Made by a program: the position numbers and the translations under genes. DNA of 64,000 nt, taken from the NCBI GenBank assembly GCA_964596735.1, contig CAZQVF010000005.1:13328-77327 (forward strand), written 5' to 3'. Shown one piece after another: positions 1 through 64,000 of the stretch. This DNA is from an uncultured Gammaproteobacteria bacterium (GTDB taxonomy: Bacteria; Patescibacteriota; Patescibacteriia; UBA2591; UBA6264). The notes under the pieces were generated by a model. It did not search any database. It was not told where the DNA came from and worked only from the letters and a program-made list of their open reading frames with translations. The number at the start of each line of letters is the position of its first letter. Within the stretch, counting starts at the first letter, position 1.

Positions 1-65
1 AGCCAATCAACTTTGTTTTTTCCTTATTTTATGTTATACTTTTATAAGGAAAAAATAATTATTTA

Positions 66-145
66 TAAGAACCTTCTCGCTCTGCTCGCAGAACCTTGAA
101 ATTAAATTATTATTGTATAAAAATTAAGGTAATTTGATTATAAAA
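66..145 (+). promoter_or_regulatory. Dispersed promoter-proximal repeat, copy 1 (upstream of aspS)
   Basis: tAAGAACCttctcgctctgctcgCAGAACCTTGAAATTAAAttattattgTATAAAaattaaggtaatttgatTATAAAa. The same module recurs at 12463, 15164, 17266, 17333, 42867 and 59041. TTGAAA lies at 96-101 and TATAAA boxes at 116-121 and 139-144. Confidence 0.6.
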
Positions 146-148
146 CTT

Positions 149-1549
149 ATGAAACGAATTCAAAGCGAAGAAACAATTAATAAAATTAAAAAAGAAGTTA
201 AGCTTTGTGGTTGGGTAAACAGCCGTCGCAACATGGGTAAAATTGTTTTTATTGATTTAAGAGACCGTTCTGGCTTAGTCCAGATTGTTTTTATTCCCCA
301 AGAACTTGATCAAGAATCGCAAAAAGCAGTTAAAGAAACTCGACCTGAATTTGTTGTTGAGGTTAAAGGGGTTGTCCGTCTAAGACCGAAAAATCAAATT
401 AACAAAGATTTAATAAGCGGAAAAATAGAAATCTTAGCTAAAAAATTATCTATTTTAAATCAAGCTAAGACTACGCCATTTGAAATTGACAATGAAACCC
501 TTAAAGCCAACGAAGAACTTCGTCTAAAATACCGTTATTTAGACTTGCGGCATGAACGCATGAAAAATAATCTAATTCTTCGTCATCAAGTTATCAAATT
601 TATCCGTGATTATTTAGATAAAGAAAAATTTTTAGAAATTGAAACACCAATTCTAACTAAAGGCACACCAGAAGGTGCTAGAGAATTTATTATTCCTTCT
701 CGACTTTATCCTGGAAAATTCTATGTTCTCCCTCAAGCCCCTCAACAATTTAAACAACTTTTAATGGTTGCTGGTGTTGAAAAATATTTCCAAATTGCTC
801 GTTGTTTTCGTGATGAAGACACGCGGGGTGATCGTCAACCAGAATTTACTCAATTAGACATTGAAATGAGTTTTGTTGATCAGCATGAGATAATGGATTT
901 AATTGAAAAATTAACTATTGCCCTGATTAAAAAGATAGCTCCAAAAAAGAGAATTTTAACTAAACCCTTTCCCAGGATTACTTATGAACAGGCAATAAAA
1001 AAATATAAAACTGATAAGCCTGATCTAAGAAAGAATAAAAAAGATCCTAATGAACTAGCCTTTTGCTTTATCACAGACTTTCCTCTTTTTCAGTATTCAA
1101 AAACAGAAAAGAAAAATATCTCTGTACACCACCCTTTTACTGCCCCTCAAAAAAAAGATATCCCTATTTTAAGCAAAAAACCCCTAAAAGTATTAGCCCA
1201 GCAATATGATTTTGTTTGTAATGGTTTTGAGTTAGGAGGAGGTTCAATTAGAATTCACCAAAGAGAAATCCAGGAAGAAATTTTTAAAATTCTAAAAATT
1301 AATGAACAAGAAACAGAAAGGCGCTTTGGACACCTCCTTAAAGCTTTTGAATATGGAGCCCCTCCTCATGGCGGCATTGCTCTTGGCTTAGACAGAATAA
1401 TTATGATCCTTGCCAATGAGCCTAATATTCGCGAAGTTATCCCTTTTGCTAAAACAGCTGACGCCAAAGACTTAATGATGGGAGCACCAAGTGAAATTCC
1501 AGAAGAACAATTAAAACAAGCTCATATTGAAATCAAAAAGAAAAAATGA
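149..1549 (+). CDS. aspS: Aspartyl-tRNA synthetase (short form without the large bacterial insertion domain)
   Basis: Class II aaRS motifs FRDEDTRGDRQPEFTQLDIEMSF, GGGSIRIH and PPHGGIALGLDR, plus an N-terminal OB fold (CGWVNSRRNMGKIVFIDLRDRSG). ATG 149 is preferred over TTG 134 because 134 lies inside the upstream repeat. The TGA stop overlaps the ftsX ATG. Confidence 0.93.
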   Translation: MKRIQSEETINKIKKEVKLCGWVNSRRNMGKIVFIDLRDRSGLVQIVFIPQELDQESQKAVKETRPEFVVEVKGVVRLRPKNQINKDLISGKIEILAKKLSILNQAKTTPFEIDNETLKANEELRLKYRYLDLRHERMKNNLILRHQVIKFIRDYLDKEKFLEIETPILTKGTPEGAREFIIPSRLYPGKFYVLPQAPQQFKQLLMVAGVEKYFQIARCFRDEDTRGDRQPEFTQLDIEMSFVDQHEIMDLIEKLTIALIKKIAPKKRILTKPFPRITYEQAIKKYKTDKPDLRKNKKDPNELAFCFITDFPLFQYSKTEKKNISVHHPFTAPQKKDIPILSKKPLKVLAQQYDFVCNGFELGGGSIRIHQREIQEEIFKILKINEQETERRFGHLLKAFEYGAPPHGGIALGLDRIIMILANEPNIREVIPFAKTADAKDLMMGAPSEIPEEQLKQAHIEIKKKK

Positions 1550-2442
1550 GATTCTTTAGATTAGCTTTACAAAACTTTTTTAGAAATTTTTGGCTTTCTC
1601 TAACCAGTATTATTATCATACTCTTAATGCTGTTTTCCCTAAGCCTAGTTTATAGTTTTAACACCCTGGGCCAGCAAATATTAAGCTCTTTTAAAAATAA
1701 AATGGATTTGGGTGTGTATTTAAACCAAAACATTGATTTAAATCAATTAAGCCTTTTAAGGTCTGAGTTGGAGAATATGGATGAAATAAAAGAGGTATAT
1801 TATCTTACCCCTGAAGAATCTTTAGAAAATTTTAAAGAAAAACATGTAAATGATCCTTTAATTTTGAAATCATTAAAAGAACTGAATGAAAATCCCTTAG
1901 GAGGAGCTTTAACTTTAAAATTTTATGATCCTTCGGGTTATGAAAAAGTTATTTCAGTTATTAATCGTCCTGTTTATAGCGCTTTAATCCGAGATCAAAA
2001 TTTTTATGATTATCAAGAATTAATTCATGTTTTTAATCAATTTAATCAAAAAATTACAGGAGCAGGCTTAAGTATCAGTGGAATTTTTGCTTTAATTACT
2101 ATTTTGGTAATTTTCACCACTATTAAACTAGGGGCTCTTTCTCGTCGTCGAGAAATTAAAATTATGAGACTAGTTGGAGCTTCGGCCTGGTCTATTCGTA
2201 CTCCATTTTTAATTGAAGGTGGTCTATATGCATTTATTGCCTGGATCATAAACTCCGCTCTCATTATTCCTTTGGTCTATTTTTCTCAACCATATTTACA
2301 AAAATTTATTGAACTAGATTTTAATTTATTTATTTACCTGAAAACTGGCGCTTTTCATTTTTGGTTTGGCCTTTTACTCTTTGCTTTAATTGTTTCTCTA
2401 ATCGGTAGCAGTCTGGCAATTAAAAAATATTTAAAATTTTAA
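1546..2442 (+). CDS. ftsX: Cell-division permease-like protein FtsX
   Basis: Shows FtsX topology: one N-terminal TM, a large loop, then three C-terminal TMs. Carries the RRREIKIMRLVGAS motif region. Confidence 0.85.
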   Translation: MRFFRLALQNFFRNFWLSLTSIIIILLMLFSLSLVYSFNTLGQQILSSFKNKMDLGVYLNQNIDLNQLSLLRSELENMDEIKEVYYLTPEESLENFKEKHVNDPLILKSLKELNENPLGGALTLKFYDPSGYEKVISVINRPVYSALIRDQNFYDYQELIHVFNQFNQKITGAGLSISGIFALITILVIFTTIKLGALSRRREIKIMRLVGASAWSIRTPFLIEGGLYAFIAWIINSALIIPLVYFSQPYLQKFIELDFNLFIYLKTGAFHFWFGLLLFALIVSLIGSSLAIKKYLKF

Positions 2443-2457
2443 TACTCTTTCTTTTTC

Positions 2458-3468
2458 ATGAAGTTAAAAGAGTTTAATTATTCTCTTCCTCAAGAATTGA
2501 TTGCCCAGAAACCTATTCGACCTCGAGATCATTCAAGATTAATGGTTTTAAATAGAAAGAATCATACTATTATTCATGATTCTTTTTATAATCTAGATAA
2601 ATACTTAAAACCAAATGATGTTTTGGTTGCTAATAATTCAAAGGTTATACCCGCTCGCTTGTTTGGGCAGAAAACAACTGGGGGAAAAACAGAAATTCTC
2701 CTTTTAAGACCCCTAAAGAATAATCTATGGGAAATCGTTCTCAGGGGAAAGGGCCAACAAAATAAAGAAATTAAATTCAGCAAAAAGCTCTTTGGTATTT
2801 TAAAGCAACAAATCTCAGACCAGACATGGGAAATAGAGTTTAATTTAACCAATAATGCCCTACTCAAACAAATATATAAATTAGGTCACACTCCAACTCC
2901 CCCGTATATTAAACGTGCTTCCAGCTTACAAGAATATCAGACAACATATGCTCAGACTCCTGGTTCAGCGGCAGCGCCAACGGCTGGATTTCACTTTACA
3001 AAAAAATTAATTAAAAAATTAAAAAAACAAGGAAATGAATTTGAATTTATTACCCTCCATGTTGGTTTAGGAACTTTTCAGCCAGTAAGAACAGAAAACA
3101 TTGAAGAACATCAAATACATGCCGAGTGGGGAGAAATAACAAAGCAAACCGCAGAAAAATTAAATCAAGCAAAAGAAAACAAACAAAGAATTATTGCTAT
3201 TGGGACAACAACAACAAGAATTTTAGAGGCATTTACTCTTGAAAAAAAAGTAATTTCAGGAGAAAAATGGATCAATACCTTTATTTATCCTGGCTATGAG
3301 TTTAAATTCATCAACGGCTTAATTACTAATTTTCACCTCCCTCAATCAAGTCTTTTAATGTTGGTTTGTGCTTTTGCTGAAAAAAACTTTATTTTTCAAG
3401 CTTATGAGCAAGCCATAAAAGAAAAATACAGATTTTATTCTTTTGGTGATGCAATGTTAATTATCTAA
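2458..3468 (+). CDS. queA: S-adenosylmethionine:tRNA ribosyltransferase-isomerase
   Basis: N-terminus FNYSLPQELIAQKPIRPRDHSRLMVL, GTTTTRILE, and C-terminal FYSFGDAMLI are typical of QueA. Confidence 0.93.
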   Translation: MKLKEFNYSLPQELIAQKPIRPRDHSRLMVLNRKNHTIIHDSFYNLDKYLKPNDVLVANNSKVIPARLFGQKTTGGKTEILLLRPLKNNLWEIVLRGKGQQNKEIKFSKKLFGILKQQISDQTWEIEFNLTNNALLKQIYKLGHTPTPPYIKRASSLQEYQTTYAQTPGSAAAPTAGFHFTKKLIKKLKKQGNEFEFITLHVGLGTFQPVRTENIEEHQIHAEWGEITKQTAEKLNQAKENKQRIIAIGTTTTRILEAFTLEKKVISGEKWINTFIYPGYEFKFINGLITNFHLPQSSLLMLVCAFAEKNFIFQAYEQAIKEKYRFYSFGDAMLII

Positions 3469-3510
3469 AACTTGATTTTTTTAAAAATTCTCCTATAATA
3501 AACTTAATTT

Positions 3511-3582
3511 GGCCAGGTAGCCAAGTAGTAAGGCAGGTGTCTGCAAAACACCTATACACGGGTGCAATTCCCGTCCTGGCCT
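3511..3582 (+). tRNA. tRNA-Cys (GCA)
   Basis: Manual cloverleaf: acceptor ggccagg/cctggcc, anticodon stem ggtgt/acacc with loop ctGCAaa, T stem acggg/cccgt. The T-loop tgcaatt is slightly non-canonical. A T-run follows. Confidence 0.85.
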
Positions 3583-3619
3583 TTTTTGTTTTTCTTTTAA
3601 TCTCTGGTATAATAAAAAC

Positions 3620-4549
3620 ATGAAAAAAAATCCAAAACTTATTCTTATTGATGCCCAGGCCGTACTTCATCGCGCTTGGCACGCTTTACCTCAACTAACT
3701 GATTCTCAAGGCAGGACAACCAATGCTGTTTATGGTTTTACAGCTCTTTTATTAAAACTTATTAATGAACAAAAACCTGATTATCTGGCAATTGCTTTTG
3801 ATACTAAGGCTCCTACTTTTCGTCATGAAAAATATGAGGCGTACAAGGCAGGAAGAGAAAAACAACCTCAGAATTTTTATGATCAAATCGACTTTACCAA
3901 GGACATTATTAAACCATTTGATATTCCTGTTTTTGAAAAAGACGGTTTTGAGGCCGATGACCTAATTGGAGCAATTGTGAGAGCACAGAAAAAAAATATC
4001 CCCAATCTTGAATGTTTAATTGTTACTGGTGATTTGGATTTGTGTCAATTAATTGACACAAAAACCTCAGTTTATTTTCTTAGACATGGAATTTCCCAAA
4101 TAAAGATCTATGACCAAAAAGCTGTTAAGGAACGCTTTGATTTGTCGCCTCAACAATTAATTGATTTTAAAGCCTTGAGTGGGGATCCTTCAGATAATAT
4201 TAAGGGTGTTCCTGGTATTGGCCCAAAAACAGCTTTGAACTTAATTAAAAAATTCAAAAACATAGAGAAACTTTATCAACACCTGGAAGGATGTGTCAAA
4301 ACAAAGAAAAGGTGTTTAATTAAAGAATCATTAATGCACCTTCTTTTAAAAAACAAAAAACAAGTTTTTTTGGACAAAGAATTAGTAACTATTGTACAAA
4401 AAATTCCTGGATTAAATCTAAGAAAGCTAAAATGTTTAAAAGCTTTTGATCTAGAAAAAATTGCTCATATCTTCCAGGGATTTGGATTTAAAAGTTTAAT
4501 TAAAAGATTGGAAAAAAATGGTTTAGGCCAGCAAAATAAGCTTTTTTAA
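3620..4549 (+). CDS. 5'-3' exonuclease (stand-alone Pol I N-terminal/FEN-like domain)
   Basis: LILIDAQAVLHRAWHAL, acidic clusters FEADDLIG and TGDLDL, and H3TH motif SDNIKGVPGIGPKTA. No polymerase domain is present. Confidence 0.85.
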   Translation: MKKNPKLILIDAQAVLHRAWHALPQLTDSQGRTTNAVYGFTALLLKLINEQKPDYLAIAFDTKAPTFRHEKYEAYKAGREKQPQNFYDQIDFTKDIIKPFDIPVFEKDGFEADDLIGAIVRAQKKNIPNLECLIVTGDLDLCQLIDTKTSVYFLRHGISQIKIYDQKAVKERFDLSPQQLIDFKALSGDPSDNIKGVPGIGPKTALNLIKKFKNIEKLYQHLEGCVKTKKRCLIKESLMHLLLKNKKQVFLDKELVTIVQKIPGLNLRKLKCLKAFDLEKIAHIFQGFGFKSLIKRLEKNGLGQQNKLF

Positions 4550-4551
4550 TT

Positions 4552-5556
4552 ATGATTGGATTTTTCTATGGCTCAGACACTTATCGTTCAAAACAAAAGT
4601 TAATGAGCTTAAAAAAAGAATTTATTCGTCGAAAAGACCAAAAGGGCCTTAATGTTTCAACTATTGAAGGGGCTAACCTAACCTTAGACGAACTAAGAAA
4701 AGTCTTTTTAAGTACTGGTCTTTTTGCTCAAAAAAGATTACTAATTATCAAGGGCCTTTTATCTCAACGTTTTTTAAAAAAAAATTTAGAAGAAAAAGAA
4801 GAATTATTTAAAGAAATAATAAAAATCATTAAAAAAACGCGGCAAAGTCAGGATAACTCTCTTATTTTCTGGGACGAAGAGATTAAAGAAAAACAGTTAA
4901 ATCCCCTTCAAAAACGCATTTATCAACTGTTAAAAAAAGAAAAATATGCTGAAGAATTTAAATTATTAACAGGACTTGCTTTAAAAAATTGGATAAAAAA
5001 ACAAGCCGCTCAAGAAAATATTCAGATTGAAAACCAGGTTATTGATCTACTTATTAAAACTAATAGAGATAATCTCTGGCTTTTAAAAAATGAACTTGAT
5101 AAATTAATTGCCTGGCAGTTGTTGTCAAAAAAAGCTCAAAAAATTTGTTTGTCTGATGCCCAAAGTCTTGCTCCACCTGAAATTGAACAAGACATATGGC
5201 GTTTAATTGATGCCTTAGGGCACCGAGATAAATTAAAAGCTCTCAAAATTTTGTCTGATCAGTTTAAAAATGGAGTTGAAACCTCTAAAATCATTACTCT
5301 TTTAGCACATCAATATCGTACTATTCTAAGAATAAAATCCTACCTGCAAACTCACCCCGTTATTAATCAATATCAAATAGCAAAAACACTCTCTCTTCAT
5401 CCTTTTGTCTGTAAAAAGGGATTGATTCAAGAAAAAAATTATACATTAGAGGAATTAAAAAAAATCTATCAACAATTATTAAAGATAGACTTTTTAAGAA
5501 AAACTCGGAAAATCGATTCCGAGATGTTATTAGATTTGCTAATTATTAAATCCTAA
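4552..5556 (+). CDS. holA: DNA polymerase III delta subunit
   Basis: Size and the N-terminal FFYGSDTYR pattern are typical of HolA. The remainder is helical. Assigned by pattern recognition only. Confidence 0.7.
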   Translation: MIGFFYGSDTYRSKQKLMSLKKEFIRRKDQKGLNVSTIEGANLTLDELRKVFLSTGLFAQKRLLIIKGLLSQRFLKKNLEEKEELFKEIIKIIKKTRQSQDNSLIFWDEEIKEKQLNPLQKRIYQLLKKEKYAEEFKLLTGLALKNWIKKQAAQENIQIENQVIDLLIKTNRDNLWLLKNELDKLIAWQLLSKKAQKICLSDAQSLAPPEIEQDIWRLIDALGHRDKLKALKILSDQFKNGVETSKIITLLAHQYRTILRIKSYLQTHPVINQYQIAKTLSLHPFVCKKGLIQEKNYTLEELKKIYQQLLKIDFLRKTRKIDSEMLLDLLIIKS

Positions 5557-5823
5557 TTATTTTGACAAACTGTTTATTTTTTTAACTAATCGCGACTTAC
5601 TCCGAGCCGCGGTATTTTTTTTCAAAACACCCTTTTGCACTGCTCGATCAAAAGATTTTTGTAATTTTGCATAAAGATCAACCGCCTCTTTCTTTTTCTT
5701 AGCGGCAATCGATTTTAAAAACTGTCGTTTTAACCAGCTAATATTTGCTTTGGTTTTTTTGTTACGTTCTGCACGTTTTTTTGACTGGCGAAGCGCCTTA
5801 ACTGCTGACTTTTTAATTGGCAT
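5557..5823 (-). CDS. rpsT: 30S ribosomal protein S20
   Basis: MPIKKSAVKALRQSKKRAERNKKTK... is a basic helical protein of S20 size. Confidence 0.92.
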   Translation of the reverse strand: MPIKKSAVKALRQSKKRAERNKKTKANISWLKRQFLKSIAAKKKKEAVDLYAKLQKSFDRAVQKGVLKKNTAARSKSRLVKKINSLSK

Positions 5824-5833
5824 GTTTAATAAT

Positions 5834-6112
5834 TTATAACGATCCTTCTTCTTCCTGTTTTAATAACTCTTCCTCTTGGGCGATTAGCTTGTCCCACTTA
5901 TTCCGACCATTAATCAAAATGTTTAGTCTTGCTTTAAAATCTTCATTAAATTCTCTAAGTAATTTAGAATTTTTTTGAAAAAGATTTAAAAGATCTTCCA
6001 ATGCCTGCTCTGGTAAAGCAGGCAAAAAAACCAGTAAATCATTTTGATCATTAGGTGAGATTTTATTAGAAGAAGTAATGACTTCTCGTAATTTTTCTAA
6101 TATTTTTGACAT
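5834..6112 (-). CDS. Hypothetical small acidic protein
   Basis: 92-aa ORF in the gap-free minus-strand gene series. No recognisable motif. Confidence 0.5.
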   Translation of the reverse strand: MSKILEKLREVITSSNKISPNDQNDLLVFLPALPEQALEDLLNLFQKNSKLLREFNEDFKARLNILINGRNKWDKLIAQEEELLKQEEEGSL

Positions 6113-6132
6113 CTCCCTTTTGACTATTTCTA

Positions 6133-6423
6133 TTAACCAATCTTTGGATGAAAAAATTTAACCCTTCTGTCTATAACTTGGGGAGTTTGCATGACTTGAT
6201 GCATTAAATCTCGGCTATTCTTAAAAATTTCATTTAAATCTGATTCCGGGTGAGACTCTAAAACCTGTAAATTCTGTTGATCTTTCTTGTTAAAAAATTC
6301 AGCTACTTCGGGAATTTCTGTTTTTTCTAAAATTTTTCTTTGAACTTCCGCAACTGCTCTTTCAATAGCCAATTCCACCTCTGATTTATCCACTCCTGGT
6401 TTAAACAATGACTCAAATGCCAT
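6133..6423 (-). CDS. Hypothetical small acidic protein
   Basis: 96-aa ORF. No recognisable motif. Confidence 0.5.
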   Translation of the reverse strand: MAFESLFKPGVDKSEVELAIERAVAEVQRKILEKTEIPEVAEFFNKKDQQNLQVLESHPESDLNEIFKNSRDLMHQVMQTPQVIDRRVKFFHPKIG

Positions 6424-6521
6424 ATATTTTTACAAATCCCCTCCGACAAATTATTTATTGATAAAATTATAACTGATTTTAATCAACTTGTCAAGTGTGC
6501 ATAACCTGATAAAATAATACT

Positions 6522-7094
6522 ATGATTTACTCTATTCAGGGAAAAATAACCAATTTAAAGCCTGACTATGTTGTGGTTGAAACAAACGGGCTTTCTTATC
6601 AAATTTTTGTCACTGATTTTTTAATAGAGAAAATAAAAAAGGATCAAAAAATTAAACTACTAACCTATTTAGAGGTAAGGGAAACCGCCATGGAATTATA
6701 TGGATTTGAAGATGAGACTCACTTAGAATACTTTAAGTATCTGAGATCAATCTCTGGAATTGGACCAAAATCAGCAATGAATGTGCTTTCATTGGTTCGT
6801 TTGTCAGATTTAGAAAAAGCTATTCTTAATGAAAAGGTTGATATTTTAACCAAGGTCTCTGGAATTGGCAAAAAAACAGCCCAAAGGATTGTTCTAGAAC
6901 TTAAAGGAAAAATTGTTAAAACAAAGAAAGGATCATTAGAACAATCCGAAGATGATTCTTTATTAATTGATGCTTTAATTAGTATGGGCTATACCATTAT
7001 CCAGGCCCGAGAAACAATTAAAAAAATCCCATCAGAGATTCAAGGAACAAAAAAAAGGCTTAAACAAGCCTTAAAAATCCTTTCAGGAAGATAA
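6522..7094 (+). CDS. ruvA: Holliday junction DNA helicase subunit RuvA
   Basis: MIYSIQGKI...DYVVVETNGLSYQIFV (OB domain) and two HhH motifs (ISGIGPKSA, VSGIGKKTAQRI). Confidence 0.9.
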   Translation: MIYSIQGKITNLKPDYVVVETNGLSYQIFVTDFLIEKIKKDQKIKLLTYLEVRETAMELYGFEDETHLEYFKYLRSISGIGPKSAMNVLSLVRLSDLEKAILNEKVDILTKVSGIGKKTAQRIVLELKGKIVKTKKGSLEQSEDDSLLIDALISMGYTIIQARETIKKIPSEIQGTKKRLKQALKILSGR

Positions 7095-7097
7095 AAT

Positions 7098-7475
7098 TTA
7101 TTTCTTAACTTTTTTAACTGCTGTTGGTTTTTTAGTACTAACGGCTGATTTTTTTTCTAAACCAATTGATAAAATCTTAATTTCAGTATATGGCTGACGA
7201 TGTCCTTGTGTTCGATGATAACGAGTTTTTGGTTTATATTTAATTATTTTAACTTTTTTTGCCCTGTCTTGAGCCAAGACCTCTGCTTCAACTTGAATTT
7301 TAAGGTGTGGCTTGCCAATTTCAACTTTTCTTTTTTTGTCATCAAAACATAAAAGAACTTCTTTGAAGGAAATCTTTTTTCCAACCTTTTCTTCGAGTTT
7401 TTCAATACGAAGAATATCTCCTTTTTTTACTAGATATTGCTTGCCTCCTGTTTTAATTACGGCGAATAAACTCAT
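7098..7475 (-). CDS. rplU: 50S ribosomal protein L21 (Lys-rich C-terminal extension)
   Basis: FAVIKTGGKQYLVKKGDILRIEKL and HRQPYTEIKI. Start taken at MSLFAVIK (7475). Confidence 0.92.
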   Translation of the reverse strand: MSLFAVIKTGGKQYLVKKGDILRIEKLEEKVGKKISFKEVLLCFDDKKRKVEIGKPHLKIQVEAEVLAQDRAKKVKIIKYKPKTRYHRTQGHRQPYTEIKILSIGLEKKSAVSTKKPTAVKKVKK

Positions 7476-7537
7476 AATAAACAAATTATTTGTATTAAAA
7501 ATATAGCAAATCCACTGCTATATGTCAAACCCTAAAA

Positions 7538-10279
7538 TTACAAATCTTGAGCTTTTTCTACTCTTACCCCTCCGCCTTTTTCTAAAATGACTATATCTCG
7601 TCGGCCAATTTTCTTGGTTAATAAAAGTTTAGCCAAAACATCACTGACTCGATTCTGGATTGCTCTTCTTAATGGCCGAGCTCCAAAAGCTGGATCAAAA
7701 CCAGCTTCTGCCAACTCTGTAACTGCTTCATCTGTTGCTTTTAAAGTAATTCCTTTTTCTTCAAGCTGTTTGGTTAATTTTCTCAAAAGCAATCTTGTAA
7801 TTTGTTTTATTTCTTCCATACCTAATGGCTTGAAAACAACTGTGCCGTCAAAACGATTTAAAAATTCCGGTCGAAAATACGGTCTTAATTTTTCTTGAAT
7901 TAAGGTTTCTGTAATCATTTCTACAGAAGTCCCTTTTGTGATTTCTTCTTGAATAAAATCTGTTCCTGCATTAGATGTACAAATTATTATCAGATTGGTA
8001 AAATCAATTGTTCTCCCAAGAGCATCTGTTAGACGACCATCATCCATTACCTGGAGAAACACATTTAAAATATCTGGGTGGGCCTTTTCAATTTCATCAA
8101 GAAGCAATAAAGAAGAGGGGTTTAACCGTACTGATTCGGTTAACAATCCTCCTTTTTCTCCTCCCGGGACTCCAATTAAACGGTTAATGCTTCCTTTTTC
8201 CTGATACTCACTCATATCTAACCTAATCATTCTATTTTCTTGTCCAAAATATACTTCAGTAACTGTTTTAGCCAATTCTGTTTTTCCCACCCCAGTTGGC
8301 CCTAGAAAAAGTAAATTAACAATTGGTTTTTTCTGGCTACGTAATTCTGTTCTTGCTCTTCTTAAAGCTGCAGCAACCATATTAACTGCTTCATTTTGAT
8401 CAATTAATCTCTTGTGTATTTGTTCTTCTAAATTTAAGAGTTTAGTCGATTCTTTTTCTGTAAGTTTGGTTACAGGAATTTTTGTCTTTTCAGCAACTAA
8501 AGCGGCTACGTCTTCTGCTTGAACAATGCTCTTTTTGCCTTTTCTATTTTTCACGGCAATAGCTACTTCTTTTAAAAGGTTAATTGCTTTATCTGGTAAA
8601 AATTGTTCGTGCAAATAGCGGGATGATAAATCAACCGCTTGATTTAAGGCGCCATAGGAAAAATAAACATGTTCACGAGCTTCAATTGGAGCTGCCTGAG
8701 CCTCTAAAATCTGAATGGTCGCATTTTCATCCGGCTCTTCAATCTTTACCTTTTGAAAAACCTCTCCCAAGGCTTTGGTTTCAATTAAACGACGGTATTC
8801 ATTGGGAATAGATGTTGCTAAAACTAAAAATAATCTTCTTTTCAAAATGCTAGATAAAATTTCTGAAACATCTAATTCTCCTTCAGTTGTACGAACTCCT
8901 ACCATGTTGTGAATATCTTTAATAACTAAAATGATATTTCCCGAACGAGCCACTTCACTAAGAATAATTTGTATTCTTTGTTCAATCTCACCTGATTGTG
9001 AAGCTCCGGCAATCAAACTCGCCAAACTTAAACTGACTAATCTTTTATCTTGAAAGATTTTAGGCACATCCTCTGTAACCATACGCCGAGCCAAACCATT
9101 AATAATAGTTGTCTTTCCTACTCCTGGTTGACCAACTAAAACTACTCCTGGCCGTCCTCCTTCAAGAACTCTAAAAATCTCTTTGACTTCTTTCTCTCTG
9201 TCCATACAGACACCTAAATATCCGCTACGAGCCATTTGAGTCAAATCCTCTCCATGAGCATCAAGATTGGGCGTGGCAATAGCCGTATAAGCCCTATTAA
9301 TTGGGCCCTTAGGTTTAAACCTAGCTTGCCCGGCAAAACTATGTGCCTGCTTGCTTAATTCTTGATAGACCTTAATCCAAAGGCAAACATTGGTTATCTC
9401 ATTTAGACCAACCTCTAAATCGTAAAAAATCTCTTTAACTGGTCCTTCAAAACTCATTAAGGCCTGTAGAATTTCTAAGGGGGAAAGCGAGGTGCTATTA
9501 CCCTCTCCAGCCAAGACATAAGCCCTTAAAAGGACCTTTTGTGTTTCTAGACTATAAGAAACATTTTTAAATGGGCCAGATTTATTAATCTTACCCAGAC
9601 CTCGAGCCACCTTGTCTTGTAGACTTTTCCAATTTAAGCCCAGTCGATTAATAACTAATTTGACATCTGAACCTTCTAAACAACTAGCAAGAATATGAAT
9701 TGGTTGAATCTGCTGATGTTTTAATTTACGAGCTAAAGCCCATGATTTTTGCATGACTTTAACTGAATCTTTAGAAAAAGCTTCTGCAACATCAATTTTA
9801 AACTTCTTGGAAAGGTGGTCTGTTTCTTCCCAATTTTCTGGAATCTGGACACTTTCTCTGATCGATTTTGGCCAATTCTTTTGTCTTTCGTCTTGCTCTT
9901 TTTCTAAGGTATAAAAAAGATAACAATCAGTTAATATTGAAAACCAAATGTATAAAAGCAACCTTTCTTGAGATATATTTAAATATGATATCTGATTTAA
10001 GATATTAATAATGAATTCGGGAACAACAACCTCGGGCAAATTTAAAACTATTTTAAATAAACAAATCAAACCCCAAACTCCAAACAAAATTAATAAAATC
10101 TTAATAATAACTTTTAAAAATCTCCCTAATCCATTGCTAATAATTTCGGCTCTGTTAAAAATTTTGTCTAAAAATAAGATATAACCACCAAACCAGGCAT
10201 AAATTTCCCGACCATTACAGGTAGGACACTTTTTTAAAGGGGTCTTTCCTTGGCAATTTGGACAAATAATAAAATTCAT
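7538..10279 (-). CDS. Clp/Hsp100-family double AAA+ ATPase (ClpC/ClpB-like) with N-terminal zinc ribbon and TM segments
   Basis: CPNCQG-x9-CPTCNG, then hydrophobic segments (VIIKILLILFGVWGLICLF, LLLYIWFSILTDCYLFY). Clp_N-like repeats follow, with Walker A motifs GQPGVGKTT and GPTGVGKTELAKT. Confidence 0.85.
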   Translation of the reverse strand: MNFIICPNCQGKTPLKKCPTCNGREIYAWFGGYILFLDKIFNRAEIISNGLGRFLKVIIKILLILFGVWGLICLFKIVLNLPEVVVPEFIINILNQISYLNISQERLLLYIWFSILTDCYLFYTLEKEQDERQKNWPKSIRESVQIPENWEETDHLSKKFKIDVAEAFSKDSVKVMQKSWALARKLKHQQIQPIHILASCLEGSDVKLVINRLGLNWKSLQDKVARGLGKINKSGPFKNVSYSLETQKVLLRAYVLAGEGNSTSLSPLEILQALMSFEGPVKEIFYDLEVGLNEITNVCLWIKVYQELSKQAHSFAGQARFKPKGPINRAYTAIATPNLDAHGEDLTQMARSGYLGVCMDREKEVKEIFRVLEGGRPGVVLVGQPGVGKTTIINGLARRMVTEDVPKIFQDKRLVSLSLASLIAGASQSGEIEQRIQIILSEVARSGNIILVIKDIHNMVGVRTTEGELDVSEILSSILKRRLFLVLATSIPNEYRRLIETKALGEVFQKVKIEEPDENATIQILEAQAAPIEAREHVYFSYGALNQAVDLSSRYLHEQFLPDKAINLLKEVAIAVKNRKGKKSIVQAEDVAALVAEKTKIPVTKLTEKESTKLLNLEEQIHKRLIDQNEAVNMVAAALRRARTELRSQKKPIVNLLFLGPTGVGKTELAKTVTEVYFGQENRMIRLDMSEYQEKGSINRLIGVPGGEKGGLLTESVRLNPSSLLLLDEIEKAHPDILNVFLQVMDDGRLTDALGRTIDFTNLIIICTSNAGTDFIQEEITKGTSVEMITETLIQEKLRPYFRPEFLNRFDGTVVFKPLGMEEIKQITRLLLRKLTKQLEEKGITLKATDEAVTELAEAGFDPAFGARPLRRAIQNRVSDVLAKLLLTKKIGRRDIVILEKGGGVRVEKAQDL

Positions 10280-10285
10280 TTTTAA

Positions 10286-10645
10286 TTAAAATAATAATTT
10301 AATAATTTGCCAGAGACTAATAATTGGCAAAATCAGCCACAGGACAAATAGAACCAAAAATCCAATCGTCCCTAGTAAAAATAAAAAAGAACGCCAAATT
10401 AAAATAATCAAGCGCATGAAAAAACTAATAATTCTTCCCGACATTGATCGTTCACCAAACATGGGCTTAAAAAGATGGGTGAACATCAATTTTAAAGCTA
10501 AATTACGAAATAAATTACTAACACCATTAATCAATCCTAAAAATCTTTTTTTTGCACCGATAGTGTACCACCAAAAAGGAAAGGTAATAATATTTACTAA
10601 ACCGTATAAAAGCGTGGATTTAATAACGGCTGTCAAAATAGACAT
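10286..10645 (-). CDS. Hypothetical integral membrane protein
   Basis: 119 aa with several hydrophobic helices. No motif recognised. Confidence 0.55.
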   Translation of the reverse strand: MSILTAVIKSTLLYGLVNIITFPFWWYTIGAKKRFLGLINGVSNLFRNLALKLMFTHLFKPMFGERSMSGRIISFFMRLIILIWRSFLFLLGTIGFLVLFVLWLILPIISLWQIIKLLF

Positions 10646-10664
10646 ATTTAGGTCTTCTTTAAAA

Positions 10665-10925
10665 TTATCTTATTGAACTAGAGGCTAGTCCTCTTATTTT
10701 TTTAAAAGTATCTCTGACGACCACCTTCTCTTTAGAAACAGATAAAACCTGTTTTGCTCCGATTATTAAGTGCCCTTGAAATAAATTTTTTAAAAAATTA
10801 TGGCTTTTAATAAAATAATTTTTAACTTGTCCTGTTTCTGGATCAATCTCCAGGTCTACTACTTGACCAAGATAATTACCACTCTCAGTATAAACTGGTA
10901 AATCAATTATCTCTTTTGGGTCCAT
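10665..10925 (-). CDS. PRC-barrel domain protein (YlmC/YmxH-like)
   Basis: LPVYTESGNYLGQVVDLEIDPETGQVKNYFIK is a typical PRC-barrel pattern. Confidence 0.7.
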   Translation of the reverse strand: MDPKEIIDLPVYTESGNYLGQVVDLEIDPETGQVKNYFIKSHNFLKNLFQGHLIIGAKQVLSVSKEKVVVRDTFKKIRGLASSSIR

Positions 10926-10936
10926 AATTCTAATAT

Positions 10937-11668
10937 CTAAGGCTTAGTTATTTGCTTTGAGGAAGCAAAAACAAGCTTTTGCTCTAAAATAGTAAATAAA
11001 AGACTAGCCAACCAATAAAGCATTAACCCGCTAGGCAGGGTCATTCCAATAAAAACCGTTAAAGCGGGCATCATAAATTTCATCTGCTTATTCATTGTTG
11101 CCATCATGTTCTCGTCTTTTGCTCCGCTTTGTTTAAGTACTTTCTTGTCCGGTTGCTCTGTTGTAAAGGCCTTCATTTGAACATATTGCAAAATGCCAGT
11201 GACCAAGGCAAGAATTGGACTAGCTTTTGCCAAATCTAGCAGGCCAAAGGCCATAATATTTAAAGTCCCTGGATTGTGAATAAAAGAATAAATAGGTAAA
11301 GAATTATCGCTTAAACCAACTCTAAAAACCTGAAAAACAGCAATTAAAATAGGAAGTTGAATTAATAATGGCAAACATGAAGAAAAAGGGTTAACCTTGT
11401 TTTCTTTGTAAAGACTCATCATTGCTTGAGCTTGCTTGTCCTTTTGATTAGCATACTTTTTTTTAAGCTCTTCTAATTTTGGCTGAAGTTCTTTAAGTGC
11501 TTTTTGTGATTTAATTGATTGGCGAGAAAGCGGGAATAACAACAACTTAAGTACCAAGGTTAAAATAATTATTGCTAGCCCTAAATCATGTCCGGGAATT
11601 AAATTGTAAAAAAACACCAGAAGATTAAGCAACGGTTCATAAAGAATTATCTTAAAAAATTCAATCAT
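10937..11668 (-). CDS. yidC: Membrane protein insertase YidC (short form)
   Basis: Multi-TM protein with the motif region KYANQKDKQAQAMMSLYKENKVNPFSSCLPLLIQLPILIAVF. Sits downstream of rnpA-yidD. Confidence 0.9.
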   Translation of the reverse strand: MIEFFKIILYEPLLNLLVFFYNLIPGHDLGLAIIILTLVLKLLLFPLSRQSIKSQKALKELQPKLEELKKKYANQKDKQAQAMMSLYKENKVNPFSSCLPLLIQLPILIAVFQVFRVGLSDNSLPIYSFIHNPGTLNIMAFGLLDLAKASPILALVTGILQYVQMKAFTTEQPDKKVLKQSGAKDENMMATMNKQMKFMMPALTVFIGMTLPSGLMLYWLASLLFTILEQKLVFASSKQITKP

Positions 11669-11681
11669 ACTAAACTATATT

Positions 11682-11936
11682 TTATGCAGGATCCCATCCC
11701 CCCTTAGACCAAGGGTGGCAACGAAAAATTCTTTTTAAGGCTTTAATTCCTCCCTTTAAAAGACCGTATTTATTAATGGCGTCATAAGCATATTCTGAAC
11801 AAGTCGGACGGAACTTACAGGTTCCTTTCCAGGGGTGAATTAATGAAAAAACACCATGATCAGGAGAAAAGGTTTTTTGATAAAAACGGATCAATTGCAA
11901 AACTAATAATCGTGGCCAAATAAAAATTTGTTTCAT
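11682..11936 (-). CDS. yidD: Membrane protein insertion efficiency factor YidD
   Basis: CKFRPTCSEYAYDAINKYGLLKGGIKALKRIFRCHPWSKGGWDP. Confidence 0.92.
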   Translation of the reverse strand: MKQIFIWPRLLVLQLIRFYQKTFSPDHGVFSLIHPWKGTCKFRPTCSEYAYDAINKYGLLKGGIKALKRIFRCHPWSKGGWDPA

Positions 11937-11939
11937 TCT

Positions 11940-12284
11940 TTAGGATTTAATTAAATTCTGTTTTTGAAAAAGTTTTAAAAGTTTGCTTTTAATTTGTGAA
12001 TAATCTAAATCTTCTGTTCCTGATTTAGTTAAAATCATAAAATCGTAACCCTGAACAATATTAGATAGATTTTCTTTTAAAATCGCTCTAATTCTTCTTT
12101 TTATTTTATTACGTATGACTGCCTTTTTGCTGACTTTAAGGGAAACAATAATTCCAAAACGAGAATAATTGAGATTGTTCTTAATATATTTTAAGCCTAA
12201 AGCATAACTAAAAATAATTTTTCCTTGTTGGGCAACCCGAGCAAAATCCTTGTTCTTAGTTAAACGATATTGTTTGGGCAACAT
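11940..12284 (-). CDS. rnpA: Ribonuclease P protein component
   Basis: Basic 114-aa protein (KAVIRNKIKRRIRAI) located immediately downstream of rpmH. Confidence 0.88.
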   Translation of the reverse strand: MLPKQYRLTKNKDFARVAQQGKIIFSYALGLKYIKNNLNYSRFGIIVSLKVSKKAVIRNKIKRRIRAILKENLSNIVQGYDFMILTKSGTEDLDYSQIKSKLLKLFQKQNLIKS

Positions 12285-12292
12285 AAAGCCTT

Positions 12293-12430
12293 TTAAACAG
12301 TTAACTTCTTTCTCTTTTTAGCCCGCCTTCTTTTTAATATTTGCTGGCCAGCTTTTGTTTGCATTCTCTTTTTAAAGCCATGTGTTCTGGCCCTCTTTCT
12401 TTTTTTGGGCTGATAAGTTCTTTTAGGCAT
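12293..12430 (-). CDS. rpmH: 50S ribosomal protein L34 (below the ORF-track length cutoff)
   Basis: My translation of the minus strand gives [45 protein letters not shown] (45 aa). Canonical position upstream of rnpA. Confidence 0.92.
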
Positions 12431-12462
12431 ATTAAAAAAATCTTATTAAATACTTAATACCC

Positions 12463-12530
12463 TATAATTAAATTACATTAATTTATATATAATAATTTAA
12501 TTTCAAGGTTCTGGTAAAGTCAGGTTCTTA
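12463..12530 (-). promoter_or_regulatory. Dispersed promoter-proximal repeat, copy 2 (upstream of rpmH)
   Basis: Minus-strand reading: AAGAACCtgactttacCAGAACCTTGAAATTAAAttattataTATAAAttaatgtaatttAATTATAg. It ends about 30 nt before the rpmH ATG. Confidence 0.6.
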
Positions 12531-12565
12531 TTTTAACACAAAAAGCACTAAACTACAAATACTAT

Positions 12566-14083
12566 TTATCTGGCGTATTCAATAATCCTGTTCTCTCTGA
12601 TTACTGTTACTTTAATTTCACCTGGATATTTTAATTCTTCTTCTATTCTATCAGCTATTTCTCTAGCTAATTTATGGGCATCTGTGTCATCGACTTCCTG
12701 AGGAGTAACAAAAACTCTTAAATCTCGACCAGCCTGAATGGCATAAACTTTTTCAACACCAGAAAAAGTCTTGGCTAAAGATTCTAGTTCTTCTAAACGT
12801 TTTAAATATTCTTCGTAAGTATCTTTTCGTGCCCCTGGTCGAGCTCCGGAAATCGCATCAGCAACTTTAACAATTACTGCTTCCAATGTTGGAGGTTTAT
12901 CTTCATGATGAGTAGCAATAGGAATAATTACCTCTTTACTTAGGCCGTATTTTTCTCCTAAATTCTTACCAAGTTCTGGATGAGTTCCTTGAACCTCAAA
13001 ATCAACTGCTTTCCCAATGTCATGAAGCAATCCAGCTTTTTTGGCTATGGAAACATCGGCTCCTAACTCGTGAGCGAGCATGGCTGAAAGTTCAGCTACT
13101 TCGATAGAATGAAGAAGTACGTTTTGCCCATAACTAGTCCGGTATTTCAATCTGCCCAGAATTTGAACTAACTTTGGATCAATAGTAGGAATTCCAGTTT
13201 GATAAAGCGCTTCTTCTCCTGCTTTTCTAATATCTCGGGCCAATTCTTTTTTCGTTTCTTCAACAATTCTCTCAATACGAGCTGGTTGAATTCGACCATC
13301 AGCAATTAATTTTTCTAAAACTAATTTTGCCAGTTGACGACGAATTGGATTAAAAGCAGAAACAAACACAACCTCAGGTGTATCATCAACAACAATTTCA
13401 GTACCTGTTAATTGTTCTACTACTTTAATATTCCTTCCTTCTCGACCAATAACCCTACCTTTCACTTCGTCTGACGGTAAAGCTACAGAAGCGATTGTCG
13501 TTTCTGCAGTATGGGCTGAAGCATATCTCTCAATAACATTGGTAATTAATTTCTTAGTTTGTTTTTCAATCTCTTCTGCGCCATATTCCTCCATTTTCTT
13601 AATTCTGAGCAAAAGATCCTCTTTCATTTTCTTTTCTAGGTTATTTAAAAGAAACTCTTTTGCTTCTTGTTCAGTCATTCCAGAAATTCTTTCTAGCTCT
13701 TGTCTTGCCTCTTCATAAAGTTGTTTAATTTTAACTTTTGCCTGTTCTAGTCTATCAGCCTTTCCAGCTAGATCCCTTTGCCTTTCTTCTATCTCAAAAA
13801 TCTTTTTTTCAAAAAGAGACTGTCTTTTTTCTAAACGCTCTTCTGAAACTTTTAGTTCTTTTCTTCTGTCTAGTTCTTCTTTTTTTGCTCTATCGATGAT
13901 CTTAAGGCTTTCTTCACGAGCTTTGAAAAAAACTTCTTGTTGTTTGACCTTAGCTTTAGTTAAAATATCTTTTGCTTTTGATTCTGCTGATTCAGTCATG
14001 TATCGACCCATTTGTCGACGAATCAACCAACCAACAAACATTCCAGCTAAGATGCCAATTAAAACGAAAATGTAATCCATCAT
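12566..14083 (-). CDS. rny: Ribonuclease Y
   Basis: N-terminal TM, long coiled coil, KH domain (GRVIGREGRNIKVVEQLTG) and HD domain (LLHDIGKA). Confidence 0.93.
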   Translation of the reverse strand: MMDYIFVLIGILAGMFVGWLIRRQMGRYMTESAESKAKDILTKAKVKQQEVFFKAREESLKIIDRAKKEELDRRKELKVSEERLEKRQSLFEKKIFEIEERQRDLAGKADRLEQAKVKIKQLYEEARQELERISGMTEQEAKEFLLNNLEKKMKEDLLLRIKKMEEYGAEEIEKQTKKLITNVIERYASAHTAETTIASVALPSDEVKGRVIGREGRNIKVVEQLTGTEIVVDDTPEVVFVSAFNPIRRQLAKLVLEKLIADGRIQPARIERIVEETKKELARDIRKAGEEALYQTGIPTIDPKLVQILGRLKYRTSYGQNVLLHSIEVAELSAMLAHELGADVSIAKKAGLLHDIGKAVDFEVQGTHPELGKNLGEKYGLSKEVIIPIATHHEDKPPTLEAVIVKVADAISGARPGARKDTYEEYLKRLEELESLAKTFSGVEKVYAIQAGRDLRVFVTPQEVDDTDAHKLAREIADRIEEELKYPGEIKVTVIRENRIIEYAR

Positions 14084-14105
14084 ATATTTTATTTGTTAAA
14101 TAAAT

Positions 14106-14129
14106 AAAAGCCAATTCTTTTTGGCTTTT
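14106..14129. terminator. Hairpin terminator between clpP and rny
   Basis: aaaagccaa-ttcttt-ttggctttt: a 9-bp stem flanked by A/T runs. Confidence 0.55.
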
Positions 14130-14154
14130 AAAAGATTTATTTTTAAAAATGTTT

Positions 14155-14733
14155 CTATTTGGTGATAACCTTATCAACCAGACCGTATTTTTTTGCTTCC
14201 TCAACTGTCATATAAAAATCGCGGTCTGTGTCATTTTCTATCTTCTTTAACGATTGTTTAGTGTGCTTAGCTAATATCTTATTAATTCTATCTCTAACCC
14301 TTAAAATATGTTCGGCTCTAATCTTAATATCTGCGGCTGGACCCTCTGCTCCGCCCATTACTTGATGTAACATTATTTCTGCATTTGGTAGGGCCAGGCG
14401 TTTGCCTTTTGCTCCAGCTGATAAAAGGACCGCTCCCATTGAAGCAGCTGTCCCGATACAAATTGTCATTACATTTGGCCTAACATACTGCATTGTATCA
14501 TAAATAGCTAAGCCAGCTGTAACTGAACCTCCAAGAGTGTTGATATAGAGCTTGATATCCTTGTTTTTATCTTCACTAGCTAAAAACAAGAGTTGAGCAA
14601 TAACGATATTAGCAATATCATCAGTAATAGTATCACCAAGAAAAATAATTCTTTCCTTTAAAAGCCTTGAATATATATCATAAGCTCGTTCTCCATGTGT
14701 AGATTTTTCAATAACTGTTGGAACGAGATGCAT
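14155..14733 (-). CDS. clpP: ATP-dependent Clp protease proteolytic subunit
   Basis: [19 protein letters not shown], catalytic Ser context [11 protein letters not shown], and MLHQVMGG. Confidence 0.95.
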
Positions 14734-14823
14734 ATATTAAAAATTGTTCACTATTAATTAATTCCCTCCTTCTAGGAGTATATCAGCCCAAAAAATTCTG
14801 TCAATTTATTGAGGTGGATAACC

Positions 14824-15162
14824 CTAATTTTTAGCTTCATCTAAGGCTTTCTCAACCTGGCTGACTTCTTCCTCTGTCTCATCAAGTAAAAATTTAATCT
14901 TAGGAATAAATTTAAGAAATAAGCTTTTATTTAATAATCTTTGTAAATAACCGATTCTCTTTGAAAGCTCTTTAAAAACTATTTTGGCCTGATTAATAGG
15001 AAAAACACTAATCCAAATTTTTGCCTGCAATAAATCGGTTGAAGTTTCTACATGAGTAATAGTAATTAACGAGCCTTCTGGCGGATCAATTTCCCTAAGA
15101 AAAATTTTGCTCATCTCTCTTTTAATCAATTCATTGATTTGTTCAATTCTTTGAGAACACAT
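14824..15162 (-). CDS. rbfA: Ribosome-binding factor A
   Basis: SQRIEQINELIKREMSKIFLREI...VTHVETSTDLLQAKIWISV. Start moved to ATG 15162 because the longer ORF runs into the upstream repeat. Confidence 0.85.
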   Translation of the reverse strand: MCSQRIEQINELIKREMSKIFLREIDPPEGSLITITHVETSTDLLQAKIWISVFPINQAKIVFKELSKRIGYLQRLLNKSLFLKFIPKIKFLLDETEEEVSQVEKALDEAKN

Positions 15163-15163
15163 T

Positions 15164-15214
15164 TTTATAATTAAAATATTTTTTAATTTCAAGGTTCTGC
15201 GAAACAGGTTCTTA
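15164..15214 (-). promoter_or_regulatory. Dispersed promoter-proximal repeat, copy 3, short form (upstream of rbfA)
   Basis: Minus-strand reading: tAAGAACCtgtttcgCAGAACCTTGAAA-17 nt-TATAAA-a-ATG. The element begins on the tsaC stop codon. Confidence 0.6.
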
Positions 15215-15775
15215 AAAACGAAAAAATTTAAAAGGCCTTTCTGTTAAATCAACTATAATTGATGGTTGACCAGTTAATCCCTCTCCTTTTAAGGCCAGAT
15301 TTACCTGTTGACTAAATTCTTTAGTTATCTTTTTTATACTCAAACTAGGTTGAAAGCCTGACATATTAGCGCTAGTTGTGGTTATTGGAAAATTCTTGCT
15401 TAATTGTTGACAAACCTCTGAATCAGGAATACGGACACCAATCGTTTTTTTACCCCCGGTCAAGATTTTAGACACTTTAGCTTTCTTTTTTAAAATAAAA
15501 GTAAAAGGCCCTGGCAAAAGGGCTGACATTAACTTTTCTTGTTCTTTATTAACCCGGGCCAAATCTTTAATTTCCTTTAAACTTGAAACTATTACAGACA
15601 AGGGTGCTTTAAACTCTCTACCTTTTATTCTAAAAACTTTTTGAATTGCCCCCTGATTAAAAATATCTGCTCCCAGACCGTATAGCGTGTCTGTGGGGTA
15701 AATAATTACTTCGCCTTGTTGCAAGGCCTTTCTTGCTTTTCTTATATTTATCTTAGTTGGTGAATAAACTAACAT
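15212..15775 (-). CDS. tsaC: L-threonylcarbamoyladenylate synthase (YrdC/TsaC domain)
   Basis: VIIYPTDTLYGLGADIFNQGAIQKVFRIKGREFKAPLSV and TSANMSG. Confidence 0.88.
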   Translation of the reverse strand: MLVYSPTKINIRKARKALQQGEVIIYPTDTLYGLGADIFNQGAIQKVFRIKGREFKAPLSVIVSSLKEIKDLARVNKEQEKLMSALLPGPFTFILKKKAKVSKILTGGKKTIGVRIPDSEVCQQLSKNFPITTTSANMSGFQPSLSIKKITKEFSQQVNLALKGEGLTGQPSIIVDLTERPFKFFRF

Positions 15776-15777
15776 AT

Positions 15778-16329
15778 TTAAAGACCTAATTCCTTAGGAA
15801 TACTTTGCATTGCCCTTAAACTAATTTTTACAAACTCTTCAAGTGACAAATCTAGTTCTTCACAAGCGGCAATAGTTTCTCGATTAGCTCCTCGGGCAAA
15901 TCCCTTTTCTTTATACCTGTTTAAAACGTTTTCTGCACTTAAATTAATAATTTTCTTGTTTGGCATAACCAAGGTCGCCGCAACAATTAAACCAGTAATC
16001 GGGTCTGCACAAAAAAGGGCCTTGGTCATTTTATCTTCACGAGGCAAACCATGAATTTCATTATGAGCCTTAACAGCCGTAATGACTTCTGAATCAATTC
16101 CATGTTGCTGGAGCATTTCCGCCCCTAGCAAACTATGTTTTTCTGGAGTATCTTTGGTTTCTTCATAATCAATATCATGTAAAAGTCCGGTTAAAGCCCA
16201 CTTTTCAATGTTTTCATTGAAATATTTTGCTAATTCCTTCATTACTGCTTCTACGGCCAAGCAGTGCTTAACCAGATTTCTATTTTGAATCTTTTCCTCA
16301 ACTAATTTTAGAGCCTCTTCTCTAGTCAT
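15778..16329 (-). CDS. HD/HDIG-domain metal-dependent phosphohydrolase
   Basis: Contains an H...HD signature (HCLAVEAVM..., LLHDIDYE). Confidence 0.75.
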   Translation of the reverse strand: MTREEALKLVEEKIQNRNLVKHCLAVEAVMKELAKYFNENIEKWALTGLLHDIDYEETKDTPEKHSLLGAEMLQQHGIDSEVITAVKAHNEIHGLPREDKMTKALFCADPITGLIVAATLVMPNKKIINLSAENVLNRYKEKGFARGANRETIAACEELDLSLEEFVKISLRAMQSIPKELGL

Positions 16330-16991
16330 TAAAGCAATTTAAAGTTATTAATCACTAAATGGAATTTATACCCCAGATAATTAGCGGCTTGACGGCAATA
16401 AGTCATCCTTTCTGTAAAAATTTCAAAAAATTCTATAACTGGAACAAACTTTTGGTCAATCTTTAAGGTAAGAATAATCTGTTTTTTAGATCTATTAATA
16501 CTTAGATCTGATTTGGTTACTGCATAATTCACTCGATCATGAATATCGAGCTTAATTTTTTCTAAAGATTTAACTGTTACTCGGGAACGATGAACATCTG
16601 ACTTGTCAGCCAATACAACAATGGCAGATATAGGCTCTGTTAATTTCATTGTATTTTTATCATGATTAGAGATTGCCTGCATTATCCAAACAAGTTCTTT
16701 GGAGGTAAAATCATTTTTAAAAATCTGATGGAATAAAAGGGAACCCCAATAATGATGTTGTGAACGACCTAGAAAATTACCCATATCATGACAAAAGCCA
16801 GCAATAGCTGCCAAGTCTTGACCCCTTTCACTTAGATTAATTTGTTTGGCTAAATTTTTAGCCTCACGCGCAACTAATTTAGCATGGCGCAAGCCATGTT
16901 CAGTATAATCTAATGCCTTAATAGTAATTTCAGACTGATTAATAAACTCCAAAATTTTTGGATGTTTTTTTATGTCTTGAAATGTTAACAT
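16329..16991 (-). CDS. HD-domain phosphohydrolase
   Basis: GLRHAKLVAREA...AGFCHDMGN (H...HD). Confidence 0.7.
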   Translation of the reverse strand: MLTFQDIKKHPKILEFINQSEITIKALDYTEHGLRHAKLVAREAKNLAKQINLSERGQDLAAIAGFCHDMGNFLGRSQHHYWGSLLFHQIFKNDFTSKELVWIMQAISNHDKNTMKLTEPISAIVVLADKSDVHRSRVTVKSLEKIKLDIHDRVNYAVTKSDLSINRSKKQIILTLKIDQKFVPVIEFFEIFTERMTYCRQAANYLGYKFHLVINNFKLL

Positions 16992-16997
16992 ACAATT

Positions 16998-17231
16998 TTA
17001 TTTAATATTTAATTTTTCCTTAAACTTTGGGACATCAAATCCCATAATCATTTCCCCGTCGATTTCTGTTACGGGTACGGCCATCTGCCCTGTTTTTTTA
17101 ATAAAATCATCAACCAGATCCTGATGTTGACTAAGATCAACCTCTTCAAACTCGATTTTATTCTCATTTAAAAAATCTTTGACATGGTGGCAATAAAGAC
17201 ATGATGGTGATGTATAAACAATTATTTTCAT
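16998..17231 (-). CDS. Glutaredoxin-like protein (NrdH/YruB-like)
   Basis: IIVYTSPSCLYCHHVKDFL (CxxC) and VPVTEIDGEMIMGFD. Confidence 0.85.
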   Translation of the reverse strand: MKIIVYTSPSCLYCHHVKDFLNENKIEFEEVDLSQHQDLVDDFIKKTGQMAVPVTEIDGEMIMGFDVPKFKEKLNIK

Positions 17232-17265
17232 ATATTCTTAGTTAATTGGTTATTTACTGTTAGTA

Positions 17266-17420
17266 TAAGAACCTGCTTCGCAGAACCTTGAAATTAAATT
17301 CTATTATATATAAATTAAGGTAATTTAATTATAAGAACCTGCTTCGCAGAACCTACCTGCCGGCAGGCAGGCCTTGAAATTAAATTCTATTGTATAAATA
17401 ATAATGTATTTTAATTATAA
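17266..17420 (+). promoter_or_regulatory. Tandem pair of the dispersed promoter-like repeat (copies 4a at 17266-17332 and 4b at 17333-17420)
   Basis: Two head-to-tail copies with TTGAAA at 17288-17293 and 17374-17379. Copy 4b carries a 20-nt insertion containing the perfect palindrome cctgccggcagg (17356-17367). Both point toward the 3' end of the minus-strand RT gene. Confidence 0.6.
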
Positions 17421-17464
17421 AGATTAGAAAAAGCTCGTCAAGTTATCTTATTTTGTAATAATAT

Positions 17465-18442
17465 TTATTCTACTAAACCTACTTTCTTTCTAAATTTATA
17501 CGTATTTCCGTGAATCAATAGTCCTTGATAAGAAATAACTGTCTGTCGTTTTGGATAATTCTTTAATCTTCTAATTATCTTTCGCTTTGTGGTTGTTCGA
17601 ATCTGTCGATAGCATGGAAAATGTATCCAGCCCAAAAAATCTAAACCCGAAGCATAAGTTCTAATACAAACCTTGTGTTGATGAAGTGTCAATTTAAGTT
17701 CTTTTTGTAAAAATTCAGTGATTCTTAACAATAAACCATTGAGATACTCTTTATTGTCCGATAAAATAACGAAATCGTCGCCATATCTAATATAATATTT
17801 CACTCGCAATTCCTGTTTTATATACATATCAAATTCGTGCATATAAACATTAACGAAAAGTTGGGAAGTGAGGTTGCCAAGGGGCAGACCTATCCCCAAA
17901 CGGCTGGAATAAAAACTAAAAACTACCCTTTCAATCAACCGAATAATTTGAGAATCGTTAATGTGTCTCTTTAATATTTTAATAAGGATTTGCTGATCAA
18001 TGTTAGCAAAAAATTTCTGAATATCGCATTTTAGAATATAACAAGTTTGAGAATTATTTTTTGATACCTTCTGGGCAAAATATCTGAATCTGTTCAAAGC
18101 GCGATGCACTCCCTTGTTTTCTCTACACGAATATACATCATAAATAAACTTTCTATCAAAATAAGGACACAGCTCCTTATAAATGAGATGATGTAATAAC
18201 CGATCACGCACCGTAGCTTTGTGAATATTTCTCGGCTTGGGGTCAGAAATATTAAAAGCCGAATATGGTCCGTGAATATAAGTAAAATTAACCAGAGACT
18301 TATAAAGATCTATTAAATTATCGGCCAGCTTTATTTGAAAAATCATCACATCTTTTTTATGTCTTTTACCACACAAAAAACGCTCCCAAGTCGCTAAGAG
18401 ATTTTCTATCTTAATAATATCAATATATTTAACTTTAAACAT
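17465..18442 (-). CDS. DGR-type reverse transcriptase
   Basis: RT motifs: PRNIHKATVRDRLLHH, ILKCDIQKFFANID, IGLPLGNLTSQLFVNVYM (DGR-typical LGxxxSQ), IRYGDDFVIL (YxDD) and LDFLGW. Start taken at MFKVKYIDI (18442). The ORF could extend to 18511. Confidence 0.9.
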   Translation of the reverse strand: MFKVKYIDIIKIENLLATWERFLCGKRHKKDVMIFQIKLADNLIDLYKSLVNFTYIHGPYSAFNISDPKPRNIHKATVRDRLLHHLIYKELCPYFDRKFIYDVYSCRENKGVHRALNRFRYFAQKVSKNNSQTCYILKCDIQKFFANIDQQILIKILKRHINDSQIIRLIERVVFSFYSSRLGIGLPLGNLTSQLFVNVYMHEFDMYIKQELRVKYYIRYGDDFVILSDNKEYLNGLLLRITEFLQKELKLTLHQHKVCIRTYASGLDFLGWIHFPCYRQIRTTTKRKIIRRLKNYPKRQTVISYQGLLIHGNTYKFRKKVGLVE

Positions 18443-18820
18443 ATGACTACAATATCTGCGCGAGTACCATTGGTGCTTGTTAGAACAAAAAGGGCTTATC
18501 AAATTTGGCACAAAAATTTAGTCAATCTTAATCGACTTGATCGCTATACTATTGGTGCTAAAATCGATGAATATTTTCTATCTTTATTGGAATTAATTTT
18601 TAAGGCCTGTTTTGCTTACGATAAATTTGAAAAACTCTCAATGGTATCACAAGCGATTGGTAAAAACGATTTATTAAAATTCTTTTTACAGATTGGTTGG
18701 GAACAAAAAACCATTAACCATAAAAATTATGGTCTTCTAATACTTTTACTTGATGAAGTTGGTCGAATGCTGGGTGGCTGGAAAAAAAATATACAAGAAA
18801 AAACTCCCGCTAGTAAGTAG
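18443..18820 (+). CDS. avd: Avd-like four-helix-bundle accessory protein, on the strand opposite to RT/TR/VR
   Basis: 125-aa helical protein: RAYQIWHKNLVNLNRLDRYTIGAKIDEYFLSLLELIF...LLKFFLQIGWEQK...LLDEVGRMLGGWKK. It resembles the four-helix-bundle family that includes DGR Avd. Its ATG abuts the RT start (cat|atg at 18440-18445). Confidence 0.75.
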   Translation: MTTISARVPLVLVRTKRAYQIWHKNLVNLNRLDRYTIGAKIDEYFLSLLELIFKACFAYDKFEKLSMVSQAIGKNDLLKFFLQIGWEQKTINHKNYGLLILLLDEVGRMLGGWKKNIQEKTPASK

Positions 18821-18840
18821 CAGGAGAAAAAATTAAATAA

Positions 18841-18960
18841 GTCACAGAAGCAGAGCAGGCAGTCGTTATCATCCCAAGCGTTCTCAAAGTTGCCGAGGTT
18901 GAAATTAAAGTCATCATCCGAGTTGCGGTTGACATTCGGCACGCGGTAGTTGCCGTCAGA
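18841..18960 (-). repeat. DGR template repeat (TR)
   Basis: 120 bp homologous to 19299-19418. Minus-sense reading is rich in AAY codons: SDGNYRVPNVNRNSDDDFNFNLGNFENAWDDNDCLLCFCD. Contains 28 adenines in the minus sense. Confidence 0.9.
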
Positions 18961-19200
18961 CAATGTACAGCCCGCCACCTTTTTCACTAAGGGTAACGCC
19001 AGTCGCCCTCTGTATTTTATTCTGAGCCAAAATGCTCAATAGCACGCTGCACCGACTGATTTAATTTTTTCATAAAAGGTTGCACTCATTTACTAAGCAT
19101 GCCCAGTAAATTCCTGGCAAACTCCCTTTACGAGAATTCGATGATATAAAGCCATGGCCACATATCCAATCTATTATCCAAAAATATTATACAGAAAAAA

Positions 19201-19238
19201 TACATAAAAGAAAAGGGTCCTTACATTGGTAAGAACCC
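19201..19238 (-). terminator. Rho-independent terminator of the DGR target gene
   Basis: Minus-strand reading: gggttcttac-caat-gtaaggaccc followed by ttttctttt. It lies between VR and TR. Confidence 0.6.
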
Positions 19239-19289
19239 AAAGGGTCAAAAAATCCAAAGAACAGGACTAAGAAACCAAGTGCCTAAGCA

Positions 19290-19949
19290 CTAATCGCAGT
19301 CGCAGAAGCAGAGCAGGCAGTCGCTATCATCCCAAGCGTCCTCAAAGGGGCCGAGGAAGAAAATAAAGTCACCAACCGAGTAGCGGTCGACAGACGGCAC
19401 GCGGTAGCTGCCGTCAGAATCGATCCAGAGAGCCTCTTTCTCATCAAACGAGACAGACCAACGGCTCTTTGGCAACTTGTTTTTGGCAAGTTCATAGACC
19501 AGTGAAGCGCCTTGAGCGCCGGCTAAAACAGCTTTCTGAGAATACAGGAAATTTAAACAGTCTTCCGAAGTCACAGTTTCTGTGATATTAAAAACCTTTA
19601 CCTTGAACTTTCTGCCAGGCACGAGCTTTGTTGTCGCTTTGTTAAAGTGCTTATCAGTGATGTCGGAATTGTAGTAATTAAATTCCGAGCCATGCGCTGC
19701 TGCAAAGTCAGTCAAGCGCGTAGCATGGTCGTAACCCTTAGGCACAACAATGTTAAACGCATTGGCCAATTTGAAGCGCGGGTCAGGCATAAACGGTGAA
19801 AGAGCTTGCTGACGTTGTTTCTGTGTCAGATTTAAAAAACATTCATATTCTGGCAAACTCATTTGCCCTTTCTTGATCTTCTGATTGCAATCCATATGCA
19901 GACCAGCCAATTTGGCCGCTTCTGCGCCGATAGATGTCTTATCCATCAT
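19290..19949 (-). CDS. DGR variable (target) protein, unknown family, C-terminal VR
   Basis: ORF ends ...WIDSDGSYRVPSVDRYSVGDFIFFLGPFEDAWDDSDCLLCFCDCD*, with the VR covering the last 40 full codons before CD*. Start at ATG 19949 is preceded by AAGGAG; the ORF track start at 19997 is the alternative. No N-terminal hydrophobic signal is seen. Confidence 0.85.
   Translation of the reverse strand: MMDKTSIGAEAAKLAGLHMDCNQKIKKGQMSLPEYECFLNLTQKQRQQALSPFMPDPRFKLANAFNIVVPKGYDHATRLTDFAAAHGSEFNYYNSDITDKHFNKATTKLVPGRKFKVKVFNITETVTSEDCLNFLYSQKAVLAGAQGASLVYELAKNKLPKSRWSVSFDEKEALWIDSDGSYRVPSVDRYSVGDFIFFLGPFEDAWDDSDCLLCFCDCD
19299..19418 (-). repeat. DGR variable repeat (VR)
   Basis: Base-by-base alignment to the TR gives 15 mismatches. 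14 fall at TR adenines (minus sense) and 1 is a T>C in the invariant GC-rich 3' end. Confidence 0.9.
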
Positions 19950-20015
19950 TTTCTCCTTTGATACCAAGAGTTTAATAATTGACCCCATGCCAATCATTTT
20001 CTCAGTATTGATAAT

Positions 20016-20044
20016 ATTATGTCATATTTTAGCCTTTTTGTCAA
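20016..20044 (-). promoter_or_regulatory. Candidate sigma70-type promoter of the DGR target gene
   Basis: Minus-strand reading: TTGACA (20044-20039), 17 nt, CATAAT (20021-20016). It sits about 65 nt upstream of the ATG. Confidence 0.5.
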
Positions 20045-20092
20045 CACTCCTATTCCAAAAGACTTAAAATTTATATTAATCTAAAATAAAAA

Positions 20093-20160
20093 CACCGCCG
20101 AGGAGAATCGAACTCCTGAGACGGATTTGCCTTTAGCGGAAAACCTGGCGTCCTACAATG
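20093..20160 (-). pseudogene. Decayed tRNA-Glu-like pseudogene (3' two-thirds)
   Basis: Minus-strand reading: aggac-g-ccagg-ttttc... (D-stem 3' half, anticodon-stem 5' half, and the start of a UUC-type loop, as in the intact tRNA-Glu). Disrupted sequence follows. An intact T-arm aggag-ttcgatt-ctcct and acceptor 3' strand cggcggt-g complete it. No matching 5' acceptor strand was found. Confidence 0.6.
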
Positions 20161-20176
20161 CTTAATAAATTAAAAT

Positions 20177-20198
20177 GGCCCCGAGGAGAATTGAGTGA
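20177..20198 (-). pseudogene. Second short tRNA 3'-end remnant directly after the LAGLIDADG-like ORF
   Basis: Minus-strand reading: cactcAATTCTCCTCGGggcca. It shares the 11-nt core ATTCTCCTCGG with the remnant at 20098-20108. Confidence 0.45.
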
Positions 20199-20201
20199 AA
20201 A

Positions 20202-20891
20202 TTATTTTAATCCACTTTGTAATTTTAACGCGTCAATCCATCCTTTAATTCGAAAAGCTATCTTACGACCATGTACACGTAAATCAAGTGTGCCATATGG
20301 CAAAGAATTGATTGGACGTTTTCTGTTGCTCGCTTTGCTTATTTGTTTAAAAATGCGAAAACGACTTTTAGGAATATTAGTTACTCTAGCCCAAAAATTA
20401 ATGGCAGATTGCTCGCTAATATTAGCATGTATTCTAACACATACTTTTAATTTCTCTTCAGGGACTTTAATAATTTCTCGTAAAAAGCGAAGAAACAACG
20501 CAATCATATAAGGATCAGCATTAACAAAATCAACTACATACCCTTTGTTTTTTTGAGCCTCAATTTTATATCCCTCTGCCCAATAAAGAGCATTTGCAAC
20601 TAATAATAACTCATATTTTGACAACGAATGAATTTCATTAAAAGTCTCCTTCTTTATTCTCTGATTTTCAATCCAAATAGCACGTGTCCGTTGCCGATTG
20701 TTTTCAAATAACCCATGTTCTCGAGCAATTCTCGTTTTTTTTTCTAAAAGCTTTTTTGCTGACTTTGTTAGTTTTAAGTCTCTAAACCAAACGCTAAGCG
20801 AGCCCTTGGAAACACTTAAAGTACGAGCTATTTCATTGTAACTTTTACCCTTTAACCGCAACCTGAGCGCTTTTTGATATTGTGGATGCAT
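20202..20891 (-). CDS. LAGLIDADG-like homing endonuclease with N-terminal HTH
   Basis: HTH GKSYNEIARTLSVSKGSLSVWFRDL, then LLLVANALYWAEGYK ... VDFVNADPYMIALFLRFLRE ... YGTLDLRV. Start moved to ATG 20891 because the longer ORF overlaps tRNA-Glu. Confidence 0.65.
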   Translation of the reverse strand: MHPQYQKALRLRLKGKSYNEIARTLSVSKGSLSVWFRDLKLTKSAKKLLEKKTRIAREHGLFENNRQRTRAIWIENQRIKKETFNEIHSLSKYELLLVANALYWAEGYKIEAQKNKGYVVDFVNADPYMIALFLRFLREIIKVPEEKLKVCVRIHANISEQSAINFWARVTNIPKSRFRIFKQISKASNRKRPINSLPYGTLDLRVHGRKIAFRIKGWIDALKLQSGLK

Positions 20892-20909
20892 AATAATTAA
20901 ATATATAAG

Positions 20910-20981
20910 TAGCGCCAAGGGGAATCGAACCCCTGTTACATGGTTGAAAACCATGTGTCCTGACCACTAGACGATGGCGCC
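20910..20981 (-). tRNA. tRNA-Glu (UUC)
   Basis: Manual cloverleaf: acceptor ggcgcca/tggcgct, D stem gtct/ggac, anticodon stem catgg/ccatg with loop ttTTCaa, T arm agggg-ttcgatt-cccct. Confidence 0.88.
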
Positions 20982-21053
20982 ATTATTATTTAGCGCAATC
21001 TTAGCAAAATTAAACGAATTTGTCAAAGAATTAATTTATGTTAAAATAATCTT

Positions 21054-22112
21054 ATGCTTATCTTAGGTATTGAAACATCTTGTGATGAAACAGCGGCGGC
21101 TGTTTTAGAATATAAGCCCTTAAAAAAAGAAGGTCAGTTTAAAGTTATTTCCAATGTTATTTTTTCACAAATCTCAATTCATCGTCAATACGGAGGTATT
21201 ATTCCTGAGGTAGCCGCCAGGGCTCATATTGAAAATATTTTACCAGTGATTAAAAAATCTCTTAAAAATATAGATTATAGAAAAATCGATTTAATTGCTG
21301 TTACTCAAGGGCCGGGGCTAATCACATCGTTATTAGTTGGTTTAGAAACTGCTAAATCTTTATCCTATTCTTGGAAAAAACCATTAATGGGAATTAATCA
21401 TTTACAAGGTCATTTGGCGGCTAATTTTATTGAACATGAAACAAAGAATGTTTTTCCGGCAATTAGCTTAATTGTCTCTGGTGGACATACTGAACTTGGC
21501 TTAATGAGAAAGTCTGGTCATTATAAAAAAATTGGACAAACTAGGGATGATGCCGCTGGAGAATGTTTTGATAAAATCGCTAAATTATTAAAAATCGGCT
21601 ATCCTGGAGGTCCAGTTATCTCTAAAATGGCTGAAAAAATAAACAACAAATCAAATAATATCTGCTTTCCTCGCCCCATGATCAAAACAAATGATTTTGA
21701 TTTTAGTTTCTCGGGACTAAAAACAGCTGTACTTTATTTTGTTAAAAAGAATAGAAATAAACTAGAAAAGAAAAAATTTATTCAGAACATTTGTGCTGAA
21801 TCTCAACAAGCAATTATTGACGTTTTAATTCATAAAACAATTAAAGCAAGTAAAAAATATAAAGCCAAAGCTATTTTTCTAAGTGGTGGAGTGGCCGCCA
21901 ACCAAGAACTAAGAGAACAATTGAAGCTCCATGTTTGTAGATTGCCAAATAGTGTAAAATTCTTTGTTCCATCAAGAAATCTTTGCACTGATAATGCGGT
22001 AATGATTGCTGCAGCCGCCGCCCTCAAATTCAAAAACTTAATACCAATTCAAAGGAAGAAATTAAAAAATAATTGGCAAAAAATAAAAGTAGATCCTAAC
22101 TTAGAAACATGA
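21054..22112 (+). CDS. tsaD: tRNA N6-adenosine threonylcarbamoyltransferase
   Basis: ILGIETSCDETAAAV, NHLQGHL and SGGHTEL are Kae1/TsaD motifs. Confidence 0.94.
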   Translation: MLILGIETSCDETAAAVLEYKPLKKEGQFKVISNVIFSQISIHRQYGGIIPEVAARAHIENILPVIKKSLKNIDYRKIDLIAVTQGPGLITSLLVGLETAKSLSYSWKKPLMGINHLQGHLAANFIEHETKNVFPAISLIVSGGHTELGLMRKSGHYKKIGQTRDDAAGECFDKIAKLLKIGYPGGPVISKMAEKINNKSNNICFPRPMIKTNDFDFSFSGLKTAVLYFVKKNRNKLEKKKFIQNICAESQQAIIDVLIHKTIKASKKYKAKAIFLSGGVAANQELREQLKLHVCRLPNSVKFFVPSRNLCTDNAVMIAAAAALKFKNLIPIQRKKLKNNWQKIKVDPNLET

Positions 22113-22534
22113 AAACAACTACCAAATCAGAAAAACAAACCCTTAATTTAGGTAAAAACTTTGTTTTAGAGCTTAAAGGAGGTGAAGTAATTGGTTTTAT
22201 TGGTGAATTAGGGGCCGGAAAGACTGTTTTTATCAAAGGACTGGCCCAGGGACTAAACATTAAAAACATAATTACCAGTCCTACTTTTGTTTTAATGAAA
22301 ATATATAAAGCAAAGGGGCCAATAAAAGATCTCTGTCATGTTGATGCCTATCGTTTAAAATCTGCTCAAGATCTAATTGACATTGGCATTAAAGACTATT
22401 TAAACAAAAAAGCCGCTGTTACGGTAATTGAATGGGCTGATCAAGTAAAAAATATTTTGCCAAAAAATAAAATTCTTGTTAAAATAAAAATTGGTAAAAA
22501 TCCGAACCAAAGAATTTTTGAAATTATTAAATAA
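22109..22534 (+). CDS. tsaE: tRNA threonylcarbamoyladenosine biosynthesis ATPase TsaE
   Basis: P-loop GELGAGKTVFIKGLAQGL, SPTFVLM and HVDAYRL. Confidence 0.9.
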   Translation: MKTTTKSEKQTLNLGKNFVLELKGGEVIGFIGELGAGKTVFIKGLAQGLNIKNIITSPTFVLMKIYKAKGPIKDLCHVDAYRLKSAQDLIDIGIKDYLNKKAAVTVIEWADQVKNILPKNKILVKIKIGKNPNQRIFEIIK

Positions 22535-22535
22535 T

Positions 22536-24893
22536 ATGGGAAAAGCATACGAACCCAAAGAATATGAATCAAAAATATATCAACTCTGGGAAAAGAGCGA
22601 ATTTTTTAATCCTGATAAGCTGCCCGGTAAACCAAAAAAAACATACTCTATCTCTATCCCTCCACCAAATGTTACTGGATCTCTTCACCTTGGCCATGCT
22701 TTAAATAATACGATTCAGGATATTTTGACCAGATTTTATCGCATGAAGGGAAGAAAAACACTTTGGTTGCCTGGAACAGATCACGCTGGCATTGCGACAC
22801 AAAATGTTGTGGAAAAAGAATTAGCCAAACAAGGGTTAACTCGTCACCAATTAGGCAGAGAAAAATTTACTGAAAAGGCTTGGCAATGGAAAGCAAAATA
22901 TGGTGATTTAATTCTAGAACAATTAAAAAAACTTGGCTGCTCTTGTGATTGGTCTAGAACTCGCTTTACCTTAGACAAAGACTATGCAGAAGCGGTTTTA
23001 ACTGCTTTTATTAATTATCATAAAAAGGGATATATTTATCGCGGACCAAGAATTGTTAATTGGTGTCCGCGTTGCACCACAGCCATTTCTGATATTGAAA
23101 TAAAATATCAAGAAAAAAAAGGCAAACTCTGGTATTTAAAATATCCTTTTAAGGATAATCCTAATAAATTTATAGTTGTAGCAACTACTCGCCCAGAAAC
23201 TATGCTAGGAGACACAGCTGTGGCCGTAAGTCCTAAACGTGAAAAATATAAAAAGTTGATTGGAGAAAAACTAATCCTCCCCATTATGAACCGAGAAATT
23301 CCTTTGGTGTCTCACCATTTAGTTGATGCTGAGTTTGGTACAGGGGCGGTGAAAATTACTCCGGCTCATGATAAAACTGACTGGCAAATTGGTAAAGAAA
23401 ATAATTTGGAGGTGATAAACGTTATTGGGGCAGAGGGGAAAATGACCAAGGAAGCGGGAAAATATTCCGGTCTACCTGTTTTAGAAGCAAGAAAAAAGAT
23501 TATTGAAGAATTGGAAAAATTAAATCTCTTGGAAAAAATTGAAGACTATCAACATCAAATCTCTCTTTGTGATCGCTGTAGCACACCAGTTGAGCCTCAG
23601 ATTTCTACTCAGTGGTTTGTGGCTATGAAAAAATTAGCCAAACCAGCTATTAAAGTTGTAAAAAAATCAAAAATAAAAATTTCTCCTAAACGTTATAAAA
23701 AAGTGTATTTAGATTGGTTGGATAATATTGAAGATTGGTGTATCTCTCGTCAACTTTGGTGGGGCCATCGATTACCAGTTTGGTTTTGCCAAAAACAAAA
23801 AGATAAATATCTTGTCTCTATAAATCAACCTAAAAAATGTCCTTATTGTAATAAGTGTAAAATGGACCAATCTGAAGATGTGCTTGATACCTGGTTTTCT
23901 TCAGCCCTATGGCCGTTTGCTACTCTTGGCTGGCCTAAAAAAACAAAGGATTTAAAAGAATTTTACCCTACTTCTCTGCTTTCCACGGCTAGAGACATTC
24001 TTTATCTCTGGGTGGCTCGTATGGTTTTTTCTAGCTTAGAATTTTTAAAAAAAATACCGTTTGAACAAGTCTATATCCATTCCACCATTTTAACACTGGA
24101 GGGCCGACGCATGAGCAAATCATTAGGAACTGGTATTGACCCATTGGAGTTAATAAATAAATATGGAGCTGACGCAACCCGATTTGGTATAATTTACCAA
24201 ACAAATCGCGACCAACAAGCGATTCGTTTTGACGAAAGAGCTATCGTTGCCGCTCGTAATTTTATTAATAAACTTTGGAATATTAGTCGTTTTATTGCCA
24301 TACAAATTGAAACAGAGCCAGAAATAAAAATTAAAAATATTAAAACGCAAACTTTAGCTGATCAATGGATTGTTTCAGGGGTTAATAACTTAATTACTTC
24401 AGCGACAGAAAAAATTGAAAATTACGAATTTGGTGAAGCTAGTAAAGAAATTTATGATTTTATCTGGCATGATTTTGCTGATTGGTATTTAGAAATCTCA
24501 AAATTCCAAATAGCTGATTCTAGACTAAAAAAAGAGACTATTCGTAATTTAAAACTTGTTCTTTGTCTTTGTCTAAGACTGCTTCATCCTTTTACTCCTT
24601 TTGTTACGGAACAAATTTACCAACAACTTAATGCTTGTCCTGACTCCTCAGATTTATTAATGATTGCCTCTTGGCCAAGGGTAAAAAAGAATTTTATCAA
24701 CCCAAAAAGAGAAAAAGAATTTGCTAGCGTAAAAGAAATAGTTATGGAAATTAGGAATTGGAAAGTGGATAAAAAAATATCCCCAAAAGAAATAGTGGAT
24801 TATAAAATTAAGCCAGAAAACAAAAAAATCCCAGTTCAAAACGAACTTAAGGATTTAATTGAAAAATTAGGTAAAATAAAACTAGTTTTCTGA
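22536..24893 (+). CDS. valS: Valyl-tRNA synthetase (short, about 785 aa)
   Basis: PPPNVTGSLHLGHAL (HIGH) and RMSKSLGT (KMSKS). Start taken at MGKAYEPKEYE (22536). Confidence 0.93.
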   Translation: MGKAYEPKEYESKIYQLWEKSEFFNPDKLPGKPKKTYSISIPPPNVTGSLHLGHALNNTIQDILTRFYRMKGRKTLWLPGTDHAGIATQNVVEKELAKQGLTRHQLGREKFTEKAWQWKAKYGDLILEQLKKLGCSCDWSRTRFTLDKDYAEAVLTAFINYHKKGYIYRGPRIVNWCPRCTTAISDIEIKYQEKKGKLWYLKYPFKDNPNKFIVVATTRPETMLGDTAVAVSPKREKYKKLIGEKLILPIMNREIPLVSHHLVDAEFGTGAVKITPAHDKTDWQIGKENNLEVINVIGAEGKMTKEAGKYSGLPVLEARKKIIEELEKLNLLEKIEDYQHQISLCDRCSTPVEPQISTQWFVAMKKLAKPAIKVVKKSKIKISPKRYKKVYLDWLDNIEDWCISRQLWWGHRLPVWFCQKQKDKYLVSINQPKKCPYCNKCKMDQSEDVLDTWFSSALWPFATLGWPKKTKDLKEFYPTSLLSTARDILYLWVARMVFSSLEFLKKIPFEQVYIHSTILTLEGRRMSKSLGTGIDPLELINKYGADATRFGIIYQTNRDQQAIRFDERAIVAARNFINKLWNISRFIAIQIETEPEIKIKNIKTQTLADQWIVSGVNNLITSATEKIENYEFGEASKEIYDFIWHDFADWYLEISKFQIADSRLKKETIRNLKLVLCLCLRLLHPFTPFVTEQIYQQLNACPDSSDLLMIASWPRVKKNFINPKREKEFASVKEIVMEIRNWKVDKKISPKEIVDYKIKPENKKIPVQNELKDLIEKLGKIKLVF

Positions 24894-25328
24894 TTCTTTT
24901 GCTCTGTCTAAAATCCATTCTTCAAATTGGGATTCACTAGCAAAGCCATGATGCCAAGAAGTGTCTAAACCATAATTTATAAAAAGACGTGAAAGAATGT
25001 TCAAATCGTCAACGATAACATTCTTTTTACTTATCTTTGCTTGCATCCAGGTTTCTAATTCTTTTAGTCCATTTCTTCTTTCCTCTTGATTTTGAGAACT
25101 AGCCTCTTGAATTTTATTCCAGGCTCGGTAATAAGATCGCTCTATTTTAATATATTCTTGACAATACCGCTCTAATTCATTAACAAATTCCATAACTTGT
25201 TCCTTGTCTTCTGCCCTCGGAATGGTCTCAATGTTCTTTCTCAAGGAATTAAAACTAAACCGAGCTGCTTCAGTTTTTTGTTCTTCCGGTCTTAAAACCT
25301 CGCGTTTGTGTAAAAATTGATGTTCCAT
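24882..25328 (-). CDS. Hypothetical protein
   Basis: 148-aa ORF, convergent with valS and overlapping it by 12 nt. No motif recognised. Confidence 0.5.
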   Translation of the reverse strand: MEHQFLHKREVLRPEEQKTEAARFSFNSLRKNIETIPRAEDKEQVMEFVNELERYCQEYIKIERSYYRAWNKIQEASSQNQEERRNGLKELETWMQAKISKKNVIVDDLNILSRLFINYGLDTSWHHGFASESQFEEWILDRAKESEN

Positions 25329-25358
25329 ATAAATTTATTTTATTTTTATTAATATCTC

Positions 25359-27071
25359 TTATTCAGCCACACGGAAAACTTCTTCTACAGTAGTAAGTCC
25401 ATCTAAAACTTTTAAGATTCCGTCTTGAACCATACCAACCATGCCCTGGCCTTTAACTAATTCTTTCATTTTATACTCGGAAAGGTCACCTTCTAGAACT
25501 GCTTTTTCAATCTCTGGATCAATTATTAAAACCTCATAAATTCCAACTCGTCCTTTATAGCCCAGGCCCTGGCATTTTTCACAACCTTCTCCTTTATAAA
25601 ATTTAAGTTTATTCAAGTCAATTTTAATGCCTGATTTCTCTGGAATTTCAGATAAAATCTTTTTTACTCGAACTAACTTTTCAGGCTCCAAGGTTGTTTC
25701 TTTTTTACATTCTTTGCAAATTCTTCTTCCTAAACGCTGGCCAATAACTGCATTAAGTGCTGGTGCCAAAAGATAAGGCTTTGCTCCCATAGAAAGAAAT
25801 CTAGGCAAAGCCCCTACTGCATCATTTGTATGAAGAGTAGAAACTACTAAATGACCAGTCAGGGCAGCTTGAATAGCGATATCAGCTGTTTCCAAATCTC
25901 TAATTTCTCCAACCATAACCACGTCTGGATCCTGACGAAGAATTGAACGAAGACCTTTGGCAAAGGTATATTCTTTTGATTTATCAACCTGACTCTGATT
26001 AACTCCTTTTAAATGATACTCTATTGGATCTTCTAGGGTAATAATTTTTGTTTCTGGATCATTAAGCTTATTTAAGATAGCATATAAGGTGGTTGTTTTT
26101 CCTGAACCTGTTGGACCTGTGGTGATAATCATCCCATTAGGTCTTTCTATTTGTGCTTTTAGTTTTTCTTCAACATCTTTACGAAAGCCAAGATCTTCAA
26201 AGCTTAACCCAGCTACTGATGCACGAAGTAGTCTCATAACCACACTTTCACCATAAGCGGTCGGTAATGTAGAAACCCGAACATCTGTTTTTTCTTTATT
26301 TAAATAAATAGTAAATCGTCCGTCTTGTGGCCGATCTGTTACATTCATTTTAAGACTAGATAATAATTTAAGCCTTGAAATGACTTTAGGCCAAAACTTC
26401 TTGTCTATCTCAGCCACTTCAATTAAAACTCCATCTATTCTAAATCTGACTTTAATGGCTGTTTCTTCTGCTTCAATATGAATATCAGAAGCTCCTGATT
26501 GGACAGAACTGGCCATAATTAAGGTGACCATATCAGAAATTTTAACATTCTGAACCTCCTGATTTAAATCTTTAAATGTTTTTACTTTATTTTTAAAATG
26601 TTCAAAGTCCTCGGGAGATATCTCAACTCCTTTGACAATTTTGCTAACCTTAGGCAAGGCAGCATAACGCTGATGAGCAAGTTTAAAACTATGTTCGGAA
26701 ATTAAATGAAGCTCTGTTTTTACATTCCAGGCTCCTTCAATTTGCTCTCTAAGATCTGCTAAACCAGGATTTTCAACCTGGGTTGAGGCAAGTTTAACTT
26801 TTTCTTCGGTTCGATAAAAACAAACTACCTGGTGTTTTAAGGCATCTTCTTCAGAAATCAACGTTAAAGCTTCAGAAGAAATAGGAAAATCAGCTAAATT
26901 AATATAAGGAATACCTATCTGACGAGCTTGCTCAGTCGCTTTTTCTTCTAAGTCTTTAATATTAATATTTATTAACTTCTGATTCAACTTTTTTTGTTCT
27001 TCTTCTGAAGCAATGTTGGGTTTTTTAGAAGATTGACCACCTTGTCCTAATAAATCCTTTAAATCTAACAT
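25359..27071 (-). CDS. pilB: Type IV pilus / type II secretion ATPase (PilB/GspE family)
   Basis: Walker A GPTGSGKTTTLYA, Asp box, Walker B DPDVVMVGEIRD, His box, and a tetracysteine CKEC...CEKC. Confidence 0.92.
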   Translation of the reverse strand: MLDLKDLLGQGGQSSKKPNIASEEEQKKLNQKLININIKDLEEKATEQARQIGIPYINLADFPISSEALTLISEEDALKHQVVCFYRTEEKVKLASTQVENPGLADLREQIEGAWNVKTELHLISEHSFKLAHQRYAALPKVSKIVKGVEISPEDFEHFKNKVKTFKDLNQEVQNVKISDMVTLIMASSVQSGASDIHIEAEETAIKVRFRIDGVLIEVAEIDKKFWPKVISRLKLLSSLKMNVTDRPQDGRFTIYLNKEKTDVRVSTLPTAYGESVVMRLLRASVAGLSFEDLGFRKDVEEKLKAQIERPNGMIITTGPTGSGKTTTLYAILNKLNDPETKIITLEDPIEYHLKGVNQSQVDKSKEYTFAKGLRSILRQDPDVVMVGEIRDLETADIAIQAALTGHLVVSTLHTNDAVGALPRFLSMGAKPYLLAPALNAVIGQRLGRRICKECKKETTLEPEKLVRVKKILSEIPEKSGIKIDLNKLKFYKGEGCEKCQGLGYKGRVGIYEVLIIDPEIEKAVLEGDLSEYKMKELVKGQGMVGMVQDGILKVLDGLTTVEEVFRVAE

Positions 27072-27080
27072 AAAAACTCA

Positions 27081-27947
27081 TTAAGATATAATTGAACTAG
27101 CTTCGTTGATTAAACTAGTTAACTTTTTTCCTTTAAGCATTGTTTTTTGTTTTAAAACCTCTTTTTTTGTAGAAATGAGCTCCTGACATAAAATCATCTT
27201 CTTAGAAAAAAGAATTTCTCTTGAAGCTCGATCCAAAGATCTTAAAATGGTAATTGGATAAAGCTTTTTATTCTCGATTAAATATTCTAAACCATTTCCT
27301 TTGGGATGTTGCCATCCTAACAATCTCAAATCCTTACATTGAGCATATTTGATAGCTGAATTAGAAAACTTGGTGTTAGAAATTAACCAAGGACGATGAA
27401 ACTCTCGACCTGTACCCTGACGCCAAGCATCTTGAAGGTCTAAAAATCTCGCCCACACATAAAGAGCTTCTTTTAGTCCTGACCGTAGCCCTGGAGCATT
27501 ATGATATTTACATTCTATCATATAAGTTCTGCTGTGACTAGATTCTTTTTCATTTATAGGATCAGGTTTTTTGTATGGAGATTTAGCAATAATATCTACT
27601 TCATGTTTAACACAAACCCCTTGAATAAGTGGCGGGCACCAAGCTTGATAGCCATAGGCCTTTAATAGGCTAACTATAAATTCTTCAAAAATAAAACCAG
27701 CCGGACCCAGGCTTAACATTGCTTTTTTTAAGCTATAACGAGTAGCAACGGCAGGGTCTTTTTGTTTTAAAAGCTTTAAAATCAACCTCAATAACTCACG
27801 CGTTTCCATGCCGTTATAAACATGTTTTATTACTTCTTTAACAATACGATCTGCTAGGTCTGGGCTAGCCCCTGCCCTAAGGCAGGTACGACGTACTTTA
27901 GCGGGATTAAACTTTGCTCTTTTCCCAGAGACCTTAATAACATACAT
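27081..27947 (-). CDS. ATP-cone domain fused to a PD-(D/E)xK restriction-endonuclease-like domain
   Basis: The N-terminus VIKVSGKRAKFNPAKVRRTCLRAG...IVKEV is ATP-cone-like. The central HEVDIIAK ... YMIECKY matches D...ExK. Confidence 0.6.
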   Translation of the reverse strand: MYVIKVSGKRAKFNPAKVRRTCLRAGASPDLADRIVKEVIKHVYNGMETRELLRLILKLLKQKDPAVATRYSLKKAMLSLGPAGFIFEEFIVSLLKAYGYQAWCPPLIQGVCVKHEVDIIAKSPYKKPDPINEKESSHSRTYMIECKYHNAPGLRSGLKEALYVWARFLDLQDAWRQGTGREFHRPWLISNTKFSNSAIKYAQCKDLRLLGWQHPKGNGLEYLIENKKLYPITILRSLDRASREILFSKKMILCQELISTKKEVLKQKTMLKGKKLTSLINEASSIIS

Positions 27948-27949
27948 AT

Positions 27950-29317
27950 TTATTGATTATATAACCTTTGTTTAATTAAATCTATTTCCTGTTTTGTGCG
28001 GCTATTTTGCTCAATCCCATCTTTTATCTTTTCATAAGCATGCATAGCTGTTGTGTGATCACGATTCCCTAATTCTTTACCAATTAAAGGAAAGGAGGCT
28101 CCGACTTCTTCCCTCATCAAATACATGGCTACCTGTCTAGGAACAACAAGTTCTCTTTTTCGAGAGAGACCAATCATTTCACTAACGTGAATACCATAAA
28201 AATTAGCTACTGTTTCAATTAATTCTTTTGCTTGAATTAATCCTTTTTTTCTTCGCGTGTCTAAACTAGCTAGAACATTTTTTACTACAGATAAATCAAG
28301 TTCTGTTCTATGAAACTCATAATAAGCAATTAATTTGTTAAGGGCTCCTTCCAGCTCTCTAACGTTGCTTTGGATATGAGTAGCCAAATATTGAATAATC
28401 TCCTCATTTAAATTACATTTTCTTTCTTGACACTTTGCCTTTAAAATAGCTAACCTTGTTTCTAAATCAGGCGGAGTAATATCAGCAATTAATCCCCATT
28501 CTAATCGTGAGATTAAACGATCTTCAAGGGCAGGAATATCTTTGGGGGTGCGATCAGAGGTGAGGACTATTTGTTGCCCATCTTGATGAAGGCTGTTAAA
28601 GGTATGAAAAAATTCTTCCTGAGTCCGTTCTTTACCGGCCATAAATTGAATATCATCAACCAAAAGGACATCTACCCCCCTATAGATTTCTTTAAATTTA
28701 TCAATCGTTCCATTTCCAATCGCCCGAATAAACTCATTAGTAAACCTTTCTGCATTAGTACAAAGAACTTTTATCTTAGAGTTCTTCTCTAAAATAGCAT
28801 GGCCAATTGCTTGTAATAAATGGGTTTTTCCTAGTCCAACTCCTCCATAAATAAAAAGCGGGTTGTATTTTTTACCCGGCTGTTTAACTATAGCCTGACA
28901 AGCGGCGTAAGCCAATTCTGAACCCTTGCCGACAACAAAATTTTTAAAAGTATAACGAACATTTAATCCATGGCCATTAGTTTCTGGAACCTTCTCTGGG
29001 ACCAGCTTATCTATATCAATAGTTTCAGGTCCAGGCTCCTTAGCTGATTTTACGGCCTCAACCTTATAAATTACTTTTTTAACCTTGTTGTCTGTAGCTC
29101 CCTGTAGGGCCTCAAGAATAGATCGATGATATTTCTTTTCTAACCAATTTTTAGAAAAATTATTTGGCACACCAACAATAACAGTTTCCCCATTATCCTG
29201 GAGTTGAGAAATATAAGTATTTTGAAACCAAGTCTTAAAATTAGCTTTAGAAAGCGATAACTCTAGCTCTGACAAAACAATATTCCAAATTTCTTGTTTA
29301 TCCACTTCTTCAACCAT
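27950..29317 (-). CDS. dnaA: Chromosomal replication initiator DnaA
   Basis: NPLFIYGGVGLGKTHLLQAIG, LLVDDIQF, and C-terminal DNA-binding region HTTAMHAYEKI. Confidence 0.96.
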   Translation of the reverse strand: MVEEVDKQEIWNIVLSELELSLSKANFKTWFQNTYISQLQDNGETVIVGVPNNFSKNWLEKKYHRSILEALQGATDNKVKKVIYKVEAVKSAKEPGPETIDIDKLVPEKVPETNGHGLNVRYTFKNFVVGKGSELAYAACQAIVKQPGKKYNPLFIYGGVGLGKTHLLQAIGHAILEKNSKIKVLCTNAERFTNEFIRAIGNGTIDKFKEIYRGVDVLLVDDIQFMAGKERTQEEFFHTFNSLHQDGQQIVLTSDRTPKDIPALEDRLISRLEWGLIADITPPDLETRLAILKAKCQERKCNLNEEIIQYLATHIQSNVRELEGALNKLIAYYEFHRTELDLSVVKNVLASLDTRRKKGLIQAKELIETVANFYGIHVSEMIGLSRKRELVVPRQVAMYLMREEVGASFPLIGKELGNRDHTTAMHAYEKIKDGIEQNSRTKQEIDLIKQRLYNQ

Positions 29318-29503
29318 AACAAACTGTTTAAATAAATTACTTAATAATTTAGTAGATATATAATAACATTTATTAACAAAAAGACAAATTAATCAAAGTT
29401 AACAACATGGGGACAATCTGTGGACAACCTAAATCCTTGCCTTCTTGGACAAAAACTGTTATTTTAATAACAATAACTAATTATAATAAGATTTAAGATT
29501 AAT
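29318..29503. other. Candidate oriC / dnaA promoter region
   Basis: AT-rich stretch at 29320-29400 followed by three GGACAA-type DnaA-box-like 9-mers: tGGGGACAA 29408-16, TGTGGACAA 29419-27 and TTGGACAA 29445-52. TTATCCACt at 29298-306 lies just inside dnaA. Confidence 0.45.
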
Positions 29504-29740
29504 ATGGCCTTACCAACGCAAAAAAGATCAAAATCTCGCAAAAGGGTTAAACAGTATAAAAATCGCTTAAAAAAGAAAATTTTATCAACTTGTCCAAAAT
29601 GCAAAAAACCAGTTCTCCCTCATCACGCTTGTCATTTCTGCGGTATTTATATAAATAAAGAAATTATTAACCCGAAAAAAGATAAGAAAGAAAGGAAAAA
29701 AGAAAAAGAAAAAAAAGAAAAAGAATCAACAAAAAAATAA
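29504..29740 (+). CDS. rpmF: 50S ribosomal protein L32 (Lys/Glu-rich C-terminal extension)
   Basis: MALPTQKRSKSRKR...CPKCKKPVLPHHACHFCG. Confidence 0.9.
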   Translation: MALPTQKRSKSRKRVKQYKNRLKKKILSTCPKCKKPVLPHHACHFCGIYINKEIINPKKDKKERKKEKEKKEKESTKK

Positions 29741-29754
29741 AATAATTTAATTTT

Positions 29755-30204
29755 ATGTCTCAAAGGCATTTAGCGAGAACAATTGCTGTCCAAACATTAG
29801 CCGAATGGGATTTTAATCGATCTATTCTTAAAAAAGAATCTGAAATTAAAAAAATTCTTGAACGCCACTTAAAAGAATCTACGTTACCAGAATTTGAAGG
29901 AAAAGAATTTACTGAAAAACTAGTTAAAGGAGTTTCTGATGGATTTCTAAAAATTAATGCATATATTAAAAAATATGCTCCCCAATGGCCCATTGAACAA
30001 ATAACTCTAATTGATAGAAATATTCTTCGACTGGGAATTTTTGAACTTATCTTTTTTACAGAAACTCCTCCGAAAGTAGCAATAAATGAAGCAATTGAAA
30101 TAGCCAAGGCTTTTGGTGGCGGAACCTCTGGTAAATTTATTAACGGTGTTCTGGGAGCAATCTATGAAGATATAAAGAAACAGAAACCTAAAAACAAAAA
30201 ATGA
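29755..30204 (+). CDS. nusB: Transcription antitermination factor NusB
   Basis: [13 protein letters not shown] ... [27 protein letters not shown]. Confidence 0.9.
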
Positions 30205-30890
30205 AAAACTTATCTACCTTTGAAAAAGAACTTAACTTAAAATTTAAAAATAAGGATCTTTTTCATCAAGCATTAATTCATCGATCTTATCTAAATGAAC
30301 ATCCGACCTTTAAGCTTGGTCATAATGAAAGGTTGGAATTTTTAGGCGACGCTGTTCTAGAACTCATTATTACTAAATTCCTTTTTCAAAATTTCAAACA
30401 GGGAGAAGGGCAATTAACCCGTTTTCGTTCTAGCTTGGTTAACACAAAAACATTAGCTCAGGTCGCCAAAAAACTAAAACTTAATGACTATCTTTTTTTA
30501 AGTAAAGGAGAAAACAACTCAAAAGGTAAATCTCGAGAAGCTATTCTTGCTAACACTTTTGAAGCTTTACTTGGGGCTATTTACCTAGACCAAGGCTTTA
30601 ATCAAGCAGAAAAATTTATTCACCATCATCTTGTTCCTATCTTAGATGATATTTTAAAGAATAGGTTATACCGAGATCCTAAAAGTAAGTTCCAGGAACT
30701 TATTCAAAATAAACTAAAGATTACTCCTGTTTACAAACTCATTCAGGAATCTGGATTGGATCATGCAAAAAAATTTACTATTGGTGTATTTTTAAATCAA
30801 AAGCTGATCGCTAAAGGAATGGGAAAAAATAAACACGAAGCAGAAACAGAAGCAGCCAAAAAAGCCTTAAAGAAAAAATTAAACATTTAA
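30201..30890 (+). CDS. rnc: Ribonuclease III
   Basis: [14 protein letters not shown] signature, with a C-terminal dsRBD ending [15 protein letters not shown]. Confidence 0.95.
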
Positions 30891-30904
30891 ACAATATGGT
30901 TTTG

Positions 30905-30925
30905 AGGCCTCAGGGCCTATTTTCT
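30905..30925 (+). terminator. Rho-independent terminator after rnc
   Basis: aggcc-tcag-ggcct followed by attttct. Confidence 0.5.
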
Positions 30926-30943
30926 ATTAACAAAATTTAATTC

Positions 30944-33166
30944 ATGTATCTTAAACGTTTAGAAATAATTGGTTTTAAATCTTTTGCCCGTCGTTCTATT
31001 TTAGAATTCCCTCAACCTAAAAAGGGAAATTTAAGTATTGCGGCAATTGTTGGACCAAACGGAGTTGGAAAATCAAATTTAGTGGAATCTATTCGCTGGG
31101 CTTTGGGTGAACAAAGCCTAAAGAGTTTACGAGGGAAAAAATTACAAGACATTATTTTCTCTGGTTCTATTAGAAAAACTCGTTTAAATTTAGCCGAAGT
31201 TACCCTATTTTTTAATAATGAAGACGGAGCAGCTCCTATAGATTATAAAGAATTTACAGTCACCCGCCGAATTTATCGTAATGGAGAAAGTGAATATTTA
31301 ATTAATAAAAATAAAGTCCGACTTCAAGATATTTTAATTTTATTAGCTAAAAGTAATTTTGGACAAAAAAGCTATAGTGTTGTTAGTCAGGGAATGGTTG
31401 ATCAAATTCTTCAATCCTCTCCTTTGGAAAGAAAAAGGTTTTTTGATGAAGCTACCGGCATTAAACAATATCAAATAAAAAAAGATGAAGCATTTAGAAA
31501 AATCGAAAGAAGCCAAATAAACCTACAGCAAGCCAATATTGCTCTCTCTGAGATTTCTCCCCACTTGCGTTCTTTAACTCGTCAAATAAATAAATTAGAA
31601 AGACGCAAAGAAATAGAGGCAAAGCTCATTAAACTACAAAATAAATACTATGGTGCTTTATGGCAAGATTCTAATGAGGAAATTTTTATTCTGAATAAAA
31701 AGATTGATCAAGAAGTTCAAAAACAAAAACAAGTTGAGGAAATGTTGGAAAATGTTCAAAAACAATCTGAGGCTCTGGTTTATGAAAAAATTGATGATCA
31801 ATATGAAAAAATACAAAAAGATTATCAACGTACTTTGGAAGAAAAAAATAAATATTTAGGAGAACAATCTATGTTACAGGCTCAATTAAATTTTCAAAAA
31901 CAATTAAATCAGGGAAAAGAAGAAAACCTTAAAATAGAACTAGACGAAGAAAAGTTATTACTTGATTTAAAAAAATTAGAATCTGATCAAAAAGAATTTC
32001 TAAATAAATTAGAAAAAATTTCTCAGATTAAAGAGTTAGAAAAAATAAAAAATTTGAGCAAAATAATCTATGAAAAAATTATTTTATGTTTAAAACAATT
32101 TGAACCGGAAAAAAACACGAAGACCACCTCAACTAATTCAAAACAAGAACAACAAATTAAAACATTAGAAGTAAAAAAAACGCAAATTGATAGAAATATT
32201 AAAGAAGTAGATAAAAAATTAAAGCAAATTAATCAAGAATTAAATGAATTTAACGAAAAAGAAAGAGGAAAGCGAAAAAAATTATTGGATTGGCAAAAGA
32301 AGGTTCAGGAAAAACAATCCAAATTAAATCAACTTACTTATAAAATCAATGAATTAAAAATTGACCTGGCTCGTTTAGAAACTAAAGAGGACATTTTAGA
32401 AGAAGAAATTAATGAAGAAATGGGGGCTCAGGGTAAAGAAATTATGAAAATTAGAAAAACTAATGTCCGGCCAGAACAAGAAGATCTAGACAAAATTCAT
32501 AAATTAAAACATCAACTGGAATTAATTGGAAGTATTGATCCAGAAATTGCCAAAGAATATCCTGAAGTTCGTCAGCGTTATGAATTCTTAAATTCACAGA
32601 GCAATGATTTGACAAAAAGTCTCAAGGCTTTAAATAAAATCATTCAAGAATTAGATGAAAAAATTAAAGAACAGTTCAAAGGAAATTTTTCTCAGATTAA
32701 TCAAATGTTTGACCGCTATTTTAAAATTATCTTTGGTGGCGGCAATGCAAAAATAATTTTACAAAAACAAGAACAAGAGCCTCAAAAAAATGAAGACGAG
32801 CAAGAATCATTGATAATAAATAAAATAATCGATGGAATTGATATTTTTGCTACCCCTCCAGGAAAAAAAATAAAAAGCATTGAAATGCTTTCCGGTGGAG
32901 AAAAAGCCCTCGCCTCTCTTGCTCTTATCTGCGCTATTATTTCTATTAACAAACCTCCTTTTGTTGTTCTTGATGAAGTTGACGCTGCCTTAGACCAAGA
33001 AAATTCTTTTAGATTTGGGAAAATTTTACAAGAATTAAGGCATAATTCTCAGTTTATTATTGTCACCCACAATCAGCAAACAATTGAAGCAGCTGATATT
33101 CTTTACGGGATCACCATGGACAGTGATAGTATTTCTAGGTTAATTTCTCTGAAATTAGAAGAATAA
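30944..33166 (+). CDS. smc: SMC-family chromosome partition ATPase, unusually short (740 aa)
   Basis: Walker A GPNGVGKSN, C-terminal signature LSGGEKALASLAL, and Walker B VVLDEVDAALD. The central roughly 450 aa are continuous K/E/Q-rich coiled-coil-like sequence. Confidence 0.85.
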   Translation: MYLKRLEIIGFKSFARRSILEFPQPKKGNLSIAAIVGPNGVGKSNLVESIRWALGEQSLKSLRGKKLQDIIFSGSIRKTRLNLAEVTLFFNNEDGAAPIDYKEFTVTRRIYRNGESEYLINKNKVRLQDILILLAKSNFGQKSYSVVSQGMVDQILQSSPLERKRFFDEATGIKQYQIKKDEAFRKIERSQINLQQANIALSEISPHLRSLTRQINKLERRKEIEAKLIKLQNKYYGALWQDSNEEIFILNKKIDQEVQKQKQVEEMLENVQKQSEALVYEKIDDQYEKIQKDYQRTLEEKNKYLGEQSMLQAQLNFQKQLNQGKEENLKIELDEEKLLLDLKKLESDQKEFLNKLEKISQIKELEKIKNLSKIIYEKIILCLKQFEPEKNTKTTSTNSKQEQQIKTLEVKKTQIDRNIKEVDKKLKQINQELNEFNEKERGKRKKLLDWQKKVQEKQSKLNQLTYKINELKIDLARLETKEDILEEEINEEMGAQGKEIMKIRKTNVRPEQEDLDKIHKLKHQLELIGSIDPEIAKEYPEVRQRYEFLNSQSNDLTKSLKALNKIIQELDEKIKEQFKGNFSQINQMFDRYFKIIFGGGNAKIILQKQEQEPQKNEDEQESLIINKIIDGIDIFATPPGKKIKSIEMLSGGEKALASLALICAIISINKPPFVVLDEVDAALDQENSFRFGKILQELRHNSQFIIVTHNQQTIEAADILYGITMDSDSISRLISLKLEE

Positions 33167-33216
33167 AAAAAGAAAAGAAAAAAGGGATTTTTAAATCTCT
33201 TTTTTGTTTTAAAAAT

Positions 33217-34254
33217 TTAATCTCTAGCCGAAGGAACAAAAACTTGTCTCAAGTTTTCAAAATCCTCTAGCACTAATCCAGTGCCCCTAATAATAGCTGT
33301 GGCTGGATCATCTGTTACTAATACAGGAATATTGATTCTTTTCTGAATCATTTTATCTAAACCACGTAACATTGCTCCCCCTCCCGAGAGAACAATTCCT
33401 CTTTCATAAATATCAGAAACTAACTCTGGTGGGGTCGCTTCAATGGTTTCATGAACTCCCTCAACAATTGTCTTTAGTAGTGGCATAATCGCCTCTCTTA
33501 TTTGGCTTTCGTTAATAAGTACCTCTTTGGGTAAACCTTTGATTAAATCTCTTCCCTTTGCCCTCATTTCTTGATTTTTATTACCAAAGGCTGAACCAAT
33601 CTTGACTTTTATTTCTTCAGCAGTCTGGTTTCCTAAAAGAACCCCAAATTTTTCCCTAATATAACTAATAATATTTTTATTAAGTGATTCTCCACCAATC
33701 TTTAATGACTTACTAGAAACAATTCCGTTTAAAGAAATCACCGCCACTTCGGAAAGCCCTCCCCCAAGTTCAACAATTAAATTACCAATTGATTCTTGAA
33801 TGGGAAGCCGTACCCCAATCGCAGCAGCCACTGGTCTCTCAACTAAAAAAACTTCACGTGCTCCTGCCTGTATAATAACGTCTTCTAAAGACTTTTTTTC
33901 TACCTCAGTTACATCAAGGGGAATAGCGGCAACTACTTTTGGTCTAGGAACAAGAGTAAAGGTATCTCTATGTACTTTTTCAAAAATTGATTTAAGCATT
34001 TTTTCTGTCACTTCAAAATCTGAAATAACCCCATGACTTAATGGTTCAATAATTGAAATATGACTAGGGGCTTTGCCCATCATTTTTAAAGCATTGGTTC
34101 CAATGGCAATAATTTGCTCGTTTCTTAAATTAATGGCAACGACAGAGGATTCACTGATTACCATCCCTCTCCCGCGAACATAAACCCTGACATTAGTAGT
34201 ACCTAAATCAATTCCAATATCTTTTGAGAATAAGCCAAAAAATTTTTTTAACAT
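33217..34254 (-). CDS. mreB: Rod-shape/actin-like protein MreB (paralog 1)
   Basis: DIGIDLGTTNVRVY, ELGGGLSEVAVIS and LSGGGAMLRGLD. Confidence 0.93.
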   Translation of the reverse strand: MLKKFFGLFSKDIGIDLGTTNVRVYVRGRGMVISESSVVAINLRNEQIIAIGTNALKMMGKAPSHISIIEPLSHGVISDFEVTEKMLKSIFEKVHRDTFTLVPRPKVVAAIPLDVTEVEKKSLEDVIIQAGAREVFLVERPVAAAIGVRLPIQESIGNLIVELGGGLSEVAVISLNGIVSSKSLKIGGESLNKNIISYIREKFGVLLGNQTAEEIKVKIGSAFGNKNQEMRAKGRDLIKGLPKEVLINESQIREAIMPLLKTIVEGVHETIEATPPELVSDIYERGIVLSGGGAMLRGLDKMIQKRINIPVLVTDDPATAIIRGTGLVLEDFENLRQVFVPSARD

Positions 34255-34316
34255 AAAATATATTTATTTAATACTATATTAGAGTTTAGCTGATAATAAC
34301 TTAATTGTAAACATCT

Positions 34317-35780
34317 TTAATAACCCTGAGCGAATAACCACCTACGTTTAGCCGACTTTCCACAATGTATACACTTTCCCTTTAGATTTTCTTTAACTTT
34401 ATTCATTTCTAAGACCCGCGTACTAAATTTAGTTTCTTGCTTAATTTTTTCTTCACACCTTTTATCTTCACACCAAAAAGCCCTAATAAAGACTTTTCGA
34501 GCCTGGCTAATCTTTTTAAATTCTTGATAAGTATCAACCTCAACTGTTAAATCTCTTTTAATTTTCTCTGATTTGGCAAAAAGATCTTTTTGTATTTGAT
34601 CCAAAAGATTTTTAGTCTTTATAATTAAATCTTTAACAGAAACCAAACTCTGTGAAAAAGTATCTCTTCTTACAAATTTTATTTTTTTGCCCTTAAGCTC
34701 TTTTTGCCCAATTTCTATTCTAAGGGGAACTCCTTTTATCTCCCATTCGTTGATACGATAACCCAAGGAGTATTTAAGATCTGTATCAAGCTTGACTCTT
34801 AGTCCGTTTTTCTTCAATTTTCCACAAACCTCTTGAGCGTATTTTTTTGTCTTTTCTGACTGAACTTTTTCTTTATCAGCTATTGCTAATATAACCACCT
34901 GGGGCTCTGCTACCTTTGGAGGAAGAATCAAACCAGAATCATCTCCATGGACCAAAACTAATCCTCCGATTGACCGTGTAGATAATCCCCAAGAAGTCTG
35001 AAAGGGATGACGTTTTTTCTCCTTATTATCCAAAAAACTAATATCAAACACTTTAGAAAAATTATCACCTAAATTATGCGAAGTAGCTGCTTGTAATGCC
35101 TTTCCATTAGGGATAACCAACTCAACAGAATAAGTAGTTTTAGCTCCTGCAAATTTTTCCTGCTCACTTTTAATGCCCACATAAGGAGATATGGCGAAAT
35201 AGTCTTTATAAAAATCTTCATACCACCCTAAAGCCTCTAAGGCCATCTTAATGGCTTCTTGTTCTGTTTGGTGGACTGTATGACCCTCTTGCCATAAAAA
35301 TTCTGTCGTTCTAAGAAAAGGATAAGTTCTTTTTTCCCATCTAATTACATTACACCATTGATTTATTTTTAAGGGTAAGTCTCGATAACTGTGAATCCAA
35401 TCAGCAAAAGTTTTATACATAATCGTTTCAGAAGTTGGTCTAAGAACATAGGGCTCAGATAGTTTTTCTCCTCCAGCATAAGTAACCACAGCTAACTCAG
35501 GAGAAAACCCTTCTAAATGTTTCTTTTCTTTTTTTAAAAGATGATTAGGAATTAACAATGGAAAATAACAGTTTTTAACATCGCTTTGCTTAAATTTTTG
35601 GTCAAGGACTGTTTGCACTTTTTCCCAAAGAGCATAACCATTTGGTTTAATAATCATGCTTCCTTTTACTTCAGAATAATCAGCCAAATCAGCGCGTAAA
35701 ACAACATCGCTATACCATTTGGCAATATTTTCTGATTTTTTTGTTAAACCCTTTTTTTCAAAGCTTTTTTTCTGTCTCAT
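34317..35780 (-). CDS. proS: Prolyl-tRNA synthetase, archaeal/eukaryote-like type
   Basis: Class II core (LRPTSET, FLWQEGHT). The C-terminal zinc-binding tail CIHCGKSAKRRWLFAQGY ends in Tyr. Confidence 0.92.
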   Translation of the reverse strand: MRQKKSFEKKGLTKKSENIAKWYSDVVLRADLADYSEVKGSMIIKPNGYALWEKVQTVLDQKFKQSDVKNCYFPLLIPNHLLKKEKKHLEGFSPELAVVTYAGGEKLSEPYVLRPTSETIMYKTFADWIHSYRDLPLKINQWCNVIRWEKRTYPFLRTTEFLWQEGHTVHQTEQEAIKMALEALGWYEDFYKDYFAISPYVGIKSEQEKFAGAKTTYSVELVIPNGKALQAATSHNLGDNFSKVFDISFLDNKEKKRHPFQTSWGLSTRSIGGLVLVHGDDSGLILPPKVAEPQVVILAIADKEKVQSEKTKKYAQEVCGKLKKNGLRVKLDTDLKYSLGYRINEWEIKGVPLRIEIGQKELKGKKIKFVRRDTFSQSLVSVKDLIIKTKNLLDQIQKDLFAKSEKIKRDLTVEVDTYQEFKKISQARKVFIRAFWCEDKRCEEKIKQETKFSTRVLEMNKVKENLKGKCIHCGKSAKRRWLFAQGY

Positions 35781-35791
35781 ATAAAATTTAT

Positions 35792-36943
35792 TTAGATTAG
35801 ATTGAAAATTTCTCTAACAGTAATAAAAAGTAAAAGTAAAAGTAAGATATAAAATCCTATATTAATTAAAATTAACTCTGTCTTACTGTTGATTGGCTTT
35901 CTTCTTGCCCCCTCTATAATAGAAAAAACTATACGCGAACCATCTAATGCGGGAAAAGGAATAATTTGAAAAACACCAATAGCAACGGAAAGCAAACCAA
36001 TAAATTGTAAAAGATAAATAAAACCAACGCGAGCCATATCGCTAGCCATAGTTGTTATTCCTACTGGTCCAAGTAATTGGCCTATCATTTGTTGATGGAC
36101 CACTAAATTCTTTAAAATCAGCCATAAACCGTGAAAAAGTCTTCCGGTCAAGGAGACGGTTGTTTTAACGCCAAGAATAATAGACTGGTGCCAAGGATAT
36201 GCAACAATCACTGTTTGAGACAAAGCAATTCCAATAACCCCTCGTGGATCTTTCATGTCATCAAAAATTTGCTCACTCGGAACCACGTTAACGACCCGGC
36301 TAATTATCTCTTTTTGCCTCTCAACTTTTATTTCTAAAGACTGATTAAGCTTTGTTTCAATATAATCTTGAATTTCTTTTACCTGTTTAAATTCTTGGCT
36401 GTCCAAACTAAGAATAACATCTCCAATTTTTAGGCCAGCTTGATCAGCTGGTGAATTTGGCATAACCATGCCAATTTGAATTCCCACTGAACGAAGAATT
36501 TTTCCTCCACTGATTTGTTCAACGTCTTGAGGTAGGCCGACAAAATAGGCAAGAGCGAAGATAAAAAAAGCGAGAAAAATATTCATTAATATGCCACCGG
36601 CAGCCACTAAGGCTTTTTTCCACCAGACTTGAACAAAAAAACTATCTGGATCATCATTTGATTTTCCCCCTAATTCCCCTTTAAGTTTATTAAATCCGCC
36701 AAAAGGTATCCAATTTAAAGAATAAATTGTCTTGGTTTTTGTCTCTAATGGTTCGTCTTTACTCCAGAAAAATTTAAATCTAAATTTTTTCTCTGAAGAT
36801 CTAACAAGACCACAAACTCTCGGCGGATACCCAAATCCAAATTCTTCCACTCTAATTTTAAAAATCTTAGCCAAAATAAAATGACCTAATTCGTGGAAAA
36901 AAACTACAATACTTAAACCAACAATAGCTAAAAAAATAAACAT
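35792..36943 (-). CDS. rseP: RIP metalloprotease RseP (M50 with PDZ)
   Basis: HELGHFILAK, PDZ region SPADQAGLKIGDVILS, and C-terminal FPALDGS. Confidence 0.9.
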   Translation of the reverse strand: MFIFLAIVGLSIVVFFHELGHFILAKIFKIRVEEFGFGYPPRVCGLVRSSEKKFRFKFFWSKDEPLETKTKTIYSLNWIPFGGFNKLKGELGGKSNDDPDSFFVQVWWKKALVAAGGILMNIFLAFFIFALAYFVGLPQDVEQISGGKILRSVGIQIGMVMPNSPADQAGLKIGDVILSLDSQEFKQVKEIQDYIETKLNQSLEIKVERQKEIISRVVNVVPSEQIFDDMKDPRGVIGIALSQTVIVAYPWHQSIILGVKTTVSLTGRLFHGLWLILKNLVVHQQMIGQLLGPVGITTMASDMARVGFIYLLQFIGLLSVAIGVFQIIPFPALDGSRIVFSIIEGARRKPINSKTELILINIGFYILLLLLLFITVREIFNLI

Positions 36944-36960
36944 AACTTCTCTTCTGTCTT

Positions 36961-36990
36961 TAATGTTCGAGGTTCTCAGGTTTGCCTCGG
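36961..36990 (-). promoter_or_regulatory. Degenerate copy of the dispersed repeat core upstream of rseP
   Basis: Minus-strand reading: aaacctgAGAACCTcGAAcATTAAAg versus consensus cAGAACCTTGAAATTAAA (2 mismatches in the core). Confidence 0.4.
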
Positions 36991-37005
36991 CAATTACTTG
37001 ATAAT

Positions 37006-37557
37006 CTAAATGGTATTAATTTCTTTTTCTTTACGCTCACCAATTGATTTAATCTCTTCCTGATATTCGTTGGTCAATTTATCTAAATCTTCGAAAAATC
37101 GATATTTTTCATCTTCAGTAATCTCTTTTGCCCGTTCAGCTTTAATGATTTCTTCACGAACAGAATCACGAATATTTCGTAAAGATTTTCTTACATTCTC
37201 TAATCTACTATGTAAAATCTTTATCAGGTCTTTTCTTCTCTCCTCATTTAAAGGGGGTAAAGATAGACGAATCATCCCTTCAACCGAATTCACGGAAAAG
37301 CCTAAATCAGTTTTTAATAAAGCCTGCTCGATTTCCTTAATAATATTTTTATCCCAAGGTTGAACAACAATTGTTCTTGGTTCAGGAATGTTTAAAGTGG
37401 CTAACTGCTCTAAGGGTGTTTTTGTTCCGTAAACCTCTATTAAAAGATGGGTAACCAATTCTGGGTTAGCTCTATTTGTTCTTAAACTTTGAACGTCTTT
37501 TTTTAAGAAATCAATTGCCTTATTAAATTCTGGTTTATGAGATTCAATAATATCCAT
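37006..37557 (-). CDS. frr: Ribosome recycling factor
   Basis: LRTNRANPELV..., PEPRTIVVQPWDK and LPPLNEERRKDL. Confidence 0.95.
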   Translation of the reverse strand: MDIIESHKPEFNKAIDFLKKDVQSLRTNRANPELVTHLLIEVYGTKTPLEQLATLNIPEPRTIVVQPWDKNIIKEIEQALLKTDLGFSVNSVEGMIRLSLPPLNEERRKDLIKILHSRLENVRKSLRNIRDSVREEIIKAERAKEITEDEKYRFFEDLDKLTNEYQEEIKSIGERKEKEINTI

Positions 37558-37575
37558 AATAAATATTAAACTTAT

Positions 37576-38625
37576 TTACTTAGAATTAATCATTCCTAAA
37601 TAAAGGATGTCTGAGTTAACTGGATTAACCAATATCTTGTTTGGAATCTTTTTACTGGGAATTGGCTTGGTTATCCAATTTTCTCCATTGTCAATTGATT
37701 TATACAAAGTCTTATTAGTTGCATAATAAATAATGTCTGCATTTTGAGAATCAACCGCCAAGGAATAAATTTCTACTTTATCTCCTGAGGTTACCAGTTT
37801 ATATTCTGTCCAATTTTGACCACCATCTTCAGTATGAAGCAAGCCAGCTTTACTAATACTAATTAAAGCATCGGGAAAATTAGGATTAAAGATTAATTGA
37901 CGAATCTTTTCTGCCCCTGAAAAAGAACGATAACGCTCTTCTAAGGATTTCCAATCAATTCCATGATTTTCTGAACGAAAAACCTCTTGATTTAATAAAG
38001 TAACATAAATTATCTGAGGGTTATACGGATTTATTAGAACTTGGCCAATTCTTTTCTCAAAATTCCTTAAAGGGGTCCAGCTCAGGCCTCCATCTTCGCT
38101 ACGAATAAGTCGACCATCTGAAAGTCCGGCCGTAACAATATTCGGAAACAAATGATTAACAGCTAAAGCACTTATTTCTACATCAGAAAAAGTATCTAAA
38201 TAAACACTTCCCCAGGTTCTATTAGCGTCCTTTGTTTTAAAAATTCTATTTTCTATGCCCACATAAACGATATGTTTAGCTTTTGGATCAACCGCCAATG
38301 AACTAATCTTTCCCTTGGGCAATCTTTTAACCTCTTGCCATGATTCAGCTCCGTCAAAACTAACAAAAAGGCCATTCTTTTTTGTTCCCAAATAAATAGT
38401 TTGAGAATCTTGAGGATCAAAAACAAAAACGTTTGTTTCAATATTGTTTAGATATTTTTGTTCCTGAGGCAAACTCAATAAAAATATTTTTTGCTGCCAA
38501 TTATTACCTCCATCCACTGATTTATAAACACCACCCCCTGTTGGTGTATTTTCCACCCTAATACAACCACTAGCTAATAAAAAAACCAGTAATAAGGATG
38601 ATAAAATTGTTGTCTTTTTTAACAT
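37576..38625 (-). CDS. BNR/Asp-box repeat beta-propeller lipoprotein (Ycf48-like)
   Basis: Lipobox LLASGC. Repeated SxDxGxxW boxes: SVDGGNNW, SFDGAESW, SEDGGLSW, TEDGGQNW, SIDNGENW. Confidence 0.75.
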   Translation of the reverse strand: MLKKTTILSSLLLVFLLASGCIRVENTPTGGGVYKSVDGGNNWQQKIFLLSLPQEQKYLNNIETNVFVFDPQDSQTIYLGTKKNGLFVSFDGAESWQEVKRLPKGKISSLAVDPKAKHIVYVGIENRIFKTKDANRTWGSVYLDTFSDVEISALAVNHLFPNIVTAGLSDGRLIRSEDGGLSWTPLRNFEKRIGQVLINPYNPQIIYVTLLNQEVFRSENHGIDWKSLEERYRSFSGAEKIRQLIFNPNFPDALISISKAGLLHTEDGGQNWTEYKLVTSGDKVEIYSLAVDSQNADIIYYATNKTLYKSIDNGENWITKPIPSKKIPNKILVNPVNSDILYLGMINSK

Positions 38626-38629
38626 AAGC

Positions 38630-39619
38630 CTATTGATTAATTATTAAATTTTCAATAGCCAATTTTTGGTTAACATTGGCTGCTAGCAAAAGCTGAGTTT
38701 TAAAAATTCGATTAATCAAATTTTGCAAATCTTTTTGGGTATATTTTTGAGCCAAATCTCTTAACTGAATGGAAATCGACCGATCAGCAGGACAAAGATT
38801 TAGTTTAACTAAAATCAAATCTCTAAGTAATCTTGCTAAATTATCTAAGGCTTGCTGTGGACTTCTTTTTGTATTAAGAATTAAATCAACTAATCGAAAT
38901 TTACTTTCTGAATCATTTTTACTTAAAAGAGATATAAAATCATTGATTAGGCTCCTTTCCTGTTCTATTTCTTTAAAATTTCGAGCAAACTGAATTGCTA
39001 AGCCTGGCCGACCAAGGGCTAAACTTAATATTTCTTTGGCTTTTTCTTCTTTTAAAGAAAATTCTTGCTTTAAAAAATTTGTTGTTTCTTCTTTTAAAGG
39101 AAAGGAAAATCTTAAAATCTGACATCTTGAACGAAGTGTTACTGGTAAATAAGTGAAGCTCCGTGAAATCAAAATAATAATTGACTTCTGTGGTGGCTCT
39201 TCTAATAGTTTTAAAAGGGCATTAGCAGCCGGAAGGGTAAGATTGTCTGTTTCTTCTATTATAACAACTTTATACGGGGCAGAAAAGGGGCTAGAATAAA
39301 GGAATTCTTTAATTTGTCGAGCTTGTTCAACACCAACTTTCCCCTGTGGGGTTAATTCGATAGAAGAAAATGAACTACCTAAATAAATAAAATCCGGATG
39401 AATCTTTTTTATAAGCTGTTGACAAGGAAGGCACGTCCCGCAAGGAAGAAAAGAGTTTTTCTTTTTATTTAAACAAAATAAATTAGAAATAAAAATTTCT
39501 GCTACTTTATTTTTACCAATATGTTTAGGCCCATAAAATAAATAAGAATGGGCTAACTGATTATTAATAGCACTTCTTTGTAAGAATTTAAGAATTTTTT
39601 GATGACCGACAACTTCCAT
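38630..39619 (-). CDS. holB: DNA polymerase III delta' subunit
   Basis: HSYLFYGPKHIGKNKVA, zinc module CGTCLPC, and an LLKLLEEPP box. Start moved to MEVVGHQ (39619) to remove the overlap with the upstream GT gene. Confidence 0.85.
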   Translation of the reverse strand: MEVVGHQKILKFLQRSAINNQLAHSYLFYGPKHIGKNKVAEIFISNLFCLNKKKNSFLPCGTCLPCQQLIKKIHPDFIYLGSSFSSIELTPQGKVGVEQARQIKEFLYSSPFSAPYKVVIIEETDNLTLPAANALLKLLEEPPQKSIIILISRSFTYLPVTLRSRCQILRFSFPLKEETTNFLKQEFSLKEEKAKEILSLALGRPGLAIQFARNFKEIEQERSLINDFISLLSKNDSESKFRLVDLILNTKRSPQQALDNLARLLRDLILVKLNLCPADRSISIQLRDLAQKYTQKDLQNLINRIFKTQLLLAANVNQKLAIENLIINQ

Positions 39620-39627
39620 TTTTTTAA

Positions 39628-40746
39628 TTAAACAGTTAATAAAACTTTTATTGTTTCTTGAGCACATTTTTCCCAAGAATATTTTTTAATATTTTCTAAT
39701 CCTTTTTTTCTTAATTGATATTTTAAACTTTGATCAGTTAAAAATTCTTTTAAAGTACTGGTGATTTCTTCAATTTTATTCGGATTAAAATATAAAGCTG
39801 CCTCATCACCTACTTCAGGAATTGATCCTGCATTGCTAATAATCACTGGAGTTCCACAGGCCATTGCTTCTAAAATAGGCAAACCAAAGCCTTCATAAAG
39901 TGAGGGGAAAATAAACGCCTCTGCTCCATGATAGAAATGAACTAATTCATCAGCCTGAATATAACCAATCTGATAAATTAATGGTTTAACTTTCTCAATT
40001 TCTGAGGCAATCTCTTGATAATCAAATCCTGGGTCACCTATTAAAACTAATCTTGGAAATGATGTCTTAACTTCTGAATTAAAGAGTCTAGAATATGCTT
40101 TTATTAGATTTGTAACATTTTTTTTCTTTTCTAACCGTCCGACAAAAAGAAAATAAGGCTTTTTTATTTTATATTTTTTTAAAAGTTGGTTTATTTTCTC
40201 CTGATTTTCATTTAAATTAAACATTTCCTTGTCATAACCCTCATAAATAACATTTATTTTTTCTTCCTTAGTATAATATAACTGTATTAACTCTTCTTTG
40301 GTAAAATCTGAAGGCACTATGATTTTATCTGCTTTTTTACTTGCCCACCAATGGACAAAATAAGCATAAATTCTTTGAAGAAATGAATAAACATTTTTAA
40401 ACCTCCTGAACCCTAAATCATGGATAGTTATCACTTTTTTAGGACGACAAAAAATTGGCAAGGCATGAGCAGGAACAAATAAAACATCTGGTGGATTAAA
40501 AAATATTTCCCAACACAATCTTATATGTGTCCAAATATATTTAAAGGGCCATGACAAAACTTTACTTTGCCAATTATTAGGCAAATGAGCCAAGTCGCCT
40601 TTTAACATATCTCTTGAATATAAGACAAATTTATCCCCTGGTTTAAGGGGAATTTTTTTTAACATCTGGATTAAATGATATGAATACCACTCTACTCCTG
40701 TTTTGTTTTTTTTATTTGCCCGCGAGGCATCAATGCCGATTAGCAT
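39628..40746 (-). CDS. Glycosyltransferase family 4 (GT-B)
   Basis: C-terminal PSLYEGFGLPILEAMACGTPVI signature. Confidence 0.88.
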   Translation of the reverse strand: MLIGIDASRANKKNKTGVEWYSYHLIQMLKKIPLKPGDKFVLYSRDMLKGDLAHLPNNWQSKVLSWPFKYIWTHIRLCWEIFFNPPDVLFVPAHALPIFCRPKKVITIHDLGFRRFKNVYSFLQRIYAYFVHWWASKKADKIIVPSDFTKEELIQLYYTKEEKINVIYEGYDKEMFNLNENQEKINQLLKKYKIKKPYFLFVGRLEKKKNVTNLIKAYSRLFNSEVKTSFPRLVLIGDPGFDYQEIASEIEKVKPLIYQIGYIQADELVHFYHGAEAFIFPSLYEGFGLPILEAMACGTPVIISNAGSIPEVGDEAALYFNPNKIEEITSTLKEFLTDQSLKYQLRKKGLENIKKYSWEKCAQETIKVLLTV

Positions 40747-41753
40747 TATCTCATTGCTAAAATACTTCTTTTATACGATTCTAAATTATCCAAAGCTGTC
40801 CCTGTGCCACGCGCTACAGAAAGTAAGGGCTCATCAGCCAAATAAGTAGGGACCCCAATAGCTTGAGTTAAAAGTTTATCCATATTTCTCAAAAGCGCAC
40901 TTCCTCCAGATAAAACCATGCCTTTTTCCATAACATCAGCCGAGAGCTCTGGAGGGGTTTCATAAAGAACAGATTTAACTGCTAAAATAATAGATTGGAG
41001 TTCATTTTGAATTGCCTCTGTAATATCATCTGAATTAATCGTAAGAACTCGAGGCAGTCCAAGGATCATATCTCGCCCCTTAATATCCAGTTTTAATTTT
41101 TTCTCCAATGGCAGGGCTGAACCAATCTTTATTTTAATTTCTTCTGCCGTCCTTTCCCCTACGGCCAAATTATATTTTTTTCGAATAAAAGTAGTAAGAG
41201 AAGAATCAAACTTATTTCCAGCCACCCGAACAGAAGTACAGGCAACAATTCCCCCTAAAGAAATAACTGCTGCTTCAGTAGTTCCCCCACCAATATCAAT
41301 AATCATATGACCCGAAGCTGATCCAATCGGGATATTTGCTCCAATCGCCGCCGCTATGGGTTCTTTGATGATATAGGCTGCTTTAGCTCCTGAACGCATG
41401 GTGGCATCAACCACGGCCCTTCTTTCTGAAGAAGTAATCCCTCCTGGAACGGCAACCATCACCTCTGGTCTAAAAATATTAAAACGACCGATTACTTTAC
41501 CAATAAAATATTTTAACATCGCCTCTGTGGTCTTATAATCAGCGATAACCCCATCTTTCAGGGGTTTTTTTGCAATAATAGTATCTGGAGTCCGCCCAAT
41601 CATTTCCTTGGCCTCGTCACCCACGGCTAAAACGCTTTTATCAATGGTAGAAATAGCGACCACTGAAGGCTCGTTGGTGACAATGCCTTTATCTGGTAAA
41701 TAAACCAAAATGTTGGTCGTTCCTAAGTCAATGCCGACTTTCTTAATAAACAT
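40746..41753 (-). CDS. mreB: Actin-like protein MreB (paralog 2)
   Basis: VGIDLGTTNILVY, IDIGGGTTEAAVIS and LSGGSALLRNMD. Confidence 0.92.
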   Translation of the reverse strand: MFIKKVGIDLGTTNILVYLPDKGIVTNEPSVVAISTIDKSVLAVGDEAKEMIGRTPDTIIAKKPLKDGVIADYKTTEAMLKYFIGKVIGRFNIFRPEVMVAVPGGITSSERRAVVDATMRSGAKAAYIIKEPIAAAIGANIPIGSASGHMIIDIGGGTTEAAVISLGGIVACTSVRVAGNKFDSSLTTFIRKKYNLAVGERTAEEIKIKIGSALPLEKKLKLDIKGRDMILGLPRVLTINSDDITEAIQNELQSIILAVKSVLYETPPELSADVMEKGMVLSGGSALLRNMDKLLTQAIGVPTYLADEPLLSVARGTGTALDNLESYKRSILAMR

Positions 41754-41820
41754 ATCATTACTTTATCTAAATATCAAAAAAAGTCAACCTTTCTTATTTT
41801 TGTGATAAAGCTATAAAAAA

Positions 41821-42864
41821 CTAACTTTCTATTACTTTTTTCTTATATTTCAAATAATATCTAACCAAAATAGCAACGATCGTCGCCGCTGGAACAGCTA
41901 AAACCATACCAATGGGTCCAGCTAATTTCCCCCCTACTAATAAGGCCAAGATAATAACCAGGGGGTCAAGGCCAACAGCCTTATGCATTACATAAGGAGA
42001 AATCAAAGTGTTTTCAATCTGCTGAATAACCATAAAAAGAATCAAAACAAATAAAGCCAGGGTTGGTGACTGGGTAAGAGCAATCAAAACTGCCGGAACG
42101 GCACCAATAAAAGGCCCAAGATAAGGAATTACTTCTGCTAAACCAGCAATCACTGCTAAGGTTAAAGAAAATTTAACGCCCAAAATCAGTAGACCCAAAT
42201 AAACCAAGACTCCAACAAATAAACAAATTAGTAACAGTCCTCTGGCCCATGCGCCAACGTCTTTTTGTACTGATTCACTAAAATCTGTTAAAAACTTCCT
42301 ATAATTGGCTGGTACCAAAGAATCTATAAAAGACCTCACGCCCCTTTTTCTGACCGAAATATAAAAGGATAAAACAAATACCATAAAAACAGACATAACC
42401 TGACCAGCTACCGTTCCTAAAACAGAAAAAATTGACTTAGCACTTAAAGACGATTTATTAAGCCAATTATTAAGCATGTCCAAAAACTGTTCTTGTGAAC
42501 CTGCCTGAATACCTGCTTGAACTTTATCTAAAATCGAGGTTAAAAATTCAGGAATTTCATCAATAAAAAGCCTGGTTTGTGATACAACAGCAGGAACAAT
42601 GGCCAGGCCCACTAAAATCAAAACTAATAATACACTCAAATAAACAAAAAGAGCCCCTGCCCAGCGAGGGATTTTCTTCTTTTCAAAATAATTAACCATT
42701 GGATTAATAATCGTCGCTAAAAGTACGGCAACCAAAATGATAAAAATCACATCGCGCAGCACGTATAAAAGCCAAAGGATGACAAAAATTAAAAGAATTT
42801 TGCCAATTGACCAAATATCAAACTTAATTAAAGTCACATTTTCTTTGTTATTTTTGTTTTCCAT
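41821..42864 (-). CDS. AI-2E family transporter (PerM-like permease)
   Basis: Multi-TM protein with EVIPYLGPFIGAVPA and the ISPYVM motif region. Confidence 0.8.
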   Translation of the reverse strand: MENKNNKENVTLIKFDIWSIGKILLIFVILWLLYVLRDVIFIILVAVLLATIINPMVNYFEKKKIPRWAGALFVYLSVLLVLILVGLAIVPAVVSQTRLFIDEIPEFLTSILDKVQAGIQAGSQEQFLDMLNNWLNKSSLSAKSIFSVLGTVAGQVMSVFMVFVLSFYISVRKRGVRSFIDSLVPANYRKFLTDFSESVQKDVGAWARGLLLICLFVGVLVYLGLLILGVKFSLTLAVIAGLAEVIPYLGPFIGAVPAVLIALTQSPTLALFVLILFMVIQQIENTLISPYVMHKAVGLDPLVIILALLVGGKLAGPIGMVLAVPAATIVAILVRYYLKYKKKVIES

Positions 42865-42866
42865 AG

Positions 42867-42919
42867 TTTATAATTAAAATGTTTTTTAATTTCAAGGTTC
42901 TGGCGAAGCCAGGTTCTTA
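42867..42919 (-). promoter_or_regulatory. Dispersed promoter-proximal repeat, copy 5, short form (upstream of the AI-2E transporter gene)
   Basis: Minus-strand reading: tAAGAACCtggcttcgcCAGAACCTTGAAA-17 nt-TATAAA-ct-ATG. Confidence 0.6.
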
Positions 42920-42944
42920 TTTTTTAAATTTATAATTATCTATA

Positions 42945-44219
42945 TTATATCCTTTTCTCTAAAATCCGCAACAAAGATTGTTTATTCTTAAATGGCCCTA
43001 TTAAGGCTAATTTTAGACCTTGTTTACAAAAAATATCTTGAGCTACATTTTGAATCTGTTTTTGGGTAACCTTTTTTAATTTTTTCAGTCGCTGACTTGG
43101 AGAAACAATCTTACCAACAAAAAGAGATTGATAACCATGCCAAGTTGCTAAATTAGCTGAATCTTCTAAGGAAATTTTCATTATTCCTCCAATATAATCT
43201 TTAGCTCGCGCTAACTCTTCTTTTGTTACAATATCTTTCTTAACTTTATTTAATTCATCTAAAATAACTTTTACTGTTTCTAAAACCTTTTCTTTATCAA
43301 CCCCTGCTTGAATAACATAGTTACCAATATCTTGATATTTACCCAAACCCATTTTAATTGAATAAGCCAGCCCTCTTTTATCTCTAACCTGAGTAAAAAG
43401 GCGTGAACTCATATTTCCACCAAGAATTGTTGACAAAAGTGTGGCTGCTTCTAATTTGGGGTGATTATAAGAATAGGCAAAACCGCCCAAAGCAAGTTGT
43501 GTTTGTTTTAATTTTTTGAATCGAATTTTAATATCTGGCTTGGTTTTTTTTCTTACCAAAGGTGTATACTTAATTTTTTTTGCTCTTCCTTGATAAGAAG
43601 CAAAATATTTTTTAACCAGCTTAATAGTTTGGGTTTTTTCTATTCCTCCGGCCACTATCATCAACATCTGATTAGGTTGATAAAATAGTTCTTTATATTT
43701 AACTAAAGATCGTCTACTTAATTTTTGAACATCACTAAGGTGACCACTAATTAACTGTCCTAGGGCGTGTTTATTAAAAAGAGTACTTTCAAAAAATTCA
43801 TTAATATAAAATAAAGGATTTTCTTCATACATTTTAATTTCTTCTAAAATGACTGTCTTTTCATGATCAAATTCTTTCTGATCAAAAACAGAATTAAAAA
43901 GCATATCAGACAAAACGTCTAAACTTATACTTATCTTTTCTTTAGCTGATTTTACCCAATAACCAGTATGGTCTTTTCCTGTAAATGCATTGTAATATGC
44001 TCCTATTCCATCTAATTCCTTAGAAATTGCCAAACTATTTAATCTTTTTTTTGTTCCTTTAAACATCATATGTTCAATAAAATGCGAGCCACCATTTAAG
44101 TGAGCTGGTTCATATCTGGATCCAACTGGTAATAAAACTAAAACCGTCACTGTTTTTGCATCTTTAACAGGGACGGTAATTAATTTAAGACCGTTAGGAA
44201 AAATAGTTTGGGAGTACAT
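42945..44219 (-). CDS. M16-family zinc peptidase (insulinase-like)
   Basis: Inverted zinc motif HFIEHMMFKGT (HxxEH). Confidence 0.88.
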   Translation of the reverse strand: MYSQTIFPNGLKLITVPVKDAKTVTVLVLLPVGSRYEPAHLNGGSHFIEHMMFKGTKKRLNSLAISKELDGIGAYYNAFTGKDHTGYWVKSAKEKISISLDVLSDMLFNSVFDQKEFDHEKTVILEEIKMYEENPLFYINEFFESTLFNKHALGQLISGHLSDVQKLSRRSLVKYKELFYQPNQMLMIVAGGIEKTQTIKLVKKYFASYQGRAKKIKYTPLVRKKTKPDIKIRFKKLKQTQLALGGFAYSYNHPKLEAATLLSTILGGNMSSRLFTQVRDKRGLAYSIKMGLGKYQDIGNYVIQAGVDKEKVLETVKVILDELNKVKKDIVTKEELARAKDYIGGIMKISLEDSANLATWHGYQSLFVGKIVSPSQRLKKLKKVTQKQIQNVAQDIFCKQGLKLALIGPFKNKQSLLRILEKRI

Positions 44220-44220
44220 T

Positions 44221-45591
44221 TTAAAATAATTTATCCTTTAAATAGTCTATTAATTCTTCAATACTTATTCTCTCTTGCTTCATTGTGTCTCTATCTCTAA
44301 TGGTCACCTTTTTGTCGTCTAAACTGTCAAAGTCAACGGTTACACAGTATAGGGTGCCAATTTCATCCTGACGACGATAACGTCGACCAATAGAACCGAC
44401 TTCGTCATATTGGACCATCCAATATTTTTTCAAGTCTTTATAAATACTCTGAGCCACTTTTTTTAAAGGTTCTTTTTTGCTTAAAGGTAAAATTGCTACC
44501 TTGATTGGAGCTAAATCTTTATGTAAGCGGAGAACAACTTCTTGTTCTTTGTTTGATCTAGTTGTTGTTGTTCGTCCTCCTTTAATTTCTTCATAAGCAT
44601 CAGTCAAAAAGGCTAATAATGGCCTGTCAACGCCAGCTGACGGTTCAATAACATAAGGAATATACTTTTTCCTATCTTGATCTTGATAAGACATATCTTG
44701 GCCAGAAAATTTTTGATGTTGTTTTAAGTCAAAATCACCCCTATTGGCCACTCCTTCTAATTCTGACCAACCAAAAGGAAATTTATACTCAACATCAGAA
44801 CAAGACTGAGCATAATGAGCTAATTCATCCTTTCCGTGTTCACGCAAACGCAAGTTTTTCTTTTTAATCCCTAAATCCAAATACCAATCAAATCTTTGTT
44901 TTAACCAATATTTATACCATTTTTTAGCTTGATTAGCCCTTACAAAAAATTCTACTTCCATTTGTTCAAACTCCCGGGTTCTGAAAATAAAATTACCTGG
45001 GGTTATTTCGTTGCGGAAAGATTTACCAATCTGGGCAATGCCAAAAGGTGTTTTCATCCGACTGGATTGCAAAATATTATTAAAATTAACAAATATTCCT
45101 TGAGCAGTTTCTGGACGAAGATAGATTATATTGGCCTCAGTTTCGGTGGGCCCCATAAAAGTTTTAAACATTAAATTAAATAGCTGTTCATTTGTAAACT
45201 CCCTTGAACCACATTCAGGACAAATTTTTTGGGGCTGTTTTGTCCATTTTACTCCCTTTTTATGTCGCTCTACAGAAACTCCCAAATCTTCTAACCTAAA
45301 TCTTTTATGGCAATTTTTGCATTCAACTAAAGGATCATGAAATCCCTTTAAGTGTCCAGAGGCCTCCCAAACCTTAGAATTCATTAAAATAGAAGAATCT
45401 AGGCCAACCACGTCGTCTCTTTCTTGAACAACCTTTTTCCACCAGGCTTTTTTAATATTATTCTTTAATTCCACACCTAAAGGCCCATAATCATAGCAAG
45501 AAGCTAATCCTCCATAAATTTCTGATGAAGGAAAAATAAACCCCCGGCGCTTAGCTAAAGATACTATTTTCTCCATTAATTCTTGACTCAT
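44221..45591 (-). CDS. glyQS: Glycyl-tRNA synthetase (dimeric GlyQS type)
   Basis: RGFIFPSSEIYGG, YLRPETAQGIF, FRNEITP and EPSAGVDR. Confidence 0.94.
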   Translation of the reverse strand: MSQELMEKIVSLAKRRGFIFPSSEIYGGLASCYDYGPLGVELKNNIKKAWWKKVVQERDDVVGLDSSILMNSKVWEASGHLKGFHDPLVECKNCHKRFRLEDLGVSVERHKKGVKWTKQPQKICPECGSREFTNEQLFNLMFKTFMGPTETEANIIYLRPETAQGIFVNFNNILQSSRMKTPFGIAQIGKSFRNEITPGNFIFRTREFEQMEVEFFVRANQAKKWYKYWLKQRFDWYLDLGIKKKNLRLREHGKDELAHYAQSCSDVEYKFPFGWSELEGVANRGDFDLKQHQKFSGQDMSYQDQDRKKYIPYVIEPSAGVDRPLLAFLTDAYEEIKGGRTTTTRSNKEQEVVLRLHKDLAPIKVAILPLSKKEPLKKVAQSIYKDLKKYWMVQYDEVGSIGRRYRRQDEIGTLYCVTVDFDSLDDKKVTIRDRDTMKQERISIEELIDYLKDKLF

Positions 45592-45628
45592 ATAAATATG
45601 ATAACAGATTTGTTAGAAAAATAAAGAT

Positions 45629-46720
<1,092 letters not shown>

Positions 46721-46759
46721 TTATTTATAAGCAAAGCTTGAAATTAAAAAACATTTTAA

Positions 46760-47479
46760 CTATAAATGCCAGCTGAAAAACAGCTTAATCACTTTCTCGG
46801 CTATTTGTAAATCCTTTTGGACAAATTTTTGTTGAATTAAAGAAGCAAAATCTTGGTAAAGCAATTTTCGTAAAACCATTAAAGCTTTTATATTAATTCT
46901 GACTTGTTGATTGTTAGCGTTGTCATCTAAATTATGTTTTAAGCAAACAATTCCCCCTTTTTCTAAATTAAAAACAATCTCTTCTTCTTGGGGTGTTTGA
47001 TAACAAATTAGACAGGTTTTTATCTCTGGACAATATCCTGAGAAAGCGAGGAATTTGATTAAAAAAGCATGATTAATAATCCTAATTTTATTTAAAGGAA
47101 TTTGATTAATTATTTTTAAAAATTTTAATATCAGAAGGAAAATTTTTTTATCAGACTGGGGTTTAATTAATTGATTAATTCGTTTTAGTAAAGTATTGGT
47201 TTGAATAATCTTTTGTTCTTCTGTAATAATATTCTTAAAACGTTCCTTAACCTCACCGCCAATTAAATGAGTATGACTTTTCCCTGGAGCAACAACTAAA
47301 TCTAATAAAGCAAAAGGCTCCGAAATAAGTGGAGCCAGCTTAGAATTGATTTTACGAGCCCCGCGAACAAAGACTTCTAATTTGCCAGATTCTTGACTAT
47401 AAAAAGATATAACTTGATCATTCTCCCGCCAATTCTCTCTGGCCAAAATTATTCCCAGTAAATGTTGGGTTCTAGACAT
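46760..47479 (-). CDS. recO: DNA repair protein RecO
   Basis: N-terminal OB fold, a CxxC...C zinc module (CLICYQ...VCLKH), and appropriate size. Confidence 0.75.
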   Translation of the reverse strand: MSRTQHLLGIILARENWRENDQVISFYSQESGKLEVFVRGARKINSKLAPLISEPFALLDLVVAPGKSHTHLIGGEVKERFKNIITEEQKIIQTNTLLKRINQLIKPQSDKKIFLLILKFLKIINQIPLNKIRIINHAFLIKFLAFSGYCPEIKTCLICYQTPQEEEIVFNLEKGGIVCLKHNLDDNANNQQVRINIKALMVLRKLLYQDFASLIQQKFVQKDLQIAEKVIKLFFSWHL

Positions 47480-47481
47480 AA

Positions 47482-50388
47482 TTATTTTTTCAACACTAGC
47501 CTAACCTTTTGTCCGTTTATCTCTATTTCTTTCTGAATTAAACTTTTATCTGAAATAGTTTGAAAGAGAATGTTTTTACTAACCGTATTTTTTTTAAATA
47601 ATTCTTTATATTTTTCCAAAATCTGTTTAATCTCCCTAGACTCTGTTTGACAAAATATATTAACTAAATCCTTTTGAGTCAAACCAGCTTTTTTTCGCAA
47701 AGCATTAATTTGACGAACAATTTCCCGAACCAATCCTTGTTCTTTTAATTCTAAACTAATCTCTGTATTTAAACATAATTCAATGCCACCCTCTTTTGTC
47801 GTCTTCCAATTATCTCCCTGAGGTAAATTTTTCTCAATTTCAATCTCTTTTATATTTAATTCATCCTTGATTAAATCAACTAAGCTATCTGAAACCCCAA
47901 CTCCTGAAACTATTAGTTTGGCCAAAGGTTGGCGAACTTTAATCCCTGCTTGAACCCGTAAATTATGCCCTAATTCACAAATTTTTCTTACCATCTGCAT
48001 TTCAGATAATAATTTTTCATTAATTAAATCTTCATCAAATTCAGGCCAATCTTGCAAATGAACAGACTCTTGTTTCCCATCTATATCTTGATATATGTAT
48101 TCAGCTAAGAAGGGGAGAAAAGGAGCCATGATTCTACTCAAATGAAACAAAATTCTTCTTAATGTTTTTAAGGCTTTTATCCTGGCCTCTTTGTCTTCTC
48201 CTCTAAACCTGCCTCTTGATCTTCTAATATACCAAGTAGATAAATCATTGACAAAATTAGGTATCTCCCGTACAGCGTTTAAGTCATACTTATCCATTCT
48301 TTTAGTAATATCTCTAGTTAACAAACTAAGTCGACTAGTAATCCATTGGTCAAGGACATGAGTAATGTCTTTATTTTTATCTAGATTCTCAACCTTAATA
48401 TCTCTTTTAAACATCTGGTAAAAAGTCAAAACGTTCATTAAAGTGGTAAAAAATCGACACTGTTCTTTTAAGTCTTTTTCAGAAAAACTTAAATCCTCTG
48501 CTTTCATTACTGAAGAATTTGTTAAATAATATCGTATTGCATCTGCACCATACTTTTCCATTACTTCTATCGGGTCTGGATAATTTCTTAAGTGTTTTGA
48601 CATTTTTTTACCGTCTTCGGCCAAAACCATACCATTAACAACTACGTTTTTAAAACAATTGGTGTTTTTAAGAGCCGTGGCTAAAATATGCAAATAATAA
48701 AACCAAGCCCGTGTATGATCAATTCCTTCGGCAATAAATTGAGCGGGAAAATTTTTTTCAAACCTCTCTTTGTTCTCAAAAGGATAATGTAACTGAGCAT
48801 ATGGCATTGCCCCTGATTCAAACCAACAATCTAAAACATCTGGGACTCTTCTCATTATTCCCTGGCATTTTTCACATTTAAAAGTGTATTTATCAACAAA
48901 ATGTTTATGAAGATCTTTAATTTTTTCTCCAGAAATTTCTTCTAATTCTTTGACTGAACCAAAAACTTTTTTTTCTCCGCATTTATCACATATCCAAACT
49001 GGAATAACTGAACCCCAAAATCTTTGTCTTGAAATTGACCAGTCTCTAGCCCCCTCTAACCATTTACCAAATCTTCCTTCTTTAATATGACTGGGGACCC
49101 AGTTAATCTCCCTGGCTGTTTTTAAAGCTTTTTCCCTAATTTTTGTCACATTAACAAATAAAGAAGAGGTCGCATAATTTAACAAAGGAGCATCACAACG
49201 CCAACAATGCGGATAAGAATGAACAAATGGAATCCTACTAAAAACCAACCCCTTTTTTTCTAAATAATCCAAGACTTTTTTGTCCGTACCCGCAGGATCG
49301 CTTTTGGGTTTTACTTCCTCACCTTTAAAATCAATAACATCATCTGTAAAATGTCCGTCCATTTTAACGTGTTGAATAAAAGGTAGCTCTTTTTCTTTCC
49401 CTAAATTCATATCATCCTCACCAAAAGCTGGAGCAATATGAACCACGCCGGTTCCGTCTTCTATAGTAACAAAGTCTGCCAACTGAACAGTATATAAATT
49501 TTGTTTATTTTCTAGATTTTTATCTAAATAATAATCGAATAATGGTCTATATTTTTTATTCTCTAATTCTTTGGCTTTAATATCTTTTAAAATTTTATAC
49601 TTTCTTCCTTCAAATATATTTTCTATGTTCTGCTTAACACAAATATATCTTTCTTTTCCTGATTCGACTAAAACATATTTTAAATTCTCTCCCATGGCCA
49701 AAGCGACATTTCCGGGTAGTGTCCAGGGTGTAGTCGTCCAAGCTAAAATATAAACGTCTGGCTGATCTATTAGTTCAAACTTAGCAATAACAGATATATC
49801 TTCAATGTCCTTATATCCTTCACTTACTTCATGTTGAGATAAGGTAGTTTCACACCGAGGACAAATATGCATTGATTTATAACTTTCATAAATCAATCCT
49901 TTATCCCACAACTCTTTGAATGCCCACCAAATGCTTTCCATGTAATCTTTATCCATTGTTTTATAGTCATTGTCCATATCTACCCAGCGCCCGAAACGGT
50001 AAATAATTTTTCTCCATTCTTCAGCATAAATTAAAACCTTGCTTCGACAGGTTTCATTAAATTTAGCGACCCCTAGTTCCTCAATTTGTTTTTTGCTTTT
50101 AATTTTCATTTCCCCTTCAACAATATTTTCAATTGGCAAGCCGTGGCAATCCCATCCCCATTTTCTTTCAACATGATATCCTTTCATTGTCCAATAACGA
50201 GGGACCACATCTTTCATTAAACTAGCAACCAAATGACCATAATGGGGGGTGCCTGTAGCAAAAGGGGGGCCGTCATAAAATACAAAATCACCTTGATTAG
50301 AAGATTTCCTTTTCAAGGACTTTTCAAAGGTTTTATCTTTATCCCAAAACCTTAGAATTTCTTTTTCAATTTGAGAAAAATTAAACAT
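47482..50388 (-). CDS. ileS: Isoleucyl-tRNA synthetase
   Basis: PPFATGTPHYGHL (HIGH), KMSKHLRN (KMSKS), and a CP1 editing insertion. Confidence 0.94.
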   Translation of the reverse strand: MFNFSQIEKEILRFWDKDKTFEKSLKRKSSNQGDFVFYDGPPFATGTPHYGHLVASLMKDVVPRYWTMKGYHVERKWGWDCHGLPIENIVEGEMKIKSKKQIEELGVAKFNETCRSKVLIYAEEWRKIIYRFGRWVDMDNDYKTMDKDYMESIWWAFKELWDKGLIYESYKSMHICPRCETTLSQHEVSEGYKDIEDISVIAKFELIDQPDVYILAWTTTPWTLPGNVALAMGENLKYVLVESGKERYICVKQNIENIFEGRKYKILKDIKAKELENKKYRPLFDYYLDKNLENKQNLYTVQLADFVTIEDGTGVVHIAPAFGEDDMNLGKEKELPFIQHVKMDGHFTDDVIDFKGEEVKPKSDPAGTDKKVLDYLEKKGLVFSRIPFVHSYPHCWRCDAPLLNYATSSLFVNVTKIREKALKTAREINWVPSHIKEGRFGKWLEGARDWSISRQRFWGSVIPVWICDKCGEKKVFGSVKELEEISGEKIKDLHKHFVDKYTFKCEKCQGIMRRVPDVLDCWFESGAMPYAQLHYPFENKERFEKNFPAQFIAEGIDHTRAWFYYLHILATALKNTNCFKNVVVNGMVLAEDGKKMSKHLRNYPDPIEVMEKYGADAIRYYLTNSSVMKAEDLSFSEKDLKEQCRFFTTLMNVLTFYQMFKRDIKVENLDKNKDITHVLDQWITSRLSLLTRDITKRMDKYDLNAVREIPNFVNDLSTWYIRRSRGRFRGEDKEARIKALKTLRRILFHLSRIMAPFLPFLAEYIYQDIDGKQESVHLQDWPEFDEDLINEKLLSEMQMVRKICELGHNLRVQAGIKVRQPLAKLIVSGVGVSDSLVDLIKDELNIKEIEIEKNLPQGDNWKTTKEGGIELCLNTEISLELKEQGLVREIVRQINALRKKAGLTQKDLVNIFCQTESREIKQILEKYKELFKKNTVSKNILFQTISDKSLIQKEIEINGQKVRLVLKK

Positions 50389-50401
50389 ATTATATTAAAA
50401 A

Positions 50402-52300
50402 TTATTCTTTAGATTCTATTACGATTCCTTGATTTTGACCCCAAGGATCATCTTTTAAGTTGGTATCTAAAGCACTTGCTTGGTCAAAAATCAAATCACC
50501 TGTTAATTGGTCTTCTGCGGTTAACAATATATCTTCAGTTAAAAAAAGTAGCTGATTTAACTGGAATTTTTTAGGAACCATTTTTACTTCAAACTGCGCC
50601 TCAACTAATGAATAGGGGCCTCCTTGATAAATTGATAATTCCGGAATTTGCCAAGAAACTTCTTGGCCATCTTCTTGATAAAGAATCAGGCCGTGAGTTG
50701 TCTTTGTCTGGCCGGTCCAAATCACACTGTCTGGTAATTTTGTTTTAACAAAAATATTTTTAATCGGATTCGTGGTATTTTTAATCCGCCAGAAAATTGA
50801 AAAACGAGTTTCTTCTCCCACCTGCGGAGGTAAGGGCCCTTGCCCCAGGGGAATGTGTTCATCATCGTAATAACGAGCATCAGACTCTAGGTTCAGACTA
50901 GTTTTAATGGGTAGCTCAATCTTGTTTCCTTGCATCTCCCAAATAAAGTCCTCTTGGTTTAATCTTCCTTGTCCTAAAATTTCAAGGCTGATCTGTGCTT
51001 GCAGTTCACTCGCTTTTATTGCTTGTAAAGATGTTTTCAGGGGGAGATCAAAAACAACAATTCCCTCAGCCCCTGGCAAAATCTGCTCAAAAGCGGGTAT
51101 TAAACCTGAAGACCATCCCTTGATTTTATTGTCTGAAAAAATTTCTAAAGATTCACTTATAACCTCGGAGGAAAGTTTTTTTGAAATAAAGGCTGAAGAC
51201 GATTGAGAACTAGAACCCTGATAATAGTGCCAGCGAGACTGATAAAGTCTATCAAAATCCACATACTGACCGCCAGTTAATTTTAGCTTTAAAACAAAAT
51301 CCTTAATAGTTTGTTGACTTTGATTGTAATATGTAAGGCCAATCGGCAAAATTTGCCCCCAATCACAGCTCTGTACTTTTTCAATTAGACCATTTACTTC
51401 TAAGGCTATATTAAAATCAAACTTTTCAAGTAATATTTTTTTTTGTTTTTCAATTTGAGAAAAAAACTCTTTATTTTCAAAAACACCAGCCTGTAGATCA
51501 AACGTTAATTCATTAATAAGTGGATTTTTAAAAACACCTTCAAATTCAAGTCCCTTTTTATCTTTTGGATTTAAATCATTAATTTTCCACTTAAGTTGAC
51601 GCTCTGATTCTTTAATTTCAATTTCCTCTTCTTTATTATTTTCTAAAACAGATTTTGCCCTTGCTAATGTAAAATCACGAGACCAATTAATAATTACCTG
51701 AGCAGTAGGAATTATTTCCTCACTGATGTTTTCTAAAGATAGGTTTGACTCTATTTTCTGGCCAAAACTAGACTGTTCAGGAATTTGCCAAGCTAAAAAA
51801 ATTGATGGTGTTAACTTAATCGAAGAAGACAATGTTTTTTGAAACTCAGAAGAAAATCCGGCTAAACGAAAATTTAAAACGCCATCAAAATTTTGAGCTT
51901 GATCAGCTCGCCCAAAGAGCTGACCCTGAAGCTCAATCTCTTTTAATTCACCTTTTTTAATCTGGGCAAAAGACCAAAAACATCTTTGGGCCAACACCTG
52001 ACCGCAAGCTGGAGAACTTGATTTAAGGACAAATCCTTGAGGAAAATCTAAAACTACCTCAACCTGCTCTAAATTATGGCGTCCCTGATTTTTGATAAAA
52101 ACAAAAAATGTATTTTCTTGGCCAACTATTTGTTCTGCATGCCGATAAAACCAAAACCTAATGTCTTGATTCTTATTGTCTGATGGATCTTGGTTAAAAT
52201 AAAAAAGGCCTATCAGACTGATCCCCAGGACTAATATCAATAAAACAAAAACAAGGCCTAAAAAACTTGATCCTCTATTTTTTGGCTGATTTGTTTGCAT
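50402..52300 (-). CDS. Hypothetical large membrane-anchored protein
   Basis: A single N-terminal TM (FLGLVFVLLILVLGISLIGLFYF) followed by about 590 aa that read by eye as beta-rich. No motif recognised. Confidence 0.6.
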   Translation of the reverse strand: MQTNQPKNRGSSFLGLVFVLLILVLGISLIGLFYFNQDPSDNKNQDIRFWFYRHAEQIVGQENTFFVFIKNQGRHNLEQVEVVLDFPQGFVLKSSSPACGQVLAQRCFWSFAQIKKGELKEIELQGQLFGRADQAQNFDGVLNFRLAGFSSEFQKTLSSSIKLTPSIFLAWQIPEQSSFGQKIESNLSLENISEEIIPTAQVIINWSRDFTLARAKSVLENNKEEEIEIKESERQLKWKINDLNPKDKKGLEFEGVFKNPLINELTFDLQAGVFENKEFFSQIEKQKKILLEKFDFNIALEVNGLIEKVQSCDWGQILPIGLTYYNQSQQTIKDFVLKLKLTGGQYVDFDRLYQSRWHYYQGSSSQSSSAFISKKLSSEVISESLEIFSDNKIKGWSSGLIPAFEQILPGAEGIVVFDLPLKTSLQAIKASELQAQISLEILGQGRLNQEDFIWEMQGNKIELPIKTSLNLESDARYYDDEHIPLGQGPLPPQVGEETRFSIFWRIKNTTNPIKNIFVKTKLPDSVIWTGQTKTTHGLILYQEDGQEVSWQIPELSIYQGGPYSLVEAQFEVKMVPKKFQLNQLLFLTEDILLTAEDQLTGDLIFDQASALDTNLKDDPWGQNQGIVIESKE

Positions 52301-52357
52301 ACCAATATTTAGGCTAAAATATTCTTATCCCTAAATAAAGGATTATTCTTCGTCTGG

Positions 52358-52807
52358 TTATTCTTTTAACTGTTTAATTGTTGCAATTATTTGAGAGTCT
52401 TGGGCTAATTTCTGAACATATACGACATGTTGGCGGCTAATTTGCATTTCATTTTCTGGAGCATGAAGATCTGTCTCAACGCTTACCACCGTAATTTGAG
52501 GCTGAGGAGGCTCAACTCCCTCTTCAGTCGGCGGTAGTTGTTGAACTTGTAAATAATAAACATCTTGTAAAACAATTGTTTGCGAATTTTGCTTAACAAT
52601 ATGACCAAAATAAGTACGGCCATTAGTTAAAAAGAATCCATACCAAGCACCTCCCTTAACTGGTGAAACAAAAATTGTCATCACCAAAAAAGCAACAATC
52701 GCAACGAGAACAATAATGCCTACAATTAATAATACTAATCCTTTTTTTCCATTAGCTGCTTTACCTTTTGATACTAATGGTTCGGATTTTTTCATTGCTT
52801 CTGACAT
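52358..52807 (-). CDS. Hypothetical single-pass membrane protein
   Basis: N-terminal TM (LVLLIVGIIVLVAIVAFLVMTIF). No motif recognised. Confidence 0.55.
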   Translation of the reverse strand: MSEAMKKSEPLVSKGKAANGKKGLVLLIVGIIVLVAIVAFLVMTIFVSPVKGGAWYGFFLTNGRTYFGHIVKQNSQTIVLQDVYYLQVQQLPPTEEGVEPPQPQITVVSVETDLHAPENEMQISRQHVVYVQKLAQDSQIIATIKQLKE

Positions 52808-52843
52808 TGTAATAAATTATTAACTCGATTAATTAAATATACC

Positions 52844-54043
52844 TTAACCTTTATTTATCTCCCTATAAACACTGAGGGTTTTTCTAGCACATTTCTCCCA
52901 AGTAAAATTTTTAACTCGGGTGTGGCCCTTAGTAATTAATTTCTTTTGTAAATTTTTATCCTCTAACAAAGTATACATTACTTGGGCTATTTGAGCAACA
53001 TTATAAGGATCAACCAAAATCGCTGCGCTTTTGACTACCTCAGGAATAGAAGAAATATTACTACTAAGTATAGGGACTCCCTTGGCCATAGCTTCAAGAA
53101 TTGGCAAACCAAAACCTTCATAGAGCGATGGAAAGACAAATAAACTGGCTCCACTGAAAAGTGCCCCCAAATCATCGGCTTGAACATAACCTGGCAAGAT
53201 AATGTCATTTTTATACTCTGAATCAGCTATCTTCTTTTTGATTTTTTTAAAGTCATATCCTTTAGCCCCAGCTAAAACAAGTTGGTATTTAGAAAAAATC
53301 CTTTGACTAATTTTTCTTTTACTCCTCGTATTAGACAATGGCTGGATTAACCGACCCCTAAAACGTTCATAAGCCTCAATAATCCGCATAATATTCTTTC
53401 TTGATTCAAGGGTTCCTAAAAAGAACAAATAATCTTTTTGAATATTATACTTCTTTTTCACTTTTCTAATTTCTGATAAAGTTCTTTTTTTAAAAAACCG
53501 TTGATCAATACCATGATATATGATTTCTGTCTTTTCCGCGTCTAAATTAAAAATTTCCTGTAAATCCTTAGCAGTTGATTTAGAAACAGCGATTATCTTT
53601 CTGGCTTCTTTAAGAACATTCGGAACAGTGGTTTTCAATAAGTGAAATTTTTCTGGAAAGGTTAATTCAGGAAATTTATAAAAAGCTAAATCATGGACAG
53701 TGATTATGCTGGGCCCTTGATAAGAACGAGGAAGGGACAAATTTGGTGAATGAAAAATATCTAATTTTTCCCTGTCTAATGTCGCATTGGCTAAAAGATG
53801 AGAAAGGCCGTCGGGCATTAATTTTTTATACTGAAGAAAGGGGAAAAATCTAATTAAAACATTTCTTTGTTTAAACTTATCTAATCTTCTCTTTTGAACT
53901 GAACGGTCAAAAAATAAAAAATAGGTGTTTTTTTTATCAATTTTTAATAAATGCCTGACTAATTGATATGTATAATGGCCCAGGCCAGCTCCTTCGCCTT
54001 TTTCTGGATGTAAAATTGTTCGACAATCAATCCCAATACGCAT
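52844..54043 (-). CDS. Glycosyltransferase family 4 (GT-B)
   Basis: PSLYEGFGLPILEAMAKGVPIL signature. Confidence 0.88.
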   Translation of the reverse strand: MRIGIDCRTILHPEKGEGAGLGHYTYQLVRHLLKIDKKNTYFLFFDRSVQKRRLDKFKQRNVLIRFFPFLQYKKLMPDGLSHLLANATLDREKLDIFHSPNLSLPRSYQGPSIITVHDLAFYKFPELTFPEKFHLLKTTVPNVLKEARKIIAVSKSTAKDLQEIFNLDAEKTEIIYHGIDQRFFKKRTLSEIRKVKKKYNIQKDYLFFLGTLESRKNIMRIIEAYERFRGRLIQPLSNTRSKRKISQRIFSKYQLVLAGAKGYDFKKIKKKIADSEYKNDIILPGYVQADDLGALFSGASLFVFPSLYEGFGLPILEAMAKGVPILSSNISSIPEVVKSAAILVDPYNVAQIAQVMYTLLEDKNLQKKLITKGHTRVKNFTWEKCARKTLSVYREINKG

Positions 54044-54100
54044 AATATTATAATATTATACCTTTTTGCTTTATTCGTAAAGTGCTATAATGGGGATATT

Positions 54101-54556
54101 ATGAGTTCAATTACTGCTAATAAAAAAGCCTATCACGACTATGAAATTCTGCAATCTCTTGAAGCAGGGATTGTCCTTTCTGGACCTGAGGTTAAATCTA
54201 TTAAAGGGGGGCGGATTAACCTTTCTGGCGGTTATGTTAACATTGATTCAAAGGGAGCTGTTTGGTTAATAAATGTTCACGTTGACCCTTATGCCCCTGC
54301 CGCTCAAGTACAAAAAGACTATAACCCAACCCAAAGCAGAAAATTACTTTTAAATAAAAAAGAAATTGCCTCTTTAATGGGCAAAATCAAAACCAAGGGG
54401 TTAACGATCATTCCTCTTAAAGTTTATACTAAACACCGTATTATTAAAATTGAAATCGGCTTAGTTAGAGGGAAGAAGAAATGGGACAAAAGAGAAGATA
54501 TTAAAAAACGAGAAACAAAAAGAAAAATAGAACAAAGCCTCAAAAATTATTCTTAA
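54101..54556 (+). CDS. smpB: SsrA-binding protein
   Basis: NKKAYHDYEILQSLEAGIVLSGPEVKSIK and RKLLLNKKEI. Confidence 0.95.
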   Translation: MSSITANKKAYHDYEILQSLEAGIVLSGPEVKSIKGGRINLSGGYVNIDSKGAVWLINVHVDPYAPAAQVQKDYNPTQSRKLLLNKKEIASLMGKIKTKGLTIIPLKVYTKHRIIKIEIGLVRGKKKWDKREDIKKRETKRKIEQSLKNYS

Positions 54557-55064
54557 CTTTCTTTAAACTACTTAAAAATATATAAGCAATAACACCTCCG
54601 GCTAAGGCGGTCGCTAGTTGTGGCCAACTCATTATGCTCACTACTTTAGTGGCGATTTCTTTTTTTAAAAGCAAATTAATAACAACCGAGCTAGTAGTAA
54701 AAAGAAAAATAAATTTTAAGACACTAGCCACAATTATTCCTAGCCAATAATTTTTATTTCTTAGATGGGCAAAAGTAATAATTAAAATAGCATTGGATAA
54801 CATAATAAAAGGTATCATTGGGGCTAAAATGGCGGGCAATAAGCCAGTTGATAGGGCAATTACGCTAGGAATTAAGCCAATTAAAAGGGCGTATTCTATT
54901 CCTAATAAACAAACAGCAATGAAAAGGATTGCATTAACAATTGGTCCTGTAACGGGCTGAAAATGAAACAAAGGAGCAATGGTTACTACACTAGTCAAAA
55001 AAAGAAATGCTGTTAAATTAATAACCACTTTTTTATTTAAAATCAAGGTTTTAATTTTTTCCAT
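54540..55064 (-). CDS. Hypothetical polytopic membrane protein
   Basis: 174 aa with about 5 hydrophobic helices. Function not recognisable. Confidence 0.55.
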   Translation of the reverse strand: MEKIKTLILNKKVVINLTAFLFLTSVVTIAPLFHFQPVTGPIVNAILFIAVCLLGIEYALLIGLIPSVIALSTGLLPAILAPMIPFIMLSNAILIITFAHLRNKNYWLGIIVASVLKFIFLFTTSSVVINLLLKKEIATKVVSIMSWPQLATALAGGVIAYIFLSSLKKVKNNF

Positions 55065-55083
55065 AAATATAATTTTAAATTAA

Positions 55084-56823
55084 TTAATGTTGTCCAGGGG
55101 GTAAAATTTTAACCCCCTGCTTTTTATTTTGTGAATATTTAGTGTGGCAAACTAAATGAATCTTTTCCTTTTCGTTTAAAAATTCTTTATAAACTTTTTG
55201 AACAACCGGATTTTGGTGTGCTGATCTAATATTTTTTCTTTGATCAACCTTGTACAAACCCTTAGCCCGACTCGCTCTGATTTCTGAATCAACCGGGACC
55301 GGCTGACCTCCTCCACCAACACAGCCTCCAGGACAGGCCATTACCTCAATATAATCATAAGCAGGAGAATCACTTTTTAGCTCTTTTAAAATCCTTTTGG
55401 CTTGACCAATACCATTAATTACAGCTATTTTAAGGATATGATTCTTAATCTTAATCTTGGCTCTTTTAACTCCATCCATTCCTCGAACCTGTTCAAATTC
55501 TAATCTTTTTAAAGGCTTATTTGTTATTTTTTCTACTACTGTTCTCAGGGCAGATTCCATTACCCCACCTGTTGCCCCGTAGATAACACCAGCTCCTGAA
55601 GGAAAGCCCAAGGGTGTATCCAGCTTTTGAGGAACAAGTTTTTTTAAATCAATCTTTCTCTTTTTTAAGAGACTGGCTAATTCCCTGGTTGTTAAAACAT
55701 AATCTACCGGCAACAAACCATTAATTTTCAGCTCTTTTCTAGCAATTTCGTGTTTTTTGGCTACACAAGGCATAATAGAGACAACAATAATTTTCTTTGG
55801 GTCGATGCCTTGTTTTTTAGCCCAAAAAGTTTTTATTAAACCTCCCAAAATTATATGTGGCGAGCGAACAGTGGTCAGATTTGGAATAAATTCAGGGAAA
55901 TAAAATTCAACAAATTTTACCCAAGCAGGGCAACAAGATGTAAACATGGGCAACCTTCCTTTTCCTTTTAACCTTTTAGTAAATTCCTCTGCTTCTTCGA
56001 CTGTAGTAAAATCCGCTCCTACGCTTACATCAAAAACTTTTTCTACACCAAGTTTTTTTATCCCAGCCGCCAACTTTTCAGTAATAAGCGTGCCTAAAGA
56101 AATATCAAACTCCTCGCCAATACTTGTTCTAATTGAAGGAGCAAATTGAACAACAACTAATTTATCTTTTTGTTGAAAAGGTTTTTCAATTTCTTCAAAT
56201 TCTCCAACCCCTTCAAAAGCTCCAGCCGGACAATGAACAATACACTGTCCACAATAAATACAATCCTTATTTTTATCTTTAGTAGGTAATATTTTTGTAT
56301 GTACTCCCCTGTTTTTCATTTCTAAAAAACCGACTCCTTGTTTTTCACACATTTCAACACAATTATAACAATCGATGCACTTGGAAGAATCAAAAATAAG
56401 AGAATTCCCAAATCGATAAACTAGAAAATCTTTTTTCCTGTCAATAAATCGATTAGTCTTGAGTCGCTGTTTCTTTGCTAGTTTTAAAAGCTGACAACGG
56501 GCCTCCCAAACACAGTCATTACATTCTTCAAAATGTTGAGCAAAAATTAATTCTAAATTGATTCTTCTTGCTCTCCTAATTCTTGGTGTGTCAGTCATAA
56601 TTTCCATGCCTGGCTTAACTTTAGTGGAACAAGATGTTTGTAAGTCTTTAATGCCTTTTATTTTAACAATACAAATACAACAATTAGACTTTATCTCTAA
56701 ATCTGAATGATAACAAAATGCTGGAATTTCAATCCCATGTTTTTTAGCCACTTGAAAAACTGTCTGCCCCTCAAAAGCCTGGACTTTCTTTCCGTTAATG
56801 GTTATTTGAAATCTTTTATTCAT
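55084..56823 (-). CDS. hydA: [FeFe]-hydrogenase catalytic subunit (HydA-like)
   Basis: N-terminal 2Fe-2S ferredoxin fold and 4Fe-4S CxxCxxC clusters. H-cluster motifs are TSCCPAWV, MPCVAKKHE and EVMACPGGCVGGGGQP. Confidence 0.9.
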   Translation of the reverse strand: MNKRFQITINGKKVQAFEGQTVFQVAKKHGIEIPAFCYHSDLEIKSNCCICIVKIKGIKDLQTSCSTKVKPGMEIMTDTPRIRRARRINLELIFAQHFEECNDCVWEARCQLLKLAKKQRLKTNRFIDRKKDFLVYRFGNSLIFDSSKCIDCYNCVEMCEKQGVGFLEMKNRGVHTKILPTKDKNKDCIYCGQCIVHCPAGAFEGVGEFEEIEKPFQQKDKLVVVQFAPSIRTSIGEEFDISLGTLITEKLAAGIKKLGVEKVFDVSVGADFTTVEEAEEFTKRLKGKGRLPMFTSCCPAWVKFVEFYFPEFIPNLTTVRSPHIILGGLIKTFWAKKQGIDPKKIIVVSIMPCVAKKHEIARKELKINGLLPVDYVLTTRELASLLKKRKIDLKKLVPQKLDTPLGFPSGAGVIYGATGGVMESALRTVVEKITNKPLKRLEFEQVRGMDGVKRAKIKIKNHILKIAVINGIGQAKRILKELKSDSPAYDYIEVMACPGGCVGGGGQPVPVDSEIRASRAKGLYKVDQRKNIRSAHQNPVVQKVYKEFLNEKEKIHLVCHTKYSQNKKQGVKILPPGQH

Positions 56824-57809
56824 TTAGGTTGAATAACCTTTTTAATTAAAGTTGTAAAGGGCAAAGCCACATTTTTCCCAAAAGGACAAAAGCTGGTTTG
56901 ATCTAAGACAAATAATAAATCCCTAAGTGTTCTCTTGTCAATTTGTCTTTGATTTAAAATTTGCCTAACACGGTAAACCCCTTCTCTGCAAGGAACACAT
57001 TTTCCACAATTCTCTTTAAAAAAGAAATCAATCCATTTTTTCATTAAAAAATTTGGATTAGTTTTTCTAAGATTATAAACAAAAATTGTCCCGACTCCGC
57101 CTACTTTTTGGTTTAACTCCTTTAAGAGTAAAATGCGACCACTAGCTCCTCCTCCTGCCTGAACAAAAAAATCAAAGTTAGGCCAATTGTCTGTTTTTTT
57201 TAAAATCTGTTTCACGCTCAATCTTTCTGATAACTCATAAACATCTGGATTCTTTACCTTATTTAAAGAATAAAAGCGCGTTTTCTTGTACTTATTTTGG
57301 ATAATTTGCGCTATATAATAAAAAGTTTCTACATTGTTGACTAAAGTAGGATAACCCCAAAGTCCTTTTTCAGGCGGATATGGCGGGCGAGCCTGAGGGA
57401 TAGGATCTTTTCCTTCTAATGTTTGAATTAAAGTAGTTTCTTCTCCGCAAAGATACCCGGCTTGTTTTTTAAAAATCTTTATGGATAAATTATTAACTTT
57501 AATAATTTTTTCTAATGATGCTTTAAATTTTTGATAATAATCTTTACGAAGATAAATATAAGCTGAACTATGATCAATGGTTTTTAAAGCAATTTCGATT
57601 CCTTTGATTAATTCCTCTGGATAATTATGAAGAATAAAACCATCTTTAAATGTCCCTGGTTCTCCTTCAGATCCGTTACAAATAATATATTTCTTCTTCG
57701 CTGAAACCCTTTTAACCATTCCCCACTTTAAGCCAGTAGGAAATTCTGCTCCACCTCGTCCGGTTAAGCCAGAATCTTTTATTTTTTCAATTACATTTTG
57801 AGGACTCAT
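56820..57809 (-). CDS. NuoF/HydB-like NAD(P)H-binding flavoprotein subunit (short)
   Basis: GLTGRGGAEFPTGLKW, GEPGTFKD, and a C-terminal cluster CGKCVPCREG. Confidence 0.82.
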   Translation of the reverse strand: MSPQNVIEKIKDSGLTGRGGAEFPTGLKWGMVKRVSAKKKYIICNGSEGEPGTFKDGFILHNYPEELIKGIEIALKTIDHSSAYIYLRKDYYQKFKASLEKIIKVNNLSIKIFKKQAGYLCGEETTLIQTLEGKDPIPQARPPYPPEKGLWGYPTLVNNVETFYYIAQIIQNKYKKTRFYSLNKVKNPDVYELSERLSVKQILKKTDNWPNFDFFVQAGGGASGRILLLKELNQKVGGVGTIFVYNLRKTNPNFLMKKWIDFFFKENCGKCVPCREGVYRVRQILNQRQIDKRTLRDLLFVLDQTSFCPFGKNVALPFTTLIKKVIQPK

Positions 57810-57837
57810 AGATTAGTTGAAAGTTAAGTGGTCGTCA

Positions 57838-57863
57838 TCGGGGTGCCCGGAATCGAACCCGGG
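57838..57863 (-). pseudogene. Orphan tRNA-Pro-type 3' fragment (T-arm plus acceptor 3' strand)
   Basis: Minus-strand reading: cccgggTTCGATTccggg-caccccg-a. It starts immediately after the TGA stop of the endonuclease-like ORF. No 5' half is adjacent. Confidence 0.6.
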
Positions 57864-58727
57864 TCAAATATTTTCGATTTCTAATTCTAAAATTTCTGAA
57901 AGACGATTCACAGGAAATAAATCCTTAGGATATATTTCTATTAATTTAAGATTGCATTTTTTACAAATATTTTGTTTTTCCCTAACTAATTCGTCATATC
58001 TTTTTATTGCTCCAATTAGTCCAAAAAATTCTATAATAGTATCTTTAACGACAAAATCGGCTGTTAAAGACTTGTTTTGAGGATAAGGAACATTTCTTTT
58101 GTGCTTAATATTCTTACTAAGAAGCCAATCATCTATTATTTTTTCAGAAAAAGAATCGCATTTATGACCATCTTTGGCAATAAATTTTTTAGCAAACAAA
58201 ACTGGGTTAGGTTCAAACCCAGCGGATTTAACAGCCTTATTCCATGTCCCGAATCTTAGTCTCGCTGCATCATAATGATGATATTCTCTTTTAACAGGAA
58301 TTCTTTTTTCGCGCTTATAAAATGCTTTTATTTCATTGGTAATCTGCTTACTACTTACTACTATTTTAGAATTTATTAAATTGTAACAAGATTTTGAACA
58401 ACATTTTCGTTCACCAAAAAACTCTTTACCACAATTAATACATGTCTTACTTTTTCTCCTTTTTTGATTACTTACAATAGCAGCACAAGATTGGGAACAA
58501 AAAACCATGCCCGTTCTCGATTTTCTAATTTCAGAAGGCGGACGAATTACTATTCTGTTGCATACAGGATTTGCACAAATTCTTCTGACACTCCTGATTC
58601 GATCTTTCTTTAAACACTTTTGAGAGCAATACTGTTTCCAACCAAATTTTTTAGCTTCATTTACTCGCCCCACTGTTCTAAAAAATTTTTGACCACAAAA
58701 GGCACAATTAATTTTAACTAAATTCAT
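57864..58727 (-). CDS. Homing-endonuclease-like protein: three zinc ribbons, HEAR-type repeat, PD-(D/E)xK-like nuclease domain
   Basis: Three CxxC...CSxxC modules. RFGTWNKAVKSAGFEP resembles the homing-endonuclease-associated repeat. The C-terminus is CDSFSEKIIDDWL...ADFVVKDTIIEFFG. Confidence 0.6.
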   Translation of the reverse strand: MNLVKINCAFCGQKFFRTVGRVNEAKKFGWKQYCSQKCLKKDRIRSVRRICANPVCNRIVIRPPSEIRKSRTGMVFCSQSCAAIVSNQKRRKSKTCINCGKEFFGERKCCSKSCYNLINSKIVVSSKQITNEIKAFYKREKRIPVKREYHHYDAARLRFGTWNKAVKSAGFEPNPVLFAKKFIAKDGHKCDSFSEKIIDDWLLSKNIKHKRNVPYPQNKSLTADFVVKDTIIEFFGLIGAIKRYDELVREKQNICKKCNLKLIEIYPKDLFPVNRLSEILELEIENI

Positions 58728-58741
58728 AAAAATATTTAATA

Positions 58742-58815
58742 TCGGGCTGGCCGGCTCCGCCCCGGCGACCTCATCTCCCCCAGAGATGCGCGCTAACTAA
58801 CTGCGCCACAGCCCG
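58742..58815 (-). tRNA. tRNA-Pro (GGG) with non-canonical T-loop
   Basis: Manual cloverleaf, 74 nt: acceptor cgggctg/cagcccg, D stem gcgc/gcgc, anticodon stem catct/agatg with loop ctGGGgg, T stem gccgg/ccggc. The T-loop ggcggag lacks the TTC/A58 pattern. Confidence 0.65.
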
Positions 58816-58826
58816 ACATTCAAAAT

Positions 58827-59006
58827 CTAAACTCCAAAATTCTTTTTCAAAGATTTTAAACACTTGGTACAAATCTTTATCCTCTTGCCAGATATCTTTT
58901 TTGTCTGTAAATTTAAATATTGTCGCCTTTTTGTGGCGATATTTGAATGGGACCTGGTAAAGCTTGTTTGTGGACCACGTCCACAAATTGAACAACGTCT
59001 TGCCAT
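58827..59006 (-). CDS. rpmB: 50S ribosomal protein L28
   Basis: MARRCSICGRGPQTSFTRSHSNIATKRRQYLNLQ. Start moved to ATG 59006. Confidence 0.9.
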   Translation of the reverse strand: MARRCSICGRGPQTSFTRSHSNIATKRRQYLNLQTKKISGKRIKICTKCLKSLKKNFGV

Positions 59007-59040
59007 AATCGTATCTTTTAAATATTTTAATTTAGTATAT

Positions 59041-59118
59041 AAGAACCTGCTCACTTCGTTCGCAGAACCTTGAAATTAAATATTTATTGTATAAAATATT
59101 AATGTACTTCAATTATAA
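59041..59118 (+). promoter_or_regulatory. Dispersed promoter-proximal repeat, copy 6 (upstream of the M50 protease gene)
   Basis: AAGAACCtgctcacttcgttcgCAGAACCTTGAAATTAAAtatttattgTATAAAatattaatgtacttcAATTATAA. Confidence 0.6.
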
Positions 59119-59149
59119 TATATTAACATTTTAAACTTATTTAGCAAGT

Positions 59150-59758
59150 ATGACTAAACTTTTTATTTATATCATCATTATTCTCTCTGCTGTTTTTCAT
59201 GAATATGCTCATGGTTGGGCAGCTTATCAGCTGGGGGATTCAACGGCCAAAGATGAAGGCCGTTTAACTTTAAATCCTCTTGTCCATTTAGACCCTATTG
59301 GAACAGTAATCCTTCCTCTTTTTTTATTATTTACCTCTGGAATGTTTCTTGGTTGGGCCAAGCCTGTTCCTTATAATCCTTATAATCTTCGAGACCTAAA
59401 ATACGGAACACTAAAGGTGGCGGCGGCTGGGCCAGGGGCTAATCTTTTAATTGCCTTAGTTGTTGGCCTTATATTAAGGCTCTTTCTGCCCGTCATCTCC
59501 AGCTATAGCATGTTTCTTCCGTTTTACCTTGGTTTTATTGTTTATGTTAATATATTTTTAGCTTTGTTTAATTTATTGCCCTTCCCTCCCCTTGATGGTT
59601 CAAAAATATTCGCTGACCTCTTCCCTGATCAATGGAAATATTTTATGCAATTAGGAATGATGGGGATTTTTATTGCTCTCTTTGTGGCCTTTTTTATACT
59701 TTCTCCTATTGCTAATTTTATTTTTAAAATAATTGTTGGGCAAGGATTTATATTTTAG
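59150..59758 (+). CDS. Site-2 protease family (M50) membrane metalloprotease
   Basis: HEYAHGWAAYQLGD (HExxH), NLLPFPPLDGSK, and a polytopic topology. Confidence 0.85.
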   Translation: MTKLFIYIIIILSAVFHEYAHGWAAYQLGDSTAKDEGRLTLNPLVHLDPIGTVILPLFLLFTSGMFLGWAKPVPYNPYNLRDLKYGTLKVAAAGPGANLLIALVVGLILRLFLPVISSYSMFLPFYLGFIVYVNIFLALFNLLPFPPLDGSKIFADLFPDQWKYFMQLGMMGIFIALFVAFFILSPIANFIFKIIVGQGFIF

Positions 59759-59820
59759 GCCTTGACTTTTAGAATAATTACTTTAAAATATTATTTACAA
59801 AGATTAAACTCTATTAATTT

Positions 59821-60282
59821 ATGCCAACGGTTAATCAATTAGTCCGTAAAGGAAGAAAAAAATCTAAGAAAAAATCAAAAACACCTGCTCTGCAGACTAC
59901 TTTTAACATTTTAAAGAGGAGAAGAAATGAAATAGCAAAGGGTCAACCATTTTTGCGTGGTGTTTGTTTAAAAGTTACTACACAAACTCCTAAAAAACCC
60001 AATTCTGCTTTACGGAAAATTGCCCGAGTAAGACTTTCTAATGGAATGGAGGTAACCGCCTATATTCCTGGAATTGGCCATAATTTACAAGAACATTCTG
60101 TGGTTTTACTTCGTGGCGGTCGAGTAAAAGATCTTCCCGGTGTCCGCTATCATGTCGTCCGTGGAGTTTATGATTCCGGGGGTGTTGAGAATAGAAAACA
60201 AAGTCGTAGCCTTTATGGAACAAAAAGGGATAAAGGAAAACAAAAAACAGAGAAAGAACAAGAAGAAAAAACTGAAACCTAA
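59821..60282 (+). CDS. rpsL: 30S ribosomal protein S12 (with N-proximal insertion and acidic/basic C-terminal tail)
   Basis: [22 protein letters not shown] and [16 protein letters not shown]. Confidence 0.95.
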
Positions 60283-60291
60283 TTTTATATT

Positions 60292-60762
60292 ATGCGTGGA
60301 AAACAGGCTCCAAAAAGAAAAATCAAATCCGACCCTAAATATCAGCTCCCTCAATTAGCTAAATTTATTAATTATATCATGAAAGGCGGTAAAAAAAATA
60401 CTGCAACAAAAATAGTTTATCAAGCATTAGACATTATTAAAGAAAAAAGTAAAGGAGACCCTTTAGAAATTTTCAAAAGAGCTATTGAAAACATTTCTCC
60501 TGTGGTAGAAGTGCGGTCGCGTCGAATTGGTGGAGCTAATTACCAAATTCCATATCCAACAAATGAATCTCGTCAATTTGTTTTAGCTTCACGATGGATT
60601 ATTGCCGCTGCTAAAGCCAAAAAGGGTAAAACCATGGCTGAAAAATTAGCAGAAGAACTTTTAGACGCGGCTGAAAAGCAAGGCTCTGCTATTAAGAAAA
60701 AAGAGGACGTTCATCGCATGGCTGAAGCCAACAAGGCCTTTGCTCACTTTGCAAGATACTAG
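60292..60762 (+). CDS. rpsG: 30S ribosomal protein S7
   Basis: [18 protein letters not shown] and AHFARY at the C-terminus. Confidence 0.95.
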
Positions 60763-60767
60763 TAGTT

Positions 60768-62861
60768 ATGACTTCTGAATTTTCCTTAGAAAAAACTCGA
60801 AACATCGGCATTATTGCCCATATTGACGCCGGTAAGACTACTGTTACCGAGCGTATTTTATATTACACAGGAAAAAAACATAAAGTTGGTGAGGTGCATG
60901 AAGGACAAGCAGAAATGGATTGGATGGAACAGGAAAAAGAAAGAGGGGTAACAATAACATCAGCAGCAACAACTGTTTTTTGGACCCCTAATAAAGGCGA
61001 AGAAACTCGTATTAATATTATTGATACTCCTGGACATATTGATTTTACAGCTGAAGTACAAAGATCTTTAAGAATCCTTGACGGAGGCGTAGTTGTTTTC
61101 GATGGCGTTGCTGGAGTTGAACCACAATCAGAAACTGTTTATCATCAAGCTGAAAAATTTAAAATTCCTTTAATTGCTTTTATAAATAAAATGGATCGAA
61201 TGGGGGCTGATTTTTATGCTGACCTAGATTCAATTCATGAAAGATTAACGTCTAATGCCTATCCTGTTCAATTGCCAATTGGAGTTGAGGCAAATTTTAA
61301 AGGTGTTATTGATTTATTCACTCGTAAAGCAAGGTTCTACTTAGATGAAATGGGAGAAAACATTGAAGAAAGGGAGGTGCCAGCTGAATTAAAAGATAAA
61401 GTTGAAGAATATCGTCATAAATTAATTGAAACTATTGTTGAACATGATGAAAAATTAATGCATGGTTATTTGGATGGCAAAGAACCAGAAATAAATGAAT
61501 TAAAAAGAGTTTTACGTCAAGCAGTAATTCAAGGAAAATTAATCCCTGTTCTATGTGGTTCAGCCCTTAAAAATAAAGGGGTTCAATCATTACTAGACGC
61601 TATTTGTGAATACTTACCCTCTCCTTTAGATGTTCCCCCGGTAAAAGGAACTGTTCCTCGAACTGAAGAAAAAGAAATCAGAAAGGCAGACAAAAATGGA
61701 CCCTTTGCCGCTCTGTCTTTTAAAATAGCTACTGATCCTTATGTTGGTCGTCTTTGTTATGTTCGAGTTTATTCTGGGTCTTTAAATGCTGGATCATATA
61801 TTCTAAATACTACTACTGGCAACAAAGAAAGAGTGGGCCGAATTGTTCAAATGCATGCTAACCAGAGAAAAGAACTTAAACAGGTCTATGCTGGAGAAAT
61901 TGCCGCCATTGTCGGGATTAAAAATACCAGCACGGGAGATACTCTTTGTGACCCAGATCATCCTATCATTTTAGAATCTATTACCTTTCCTGATCCAGTT
62001 ATTTCTGTGGCTATTGAGCCAAAAACAAAATCAGATCAAGAAAAAATGGGTCAAGCTATTACTAAATTAGTAGAAGAAGATCCTACTTTTAAAGTAAAAA
62101 GTGATGAAGAAACCGGACAGACAATTATCTCAGGGATGGGTGAATTACACTTAGAAATTATTGTTGATCGCTTAAGTCGTGAGTTTAATGTTCATGCTAA
62201 CGTTGGTCAACCAAGAGTGGCTTATAAAGAAGCTATTACTGCCGACATTCAGGTTGAGGGAAAATATATTCATCAATCAGGCGGACGAGGTCAATATGGC
62301 CATTGTTGGCTTAAACTTGAACCAATGGAAAGGGGAAAAGGCTTTGAATTTGTTGATAAAATTAAGGGAGGAGCTATCCCCAGAGAATATGTTCCGGCTA
62401 TTAAAAAAGGTGTTATTGAATCAATGGAAGCCGGTGTTTTAGCGGGTTATCCAGTTGTTGATATGAAGGTAACTGTTTATGATGGTTCTTTTCATGAAGT
62501 CGACTCTTCAGAAGCCGCCTTTAAAATTGCTGCTAATCGAGCGATTCGTGATGGCGTACAACAAGCCAAGCCCATTCTCTTAGAACCTGTTATGAAAGTC
62601 GAGGTAGTTGTCCCTGAAAAATTCATGGGAGAAGTAATTGGCGATCTTAACTCTCGTAGAGCTCAAGTCCAAGGGACAAAAACCCGAGGACAGGTAAAAT
62701 TAGTTGATGCTTTAGTTCCCTTAGGAGAAATGTTTGGTTACACCACATCTTTACGATCATTGACTGAGGGTCGTGGAAGCTCAACTATGGAATTTTTTCA
62801 TTATGCTCCGGTACCTAAAAATGTTCAGGAAAATATTGTTGGAGAAAAAGTTGAAAAATAG
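60768..62861 (+). CDS. fusA: Elongation factor G
   Basis: [23 protein letters not shown] and NKMD, with domains IV/V present. Confidence 0.96.
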
Positions 62862-62908
62862 GAAAAATAAGCGATTTGACTTTTATTTTAAAAAGGGTAT
62901 ATTTAAGT

Positions 62909-63257
62909 GGGGGTGAAAGGAATCGACAGGAAGCCAGTGTTAAAGACAGCTTTTTGTCCTGAGAAAGACACAAAAATTCTCAAAAAACATAATTGCCAAC
63001 GAAAAGTTAGCATTTGCTGTAGCTTAAACAAGCTAAAGCCGTTAAGACTAAAGACTCCTCCTATTTAGTCATTGACGTCAATCTAGAAGGATCGACATTT
63101 TGGTTGCCTGGATCAAAATGTTTAAAAAATCAGGATAGAGTTTAAGAATTTTGTCTTGTTTCAATTCTAAAACTCAAATAGAACAAACAAGACTATAAAA
63201 GTAGACATTTTTAACAGCACTTTCTAGACGGGAGTTCGATTCTCCCCACCTCCACCA
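62909..63257 (+). ncRNA. ssrA: tmRNA (SsrA)
   Basis: 5' gggggtgaaaggaatcgacagg pairs with the 3' end cacctcc-a-CCA, including G3:U70, and has T-arm gggag-ttcgatt-ctccc. The candidate tag ORF GCC AAC GAA AAG TTA GCA TTT GCT GTA GCT TAA (62995-63027) encodes ANEKLAFAVA*. Confidence 0.88.
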
Positions 63258-63289
63258 TCTAGTTAAGAATAAAAATTTTAAATTTAAAT

Positions 63290-63796
63290 TTGAAGTATTA
63301 TCGCCTTAACAATAAAATTACTGCTCCTCAGGTTTGTTTAATTAATGAAAAGGGAGAACATCTTGGCAATATTGATATTAATAAAGCCATGGAAATGGCT
63401 CGAGAAAAAGGATTAGACTTGGTAGAAATCGGGCCTAAGGCAAATCCACCAGTAGTAAAAATATTAGACTTTGGGCAATTCAAATATGACTCAAAAAAGA
63501 AAGATCGCGAACAGAAAAAACAAGGTAAAACAGGTCTAATCAAGGGTATTCGTTTAACGCCTCGTATTGGTAAACATGATTTAGAATTTCGGAGAAATAA
63601 AGCTAAGAGTTTTCTTGCCGAAGGTTATAAGGTAAAAATTGAAATGGTACTTAGGGGAAGAGAAAAGGCTCATTTTGACCTAGCTGAAGAAAAATTAAAA
63701 GAATTTATTGATTTTTTGAGCGAAGAAGCTAAGATTGAACAACAGCCCAAACGACAAGGAGCTCGCCTGACTGCCTTGATTTCCCCAATTAAATAA
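63290..63796 (+). CDS. infC: Translation initiation factor IF-3
   Basis: RLNNKITAPQVCLINEKGEHLG, DLVEIGPKANPPVVKILDFGQFKY. Apparent non-ATG (TTG) start. Confidence 0.92.
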   Translation: MKYYRLNNKITAPQVCLINEKGEHLGNIDINKAMEMAREKGLDLVEIGPKANPPVVKILDFGQFKYDSKKKDREQKKQGKTGLIKGIRLTPRIGKHDLEFRRNKAKSFLAEGYKVKIEMVLRGREKAHFDLAEEKLKEFIDFLSEEAKIEQQPKRQGARLTALISPIK

Positions 63797-63811
63797 ATTT
63801 AATTGCAAATT

Positions 63812-63997
63812 ATGCAAAAAACACGCAAATCAATTGCTAAAAAATTAAAAATTACTAAAAATAAAAAATTCTTGCATCGCACCTGTGGGCAAAATCATTT
63901 TAATGTTCGTGATACAGGAAAAAAAACAAAAAATAAAAGAAAAAATAAACCATTGAGTAAGGGTTATAGAAAAACCCTTAAACAACATTTAAAATAA
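63812..63997 (+). CDS. rpmI: 50S ribosomal protein L35
   Basis: MQKTRKSIAKKLKITKNKKFLHR..., located downstream of infC. TTG at 63803 is an alternative start. Confidence 0.88.
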   Translation: MQKTRKSIAKKLKITKNKKFLHRTCGQNHFNVRDTGKKTKNKRKNKPLSKGYRKTLKQHLK

Positions 63998-64000
63998 CTA

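Follow-up and report, generated by a model that had tools for sequence, protein, structure and literature searches.

A modular two-hairpin intergenic repeat with sigma-70-like promoter sequences in Parcubacteria-type genomes

The window, the 64-kb stretch of DNA analysed here, carries a dispersed repeat next to the genes for a class II AspRS (aspS, 149-1549), L34, RbfA, an AI-2E transporter and an M50 peptidase, all of which had been named correctly in a previous, sequence-only reading. RNase III and RNase Y genes are both encoded in the window as well. The repeat family is real: its 18-nt core CAGAACCTTGAAATTAAA occurs six times as an exact match, compared to 0.41±0.57 expected, and none of 100 shuffles reached six. 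The motif AGAACC-N(8-16)-AGAACC is present in 7/7 canonical copies, and no further such pair was found anywhere in the window. An nhmmer search of the window with a family profile recovered these seven copies and nothing else significant (Table 1); the coordinates proposed earlier were accurate to about 2 nt. The previous list of seven canonical copies thus stands, but an eighth, variant copy at 46726-46766 had been overlooked. This variant reads TATAA-GCAAAGC (a mini-hairpin)-TTGAAATTAAA-AAACAT-TTTAACTATAA, and its variant sequence AGCAAAGCTTGAAATTAAA was also found in L048, L052 and L011. The degenerate core described upstream of rseP did not hold up; hairpin 1 and the left and right boxes are absent there, the family profile gave no match at E<=10, and the site is at best a relic.

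Table 1. Copies of the repeat and associated features in the window.
Coordinates	Strand	Exact core at	nhmmer match	Feature
66-143	+	89	65-143	Long copy, upstream region of aspS
12462-12531	-	12496	12462-12531	Long copy, rny (RNase Y)/rpmH-rnpA gap; H1 tgactttac
15164-15214	-	15182	15167-15214	Short copy, entire gap between the Sua5/TsaC gene and rbfA; TTGAAA-17-TATAAA
17265-17334	+	17281	17265-17334	Long copy, opens a head-to-tail pair; flanked by the glutaredoxin and DGR reverse-transcriptase genes, to which it is antisense
17331-17420	+		17331-17420	Long copy, second of the 17.3-kb pair
17414-17441	-			Predicted hybrid opposite-strand promoter TTGACG-16-TATAAT (11/12 match); arrangement conserved in L061
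36961-36990	-			Possible decayed relic GAGAACCTCGAACATTAAAG, upstream of rseP; 15/18 core match
42867-42920	-	42885	42874-42920	Short copy, upstream of the AI-2E transporter gene; H1 tggcttcgc; TTGAAA-17-TATAAA
46726-46766	+		weak	Variant short copy lacking the AGAACC repeats; lies between tgt and recO in antisense orientation
59039-59118	+	59063	59039-59117	Long copy, divergent tRNA-Pro/M50 peptidase gap; right box TTCAATTAT

Comparison of 86 distinct full units from 67 sources revealed one common architecture, AGAACC-H1-CAGAACCTTGAAATTAAA-H2-TTTAATTAT, preceded by TATA and followed by AA, in which H1 and H2 are variable segments. In the aspS copy, for example, the left AGAACC lies at 68-73, H1 at 74-89, the core at 90-106, H2 at 107-132 and the right box TTTGATTAT at 133-141. 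As described before, short copies (H2 of 6 nt) have the geometry TTGAAA-17-TATAAA, and long copies carry about 20 nt extra (H2 of 23-26 nt in the window). Across the family, H2 lengths cluster at 24-26 nt or 6 nt, and about 80% of the copies are long. The second copy of the 17.3-kb pair deviates from this layout. Its core is split by a GC-rich palindrome, ACCTGCCGGCAGGCAGG (about 17354-17373, with CCT duplicated), located between hairpin 1 and TTGAAATTAAA, and we found the same build as reported for 17333-17420, where TACCTGCCGGCAGGCAGG separates CAGAACC from CCTTGAAATTAAA.

Both variable segments are predicted to be hairpins, and covariation supports this. Hairpin 1 has an outer stem, TAAG/CTTG, and an inner stem, CTGC/GCAG, which differs in length and sequence between copies. 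It is capped by a TTC triloop, which on the opposite strand reads GAA and gives the GCGAAGC mini-hairpin motif. The two AGAACC direct repeats form the symmetric AAC/AAC internal loop of this hairpin. Hairpin 2 pairs AATTAAA with TTTAATT around a tip of 6 nt in the short form or about 25 nt in the long form, and the unit ends in ATTATAA. The sequence-only reading had noted the CTG...CAG inverted pair, which is indeed part of a real hairpin, but had missed the second pair around the other variable segment; that the two-hairpin fold accounts fully for the conserved core had not been recognised. A covariation check had also been proposed, and it came out positive. In alignment A1, 14 pairs were changed on both sides, compared to 8.1±1.2 in shuffled alignments (0/500), with 78 versus 26 double-change cells and a covariation score of 0.087 versus 0.012-0.039 when the partners were slid. 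CG, GC, AU and UA pairs alternate at several positions, while slid controls pair at about 10%, and TTGAA/TTCAA double changes occur in L033, L071 and L094. The conserved trait is the pairing of the hairpins and not their sequence. Palindrome-correcting mutation could, however, mimic such covariation.

Thermodynamically, the hairpins have little stability: folding energies are -4 to -8.5 kcal/mol and mostly not significant, with z-scores from -0.2 to -5.3, the latter being the DNA-fold value of the AI-2E copy; hairpin 2 comprises only 7-9 A-U pairs. Folded as RNA, the reverse strand was better in 71/86 units (-11.6 versus -8.9 kcal/mol), an advantage that traces to one or two invariant features, and the counts of G-U and A-C favour neither strand. 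Tip length is variable, and GC-rich extensions are nested in the tips. No Rfam family matched the element.

The family comprises modular, non-coding intergenic repeats of 50-95 bp that are widespread in Parcubacteria-type (CPR) genomes. We found the element in more than 60 loci from about 25 Patescibacteria/Parcubacteria MAGs and in more than 103 contig stretches, about 70 of them from CPR MAGs. The core is letter-perfect in these genomes despite a protein identity of only 46-68% to the orthologues of the window and an EF-G identity of about 60% among carriers. Head-to-tail arrays of 2-4 units without spacer are common across the family, as are nested copies, and copies are frequently found at contig ends. 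In L023, L032, L039 and L047, extra units of the hairpin-1 type precede a single hairpin 2. With 5.4/16 matches between its ends, the element lacks terminal inverted repeats. Its left flank has the consensus AWWAT, which matches its own 3' terminus, ATTAT.

Copies come and go rapidly between relatives. A sister species of about 92% identity (KR13_N2.mb.83, L061) precisely lacks the rbfA copy; its empty site, TTTTTAA-AG-ATG, requires no target duplication and was the only clean one that we found. The same copy is kept in 9/9 contigs of the window's own species, within which no polymorphism of the element was seen. L061 also lacks the rpmH copy and carries a TGTTATAAT-type promoter at the orthologous position; where the element is present, rpmH has lost this TGTTATAAT promoter of its own. 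Of the 17265-17334 copy, L061 retains the right third only. The AI-2E site holds one copy in the window and two in L019, with different H1 sequences; the clpB-rplU gap contains the element in L032/L039 and an ordinary TTGACA-17-TATATT promoter in the window; and array sizes differ between the window's species and its sister. These data show that units are gained, lost and homogenised quickly, and multiply as spacerless head-to-tail arrays and as dispersed copies.

All copies except the 17.3-kb pair had been described as facing the start of the adjacent gene. This applies to 5/6 canonical loci in the window, but only to about two thirds of the copies family-wide. A family-wide bias is present, with 48/72 arrays pointing toward the downstream gene start (48:24, p=0.006), but it is modest; between co-directional genes 24 arrays were sense and 17 antisense (p=0.35). 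Divergent gaps are occupied more often than convergent ones (13:3). In 20/47 sense cases the ATG lies -2 to +7 nt from the right end, which abuts ATG codons such as that of tsf in L063.

Promoter function is partly supported, as judged from motif matches; it appears clean in short copies and ambiguous in long ones. The short form scores 10/12 as a sigma-70 promoter. Ordinary promoters here have the canonical form TTGACA-17-TATAAT, and the RNA polymerase of this genome should therefore read TTGAAA-17-TATAAA. In long copies the strongest -10-like hexamer lies at a spacing of 14 bp, and candidates at 16-18 bp match just A2 and T6, which counts for little in DNA of 80% A+T. The clustering of H2 lengths preserves the 16-18 bp spacing. 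In the aspS upstream region the best sigma-70-like site is the element's TTGAAA-17-AAAAAT, 24 nt from the ATG, and in the 333-nt gap before the M50 gene it is the element's TTGAAA-16-TAAAAT (10/12). The -10 boxes of the rbfA and AI-2E copies lie only 1 nt and 2 nt, respectively, from the annotated ATG, so that this promoter cannot serve those start codons. Furthermore, because the hairpin model fully explains the conserved core, the promoter resemblance could be incidental.

Taken together, the element is closer in character to known small, mobile intergenic repeats than to a fixed regulatory site. We favor, with a probability of roughly 0.55, a duplicative, MITE-like structured repeat that carries a sigma-70-type promoter in sense orientation and is, by its behavior, the Parcubacteria counterpart of the Correia, BOX and ERIC-type repeats. 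Each unit consists of two adjacent hairpin modules that duplicate as arrays and dispersed copies, and would insert just 3' of an ATTAT-like sequence, with neither terminal inverted repeats nor a required target duplication. The junction of the two hairpins, which TTGAAA straddles, would supply the -35 box; the -10 box would be TATAAA exactly 17 bp further in the short form and an nAnnnT hexamer 16-18 bp downstream in the long form. A sense-oriented copy may thereby drive the next gene from a sigma-70 promoter that faces outward, and the reverse complement of both ends, TTATAAT, may give a -10 box for the other strand. Such a -10 is part of the predicted promoter at 17414-17441, where it is the reverse complement of the right end of the module (AATTATAA). 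This promoter would transcribe both 17.3-kb modules antisense as a leader of about 180 nt of the glutaredoxin operon. Of the three readings offered previously, a small mobile promoter cassette comes closest to the evidence. Mobility by duplication is well supported (precise empty site, arrays and their size differences, nesting, assembly breaks); the word promoter fits the canonical short copies, but less so the long ones with their ambiguous -10, and the orientation bias is modest.

The unit might instead be a cis-acting RNA element whose hairpins act inside transcripts (read-through operon mRNAs or 5' leaders) in either orientation, as a processing or stability determinant or as a translation-initiation context, with the promoter likeness being incidental. 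REP, ERIC and Correia repeats offer a precedent via RNase III or RNase E. Covariation in both helices, the variable tips with GC-rich extensions as in functional RNAs, intercistronic gaps filled entirely by copies in both orientations, the predicted glutaredoxin leader with its promoter conserved in L061, the better folding of the reverse strand, the RNase III and RNase Y genes, and right ends abutting ATG codons all fit this explanation. We nevertheless consider it unlikely, since folding energies are small, neither strand is singled out by the pair counts, Rfam holds no match, and such an element should be faithful to its genes, yet copies lie beside unrelated genes and are gained and lost between sister species.

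A selfish single-stranded DNA element with IS200/IS605-like or REP/RAYT-like ends, mobilized in trans by a Y1/HUH enzyme and devoid of host function, would explain the two subterminal hairpins with conserved pairing and divergent sequence, the termini without inverted repeats, the clean empty site, and the match between left flank and 3' terminus together with the spacerless arrays. Its GAA triloop matches the GCGAAGC DNA mini-hairpin, which is very stable and occurs at single-strand initiation sites (PMC13037366). In REP/BIME-RAYT and IS200/IS605-derived palindrome-associated elements, as apparently here, recognition rests on small imperfect hairpins with conserved single-stranded bases on either side; insertion beside a short specific sequence and the lack of inverted termini and target duplication are shared as well. 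The ends of IS200/IS605 elements carry similar hairpins, whereas the two hairpins here are unlike each other. A GTAG-type head is missing, and the element does not favor gene 3' ends as REP sequences do. Its mixed orientation around dnaA/oriC in the window (left +,-,-,+; right -,+,+) shows no replication-strand bias and contrasts with the strong lagging-strand bias of the IS200/IS605-type family. No transposase or recombinase partner was identified; Y1 transposase queries over about 0.7 Mb of loci found none, which is a weak test with approximate query sequences. The core identity across divergent genomes and the 13:3 enrichment in divergent gaps also make this explanation quite doubtful.

A shared transcription-factor site or UP-like element co-regulating housekeeping operons, as suggested by the sequence-only reading, would agree with conservation reaching upstream of the -35 box, the two AGAACC repeats, neighbours from the translation apparatus (aspS, rpmH, rbfA, tsf in L063) and the strongly conserved core, but is very improbable. 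The two repeats stand anywhere from 14 to more than 50 nt apart and show no helical periodicity, and what lies between them covaries as a hairpin; the upstream part is not rich in A/T. In the sister species the same genes lack copies, and elsewhere copies sit at different genes. About one third of the copies face away from any gene start, and tandem arrays of 2-4 units are common.

The duplicative, promoter-bearing repeat that we favor shares features with several known families. 'Putative mobile promoters' were reportedly described by Matus-Garcia et al. (in NAR, 2012) as homologous promoter-bearing segments upstream of unrelated genes. The intergenic repeats of halovirus HF2 also carry promoters (PMC8707807). 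Our element resembles both in this respect; they are, however, defined by promoter homology alone, whereas here the unit is structured by two hairpins and also occurs antisense and in arrays. ERIC/IRU elements of enterobacteria and vibrios are likewise intergenic, found across fairly divergent genera in either orientation and in strain-variable copy number, and have RNA-level effects (PMC10969869). ERIC is a 127-bp imperfect palindrome, in contrast to two different adjacent hairpins of about half that size. Pneumococcal BOX (boxA-(boxB)n-boxC), RUP and SPRITE repeats are similarly modular and intergenic, with variable internal modules, predicted stem-loops, mutual insertion and no known transposase (PMC10969869). 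Sequences and hosts are unrelated, and the BOX modules are larger (45-59 nt each). A conserved -35/-10 pair with constant spacing is not known from BOX.

Correia elements (CREE/NEMIS) of Neisseria and other MITEs carry sigma-70 promoters and are located just upstream of genes; Correia copies number about 100 or more per genome, are polymorphic between close relatives, and their transcripts form hairpins cleavable by RNase III (PMC10969869). The likeness lies in a small, polymorphic, non-coding repeat, mostly upstream of genes, with sigma-70-like elements and hairpins. The sequences are not similar. Correia repeats occur in a single genus only, with terminal inverted repeats of 26 bp and duplication of a TA target; our element, by contrast, has no inverted termini, needs no duplication, and is a directional two-hairpin unit in head-to-tail arrays across genomes with about 60% EF-G identity. 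Selfish repeats do not usually keep a letter-perfect core across such divergent genomes, a constancy suggesting that a conserved host factor constrains the core.

The window holds six exact copies of the 18-mer CAGAACCTTGAAATTAAA, at 89, 17281 and 59063 on the plus strand and at 12496, 15182 and 42885 on the minus strand, against 0.41 expected, and none of 100 dinucleotide shuffles reached six. In a seventh copy (17331-17420) a GC-rich palindrome splits the core. All seven canonical copies carry the pair AGAACC-N(8-16)-AGAACC, which was found nowhere else in the window, and a search of the window with a profile of the whole family returned exactly seven canonical copies (E<=5e-8). Thus, the repeat family that the sequence-only reading had described in the window is real. 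Its naming of the adjacent genes agrees with Pfam, which identified class II AspRS, L34/RNase P protein, RbfA, an AI-2E transporter and an M50 peptidase; the upstream genes are RNase Y, Sua5/TsaC and an M16 peptidase. The earlier list stood for the seven canonical copies and had overlooked one variant copy (see table), giving eight in all in the 64-kb window. A "degenerate core" that it had placed at 36961-36990 is at best a relic, matching at only 15 of 18 positions and with the other boxes missing. Other genes of the window and the tmRNA are preceded by ordinary promoters of the canonical TTGACA-17-TATAAT type, with leaders of 17-40 nt. Start codons in the window mostly follow A/T-rich sequence with the Shine-Dalgarno motif missing, and neighbouring genes are frequently separated by 0-20 nt. 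A gene beside tRNA-Pro (57864-58727, - strand), just upstream of the divergent gap with the 59-kb unit, encodes a protein of 287 aa that contains a homing-endonuclease-associated repeat (HNH_repeat).

A scan of species-representative genomes revealed at least 103 genome stretches with the exact 18-mer. About 70 of those listed are AT-rich MAGs labelled Patescibacteria, Parcubacteria, Minisyncoccales or "Saccharibacteria", and further listed carriers are TPA MAGs labelled "Gammaproteobacteria", whose genes nonetheless resemble those of the window. The remaining listed matches (Chryseobacterium, Bacillus, Clostridium and others) were rejected as true copies, since they are chance matches within coding DNA of unrelated bacteria with the flanking boxes missing. 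Viral contigs searched with the 18-mer held just two chance matches, both in coding sequence, and hence the 18-mer is not a phage promoter. We found no prior description of the element in the literature searched. Scanning the whole window against Rfam 15 at gathering score placed no family on any copy, and a scan of 17.2-20.2 kb at E<=10 gave one chance-level match (E=4) and none on the copies.

Loci in CPR (Parcubacteria-type) genomes repeat the full layout, TATA/AGAACC - H1 - C/AGAACCTTGAAATTAAA - H2 - TTTAATTAT/AA, in which H1 and H2 are the segments of variable length. H1 measures 7-22 nt in these loci and is sometimes longer; H2 is 6 nt in the "short" unit and 24-26 nt in the "long" unit. 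Our set comprises 86 full units, all distinct, drawn from 67 sources. The unit is non-coding and 50-95 bp in size, and at least 15 loci were present in one MAG among the matches listed. Head-to-tail arrays of two to four units with a spacer of 0 (…AATTAT/AAGAACC…) are common, and many units are found at contig ends, as is typical of repeats numerous enough to break assemblies. The sister species KR13_N2.mb.83 (locus L061) has about 90-94% DNA identity to the window. In other carriers the protein identity to the window is only 46-68% (ClpB, L21, EF-G, S7 and the M50 gene), and even there core and right box are letter-perfect. We conclude that the repeat family is real and clade-wide in Parcubacteria-type genomes.

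Both variable-length segments are flanked by inverted repeats, and the pairing covaries. The inner stem of hairpin 1 occurs as CTGC/GCAG, CTGGC/GCCAG, CTGCC/GGCAG, CTGAC/GTCAG or CTGCCC/GGGCAG, and in the 16-nt H1 form CTGC-TC-GC-TTC-GC-TC-GCAG the upper stem exchanges G:C to A:T. The H2 stem AATTAAA/TTTAATT continues in one or two further pairs that covary (U-A 39, C-G 10, A-U 9, G-C 1), and TTGAA/TTCAA double changes were seen in three lineages. For the covariation test, the alignment was padded to put pairs in common columns and compared with 500 shuffles and with versions in which the 3' partners were slid by 1-3 columns (alignment A1). Fourteen pairs were changed on both sides, against 8.1±1.2 in shuffles, of which 0/500 reached 14. 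Double-change cells numbered 78 against 26±5 in the control, and the covariation score was 0.087 against 0.012-0.039 with slid partners. Some of this covariation could come from palindrome-correcting mutation.

Folding revealed that the two AGAACC "direct repeats" are opposite sides of one imperfect helix, which gives every base of the conserved core a structural role. In hairpin 1 the outer stem TAAG/CTTG is followed by an internal loop, AAC/AAC and symmetric, and then by the inner stem. Within the core, CAG contributes to the inner stem, AAC to the internal loop, CTTG to the outer stem and AATTAAA to the stem of hairpin 2, and the -35-like TTGAAA straddles the junction between the two hairpins. 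Hairpin 1 has in most cases the loop TTC, that is GAA on the other strand, producing GCGAAGC, a very stable DNA mini-hairpin motif known at single-strand initiation sites (PMC13037366). The helices are short and weak, with DNA folds of -4 to -8.5 kcal/mol and z-scores of -0.2 to -5.3. G-T and A-C counts do not single out the folded strand; RNA folding favours the reverse strand in 71 of the 86 units, a preference that stems from one or two invariant features. An intrinsic terminator formed by hairpin 1 on the reverse strand and TTCTTAT, as flagged by a simple scan, was rejected for its short stem of 4-5 bp and its poor U-tract.

The -35-like TTGAAA (5/6 to TTGACA) is invariant in 85 of 86 units. 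Short units read TTGAAA-17-TATAAA (10/12), the -10 variants at 17 bp being TATAAA, TATAAG or TATAGA. In long units the best TATAAT-like hexamer has a 14-bp spacing, which speaks against a promoter, and only nAnnnT hexamers are found at 16-18 bp; in favour of one, H2 clusters at 6 or 24-26 nt, and a distance of 16-18 bp between TTGAAA and an nAnnnT hexamer is thereby preserved. Upstream of aspS and, in a 333-nt divergent gap, upstream of the M50 gene, no other sequence resembles a sigma-70 site as well as the unit does. The junction of the two hairpins is at the same time a sigma-70 -35 box, from which we infer that copies in sense orientation can act as promoters. Forty-eight of 72 arrays point to the start of the downstream gene (p=0.006), which favours a promoter, but co-directional gene contexts hold only 24 sense against 17 antisense cases (p=0.35), which does not. 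Of 47 sense cases, 20 have an ATG at -2 to +7 nt from the right end, again in favour, and in 8 of these 20 it overlaps AATTATG; tsf in L063, one of the compared genome loci, is also close. At the rbfA and AI-2E copies of the window the -10 sits 1-2 nt from the annotated ATG, and consequently these start codons cannot be on the unit's transcript, a further point against.

Two other functions suggested by the sequence-only reading do not fit. A transcription-factor operator defining a regulon is contradicted by the AGAACC spacing of 14 to >50 nt, by the covarying middle and by the sister species, in which the sites are not kept. An UP element does not match a region that consists of AGAACC and a GC-rich hairpin of 7-45 nt, is not A/T-rich and lies at varying distance. 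We also rejected TAAGGT as a Shine-Dalgarno sequence (AAGG occurs in some copies only, TAATGT or TAAAGT being frequent instead, and the majority of genes in the window are without Shine-Dalgarno), leaderless transcription from TTTAAT or TAAGGT -10 boxes (inconsistent spacings), and both an ECF-sigma reading of GAACC and an N4-type hairpin promoter, considered partly from PMC13037366 (a fixed -10 partner and a single-subunit polymerase are missing).

Comparison with relatives revealed gain and loss of copies. The rbfA copy is precisely missing in L061, which reads …TTTTTAA-AG-ATG against …TTTTTAA/GAACC…TTTAATTATAA/AAATG in the window. In this one clean empty/filled pair the A-run allows the insertion to be written with 0-3 nt duplicated, and therefore no target duplication is required. 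We saw no strain-level polymorphism at this site, the copy being fixed in 9/9 contigs found of the window's species. At the rpmH site the copy is missing in L061 and a TGTTATAAT-type promoter is in its place, and at 17.3 kb L061 has one full unit and the right third of another. At 42.9 kb the locus L019 carries two units against one in the window. The short unit shared by both is identical save for a different hairpin 1 variant, and this swap in an otherwise identical unit points to conversion among copies. The clpB-rplU gap of the window contains a plain TTGACA-17-TATATT promoter; in the loci L032 and L039 it contains the element antisense, with extra hairpin-1-type modules.

Both unit ends read TTATAAT on the other strand. 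At 17.3 kb, this opposite-strand TTATAAT and a flanking -35 form a predicted TTGACG-16-TATAAT promoter, conserved in L061, whose transcript would include both units, in antisense, as the leader of the glutaredoxin operon. The idea that the tandem pair drives an rRNA or other RNA gene was discarded, since downstream lies the 3' end of a reverse transcriptase gene. The latter is part of a diversity-generating retroelement (DGR) at 17465-19997 on the minus strand. Its template and variable repeats show 130 matches, and 20 of the 40 mismatches are at template adenines. In this region L061 carries different DNA.

Coordinates of the variant repeat copy and of the DGR components in the window
Feature	Position	Strand	Details
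Variant copy	46726-46766		antisense between tgt and recO; TATAA-GCAAAGC-TTGAAATTAAA-AAACAT-TTTAACTATAA
DGR reverse transcriptase (RVT_1)	17465-18442	-	
bAvd-like gene	18443-18820	+	ATG overlaps RT start as CATATG
DGR template repeat	about 18827-18997		
DGR variable repeat	about 19285-19454		3' end of 235-aa gene without Pfam match

Several small elements lie in or next to units. The 17-nt GC-rich palindrome ACCTGCCGGCAGGCAGG (window 17354-17373) is inserted in one unit with duplicated CCT flanks, and the similar ACCTGCCTGCGCAGGCAGG is located outside any unit in L048 (about 647, - strand). Further GC-rich hairpins are nested in hairpin 1 in L079, L091, L035/L052, L031/L051/L083/L005 and L065, all loci compared with the window. 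These GC-rich palindromes possibly represent very small palindromic insertions of a second class. The unit's hairpin 2 in L091 (~3870-3950) is interrupted at TTAA by an element of ~77 nt that is bounded by the inverted termini CCCCACACCTTTTG…CAAAAGGTGTGGGG, a classical MITE nested in the repeat. A tRNA-Leu 5' fragment, GCCGMRGTGGCGGAAYWGGCRGA, directly follows the unit's right end in two genomes (L046, unit at oriented 3831; L083, 2908-2930), and in L083 a complete tRNA-Leu begins ~40 nt beyond it. In L072 (3443-3530) a three-unit array is followed by ~55 nt of A-rich sequence and by a strong terminator, a hairpin plus T-run (CAGCGA…TCGCTGTTTTTT); an open reading frame is missing. This region could be an array-driven small RNA or the terminator of convergent tRNA genes.

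The unit itself has no terminal inverted repeats: its left end and the reverse complement of its right end agree at a mean of 5.4 of 16 positions (maximum 8). To the left of non-tandem copies the flank has the consensus AWWAT, in agreement with ATTAT at the 3' end of the unit itself; other tiny palindromes are nested within units. In 8-kb stretches around copies, no gene was bounded by split unit ends. Among known systems, an origin of the IS200/IS605 type was weakened by the comparison. The element resembles IS200/IS605-derived and REP sequences in its two covarying subterminal hairpins, its lack of inverted termini and its insertion 3' of a short conserved sequence, and such an origin fits an insertion that requires no target duplication and a target that matches the unit's 3' end. 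However, the two hairpins are unlike each other, hairpin 1 being GC-rich with the AAC/AAC loop and hairpin 2 all A-T, and the GTAG head of REPs is lacking. Moreover, orientation is mixed on either side of dnaA and its DnaA boxes at ~29.4 kb (+,-,-,+ left and -,+,+ right, a small sample), and no Y1 gene appeared in the limited DNA sampled, where tblastn with two TnpA queries, a weak test for a Y1/HUH transposase, gave nothing below E=2 in ~0.7 Mb. MITE-like traits are the small size, the lack of coding capacity, the many copies and the gain or loss at the rbfA, rpmH and clpB-rplU sites; classical MITEs, including Correia and RUP, have the terminal inverted repeats that the unit lacks. An excision footprint made of a direct repeat and palindromic filler was rejected, as the filler is not complementary to the flank. 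The window dnaA (27950-29317, - strand) adjoins a 186-nt gap with TTGTCCACA-type DnaA boxes, followed by rpmF (together 27950-29503), and the replication origin probably lies here, in the dnaA-rpmF gap. Along the window, GC skew tracks gene orientation and does not switch at this point.

Judged by the family and its architecture, the covariation in both hairpins, the gain and loss of copies and the orientation statistics, the element fits best the description of a structured, duplicative repeat of intergenic DNA, alike in behaviour to Correia, BOX and ERIC elements (PMC10969869). The sequence-only reading had also raised a small mobile promoter cassette. We give a roughly one in five chance to an extended form of this idea, namely that the element is a new kind of mobile promoter cassette, lacking both inverted termini and a target duplication, which would insert by an ATTAT-like (-10-box-like) sequence via an undescribed hairpin-recognising mechanism. 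Its almost letter-perfect retention across Parcubacteria would then reflect the reading of the AAC/AAC-looped hairpin, next to the -35 box on its upstream side, by a conserved host factor, which would be either RNA polymerase or a structure-specific protein.

The unit precedes roughly a quarter of the window's transcription units and recurs in many Parcubacteria MAGs. CPR bacteria are uncultivated and their promoters essentially uncharacterised; the repeat is a ready handle for locating promoters and operon boundaries in them and might provide expression parts. It matters for gene calling, as start codons often adjoin the unit's right end, and for genome assembly it is a practical nuisance with many copies at contig ends. 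If mobility is confirmed, it represents a class of small repeats that lack inverted termini and a target duplication. The core has stayed conserved while proteins diverged to about 60% EF-G identity, and this raises the question by which conserved factor a hairpin with the symmetric loop AAC/AAC is read. If the cassette reading is true, a considerable part of the transcription units in these reduced genomes is rewired by the element.

Follow-up and report, generated by a model that had tools for sequence, protein, structure and literature searches.

A very probably active diversity-generating retroelement with structured flanking elements in an uncultured Patescibacteria bacterium

The stretch of DNA analysed here, 64,000 nucleotides long (the window), in all probability carries a chromosomal diversity-generating retroelement (DGR) of an uncultured Patescibacteria (CPR) bacterium that is active now or was active very recently. 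Read along the minus strand, the cassette consists of a target gene with its variable repeat (VR), an array of CTTNG motifs, a terminator-like hairpin, a structured leader, the template repeat (TR), a stem-loop, an inverted avd gene and a reverse transcriptase (RT) gene. The adenine-specific TR/VR pair, the DGR-type RT, Avd and the C-type-lectin-like target all support the original prediction of a DGR at this site. The nearest homologues are from Patescibacteria MAGs. Of 80 related loci, 68, all in Patescibacteria genomes, have this cassette with an adenine-biased TR/VR pair.

The repeat pair and its alleles

A repeat search recovers a 121-nt direct repeat with 88% identity and an offset of 458. 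On the minus strand, the copy at 18840-18960 is the TR and the copy at 19298-19418 is the VR. The pair predicted at 18841-18960 and 19299-19418 is real; its homology is one base longer, extending to 18840 and 19298. Base-by-base alignment gives 15 mismatches, 14 of which lie where the TR has T on the plus strand (A in the minus, coding sense): 18866, 18882, 18890, 18891, 18899, 18900, 18905, 18914, 18917, 18924, 18930, 18935, 18936 and 18950. The original prediction names the same 14 positions; it had also given the proportion of altered TR adenines as 14 of 28 and had proposed a computed alignment as a test of their confinement to adenines. The 121-nt TR does contain 28 adenines; for 14 or more of the 15 mismatches to fall on them by chance, the hypergeometric probability is 7e-10. 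The fifteenth mismatch, at 18844, is silent, as had been stated (TGT in the TR, TGC in the VR).

All 28 TR adenines are in codon position 1 or 2. Eleven codons are changed via adenines; a recount assigns nine to the AAY class, as claimed, and two to GAT. Every one of the nine AAY codons of the TR is altered in the VR. Adenine mutagenesis of this TR can reach no stop codon. The VR is located at the 3' end of a protein-coding target ORF; the stop codon TAG (19292-19290) begins 5-6 nt past the repeat end, in agreement with the 6 nt noted earlier.

The 3' end of the VR (GACTGCCTGCTCTGCTTCTGCGACT; 19298..19322, minus strand) is invariant in the alleles described below. These 25 nt are 60% G+C in a genome of 33% G+C and differ from the TR copy at a single position (C at 19302 against T at 18844, minus sense). 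The resulting TGC/TGT difference is fixed in all strains, and no allele differences are found 3' of 19324. Relatives also have a fixed TR/VR difference, which lies within the last 3-6 nt of homology. On these sequence features the VR end is IMH-like, and the TR end resembles the corresponding non-identical IMH*.

The TR lies within an open frame (ORF 18727-18987), as the copy of a gene fragment would. An ordinary duplicated segment, diverging by point mutation, gene conversion or selection beside an unrelated retroelement RT, would place it there too. This origin can be discounted almost entirely: it is effectively refuted by the restriction of mismatches to adenines and by the contrast between an invariant TR and a varying VR. 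Furthermore, the bias recurs in the 68 related loci, always with the TR adjoining avd and RT, and both of these genes are of DGR type.

Nine near-identical contigs from other samples provide four VR alleles, while the TR is the same in all of them. The comparison is between samples, and the contigs are otherwise 99.98-100% identical over 3-12.7 kb. The source samples are JGI 3300009127, 3300009311, 3300009314, 3300009326 and 3300009405, ENA ERZ23499040, ERZ23499057 and ERZ23499064, and SRR9166041. Relative to the window, 33 of 36 distinct substitutions fall within the VR and 32 of these 33 are at TR adenines. Allele differences are located between 19324 and 19414, with one exception to the adenine rule at 19406 (T to G). 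One contig (L001) differs from the window at two positions in 12.7 kb, both in the VR and at TR adenines. Two others have 16 differences each; in L005 all 16 are in the VR and 15 are at TR adenines, and in L006 15 are in the VR, every one at a TR adenine. L008 and L009 do not differ from the window. None of the near-identical contigs has a damaged RT, avd or TR, and all three are the same throughout.

The VR-restricted differences and the invariant TR point to recent activity of the DGR. Because VR alleles differ in contigs that are otherwise nearly identical, retrohoming would be more recent than nearly any other mutation at the locus. The original prediction had counted VR invariance across populations as evidence against it; the opposite is seen, in the form of four alleles that differ at TR adenines. 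A decayed or domesticated DGR, in which the pattern records past activity and diversification has ended, could account for the 14 of 28 TR adenines that are unchanged in the window's VR. Three relatives (L082, L085 and L086) align over part of the RT only, which could mean a disrupted gene. Decay is nevertheless very improbable here, given the four alleles in near-identical contigs with intact RT, avd and TR. Identical genomes that come from different samples and differ only in the VR make this a clean natural experiment.

No second VR was found within the 64-kb window. Pattern scans of metagenome contigs with the TR (N at its adenines) gave no match, and hence no extra alleles or remote VRs.

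Reverse transcriptase, Avd and target protein

The RT gene (17465..18442, minus strand) encodes 325 aa and matches Pfam RVT_1 (E = 2e-21). A GTG start at 18511 had been suggested for it; the most likely start is instead the ATG at 18442. Among solved structures, the closest relative is the 328-aa RT in PDB 8ub7 (E = 6e-40, residues 9-305), presumably the Bordetella phage bRT; group II intron RTs match at E = 2e-17. Both motifs named in the original prediction, LGNLTSQ and YGDD, are present, together with a counterpart of bRT Arg74. In the 8ub7 chain, the residues aligned with LGNLTSQ are IGSLTSQ; DGR RTs carry the signature [I/V/L]GxxxSQ in place of QGxxxSP (PMC7826257). By signature motif and sequence match to a solved structure, the predicted protein is an RT of the DGR family.

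The accessory variability determinant gene, avd, is at 18443..18820 on the plus strand and encodes 125 aa. The product had been described as Avd-like from sequence, and it scores 47.5 bits against Pfam bAvd, above the cut-off of 40; the score against NCBIfam DivGenRetAVD is 52.6 bits, under the cut-off of 80. A sequence search of PDB with Avd returned chance-level matches only. The gene is on the strand opposite to TR and RT and is head to head with RT, such that the two ATG codons abut (CAT followed directly by ATG). This inversion, which places a plus-strand gene between minus-strand TR and RT, was absent from the original prediction. It is common to approximately 72 of the 76 relatives with detectable Avd.

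The target gene (19290..19949, minus strand) encodes a protein of ~218-219 aa, with the VR in the last ~40 codons. The coding sequence was originally given as 19290-19949. Alternative starts are at 19946 and 19997; 218-aa homologues indicate that the start is probably the ATG at 19946 or 19949, leaving the predicted start as one of two candidates. The protein is helical in its N-terminal part and continues into a C-type-lectin-like domain; the VR is part of this C-type-lectin/FGE-like fold. No membrane segment or signal peptide is predicted. Searches of PDB by sequence gave chance-level matches only, and Foldseek found no significant match in PDB or BFVD. The family is without a Pfam domain and may be one of the published 'unknown VR' classes; the targets of B3-type CPR/DPANN DGRs are mostly unannotated small proteins.

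A consensus scan identified a promoter-like site upstream of the target gene (TTGACA, 17 nt, TG-CATAAT; 20016..20044, minus strand) with 11 of 12 matches and a TG extension, which would be suited to drive the target. Cumulative GC skew suggests that the target is co-oriented with replication, the orientation preferred by a reconstituted DGR.

Elements flanking the repeats

Comparison with 80 relatives identified three elements around the two repeats: an RNA domain, a stem-loop and the CTTNG array. Directly 5' of the TR is a 176-nt structured RNA domain (18962..19136, minus strand), detected with RNAalifold and with covariance model R1. In a 24-sequence alignment it has six helices and 47 base pairs, of which 35 show compensatory changes; 96.8% of cells are paired, compared with 37-48% in slid controls. 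Over 62 sequences, 46 of the 47 pairs covary. The strand is fixed because there are many G-U pairs. R1 matches the domain in the window with E = 6e-37; 62 of 81 sources have a match, one at each locus. Rfam at the gathering threshold gave no family match for the TR-flanking RNA in the whole window; a search at E up to 1 across 17200-21100, including RT-1 to RT-19, returned only a tRNA and two chance-level matches.

A -10-like box (TG TATAAT; 19186..19193, minus strand) coincides with a TATA.T block conserved in the VR-TR spacers of 24 loci. It is a candidate promoter of the TR RNA on the strength of this conservation, and was missed by the two-hexamer scan. Two further readings of the leader were set aside. 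The conserved ATGAAAAAA of the leader opens an 18-codon ORF in the window, but a small peptide was rejected on account of early stops in relatives. Pairing of the invariant leader AAGUCG with CGACUU in the TR, drawn by RNAalifold, is not claimed; it shows no compensatory changes, and the TR side is codon-conserved.

On the other side of the TR, 13 nt after its end, is a 9-bp stem-loop (CTCCTGCTA / TAGCGGGAG) with a U run (18794..18826, minus strand). It shares positions with the plus-strand avd stop codon, is kept in most relatives and shows compensatory changes at 6 of 8 pairs. The hairpin was rejected as a new terminator; in stem length and distance (~13 nt) it fits a reported class of putative Avd-binding stem-loops, which are mostly 9 bp, lie just downstream of the TR and are found in 207 of 278 Avd-containing DGRs (bioRxiv 10.1101/2023.10.23.563531). 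Upstream of TRs, the same survey covered only 40 nt (bioRxiv 10.1101/2023.10.23.563531). No consistent complementarity was found between the upstream and downstream flanks of the TR of the kind seen in the Bordetella 'cPRT stop' duplex.

Between the target stop codon and its terminator-like hairpin are five CTT[A/T/G][A/G] motifs (19238..19287, minus strand): CTTAG, CTTGG, CTTAG, CTTTG and CTTTG, spaced by 8, 8, 12 and 17 nt. The dominant spacing in CTTNG arrays is 8 nt. The motif occurs 3.7 times per 64 nt after VRs (67 non-redundant stretches), against 0.38 after TRs and 0.42 in the background. Of the strict arrays in 1.25 Mb, 41 of 48 are within 90 nt after a VR. The array is followed by an intrinsic-terminator-like hairpin and T run (10-bp stem, then TTTTCTTTTA; 19205..19238, minus strand), which would end the target transcript; relatives have equivalent GC-rich hairpins. 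A small 5-bp hairpin, AGTGC-TTAG-GCACT (19278..19291, minus strand), starts 7 nt after the VR and overlaps the stop codon. It is weak, and similar ones are found in the closest relatives only. A GC-rich inverted repeat just downstream of the IMH is present in only 34% of DGRs (PMC5758913); here the only inverted repeat at that position is this 5-bp hairpin, and the site is taken up by the CTTNG array.

By the Bordetella phage paradigm, a ~380-nt RNA would be transcribed from its own promoter, from ~19180 to ~18795. The 176-nt domain and the 3' stem-loop would recruit and position RT-Avd; the RT would then copy the TR to cDNA, inserting random bases opposite adenines, and the cDNA would replace VR positions 19324-19414. 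The IMH-like end, with TGC in the VR and TGT in the TR, would set the direction together with the downstream elements found only at the VR. The ligand-binding face of the 218-aa protein would thereby have up to ~10^15 possible forms, with stop codons impossible. The hairpin and U run would end the RNA before a Bordetella-type priming and RT-binding region; priming may therefore differ.

It is proposed tentatively, at a little below even confidence, that CPR B3-type DGRs have rearranged and undescribed cis elements, namely the 176-nt domain 5' of the TR and the CTTNG array after the VR. The domain may take over roles of the Bordetella 3' spacer RNA, such as RT binding or a cDNA stop at the TR boundary. 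The array may mark the recipient DNA of the cDNA in place of a GC-rich cruciform; it could be a binding platform for pentameric Avd or a host factor, or a place on the lagging-strand template where priming or pausing occurs. Alternatively, neither element has a role in retrohoming: the domain would act as a leader or as a separate small RNA, for which it has a -10-like box, and the array, which lies between stop codon and terminator and is thus transcribed with the target, would be a 3'-UTR stability or termination element. This explanation is unlikely, if plausible. Of the 56 loci in which a TR was detected, 55 have an R1 match that ends between -4 and +19 nt from it, and where TR and VR are apart, as in L038 and L055, the domain stays with the TR and not with the VR. 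The array follows the VR in these loci and at second, remote VRs; it is absent after TRs and accompanies unrelated target families.

No description of the 176-nt domain or the CTTNG array was found in the accessible DGR literature; Paul et al. 2017, reportedly the main paper on CPR DGRs, was outside the scope of that search. A VR-specific array and a TR-linked RNA, both kept clade-wide, are concrete, mutable candidates for target recognition and template handling by DGR cDNA. DGR reconstitution systems exist in E. coli. The flanking elements may also improve DGR detection in CPR genomes, through the covariance model and array search, and aid the engineering of compact DGR mutators.

Comparison with known systems

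The prototype DGR is that of Bordetella phage BPP-1 (mtd-avd-TR-brt). The element resembles it in the IGxxxSQ-type RT motif, the Arg74 equivalent and an RT alignment of nearly full length. Other shared features are Avd, a TR of ~120-130 nt, adenine-specific mutagenesis of AAY codons, a VR at the 3' end of a C-type-lectin-fold protein, a GC-rich IMH-like end and a stem-loop 3' of the TR. In BPP-1, a 140-nt spacer RNA 3' of the TR serves in priming and RT binding; here there is a short stem-loop with a U run. Unlike BPP-1, the element has a structured domain 5' of the TR, and its target is without tail-fibre context. After the VR, BPP-1 has a GC-rich cruciform and the element has a CTTNG array and a weak hairpin.

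Cis-primed reverse transcription is already known to require structured RNA next to the TR. The large covarying domain is here 5' of the TR, in contrast to the RT-10 (spacer) RNA motif (Weinberg et al. 2017, PMC5737381).

The order TR (-), avd (+), RT (-) is the published B3 architecture, defined as TR-(avd)-RT and found in 90% of a CPR set (Wu et al. 2018, PMC5758913). Gene order and orientation are identical to those of CPR/DPANN B3 DGRs, with no difference in kind. The element is a further species-level example of this known CPR type, and adds one to the tens of thousands of catalogued DGRs.

Retron and group II intron RTs belong to the same broad superfamily and are also paired with structured non-coding RNA. 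The RT here scores well under the cut-offs of all these families. Unlike group II introns, the element has neither an intron ribozyme domain nor a maturase. Only DGRs have a TR/VR pair that shows adenine mutagenesis.

Repeat pair and retroelement genes

The window has a G+C content of 33%. A repeat search detects a direct repeat of 121 nt with 88% identity, which consists of the template repeat (TR, 18840-18960) and the variable repeat (VR, 19298-19418) of a diversity-generating retroelement (DGR). Base-by-base comparison gives 15 mismatches; 14 of these lie where the TR has T on the plus strand (a minus-sense A). The coordinates of these 14 sites match the original prediction exactly, and its TR/VR observation is confirmed. 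The TR contains 28 adenines in 121 nt, and the probability of at least 14 of 15 mismatches falling on TR adenines by chance is 7e-10.

The fifteenth mismatch, at 18844, is silent (TGT/TGC) and lies 5 nt from the end of homology. Codon analysis bears out both this silent difference and the predicted nine AAY codons among 11 altered ones: AAY codons are changed in 9/9 cases and the remaining two adenine-altered codons are GAT. All 28 TR adenines occupy codon position 1 or 2 in the frame of the VR-containing ORF. No adenine substitution in the VR frame can produce a stop codon; use of all adenines would give a computed ~10^15-10^17 protein variants.

The reverse transcriptase (RT) gene (17465-18442, minus strand) encodes 325 aa with a Pfam RVT_1 match. 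Among solved structures, its top match is the 328-aa RT of 8ub7 (E = 6e-40, near full length), which we take to be the Bordetella phage RT (bRT). The best group II intron RT structure matches at E = 2e-17 while retron and Drt enzymes score weaker; the RT is far under the cut-off of each of the NCBIfam group II, retron and Drt models. The predicted LGNLTSQ motif is present and aligns with IGSLTSQ of bRT, as in the DGR signature [I/V/L]GxxxSQ. The alignment also retains a counterpart of bRT Arg74, a residue that promotes adenine mutagenesis (signature and residue: PMC7826257). The neighbouring avd gene (18443-18820, plus strand) had been described as Avd-like; its product passes the Pfam bAvd cut-off (47.5 vs 40) but is under the NCBIfam cut-off (52.6 vs 80).

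Two tandem imperfect repeats of ~66-86 nt are found downstream of the RT (17255-17420). Each holds a terminator-like hairpin, TCTGCGAAGCAGG, and the palindrome CCTGCCGGCAGG follows both.

The target gene (19290-19949, minus strand) is preceded by a strong promoter-like site (20044-20016, minus strand) and followed by a terminator-like hairpin (19238-19215, minus strand). Along the plus strand, cumulative GC skew declines steadily over the whole window (1-64000), so the window contains no replication origin or terminus. The G-rich strand carries the target gene. The skew hints that the minus strand may be the leading strand, in which case the target would be directed away from the origin, the orientation preferred by a reconstituted DGR (PMC12875486).

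Several tRNA features were also observed. A partial copy of tRNA-Glu (20080-20160, minus strand) lies ~750 nt downstream of the intact gene (20909-20981, minus strand); it comprises the 3' two-thirds, with an anticodon arm carrying an extra 10 nt, the T arm and the acceptor end. A third, weaker copy is found at 20167-20194. Between the first partial copy and the intact gene is a 229-aa ORF (20202-20891, minus strand) with only weak N-terminal helix-turn-helix matches. The arrangement resembles a small insertion by which the end of the tRNA was duplicated. A tRNA-Pro (GGG) at 58741-58816 (minus strand) is called by ARAGORN and has no Rfam tRNA match at the gathering threshold.

Relatives and variation among near-identical contigs

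One genome per species was scanned for related RTs. This gave 80 loci with 37-73% RT identity, nearly all from Patescibacteria MAGs; a script requiring at least 75% of TR/VR mismatches to lie at TR adenines found TR/VR pairs in 68 of them. An Avd is detectable in 76 loci, of which ~72 have an inverted avd immediately upstream of the RT and the TR further out; in the three most distant, non-CPR loci (L087-L089) avd is on the RT strand. The inverted avd is thus typical of the clade and not novel.

Two VRs per TR are found in L022, L052, L075, L078, L080, L083 and L089; in L038, L055 and L072 the sole detected VR is located downstream of the RT and on the opposite strand. For L082, L085 and L086, the top tblastn segment (5001-5498, 5001-5609 and 5177-5953) spans only part of the RT; these RT genes could be frameshifted or interrupted, despite TR/VR pairs.

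A protein identical to the window's shares one 90% cluster with three variants. Nine contigs carrying these proteins (L001-L009), all from other samples, were compared base by base with the window. L008 and L009 (8,370 and 3,783 bases) have 0 differences; L007 (8,466 bases) has one, outside the VR at 21746. L001 and L004 (12,708 and 2,629 bases) have two differences, both in the VR at TR-adenine sites; L002 and L003 (5,075 and 3,800 bases) have the same two VR changes and a SNP at 20851. L005 (12,708 bases) has 16 differences, all in the VR, with 15 at TR-adenine sites; the remaining one, T to G where the TR has a thymine (19406), converts TAC to GAC. L006 (2,926 bases) also has 16 differences, 15 in the VR, all at TR-adenine sites, and one at 19255. 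Outside the VR, only 19255, 20851 and 21746 differ among the nine contigs.

Variable VR positions span 19324-19414. Complete VR invariance across populations, combined with a disrupted RT in related genomes, had been named in the original prediction as evidence against a DGR; in these between-sample contigs the VR varies, and there is no variation in TR, avd or RT wherever they are covered. Transfer of the TGC/TGT difference (19302/18844) is never seen across the nine contigs; hence the 3' limit of information transfer lies within the GC-rich end, as for an IMH. The comparison, which is between samples and not read-level, is in favour of an active element, and for specialists it offers clean natural evidence of activity.

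Adenine-specific TR/VR differences, a DGR-type RT, Avd and VR variation among contigs together uphold the DGR interpretation. The element is a CPR DGR of B3 type (TR-(avd)-RT; PMC5758913) with a C-type-lectin-fold target, and is ordinary as a DGR.

Structured RNA on both sides of the TR

Relatives show strong conservation of the VR-TR spacer. Directly 5' of the TR is an RNA domain of 176 nt (18962-19136, minus strand) with six helices and 47 pairs; a 12-bp helix closes the domain a few nt short of the TR. In 24 sequences, compensatory changes occur in 35 of 47 pairs; 96.8% of cells are paired vs 37-48% with partners slid by 1-3 columns, and 0/500 shuffles reach the observed values. The domain is assigned to the TR strand because G-U pairs are frequent.

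A covariance model made from this alignment was searched against 81 sources (756 kb). It gives a single match in each of 62 sources, always in TR orientation (60 full length, two cut by a contig end), with no other match in the 756 kb at E up to 0.01; on the model-fitted alignment 46/47 pairs covary. In those relatives among L010-L086 that carry it, the domain lies just upstream of the TR. A TR was detected in 56 loci, and in 55 of them the end of the match falls -4 to +19 nt from it; loci with other target families, or with the VR elsewhere, are among them. No Rfam family matches the domain; a published survey of TR flanks covered only 40 nt upstream of TRs (bioRxiv 10.1101/2023.10.23.563531). 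A conserved -10-like TATAAT (19191-19186) is found ~50 nt upstream of the domain. From these sequence features we infer a probable stand-alone TR RNA of ~380 nt, whose 5' domain could serve to bind the RT and to halt the cDNA at the edge of the TR.

On the other side, 13 nt after the TR, a stem-loop of 9 bp precedes a U run (18826-18794, minus strand); the element overlaps the stop codon of avd, which is on the plus strand. Most relatives keep the stem-loop, with compensatory changes in 6 of 8 pairs. This is an already known element, since a Bordetella cryo-EM study reports that 207/278 Avd-containing DGRs, CPR included, have a putative Avd-binding stem-loop shortly 3' of the TR, in most cases of 9 bp (bioRxiv 10.1101/2023.10.23.563531). 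The U run suggests that the stem-loop may also terminate the TR transcript.

Motif array after the VR

Five copies of CTT[A/T/G][A/G] (CTTNG array; 19287-19238, minus strand) lie directly after the VR, between the stop codon and the terminator. The 19255 change in L006 alters the last G of the fourth motif, CTTTG. Relatives have such arrays directly after their VRs, with a spacing of mostly 8 nt; none is found after their TRs. Motif density is 3.7 per 64 nt in 67 non-redundant VR-downstream stretches, vs 0.38 after TRs and 0.42 in random windows; at least three motifs are found in 85% of these stretches vs 1.1% of random windows. In 1.25 Mb of related loci (both strands), 41 of 48 strict arrays fall no more than 90 nt downstream of a detected VR.

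Arrays are also present at VRs that are remote or inverted, with unrelated target families, and in the non-CPR loci L087-L089. No description of them was found in the literature searched, which did not extend to the principal paper on CPR DGRs. The VR-linked array and the RNA domain 5' of the TR are two clade-wide cis elements which appear to be undescribed and, like the evidence of activity, merit specialists' attention. The Bordetella VR is marked by a hairpin/cruciform (PMC3240598); the CTTNG array parallels it in position and in its restriction to the recipient repeat.

Follow-up and report, generated by a model that had tools for sequence, protein, structure and literature searches.

A DGR cassette with an inverted avd gene and a candidate autonomous template RNA in a Patescibacteria genome

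To our knowledge, all mechanistic knowledge of cDNA priming in DGRs derives from one phage element, in which the essential RNA lies 3' of TR. The cassette described here has a gene of the opposite strand in that place, which raises the question of where its template RNA begins and ends, on which side of TR the structured RNA lies, and how the reverse transcriptase (RT) and Avd are expressed. The cassette was found in a 64,000-nt stretch of contig CAZQVF010000005.1 (GenBank assembly GCA_964596735.1), which is referred to as the window; its features are listed in Table 1. The original prediction had placed an inverted avd-like gene head to head with the RT and had left two options, namely that the TR RNA carries antisense avd or that TR and RT are transcribed separately.

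Table 1. Features of the DGR cassette, in minus-strand order (coordinates are positions in the window)
Feature	Position	Strand	Details
DGR target gene	19290..19997	-	235 aa; from the ORF list; VR is its 3' end
VR	19298..19418	-	121-nt direct repeat of TR, 88% identity
Short hairpin	19278..19291	-	5 bp + 4-nt loop; pattern scan; directly past VR and the stop codon
Terminator-like hairpin past target gene	19205..19238	-	10 bp + T-run; pattern scan
-10-like hexamer TATAAT, candidate TR RNA promoter	19186..19191	-	predicted start near 19179
Leader hairpin H1	19144..19165	-	8 pairs (7 changed on both sides), cells 91.7% paired
Leader module A	19070..19144	-	long interrupted stem-loop; RNAalifold and pair counts
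Leader module B	18960..19070	-	three-way junction abutting the TR 5' end; covariance model R1, 108 bits
A-rich upstream arm of long-range duplex	19054..19071	-	17/18 complementary to 18826-18843
TR	18840..18960	-	121-nt direct repeat of VR, 88% identity
U-rich downstream arm of long-range duplex	18826..18843	-	complementarity, folds, energies
Post-TR hairpin and U-run	18795..18826	-	9-bp hairpin (18826..18804) and U-run (18803..18795); pattern scan; contains the avd stop codon
avd	18443..18820	+	125 aa, pI 9.8 (9.78); strand opposite to the rest of the cassette
Head-to-head junction cat|atg	18440..18445	.	RT ATG 18442..18440 (-) abuts avd ATG 18443..18445 (+)
-10-like hexamers, candidate avd promoter	18413..18429	+	AATAAT 18413-18418 and TATATT 18424-18429; within RT codons 5-10
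DGR reverse transcriptase	17465..18442	-	325 aa; RVT_1; start set by homologs

Cassette layout and spread of the inverted avd

The cassette is an ordinary DGR of the CPR/Patescibacteria type with the B3 layout, target(VR) - TR - (avd, reverse strand) - RT; none of the DGR parts is missing, and all of them are homologous to those of the Bordetella phage. At 14 of the 15 TR/VR mismatches an A in TR (minus sense, the coding strand) corresponds to another base in VR, and VR lies at the 3' end of the target ORF, 8 nt short of its stop codon. Family searches gave no Pfam or other match for the target gene, and no accessory gene other than avd is present. Assignment of the RT to the DGR clade was based on the motifs [ILV]GxxxSQ and YxDD and on homology to bRT; the protein has LGNLTSQ at residue 188 and YGDD at residue 220, scored 76.9 bits against RVT_1, and has the bRT of BPP-1 as its best solved relative (8ub7_A, E 5.9e-40). 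A possible extension of the RT reading frame to 18511 was rejected, as the 23 aa added by a GTG start at that position have no counterpart in homologs, the top homologs are mostly 323-330 aa long, and 27 of the 29 homologs whose N-termini were inspected start at the position of the ATG at 18442 (M-F/L-x-x-K-Y...).

The plus-strand ORF proved to be an Avd homolog, as proposed. It matched Pfam bAvd (PF22296) with 47.5 bits (cut-off 40) and NCBIfam DivGenRetAVD with 52.6 bits, which is under the equivalog cut-off of 80 for that model, and the assignment is supported by 366 homologs, the nearest of which have the same 125-aa form. The AlphaFold model (pLDDT 89.4) consists of four helices, and its nearest solved folds were those of Bordetella phage Avd (8ub7_B and 4dwl; TM 0.78-0.90). 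Single-sequence and profile searches against solved structures found nothing, and the protein is therefore tied to BPP-1 Avd only through Pfam and the fold comparison.

The coordinates place avd opposite to RT, TR, VR and the target gene, and the start codons of RT and avd are directly adjacent. TR ends 397 nt before RT starts (about 398 nt in the original prediction); antisense avd makes up 378 nt of this interval and fills the place held by the spacer in BPP-1. TR itself was confirmed in position and as a repeat, with a trivial difference in its end (18840 rather than 18841).

A sample of 80 species-level relatives was fetched with the RT. Avd was detected in 76 of these, and in 73 of the 76 it immediately precedes RT and has the opposite orientation; three relatives have avd on the same strand as RT, and TR is located just past the avd stop codon in 66. 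The same locus in 3 other public assemblies is identical base for base, junction included. An artefact, either an assembly inversion of avd or a plus-strand ORF that is not Avd combined with a same-strand avd elsewhere, is excluded for practical purposes by the same orientation in 73 independent species-level assemblies and the 3 further assemblies of the locus, by the Avd identity obtained from Pfam, fold and homologs, and by publication of the layout as B3.

Inversion of avd is inherited throughout the clade, and the close relatives all come from Patescibacteria MAGs. Wu et al. [quoted passage not shown] The CPR set reportedly came from Paul et al. 2017 (Nat Microbiol 2:17045). The CPR/DPANN DGRs of this architecture arrange and orient TR, avd and RT just as the present cassette does, come from the same host group, and have a VR target upstream on the RT strand, without any difference in layout. 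The arrangement had been presented as odd; it is already known, changes nothing when taken alone, and is not to be treated as an anomaly.

Predicted RNA structure on both sides of TR

The gap between VR and TR is constant among the relatives (about 340-370 nt) and contains no conserved small ORF in them. At its upstream end, the short hairpin past VR is the counterpart of the inverted repeat that follows the IMH and keeps its position in the alignment of relatives, and a covarying hairpin is found in relatives at the same place as the terminator-like hairpin past the target gene. These are followed by the candidate promoter: across 58 loci, 46 -10-like hexamers fall 111-130 nt upstream of module B, against 1-12 in the other 10-nt bins, and many of the hexamers upstream of the module are TGn-extended.

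The remainder of the gap is occupied by a leader of ~220 nt, which was modelled as two modules, A and B. Over the whole leader 91.8% of cells were paired, with compensatory changes in 44 of 67 pairs (38-47% paired in slid controls), helices 2-4 of module A were 94-99% paired with many compensatory changes, and module B was 95.3% paired with compensatory changes in all 26 of its 26 pairs (32-56% in slid controls); the A4 pair counts derive from a model-fitted alignment. The covariance model of module A (R2) scored 83.8 bits in the window and matched 33 related loci. That of module B (R1) matched 60 related loci, once per locus; every match lay on the RT strand with its end at TR, and the three loci with a same-strand avd gave none. 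In an Rfam scan of 18400-19320, at gathering score or with E up to 10, neither the leader nor the spacer nor the hairpin matched any family; RT-10, which represents the BPP-1-type spacer of ~140 nt, was likewise unmatched.

Module B and TR would be closed by a predicted long-range duplex between the A-rich and U-rich arms, which was seen in both MFE and centroid folds. Cognate pairs of arms had an energy of -7.3 kcal/mol compared with -5.4 kcal/mol for non-cognate pairs, and none of 5000 permutations was as good; covariation of the duplex was weak (76% paired, MAFFT alignment). A search for a priming site, in the form of covarying pairing of the leader with the TR 3' end analogous to the template:primer duplex of BPP-1, recovered only known helices. 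An AAGUCG:CGACUU pairing into TR proposed by RNAalifold showed no compensatory change. The literature covered contained no description of a conserved structured leader 5' of TR or of a promoter/terminator frame around TR in B3 DGRs.

On the other side, 13 nt past TR, the window has a hairpin with a U-run (9 bp of which 5 GC, 5-nt loop, UUUUUUCUU), which matches the sequence pattern of an intrinsic (Rho-independent) terminator. A post-TR hairpin (median 9 bp, about 11 nt past TR) with 5 or more T within 8 nt behind it occurs in 49 of 64 cassettes. The hairpin keeps a fixed distance from TR but not from the avd stop codon, whose position relative to it varies; the U-run coincides in some loci with Lys-rich C-terminal avd codons and is present even in cassettes where it is intergenic. 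For 207 of 278 DGRs, CPR ones included, Handa et al. (bioRxiv 10.1101/2023.10.23.563531) predicted Avd-binding stem-loops of 9 bp just past TR, as well as up/down duplexes. The hairpin and U-run at 18826..18795 are a candidate for a terminator-like 3' end of the TR RNA, for an Avd-binding stem-loop, or for both.

Transcription of the cassette and the avd|RT junction

Judged from sequence, this B3 cassette probably produces an autonomous TR RNA with a structured 5' leader and a hairpin end, on which RT and Avd act in trans. The template RNA would be a transcription unit of its own, ~385 nt long (~19179 to ~18795, minus strand), that starts past the position-conserved -10 box, continues through the conserved covarying leader of ~220 nt directly 5' of TR and then TR, and ends in the hairpin and U-run overlapping the avd stop codon; its putative promoter and terminator are pattern matches. 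The long-range duplex would bracket module B and TR, the RNA that positions RT-Avd would lie mainly 5' of TR, and the post-TR hairpin would be the counterpart of the Avd-binding stem-loop. RT and Avd would be supplied in trans. The avd mRNA, almost without a leader and with a predicted start at about 18436, would probably come from a promoter lying within roughly the first ten codons of RT, and the RT mRNA either from transcripts that pass the hairpin or from a weak promoter within avd. In 51 loci, 68 -10-like hexamers lie 11-40 nt before the junction (other bins, 8 or fewer) and synonymous variation is reduced in the first 30 RT codons, signals that are confounded by conservation of the RT protein.

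Pattern scans found no convincing RT promoter within 18443-18840 of the window and no Shine-Dalgarno sequence for its RT, and because of this read-through from the TR promoter is a live route of RT expression. A mixed model would have the majority of TR-promoter transcripts stop at the hairpin and serve as template RNA, while a minority read through as RT mRNA; a single promoter would then keep RNA high relative to RT, and convergent transcription of avd would modulate the read-through. Such a division fits all of the structural evidence for an autonomous TR RNA, and it agrees with the synonymous-site profile of avd, which shows no conserved promoter signal inside the gene, and with the lack of any -10-like hexamer in RT sense over the 200 nt that precede RT in the window. 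However, in about 20 of 51 relatives a -10-like hexamer is located 1-20 nt ahead of the RT ATG, pointing to a separate, leaderless RT message in those cassettes, and a read-through RNA would be fully complementary to avd mRNA. On this balance the mixed model is rather unlikely, though it retains appreciable weight.

Co-transcription of the BPP-1 kind, in which the template RNA would run from TR through antisense avd into RT, with antisense avd as the priming or positioning spacer and the hairpin binding Avd without terminating, is improbable. It has the precedent of BPP-1, where TR, spacer and brt are contiguous, and it draws on the fact that a strong RT promoter was not seen in the window, on the interpretation of post-TR hairpins by Handa et al. 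as Avd-binding elements, and on the leakiness of intrinsic terminators. Against it stands the avd gene itself, whose synonymous entropy is about 0.75-0.91 except at the last three conserved codons (0.23, 0.00, 0.00), which on the other strand form the 3' arm of the hairpin and the U-run; synonymous constraint was also seen at the Pro codons of the 5'-end homopolymer. Because synonymous sites are free outside these two places, antisense avd holds no conserved spacer, and the next 350 nt past the hairpin and U-run contain no conserved element of sequence or structure. The structure prediction suggested for the minus-strand segment 18841-18443 showed no unusual fold, the antisense-avd RNA being unremarkable against shuffles (z = -1.0, 19/100). 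The U-run that trails the hairpin even where intergenic, the large covarying domain on the other side of TR and the unmatched RT-10 also count against co-transcription. Between the two options left by the original prediction, a TR RNA that ends ahead of avd is favoured over one that carries antisense avd, on the evidence of the hairpin and U-run in 49 of 64 cassettes, the free synonymous sites and the fold statistics.

Simple-repeat phase variation of divergent promoters and of reading frames is known from poly-C in the Bordetella fim promoters and from poly-G in contingency genes of Neisseria or Campylobacter. The relatives resemble such systems: their avd|RT junction usually has a tract of G8-G16 or (GA)n between the two divergent genes (two thirds of relatives), and a one-base difference in tract length between otherwise identical strains shifts the Avd frame. 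The window's cassette differs from these systems, since no simple repeat was found anywhere in the window and its junction is thus tract-less. The VRs of the window locus are identical in four assemblies; one related strain had 18 VR differences between samples, the rest being identical except for the G-run. Separately, a junction sequence 10-25 nt upstream of the ATG in relatives was found to be a pure G homopolymer, an alternative reading of it being rejected, and another junction signal lost weight because it mirrors RT codons 1-4 (ATG TTy nnn CAT). A literature search found no link of DGRs to repeat-mediated switching, and the papers covered contained no description of the exact head-to-head or overlapping start codons or of the junction tract of relatives.

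Comparison with BPP-1 and wider meaning

In BPP-1 the order is mtd-avd-TR-Sp-brt (Handa et al. 2018, PMC6182149; cryo-EM structure 8UB7, bioRxiv 10.1101/2023.10.23.563531), with avd upstream of TR on the same strand, whereas here avd is inverted and downstream of TR. The phage element has a structured spacer of 140 nt (Rfam RT-10) past TR that runs into brt, whereas the present cassette has ~45 nt of conserved RNA past TR and the covarying domain of ~220 nt before it. The commonest DGR layout in the largest bacterial radiation leaves no room for a 3' RNA of the BPP-1 type.

For B3-type CPR DGRs in general we tentatively propose, at somewhat less than even confidence, the joint presence of an autonomous TR RNA of ~385 nt with a 5' domain and of control at the avd|RT junction. 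The RNA may contain a large covarying domain outside Rfam, placed 5' of TR, and a hairpin that overlaps the convergent avd stop codon. At the junction, the hypermutable poly-G/(GA)n tract in two thirds of relatives would switch the Avd frame on and off, and the tract-less cat|atg of the window would be a fixed version of this switch. The 5' domain bracketed by a putative promoter and terminator defines a candidate RNA of ~385 nt and makes the question of priming in B3 elements directly testable. If the junction tract of the relatives proves to switch within populations, it would provide a means of turning hypermutation on and off.

Identity of the parts and orientation of avd

The template and variable repeats (TR and VR) are 88% identical, and 14 of their 15 mismatches fall on an A of TR in the minus-strand reading, a confinement to adenine that marks a diversity-generating retroelement (DGR). 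Among solved structures, the reverse transcriptase (RT) comes closest to Bordetella phage bRT (8ub7_A, E 5.9e-40). The plus-strand ORF was compared with Pfam bAvd, which it matched at 47.5 bits (cut-off 40), and was modelled with AlphaFold as a four-helix bundle (pLDDT 89.4) whose best PDB matches are Avd chains of Bordetella phage BPP-1 (8ub7_B and 4dwl; TM 0.78-0.90). By profile and predicted fold alike this ORF codes for an Avd (pI 9.8). An 86-aa minus-strand ORF (18727-18987), which covers TR and the hairpin and is open solely through TR keeping the VR frame, is very likely no gene.

Relatives were collected by an RT-based scan of one genome per species, which yielded 80 loci, almost all from metagenome-assembled genomes of Patescibacteria. 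The Avd profile detected avd in 76 of these; in 73 it lies immediately upstream of RT on the opposite strand, and only the three most distant loci (non-CPR, 37-39% RT identity) carry it on the same strand. An adenine-biased TR stands just past the avd stop codon in 66 loci (median gap 17 nt), and VR is found farther upstream on the RT strand in 63. The window locus is base-for-base identical in three other public assemblies. The claim that avd is inverted relative to RT, TR, VR and the target gene is therefore correct, and the inversion, shared by those relatives and assemblies, is neither chance nor an assembly artefact. It was already known, since TR-(avd)-RT is architecture B3 of Wu et al. 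2018 (PMC5758913), according to whom two-strand cassettes require at least two transcription units and co-transcription of TR with RT is not obligatory.

Three assemblies of one related strain, obtained from three samples (L091-L093), are identical except for a G-run and 18 differences confined to the VR region (positions 513-604), which points directly to continuing DGR diversification in that relative; unlike these, the window locus has the same VR in all four of its assemblies. Just upstream of the target gene, two partial 3'-half copies (20073-20118 and 20167-20194; 76-79% identical) of the tRNA-Glu gene at 20909-20981 (minus strand) carry the T-arm GGAGAATCGAACTCC and may be att-like remnants of integration at the tRNA; a 250-aa HTH-containing ORF (20202..20954) lies between them and the intact gene. 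The interval from the RT stop to the glutaredoxin gene (17255-17420) contains two or three imperfect direct repeats, 66-86 nt long. In each, the palindrome CTGCTTCGCAG has a T-rich tail behind it on the minus strand, a terminator-like arrangement (17350-17338 and 17284-17272); the GC palindrome CCTGCCGGCAGGCAGG occurs there as well.

Features of the DGR cassette (window coordinates) and examples of junction repeats in related cassettes (L-numbers)
Feature	Position	Strand	Remark
DGR target ORF, 235 aa	19997..19290	-	last 121 nt = VR
VR	19418..19298	-	3' end of target ORF
Non-coding VR-TR gap, 337 nt	between VR and TR	-	
Terminator-like hairpin of target gene	19238..19215	-	precedes -10 box
-10 box TATAAT	19191..19186	-	position-conserved in relatives
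Leader module A	19144..19070	-	recovered mainly in closer subclade
Leader module B, three-way junction adjoining TR	19070..18960	-	covariance model
Long-range duplex	19071..19054 with 18843..18826	-	A-rich block vs U-rich stretch right after TR, 17/18 complementary
TR	18960..18840	-	then 397 nt to RT gene
9-bp hairpin right after TR	18826..18804	-	then UUUUUUCUU
avd	18443..18820	+	Pfam bAvd
RT gene	18442..17465	-	RVT_1, LGNLTSQ, YGDD
Junction repeat, G-run	L093:1440-1500, L091, L106:1430-1500, L107		
Junction repeat, (GA)n or (GT)n	L029/L032/L046 ((GA)n); L009 and L098 ((GT)n)		

The structured leader upstream of TR

The VR-TR gap is almost constant in length across the clade (mostly 340-370 nt), and no conserved ORF was found in it among the clade's cassettes. 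Hexamers equivalent to the -10 box, often TGn-extended, were binned by how far upstream of the RNA domain they lie; 46 fell in two 10-nt bins (58 loci), against 1-12 in each other bin. The ~220-nt leader 5' of TR (18960-19180, minus strand) covaries strongly: MAFFT-aligned across 27 cassettes, it shows seven helices with 92-99% pairing, both sides have changed in 44 of 67 pairs, and slid partners pair in 38-47% of cells. The module B model found exactly one match per locus in the window and 60 related loci, always on the RT strand and ending at TR, including distant cassettes absent from model building; the three same-strand-avd loci gave no match. In the model-fitted alignment 95.3% of module B cells are paired (32-56% in slid controls) and 26 of 26 pairs are compensatory. 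The long-range duplex is present in both MFE and centroid folds, is more stable in cognate than in non-cognate combinations (-7.3 vs -5.4 kcal/mol, matched by 0 of 5000 permutations), and shows weak covariation (76% paired). A scan of the leader region returned no Rfam family, the BPP-1 spacer motif RT-10 included, and no description of the leader was found in the accessible DGR literature. The leader is a candidate for a new family of RNA restricted to B3-type DGRs.

Transcription of TR, avd and RT

The original prediction offered two readings of the TR-RT interval: either the TR-containing RNA includes antisense-avd sequence, or TR and RT are transcribed separately. The interval is indeed mainly antisense avd. 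A hairpin (median 9 bp, ~11 nt past TR) with a T-rich stretch behind it (at least 5 T within 8 nt) was found in 49 of 64 cassettes. Its distance from TR is kept while the avd stop floats: 37 cassettes have the stop within the hairpin (in its 5' arm in the window), 15 have it past the hairpin and 12 ahead of it. An A-run and a U-run border the hairpin of the most distant subclade, where it resembles a bidirectional terminator. Normalised synonymous entropy, calculated for codons whose amino acid is conserved in a set of 28 close relatives, is 0.75-0.91 along avd and collapses at two places only. One is the three conserved codons nearest the 3' end, Lys-Thr-Pro (0.23, 0.00, 0.00), which on the opposite strand are GGGAGUUUU, i.e. 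the hairpin 3' arm and U-run; the other is the Pro codons at the very 5' end, where relatives carry a repeat. The predicted fold of antisense-avd RNA (18803..18443) is unremarkable and no better than that of shuffles (z = -1.0; 19 of 100 as good). With synonymous sites free and a shuffle-like fold, the ~350 nt from hairpin to RT contain no conserved RNA element, which argues against antisense avd as spacer. Separate transcription of TR is the better supported option. The original observation stands, and its interpretation holds in part.

The template RNA would most likely be an autonomous non-coding transcript of ~385 nt (~19179 to ~18795, minus strand), composed of the 5' structured domain, TR, the closing duplex, and the hairpin with its U-run. 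If the BPP-1 cryo-EM structure is taken as a guide, the post-TR hairpin would be the counterpart of the Avd-binding stem-loop and the bracketing duplex that of the cPRT Stop duplex. In BPP-1 the bulk of the protein-docking RNA is the 3' spacer (bioRxiv 10.1101/2023.10.23.563531), whereas in the template RNA proposed for the window it would be the 5' domain. A search for covarying pairing between the leader and the 3' end of TR did not locate the priming nucleotide. The avd promoter is probably formed by -10-like elements inside RT codons 5-10 (18413-18429), giving a nearly leaderless mRNA; hexamers at this position (68 in three 10-nt bins, 51 loci) and lowered synonymous variation in the first 30 RT codons point to it, a reading confounded by RT protein conservation. 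Neither a Shine-Dalgarno sequence nor an RT-sense -10-like hexamer within 200 nt was found for the window RT, so read-through of the post-TR hairpin stays plausible as the source of its mRNA; a -10-like hexamer stands just before the RT ATG in ~20 of 51 relatives.

Start codons and repeat tracts at the avd-RT junction

The head-to-head ATGs without intergenic space are borne out by the window sequence, in which the avd ATG (18443) directly adjoins that of RT (18442..18440). The suggested RT extension to GTG 18511 is not upheld: it adds a 23-residue stretch without counterpart in homologs, most top homologs are 323-330 aa long, and 27 of 29 RT homologs read have the N-terminus M-F/L-x-x-K-Y at the position of ATG 18442. 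The 125-aa Avd form, starting at the equivalent ATG, is common to the closest Avd homologs. Clade-wide, the arrangement of the two start codons ranges from a 12-nt overlap (ATGnnnnnnCAT) through direct contact to a separation of at most a few tens of nt, and the lack of intergenic space is thus a clade property. Where the overlap ATG-nnn-nnn-CAT occurs, as in many relatives, the RT His4 codon is always CAT (18/18), which read from the opposite strand is the avd ATG, and the RT ATG is likewise the avd CAT codon; the 'conserved' Avd N-terminus M-S/T-E/K-H thus reflects the RT N-terminus M-F-x-H. Gene callers assign Avd lengths of 114-136 aa to identical DNA (L100-L104).

In 49 of 73 related cassettes the junction is taken up by a simple repeat (G8-G16 in ~40, (GA)n in 8, (GT)n in one); the remaining 540 kb of retrieved flanks contain only 2 repeats of these kinds. 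The G8-G16 runs lie on the RT strand and are read as Pro-Pro-Pro in avd. A C-run of 7 or more is present in 43 cassettes; in 32 of them the sole upstream ATG does not share the Avd-core frame across the run, and some cassettes lack any ATG, GTG or TTG between run and core. Run length differs between assemblies of one strain (G10 in L091 and L092, G11 in L093, the other 18 differences all being in VR) and, in a second same-strain comparison, between L106 (G10) and L107 (G11), where it is the sole difference in 2,936 nt; in each comparison one length gives an in-frame Avd (136 or 131 aa) and the other breaks the frame. Of 9 short contigs carrying one RT (L081-L089), 8 terminate inside the G-run. 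Tract-less junctions, the window's included, are invariant between assemblies. The repeat has the appearance of a contingency (phase-variation) tract that controls Avd. Transcriptional or ribosomal slippage may act at the G-run, and the length differences may stem from poly-G sequencing problems. A literature search found no link between DGRs and such repeat tracts. The window junction (cat|atg, 18440-18445) has no repeat and is the tract-less version; in relatives the tract is a candidate for a switch that turns DGR activity on and off by phase variation.

What the first reader, a model, noticed from the sequence alone, without database searches (positions are those of the whole stretch)
19290..19949. 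DGR target is a small protein with no visible signal peptide and a Cys-rich C-terminal VR scaffold I cannot match to the classical C-type-lectin targets
The roughly 219-aa protein has no N-terminal hydrophobic segment or lipobox, so it reads as cytoplasmic. It ends ...WIDSDGSYRVPSVDRYSVGDFIFFLGPFEDAWDDSDCLLCFCDCD*. Eleven residues are diversified: S, S, D, Y, V, G, I, F, P, D, S in the VR against N/D in the TR. They are interleaved with invariant RVP, R, F, LG, FE and AWDD positions and a CLLCFC tail encoded by the IMH-like region. By eye the tail does not resemble the Gly/Arg-rich endings of Mtd/TvpA-type CLec VRs. The N-terminal 170 aa match nothing I recognise. A diversified intracellular binder in a reduced-genome bacterium would be functionally unexplained.
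Basis: partly seen in the sequence, partly recalled or inferred. Interest (0 to 1): 0.75.

Follow-up and report, generated by a model that had tools for sequence, protein, structure and literature searches.

The report
Small lectin-fold target of a DGR
This is the hypervariable target protein of an active diversity-generating retroelement in a candidate-phyla-radiation bacterium; its odd-looking cysteine-rich end is the fixed last strand of a very divergent C-type-lectin fold, and the missing export signal is a known, still unexplained trait of this group of targets.

Summary
Gene 19290..19949 (-) ends in a 116-nt variable region (VR) that matches a template repeat (TR) 458 nt downstream. All 14 mismatches sit at template adenines and recode exactly the 11 residues listed. 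A DGR reverse transcriptase and an Avd gene are adjacent. No signal peptide, lipobox or membrane segment is detectable with either start codon.

CLLCFC lies in the predicted final beta strand. Its codons contain no adenine, so it cannot be mutagenised.

The protein belongs to a large family, at least 1,314 clusters at 50% identity, found in Patescibacteria metagenome-assembled genomes wherever an organism label was available. The cassette order target-TR-reversed avd-RT is conserved.

Published surveys already note that DGR targets in these bacteria lack export signals and recognisable domains. This is therefore a new member of a known kind. Its location and ligand remain open.

The parts
19290..19949 (-). 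Target (variable protein) gene, 219 aa plus stop. An in-frame upstream ATG at 19997 would give 235 aa.
   Evidence: ORF list. AAGGAG lies upstream of 19949 and homologues start at MDK. 248 homologues found by word-index search and 1,314 clusters by hmmsearch.
19785..19949 (-). N-terminal module, residues 1-55: three predicted helices. It is replaced by unrelated N-termini in other subfamilies.
   Evidence: AF2 secondary structure shows H9-26, H32-39 and H43-53 with pLDDT 51-88. The alignment shows several alternative N-terminal types.
19293..19784 (-). Compact C-type-lectin-fold domain, residues 56-219.
19303..19418 (-). Variable region (VR), residues 178-216. It covers the last three predicted strands (182-189, 195-201, 210-217).
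   Evidence: Across 265 family members, column entropy is 3.34 bits at AAY sites against 1.30 bits at adenine-free VR codons.
19299..19319 (-). Codons for C211-D217 (CLLCFCD): the invariant last beta strand, encoded by the adenine-free IMH-proximal stretch.
   Evidence: Codons TGC CTG CTC TGC TTC TGC contain no adenine. Strand E210-217 has pLDDT about 95. The motif is conserved across the family.
19278..19291 (-). Short hairpin AGTGC-TTAG-GCACT overlapping the stop codon, at the position of the DGR hairpin/cruciform element.
   Evidence: The functional assignment is inferred from the known DGR layout.
19215..19238 (-). Intrinsic-terminator-like hairpin (10-bp stem followed by a T-run) ending the target transcript.
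20016..20044 (-). Promoter-like site TTGACA-17-CATAAT with a TG extension, upstream of the target gene.
   Evidence: Matches 11 of 12 consensus positions.
18845..18960 (-). Template repeat (TR): 27 adenines in 18 codons, 9 of them AAY, with no stop codon reachable. About 1e16 protein variants are possible.
18443..18820 (+). avd accessory gene (125 aa), on the strand opposite to the target, TR and RT.
   Evidence: Pfam bAvd 2.7e-12; NCBIfam DivGenRetAVD 4.5e-14; PHROG Avd 1.3e-15. The reversed orientation is conserved in homologous loci.
17465..18442 (-). DGR reverse transcriptase, 325 aa from M24 of the ORF that begins at 18511.
   Evidence: RVT_1 2.3e-21; phrog_1423 1e-91; 31% identity to BPP-1 Brt, E 1e-46; motifs LGNLTSQ and YGDD present; same gene call in L001.

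Best explanation
The gene encodes the variable protein of an active, chromosomal DGR of the type found in candidate-phyla-radiation (CPR) bacteria.

Shown:
- TR RNA is the template. The adjacent RT (with Avd) makes adenine-mutagenised cDNA that overwrites the last 116 nt of the gene.
- Up to 18 codons can be recoded, 9 of them AAY, which cannot give a stop.

Predicted or inferred:
- The protein is a short three-helix N-terminal module followed by a compact, highly divergent C-type-lectin-fold domain.
- The VR builds the last three strands of that domain. Hypervariable positions alternate with conserved hydrophobic ones (V187, F195, F197, L199, F202), so they should line one exposed face of a hairpin and form a ligand-binding site.
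- CLLCFCD is the fixed final strand, the counterpart of beta5 in Mtd, TvpA and AvpA. Its richness in Cys, Leu and Phe follows from a coding rule: positions that must not vary can only use adenine-free codons. That restricts them to F, L, S, C, W, P, R, V, A and G.
- The protein lacks any Sec, lipoprotein or membrane signal, as do more than 95% of its relatives. It is therefore most likely a soluble binder acting in the cytoplasm, or one exported by a non-classical route. The swappable N-terminal module may couple it to a partner.
- The ligand and the physiological role (host attachment, defence or regulation) are unknown.
For: DGR anatomy and adenine-only mutagenesis.

Recent activity: over 8,708 nt, the window and a contig from another metagenome differ at only two bases. 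Both are TR-adenine sites in the VR, at 19330 and 19325.

Homologous loci: 8 show the same TR/VR pattern, with mismatches in the TR-VR homology region at template adenines. The order target-TR-avd(reversed)-RT is seen in full in 9 homologous loci, and in 2 more where the TR copy or the RT is incomplete or off the contig.

Adenine-free tail codons.

No export signal. The literature states that CPR clade targets typically lack transmembrane or other domains (PMC8144416).
Against: - The fold rests on a prediction. Foldseek against PDB and BFVD gave no significant hit (best E 0.33 and 0.05), and profile searches found nothing.
Clustering of variable residues on one surface, beta1-beta5 pairing and Cys-Cys distances were therefore not measured.
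- For a cytoplasmic location specifically: signal prediction was heuristic only. About 5-7 of 266 family representatives do carry an N-terminal signal peptide, lipobox-like motif or membrane anchor. C131 and C211 tend to be kept or lost together (odds ratio about 5), as a disulfide pair would be. Both points fit an extracellular role for the domain.
Confidence: 0.8

Rival explanations
1. The protein is a surface or extracellular adhesin used for host or particle attachment. It would be exported without a classical signal, with the N-terminal helical module docking the lectin domain onto a pilus, S-layer or other surface structure.
For:
- A few family members carry a Sec signal peptide, a lipobox-like motif or an anchor in place of the helical module: P0188, P0212, P0229, P0182.
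- The co-retained C131/C211 pair resembles a lectin-domain disulfide.
- CPR bacteria are thought to be host-dependent episymbionts (general knowledge).
Against: - More than 95% of 266 representatives, including this one, have no export signal.
- No secretion, pilus or surface genes are conserved next to the cassette.
- Two of the anchored members have their positive charges after the hydrophobic segment, which would place the domain inside the cell (my reading).
Confidence: 0.3
2. The VR scaffold is a new, non-lectin fold whose CxxCxC tail binds a metal.
For: - No sequence, profile or Foldseek similarity to any known lectin-type DGR target.
- Three to four Cys lie within 8 residues, together with a conserved H75 and C131.
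Against: - The tail is a high-confidence beta strand, not a loop.
- C216 and C218 are poorly conserved, and C211 is often V, Y or A.
- The Cys, Leu and Phe content is explained by the adenine-free codon constraint.
Confidence: 0.05
3. The protein is an intracellular invader sensor or neutraliser, a minimal counterpart of the DGR-diversified lectin-domain 'antigen sensors' of multicellular bacteria. It would bind phage or host-derived molecules in the cytoplasm.
For: - No export signal across the family.
- There is precedent for cytoplasmic DGR targets fused to NTPase conflict systems (PMC10907252, abstract seen).
- Non-DGR multidomain relatives sit beside an AAA ATPase on one contig.
Against: - No effector or NTPase domain is present in the protein or conserved nearby.
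- No PADLOC hit.
- Four metagenomes carry the identical VR allele, so turnover is not rapid.
Confidence: 0.2

Closest known systems
AvpA, the Nanoarchaeota DGR variable protein (Handa et al. 2016, PMC5006420)
   Same: - A small protein that is essentially one lectin-fold domain, from a reduced-genome, probably symbiotic organism.
- Unassignable by sequence.
- The IMH encodes the invariant last strand.
- About 12 variable residues, mostly at AAY codons.
- Function unknown.
   Different: - No sequence relationship: the family profile finds nothing in PDB at E up to 10.
- The VR here is about 39 residues, at the very C-terminus, and spans three strands, as in Mtd and TvpA. AvpA has a 27-residue internal VR followed by a 46-residue extension.
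- This protein has an extra N-terminal three-helix module.
Mtd (Bordetella phage BPP-1) and TvpA (Treponema): FGE-subclass lectin-fold DGR targets
   Same: - The same retrohoming mechanism; the RT is 31% identical to Brt.
- A C-terminal VR of about 40 residues covering the last strands.
- AAY codons.
- An invariant IMH-encoded final strand.
   Different: - No profile similarity: hhalign gives 0.1%, and there are no FGE-sulfatase or DUF1566 Pfam hits.
- It is not a phage tail protein or a lipoprotein, and it has no export signal.
- avd is reversed.
Uncharacterised CPR DGR targets: the 'UVR1-6' and ungrouped VR classes of Wu et al. 2018, and the clade-2 CPR target clusters of Roux et al. 2021
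   Same: - Patescibacteria hosts.
[quoted passage not shown]
- Targets without membrane or known domains.
- A fold that those authors left open or predicted to be a novel lectin-fold variant.

Membership tests
Diversity-generating retroelement (the system) | A TR/VR repeat pair whose differences are confined to template adenines | tested here: met
   14 of 14 mismatches within the 116-nt repeat are at TR adenines; P = 5e-11.
Diversity-generating retroelement (the system) | An adjacent DGR-type reverse transcriptase ([ILV]GxxxSQ motif, homology to Brt) and an accessory Avd | tested here: met
   LGNLTSQ and YGDD motifs. 31% identity to Brt, E 1e-46. phrog_1423 1e-91. Avd matches at 2.7e-12 (Pfam bAvd), 4.5e-14 (NCBIfam) and 1.3e-15 (PHROG).
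Diversity-generating retroelement (the system) | The VR lies at the 3' end of the target gene, followed by an IMH and a hairpin | tested here: met
   The VR ends 8 nt before the stop codon. An adenine-free GC-rich stretch is followed by the first non-adenine mismatch at 19302, and a 5-bp hairpin with a 4-nt loop lies at 19278-19291. The function of the IMH and hairpin was not tested.
Diversity-generating retroelement (the system) | Evidence of ongoing diversification | tested here: met
   The only 2 differences in 8,708 nt between the window and contig L001 are at VR adenine sites. Read-level heterogeneity was not testable.
C-type-lectin-fold DGR variable proteins | A CLec fold carrying the VR | tested here: met
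C-type-lectin-fold DGR variable proteins | Variable residues form one solvent-exposed binding surface, and the last strand (beta5) is invariant and IMH-encoded | tested here: inconclusive
   Variable and conserved-hydrophobic positions alternate in strands 182-189 and 195-201, and strand 210-217 is invariant. This supports the feature, but no coordinates were available to measure exposure or clustering.
FGE-subclass targets (Mtd/TvpA type; Pfam FGE-sulfatase, DUF1566) | Profile-level sequence similarity to FGE-sulfatase, DUF1566 or Mtd | tested here: not met
   No Pfam hit at E up to 1 for this protein, and none recurrent among 98 members. hhalign of the family against Mtd gives 0.1% probability.
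Canonical animal C-type lectin domain (Pfam Lectin_C) | A match to the Lectin_C profile, including its conserved disulfide and Ca-site motifs | tested here: not met
   No Lectin_C hit. The similarity is structural only, with 4-13% identity.
Secreted or membrane-anchored DGR targets | An N-terminal Sec or Tat signal peptide, lipobox or transmembrane segment | tested here: not met
   Hydropathy and motif heuristics are negative for both start codons and for about 97% of 266 relatives. SignalP and TMHMM were not available.

The most novel reading that the evidence does not exclude
This large family could be a genuinely cytoplasmic, antibody-like repertoire: free-standing hypervariable lectin-fold binders working inside a reduced-genome episymbiont. 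The interchangeable N-terminal helical modules would plug the binder into different cellular partners, for example to sense or sequester phage or host-derived molecules. That would be a use of DGR diversification distinct from surface adhesion and from NTPase-coupled sensors.
Probability: 0.2. Interest if true: 0.7.

Novelty: new member of a known kind. Interest (0 to 1): 0.35.

Why it matters
This result removes an apparent exception. The scaffold fits the rule that DGRs diversify C-type-lectin folds, extended here to a large family of unannotated proteins from candidate-phyla-radiation bacteria that has no Pfam model.

It also offers a simple explanation for the strange Cys/Leu/Phe tail: invariant positions can only use adenine-free codons.

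The open question remains, and it was already raised in the literature. What does a small, signal-less hypervariable binder do in a host-dependent, reduced-genome bacterium? This family is abundant, compact (about 160-residue domain) and confidently modelled, so it would be a practical entry point for binding and localisation experiments.

Tried and rejected
Searches that found nothing for the target:
- Pfam, NCBIfam, PHROGs and PADLOC. The only match was a 0.011 NCBIfam LIC_12337 hit far below its cutoff, which I dismissed.
- The family profile against PDB sequences: 0 hits at E up to 10.
- Foldseek against PDB and BFVD: nothing significant, although the few structured weak hits were again C-type lectins.
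- hhalign of the family against Mtd: no relation.

Tools or data that were unavailable:
- The AFDB libraries were not installed.
- Paul et al. 2017 and the Wu et al. supplements were not held.

Other dead ends:
- A search with the 56-residue N-terminal module alone returned no candidates, which wasted one search.
- Conserved-neighbour analysis across 24 loci found only the RT and avd, so genomic context gives no functional clue.
- L020 and L027, which looked like a DGR plus a remote second target, are identical sequences from one metagenome-assembled genome and are uninformative.
- Rfam found nothing in the cassette apart from the tRNA-Glu.

Rejected readings:
- The upstream ATG (19997) providing a signal peptide. 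MIGMGSIIKLLVSKEK is too short, contains charged residues, and is absent from homologues.
- A second VR or a paralogue in the window.

Full report

Yes. The ORF at 19290..19997 (-) has a better start at 19949. That start has AAGGAG upstream and matches the MDK... start of homologues.

- Its last 116 nt (19303..19418) repeat at 18845..18960, an offset of 458 nt. These are the only two matches in the window to the template pattern with adenines masked.
- All 14 differences are at template adenines, in codon positions 1 or 2. The chance of that site pattern is 5e-11.
- The TR carries 27 adenines in 18 codons, 9 of them AAY. No stop codon is reachable, and about 1e16 protein variants are possible.
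- Flanking genes are a reverse transcriptase and an Avd protein. The RT has RVT_1, phrog_1423 at 1e-91, the LGNLTSQ and YGDD motifs, and 31% identity to BPP-1 Brt at E 1e-46. Avd matches Pfam bAvd, NCBIfam DivGenRetAVD and a PHROG Avd family.
- The target gene has a strong promoter-like site (11 of 12), a short hairpin overlapping the stop codon, and a terminator.

**2. Is the element active?**

The window is identical over 8,708 nt to a contig from another metagenome except at two bases. Both are TR-adenine positions in the VR, at 19330 and 19325. Three further contigs carry the same alternative allele. This indicates recent retrohoming. The fact that four samples share one allele argues against very fast turnover.

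**3. The family**

- The word-index search gave 248 homologues.
- A full hmmsearch of the family profile gave 1,314 clusters at 50% identity with E up to 1e-3, of which 1,006 had E up to 1e-10. Nearly all are 165-260 aa.
- All 24 genome loci are metagenome-assembled genomes; those with an informative organism label are Patescibacteria (Paceibacterota, Zambryskibacteria, Nomurabacteria and others), apart from one labelled Bdellovibrionales and several labelled only 'bacterium'.
- The order target-TR-avd(reversed)-RT recurs in full in nine of these loci, and in two more where the TR copy or the RT is incomplete or off the contig.
- Eight homologous loci show the same pattern, with mismatches in the TR-VR homology region at template adenines.
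- Nothing else is conserved nearby.
- Across 265 members, column entropy is 3.34 bits at AAY positions, 2.52 at other adenine codons, 1.30 at adenine-free VR codons and 1.76 in the rest of the domain. The scaffold SFDEK.ALW.D..G..RVP.V.R.S...F.F.LG.F...W....CLLCFCD is conserved.

**4. The fold**

Sequence methods see nothing. An AlphaFold2 model built from a 98-sequence alignment is confident, with pLDDT 91.6 and pTM 0.78.

- It shows three N-terminal helices (residues 9-53) and then an alpha/beta domain (59-217).
- Foldseek was not significant, with best E 0.33 against PDB and 0.05 against BFVD. This fits a divergent subtype.
- FGE-type structures score below compact lectin domains, so I do not place it in the FGE subclass.
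- None of Mtd, TvpA, AvpA or TaqVP appeared among the 60 listed hits. I could not confirm that they were in the library.

**5. The tail**

CLLCFCD is the predicted last strand (210-217, pLDDT about 95). It occupies the position of the IMH-encoded invariant beta5 of Mtd, TvpA and AvpA.

- Its codons TGC CTG CTC TGC TTC TGC contain no adenine.
- Every near-invariant VR residue (G180, V184, P185, F197, L199, G200, F202, W206, C211, L212, L213, C214, F215) belongs to the set encodable without adenine. I infer that the Cys/Leu/Phe richness reflects this coding constraint, with Cys serving as a small hydrophobic core residue.
- C216 and C218 are weakly conserved, and C211 is often V, Y or A. C131 and C211 tend to co-occur, with an odds ratio of about 5 that is not corrected for phylogeny. 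A disulfide or a metal site is not excluded, and it could not be tested without coordinates.

**6. Location**

No signal, lipobox or membrane segment is present with either start codon. Among 266 representatives, about 5-7 have an N-terminal signal peptide (P0188), a lipobox-like signal (P0212, P0229) or a hydrophobic anchor (P0182, P0214, P0243) in place of the helical module. The P0212 locus has no DGR within 4 kb.

So the domain can work outside the cell, but the great majority of members, including this one, read as soluble and unexported. Roux et al. 2021 state that CPR clade-2 targets typically lack transmembrane or other domains, and that it is undecided whether they are genuine non-membrane targets. 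Wu et al. 2018 left the CPR VR classes (UVR1-6) without a fold.

**7. Verdict**

The feature is real and the DGR is active. The target is a divergent, compact C-type-lectin-fold variable protein typical of CPR DGRs, not a new scaffold. The missing signal peptide is a known open problem rather than a new anomaly. I rate it a new member of a known kind, with moderate-to-low interest. It has practical value as a tractable model for asking what signal-less DGR binders do.

Noticed in passing
window 18442-18443, with avd at 18443..18820 (+) and RT at 17465..18442 (-): avd is antisense to the target, TR and RT. Its ATG directly abuts the likely RT start codon, so there is no intergenic space for promoters. 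RT mRNA would have to be transcribed through antisense avd. The arrangement is conserved in nine fully resolved homologous loci, plus two partial ones, and is consistent with the 'B3' architecture reported for CPR DGRs.
   Followed up: partly
window 18804-18826 (-): A terminator-like hairpin (9-bp stem plus a T-run) lies immediately after the TR and overlaps the avd stop codon. It could end the TR RNA, serve as a bidirectional terminator, or be a structural element of the template RNA.
   Followed up: no
window 18750-19950; also L005-L027: The target gene and TR are much richer in G+C (0.47) than the RT and the flanking DNA (0.32-0.33); the sliding profile suggests avd is also low. The same 10-20 point excess is seen in most homologous loci, for example L015 at 0.60 against 0.36-0.37. 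The excess covers the whole gene, so adenine avoidance in the VR alone does not explain it.
   Followed up: partly
window 20095-20160 and 20202-20981: A tRNA T-arm/acceptor-like fragment lies near 20098-20125 and is not called by ARAGORN or Rfam. Between it and tRNA-Glu (20909-20981, -) lies an HTH-domain ORF (20202..20954, -) whose annotated N-terminus overlaps the tRNA. This may be a small integrated element or a tRNA remnant right next to the DGR cassette.
   Followed up: no
window 17255-17420: Two families of 34-49 nt direct repeats (88% identical copies, 66 and 86 nt apart) lie in the intergenic region just downstream of the RT gene.
   Followed up: no
L034 5001-7379 and L036 5001-6950 (one 72-kb contig, JGI 3300009373): Two large proteins (792 and 649 aa; P0157, P0165) contain the same lectin-fold domain internally. 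It is followed by repeated domains of about 150 aa with no Pfam match. They sit in a row of large unannotated genes beside an AAA ATPase, with no DGR nearby. These are non-DGR, multidomain uses of the family.
   Followed up: partly
window 20851: Apart from the two VR sites, the only other difference from two of the four near-identical metagenome contigs (L002, L003) is a single A/T substitution at 20851, inside the HTH ORF.
   Followed up: no
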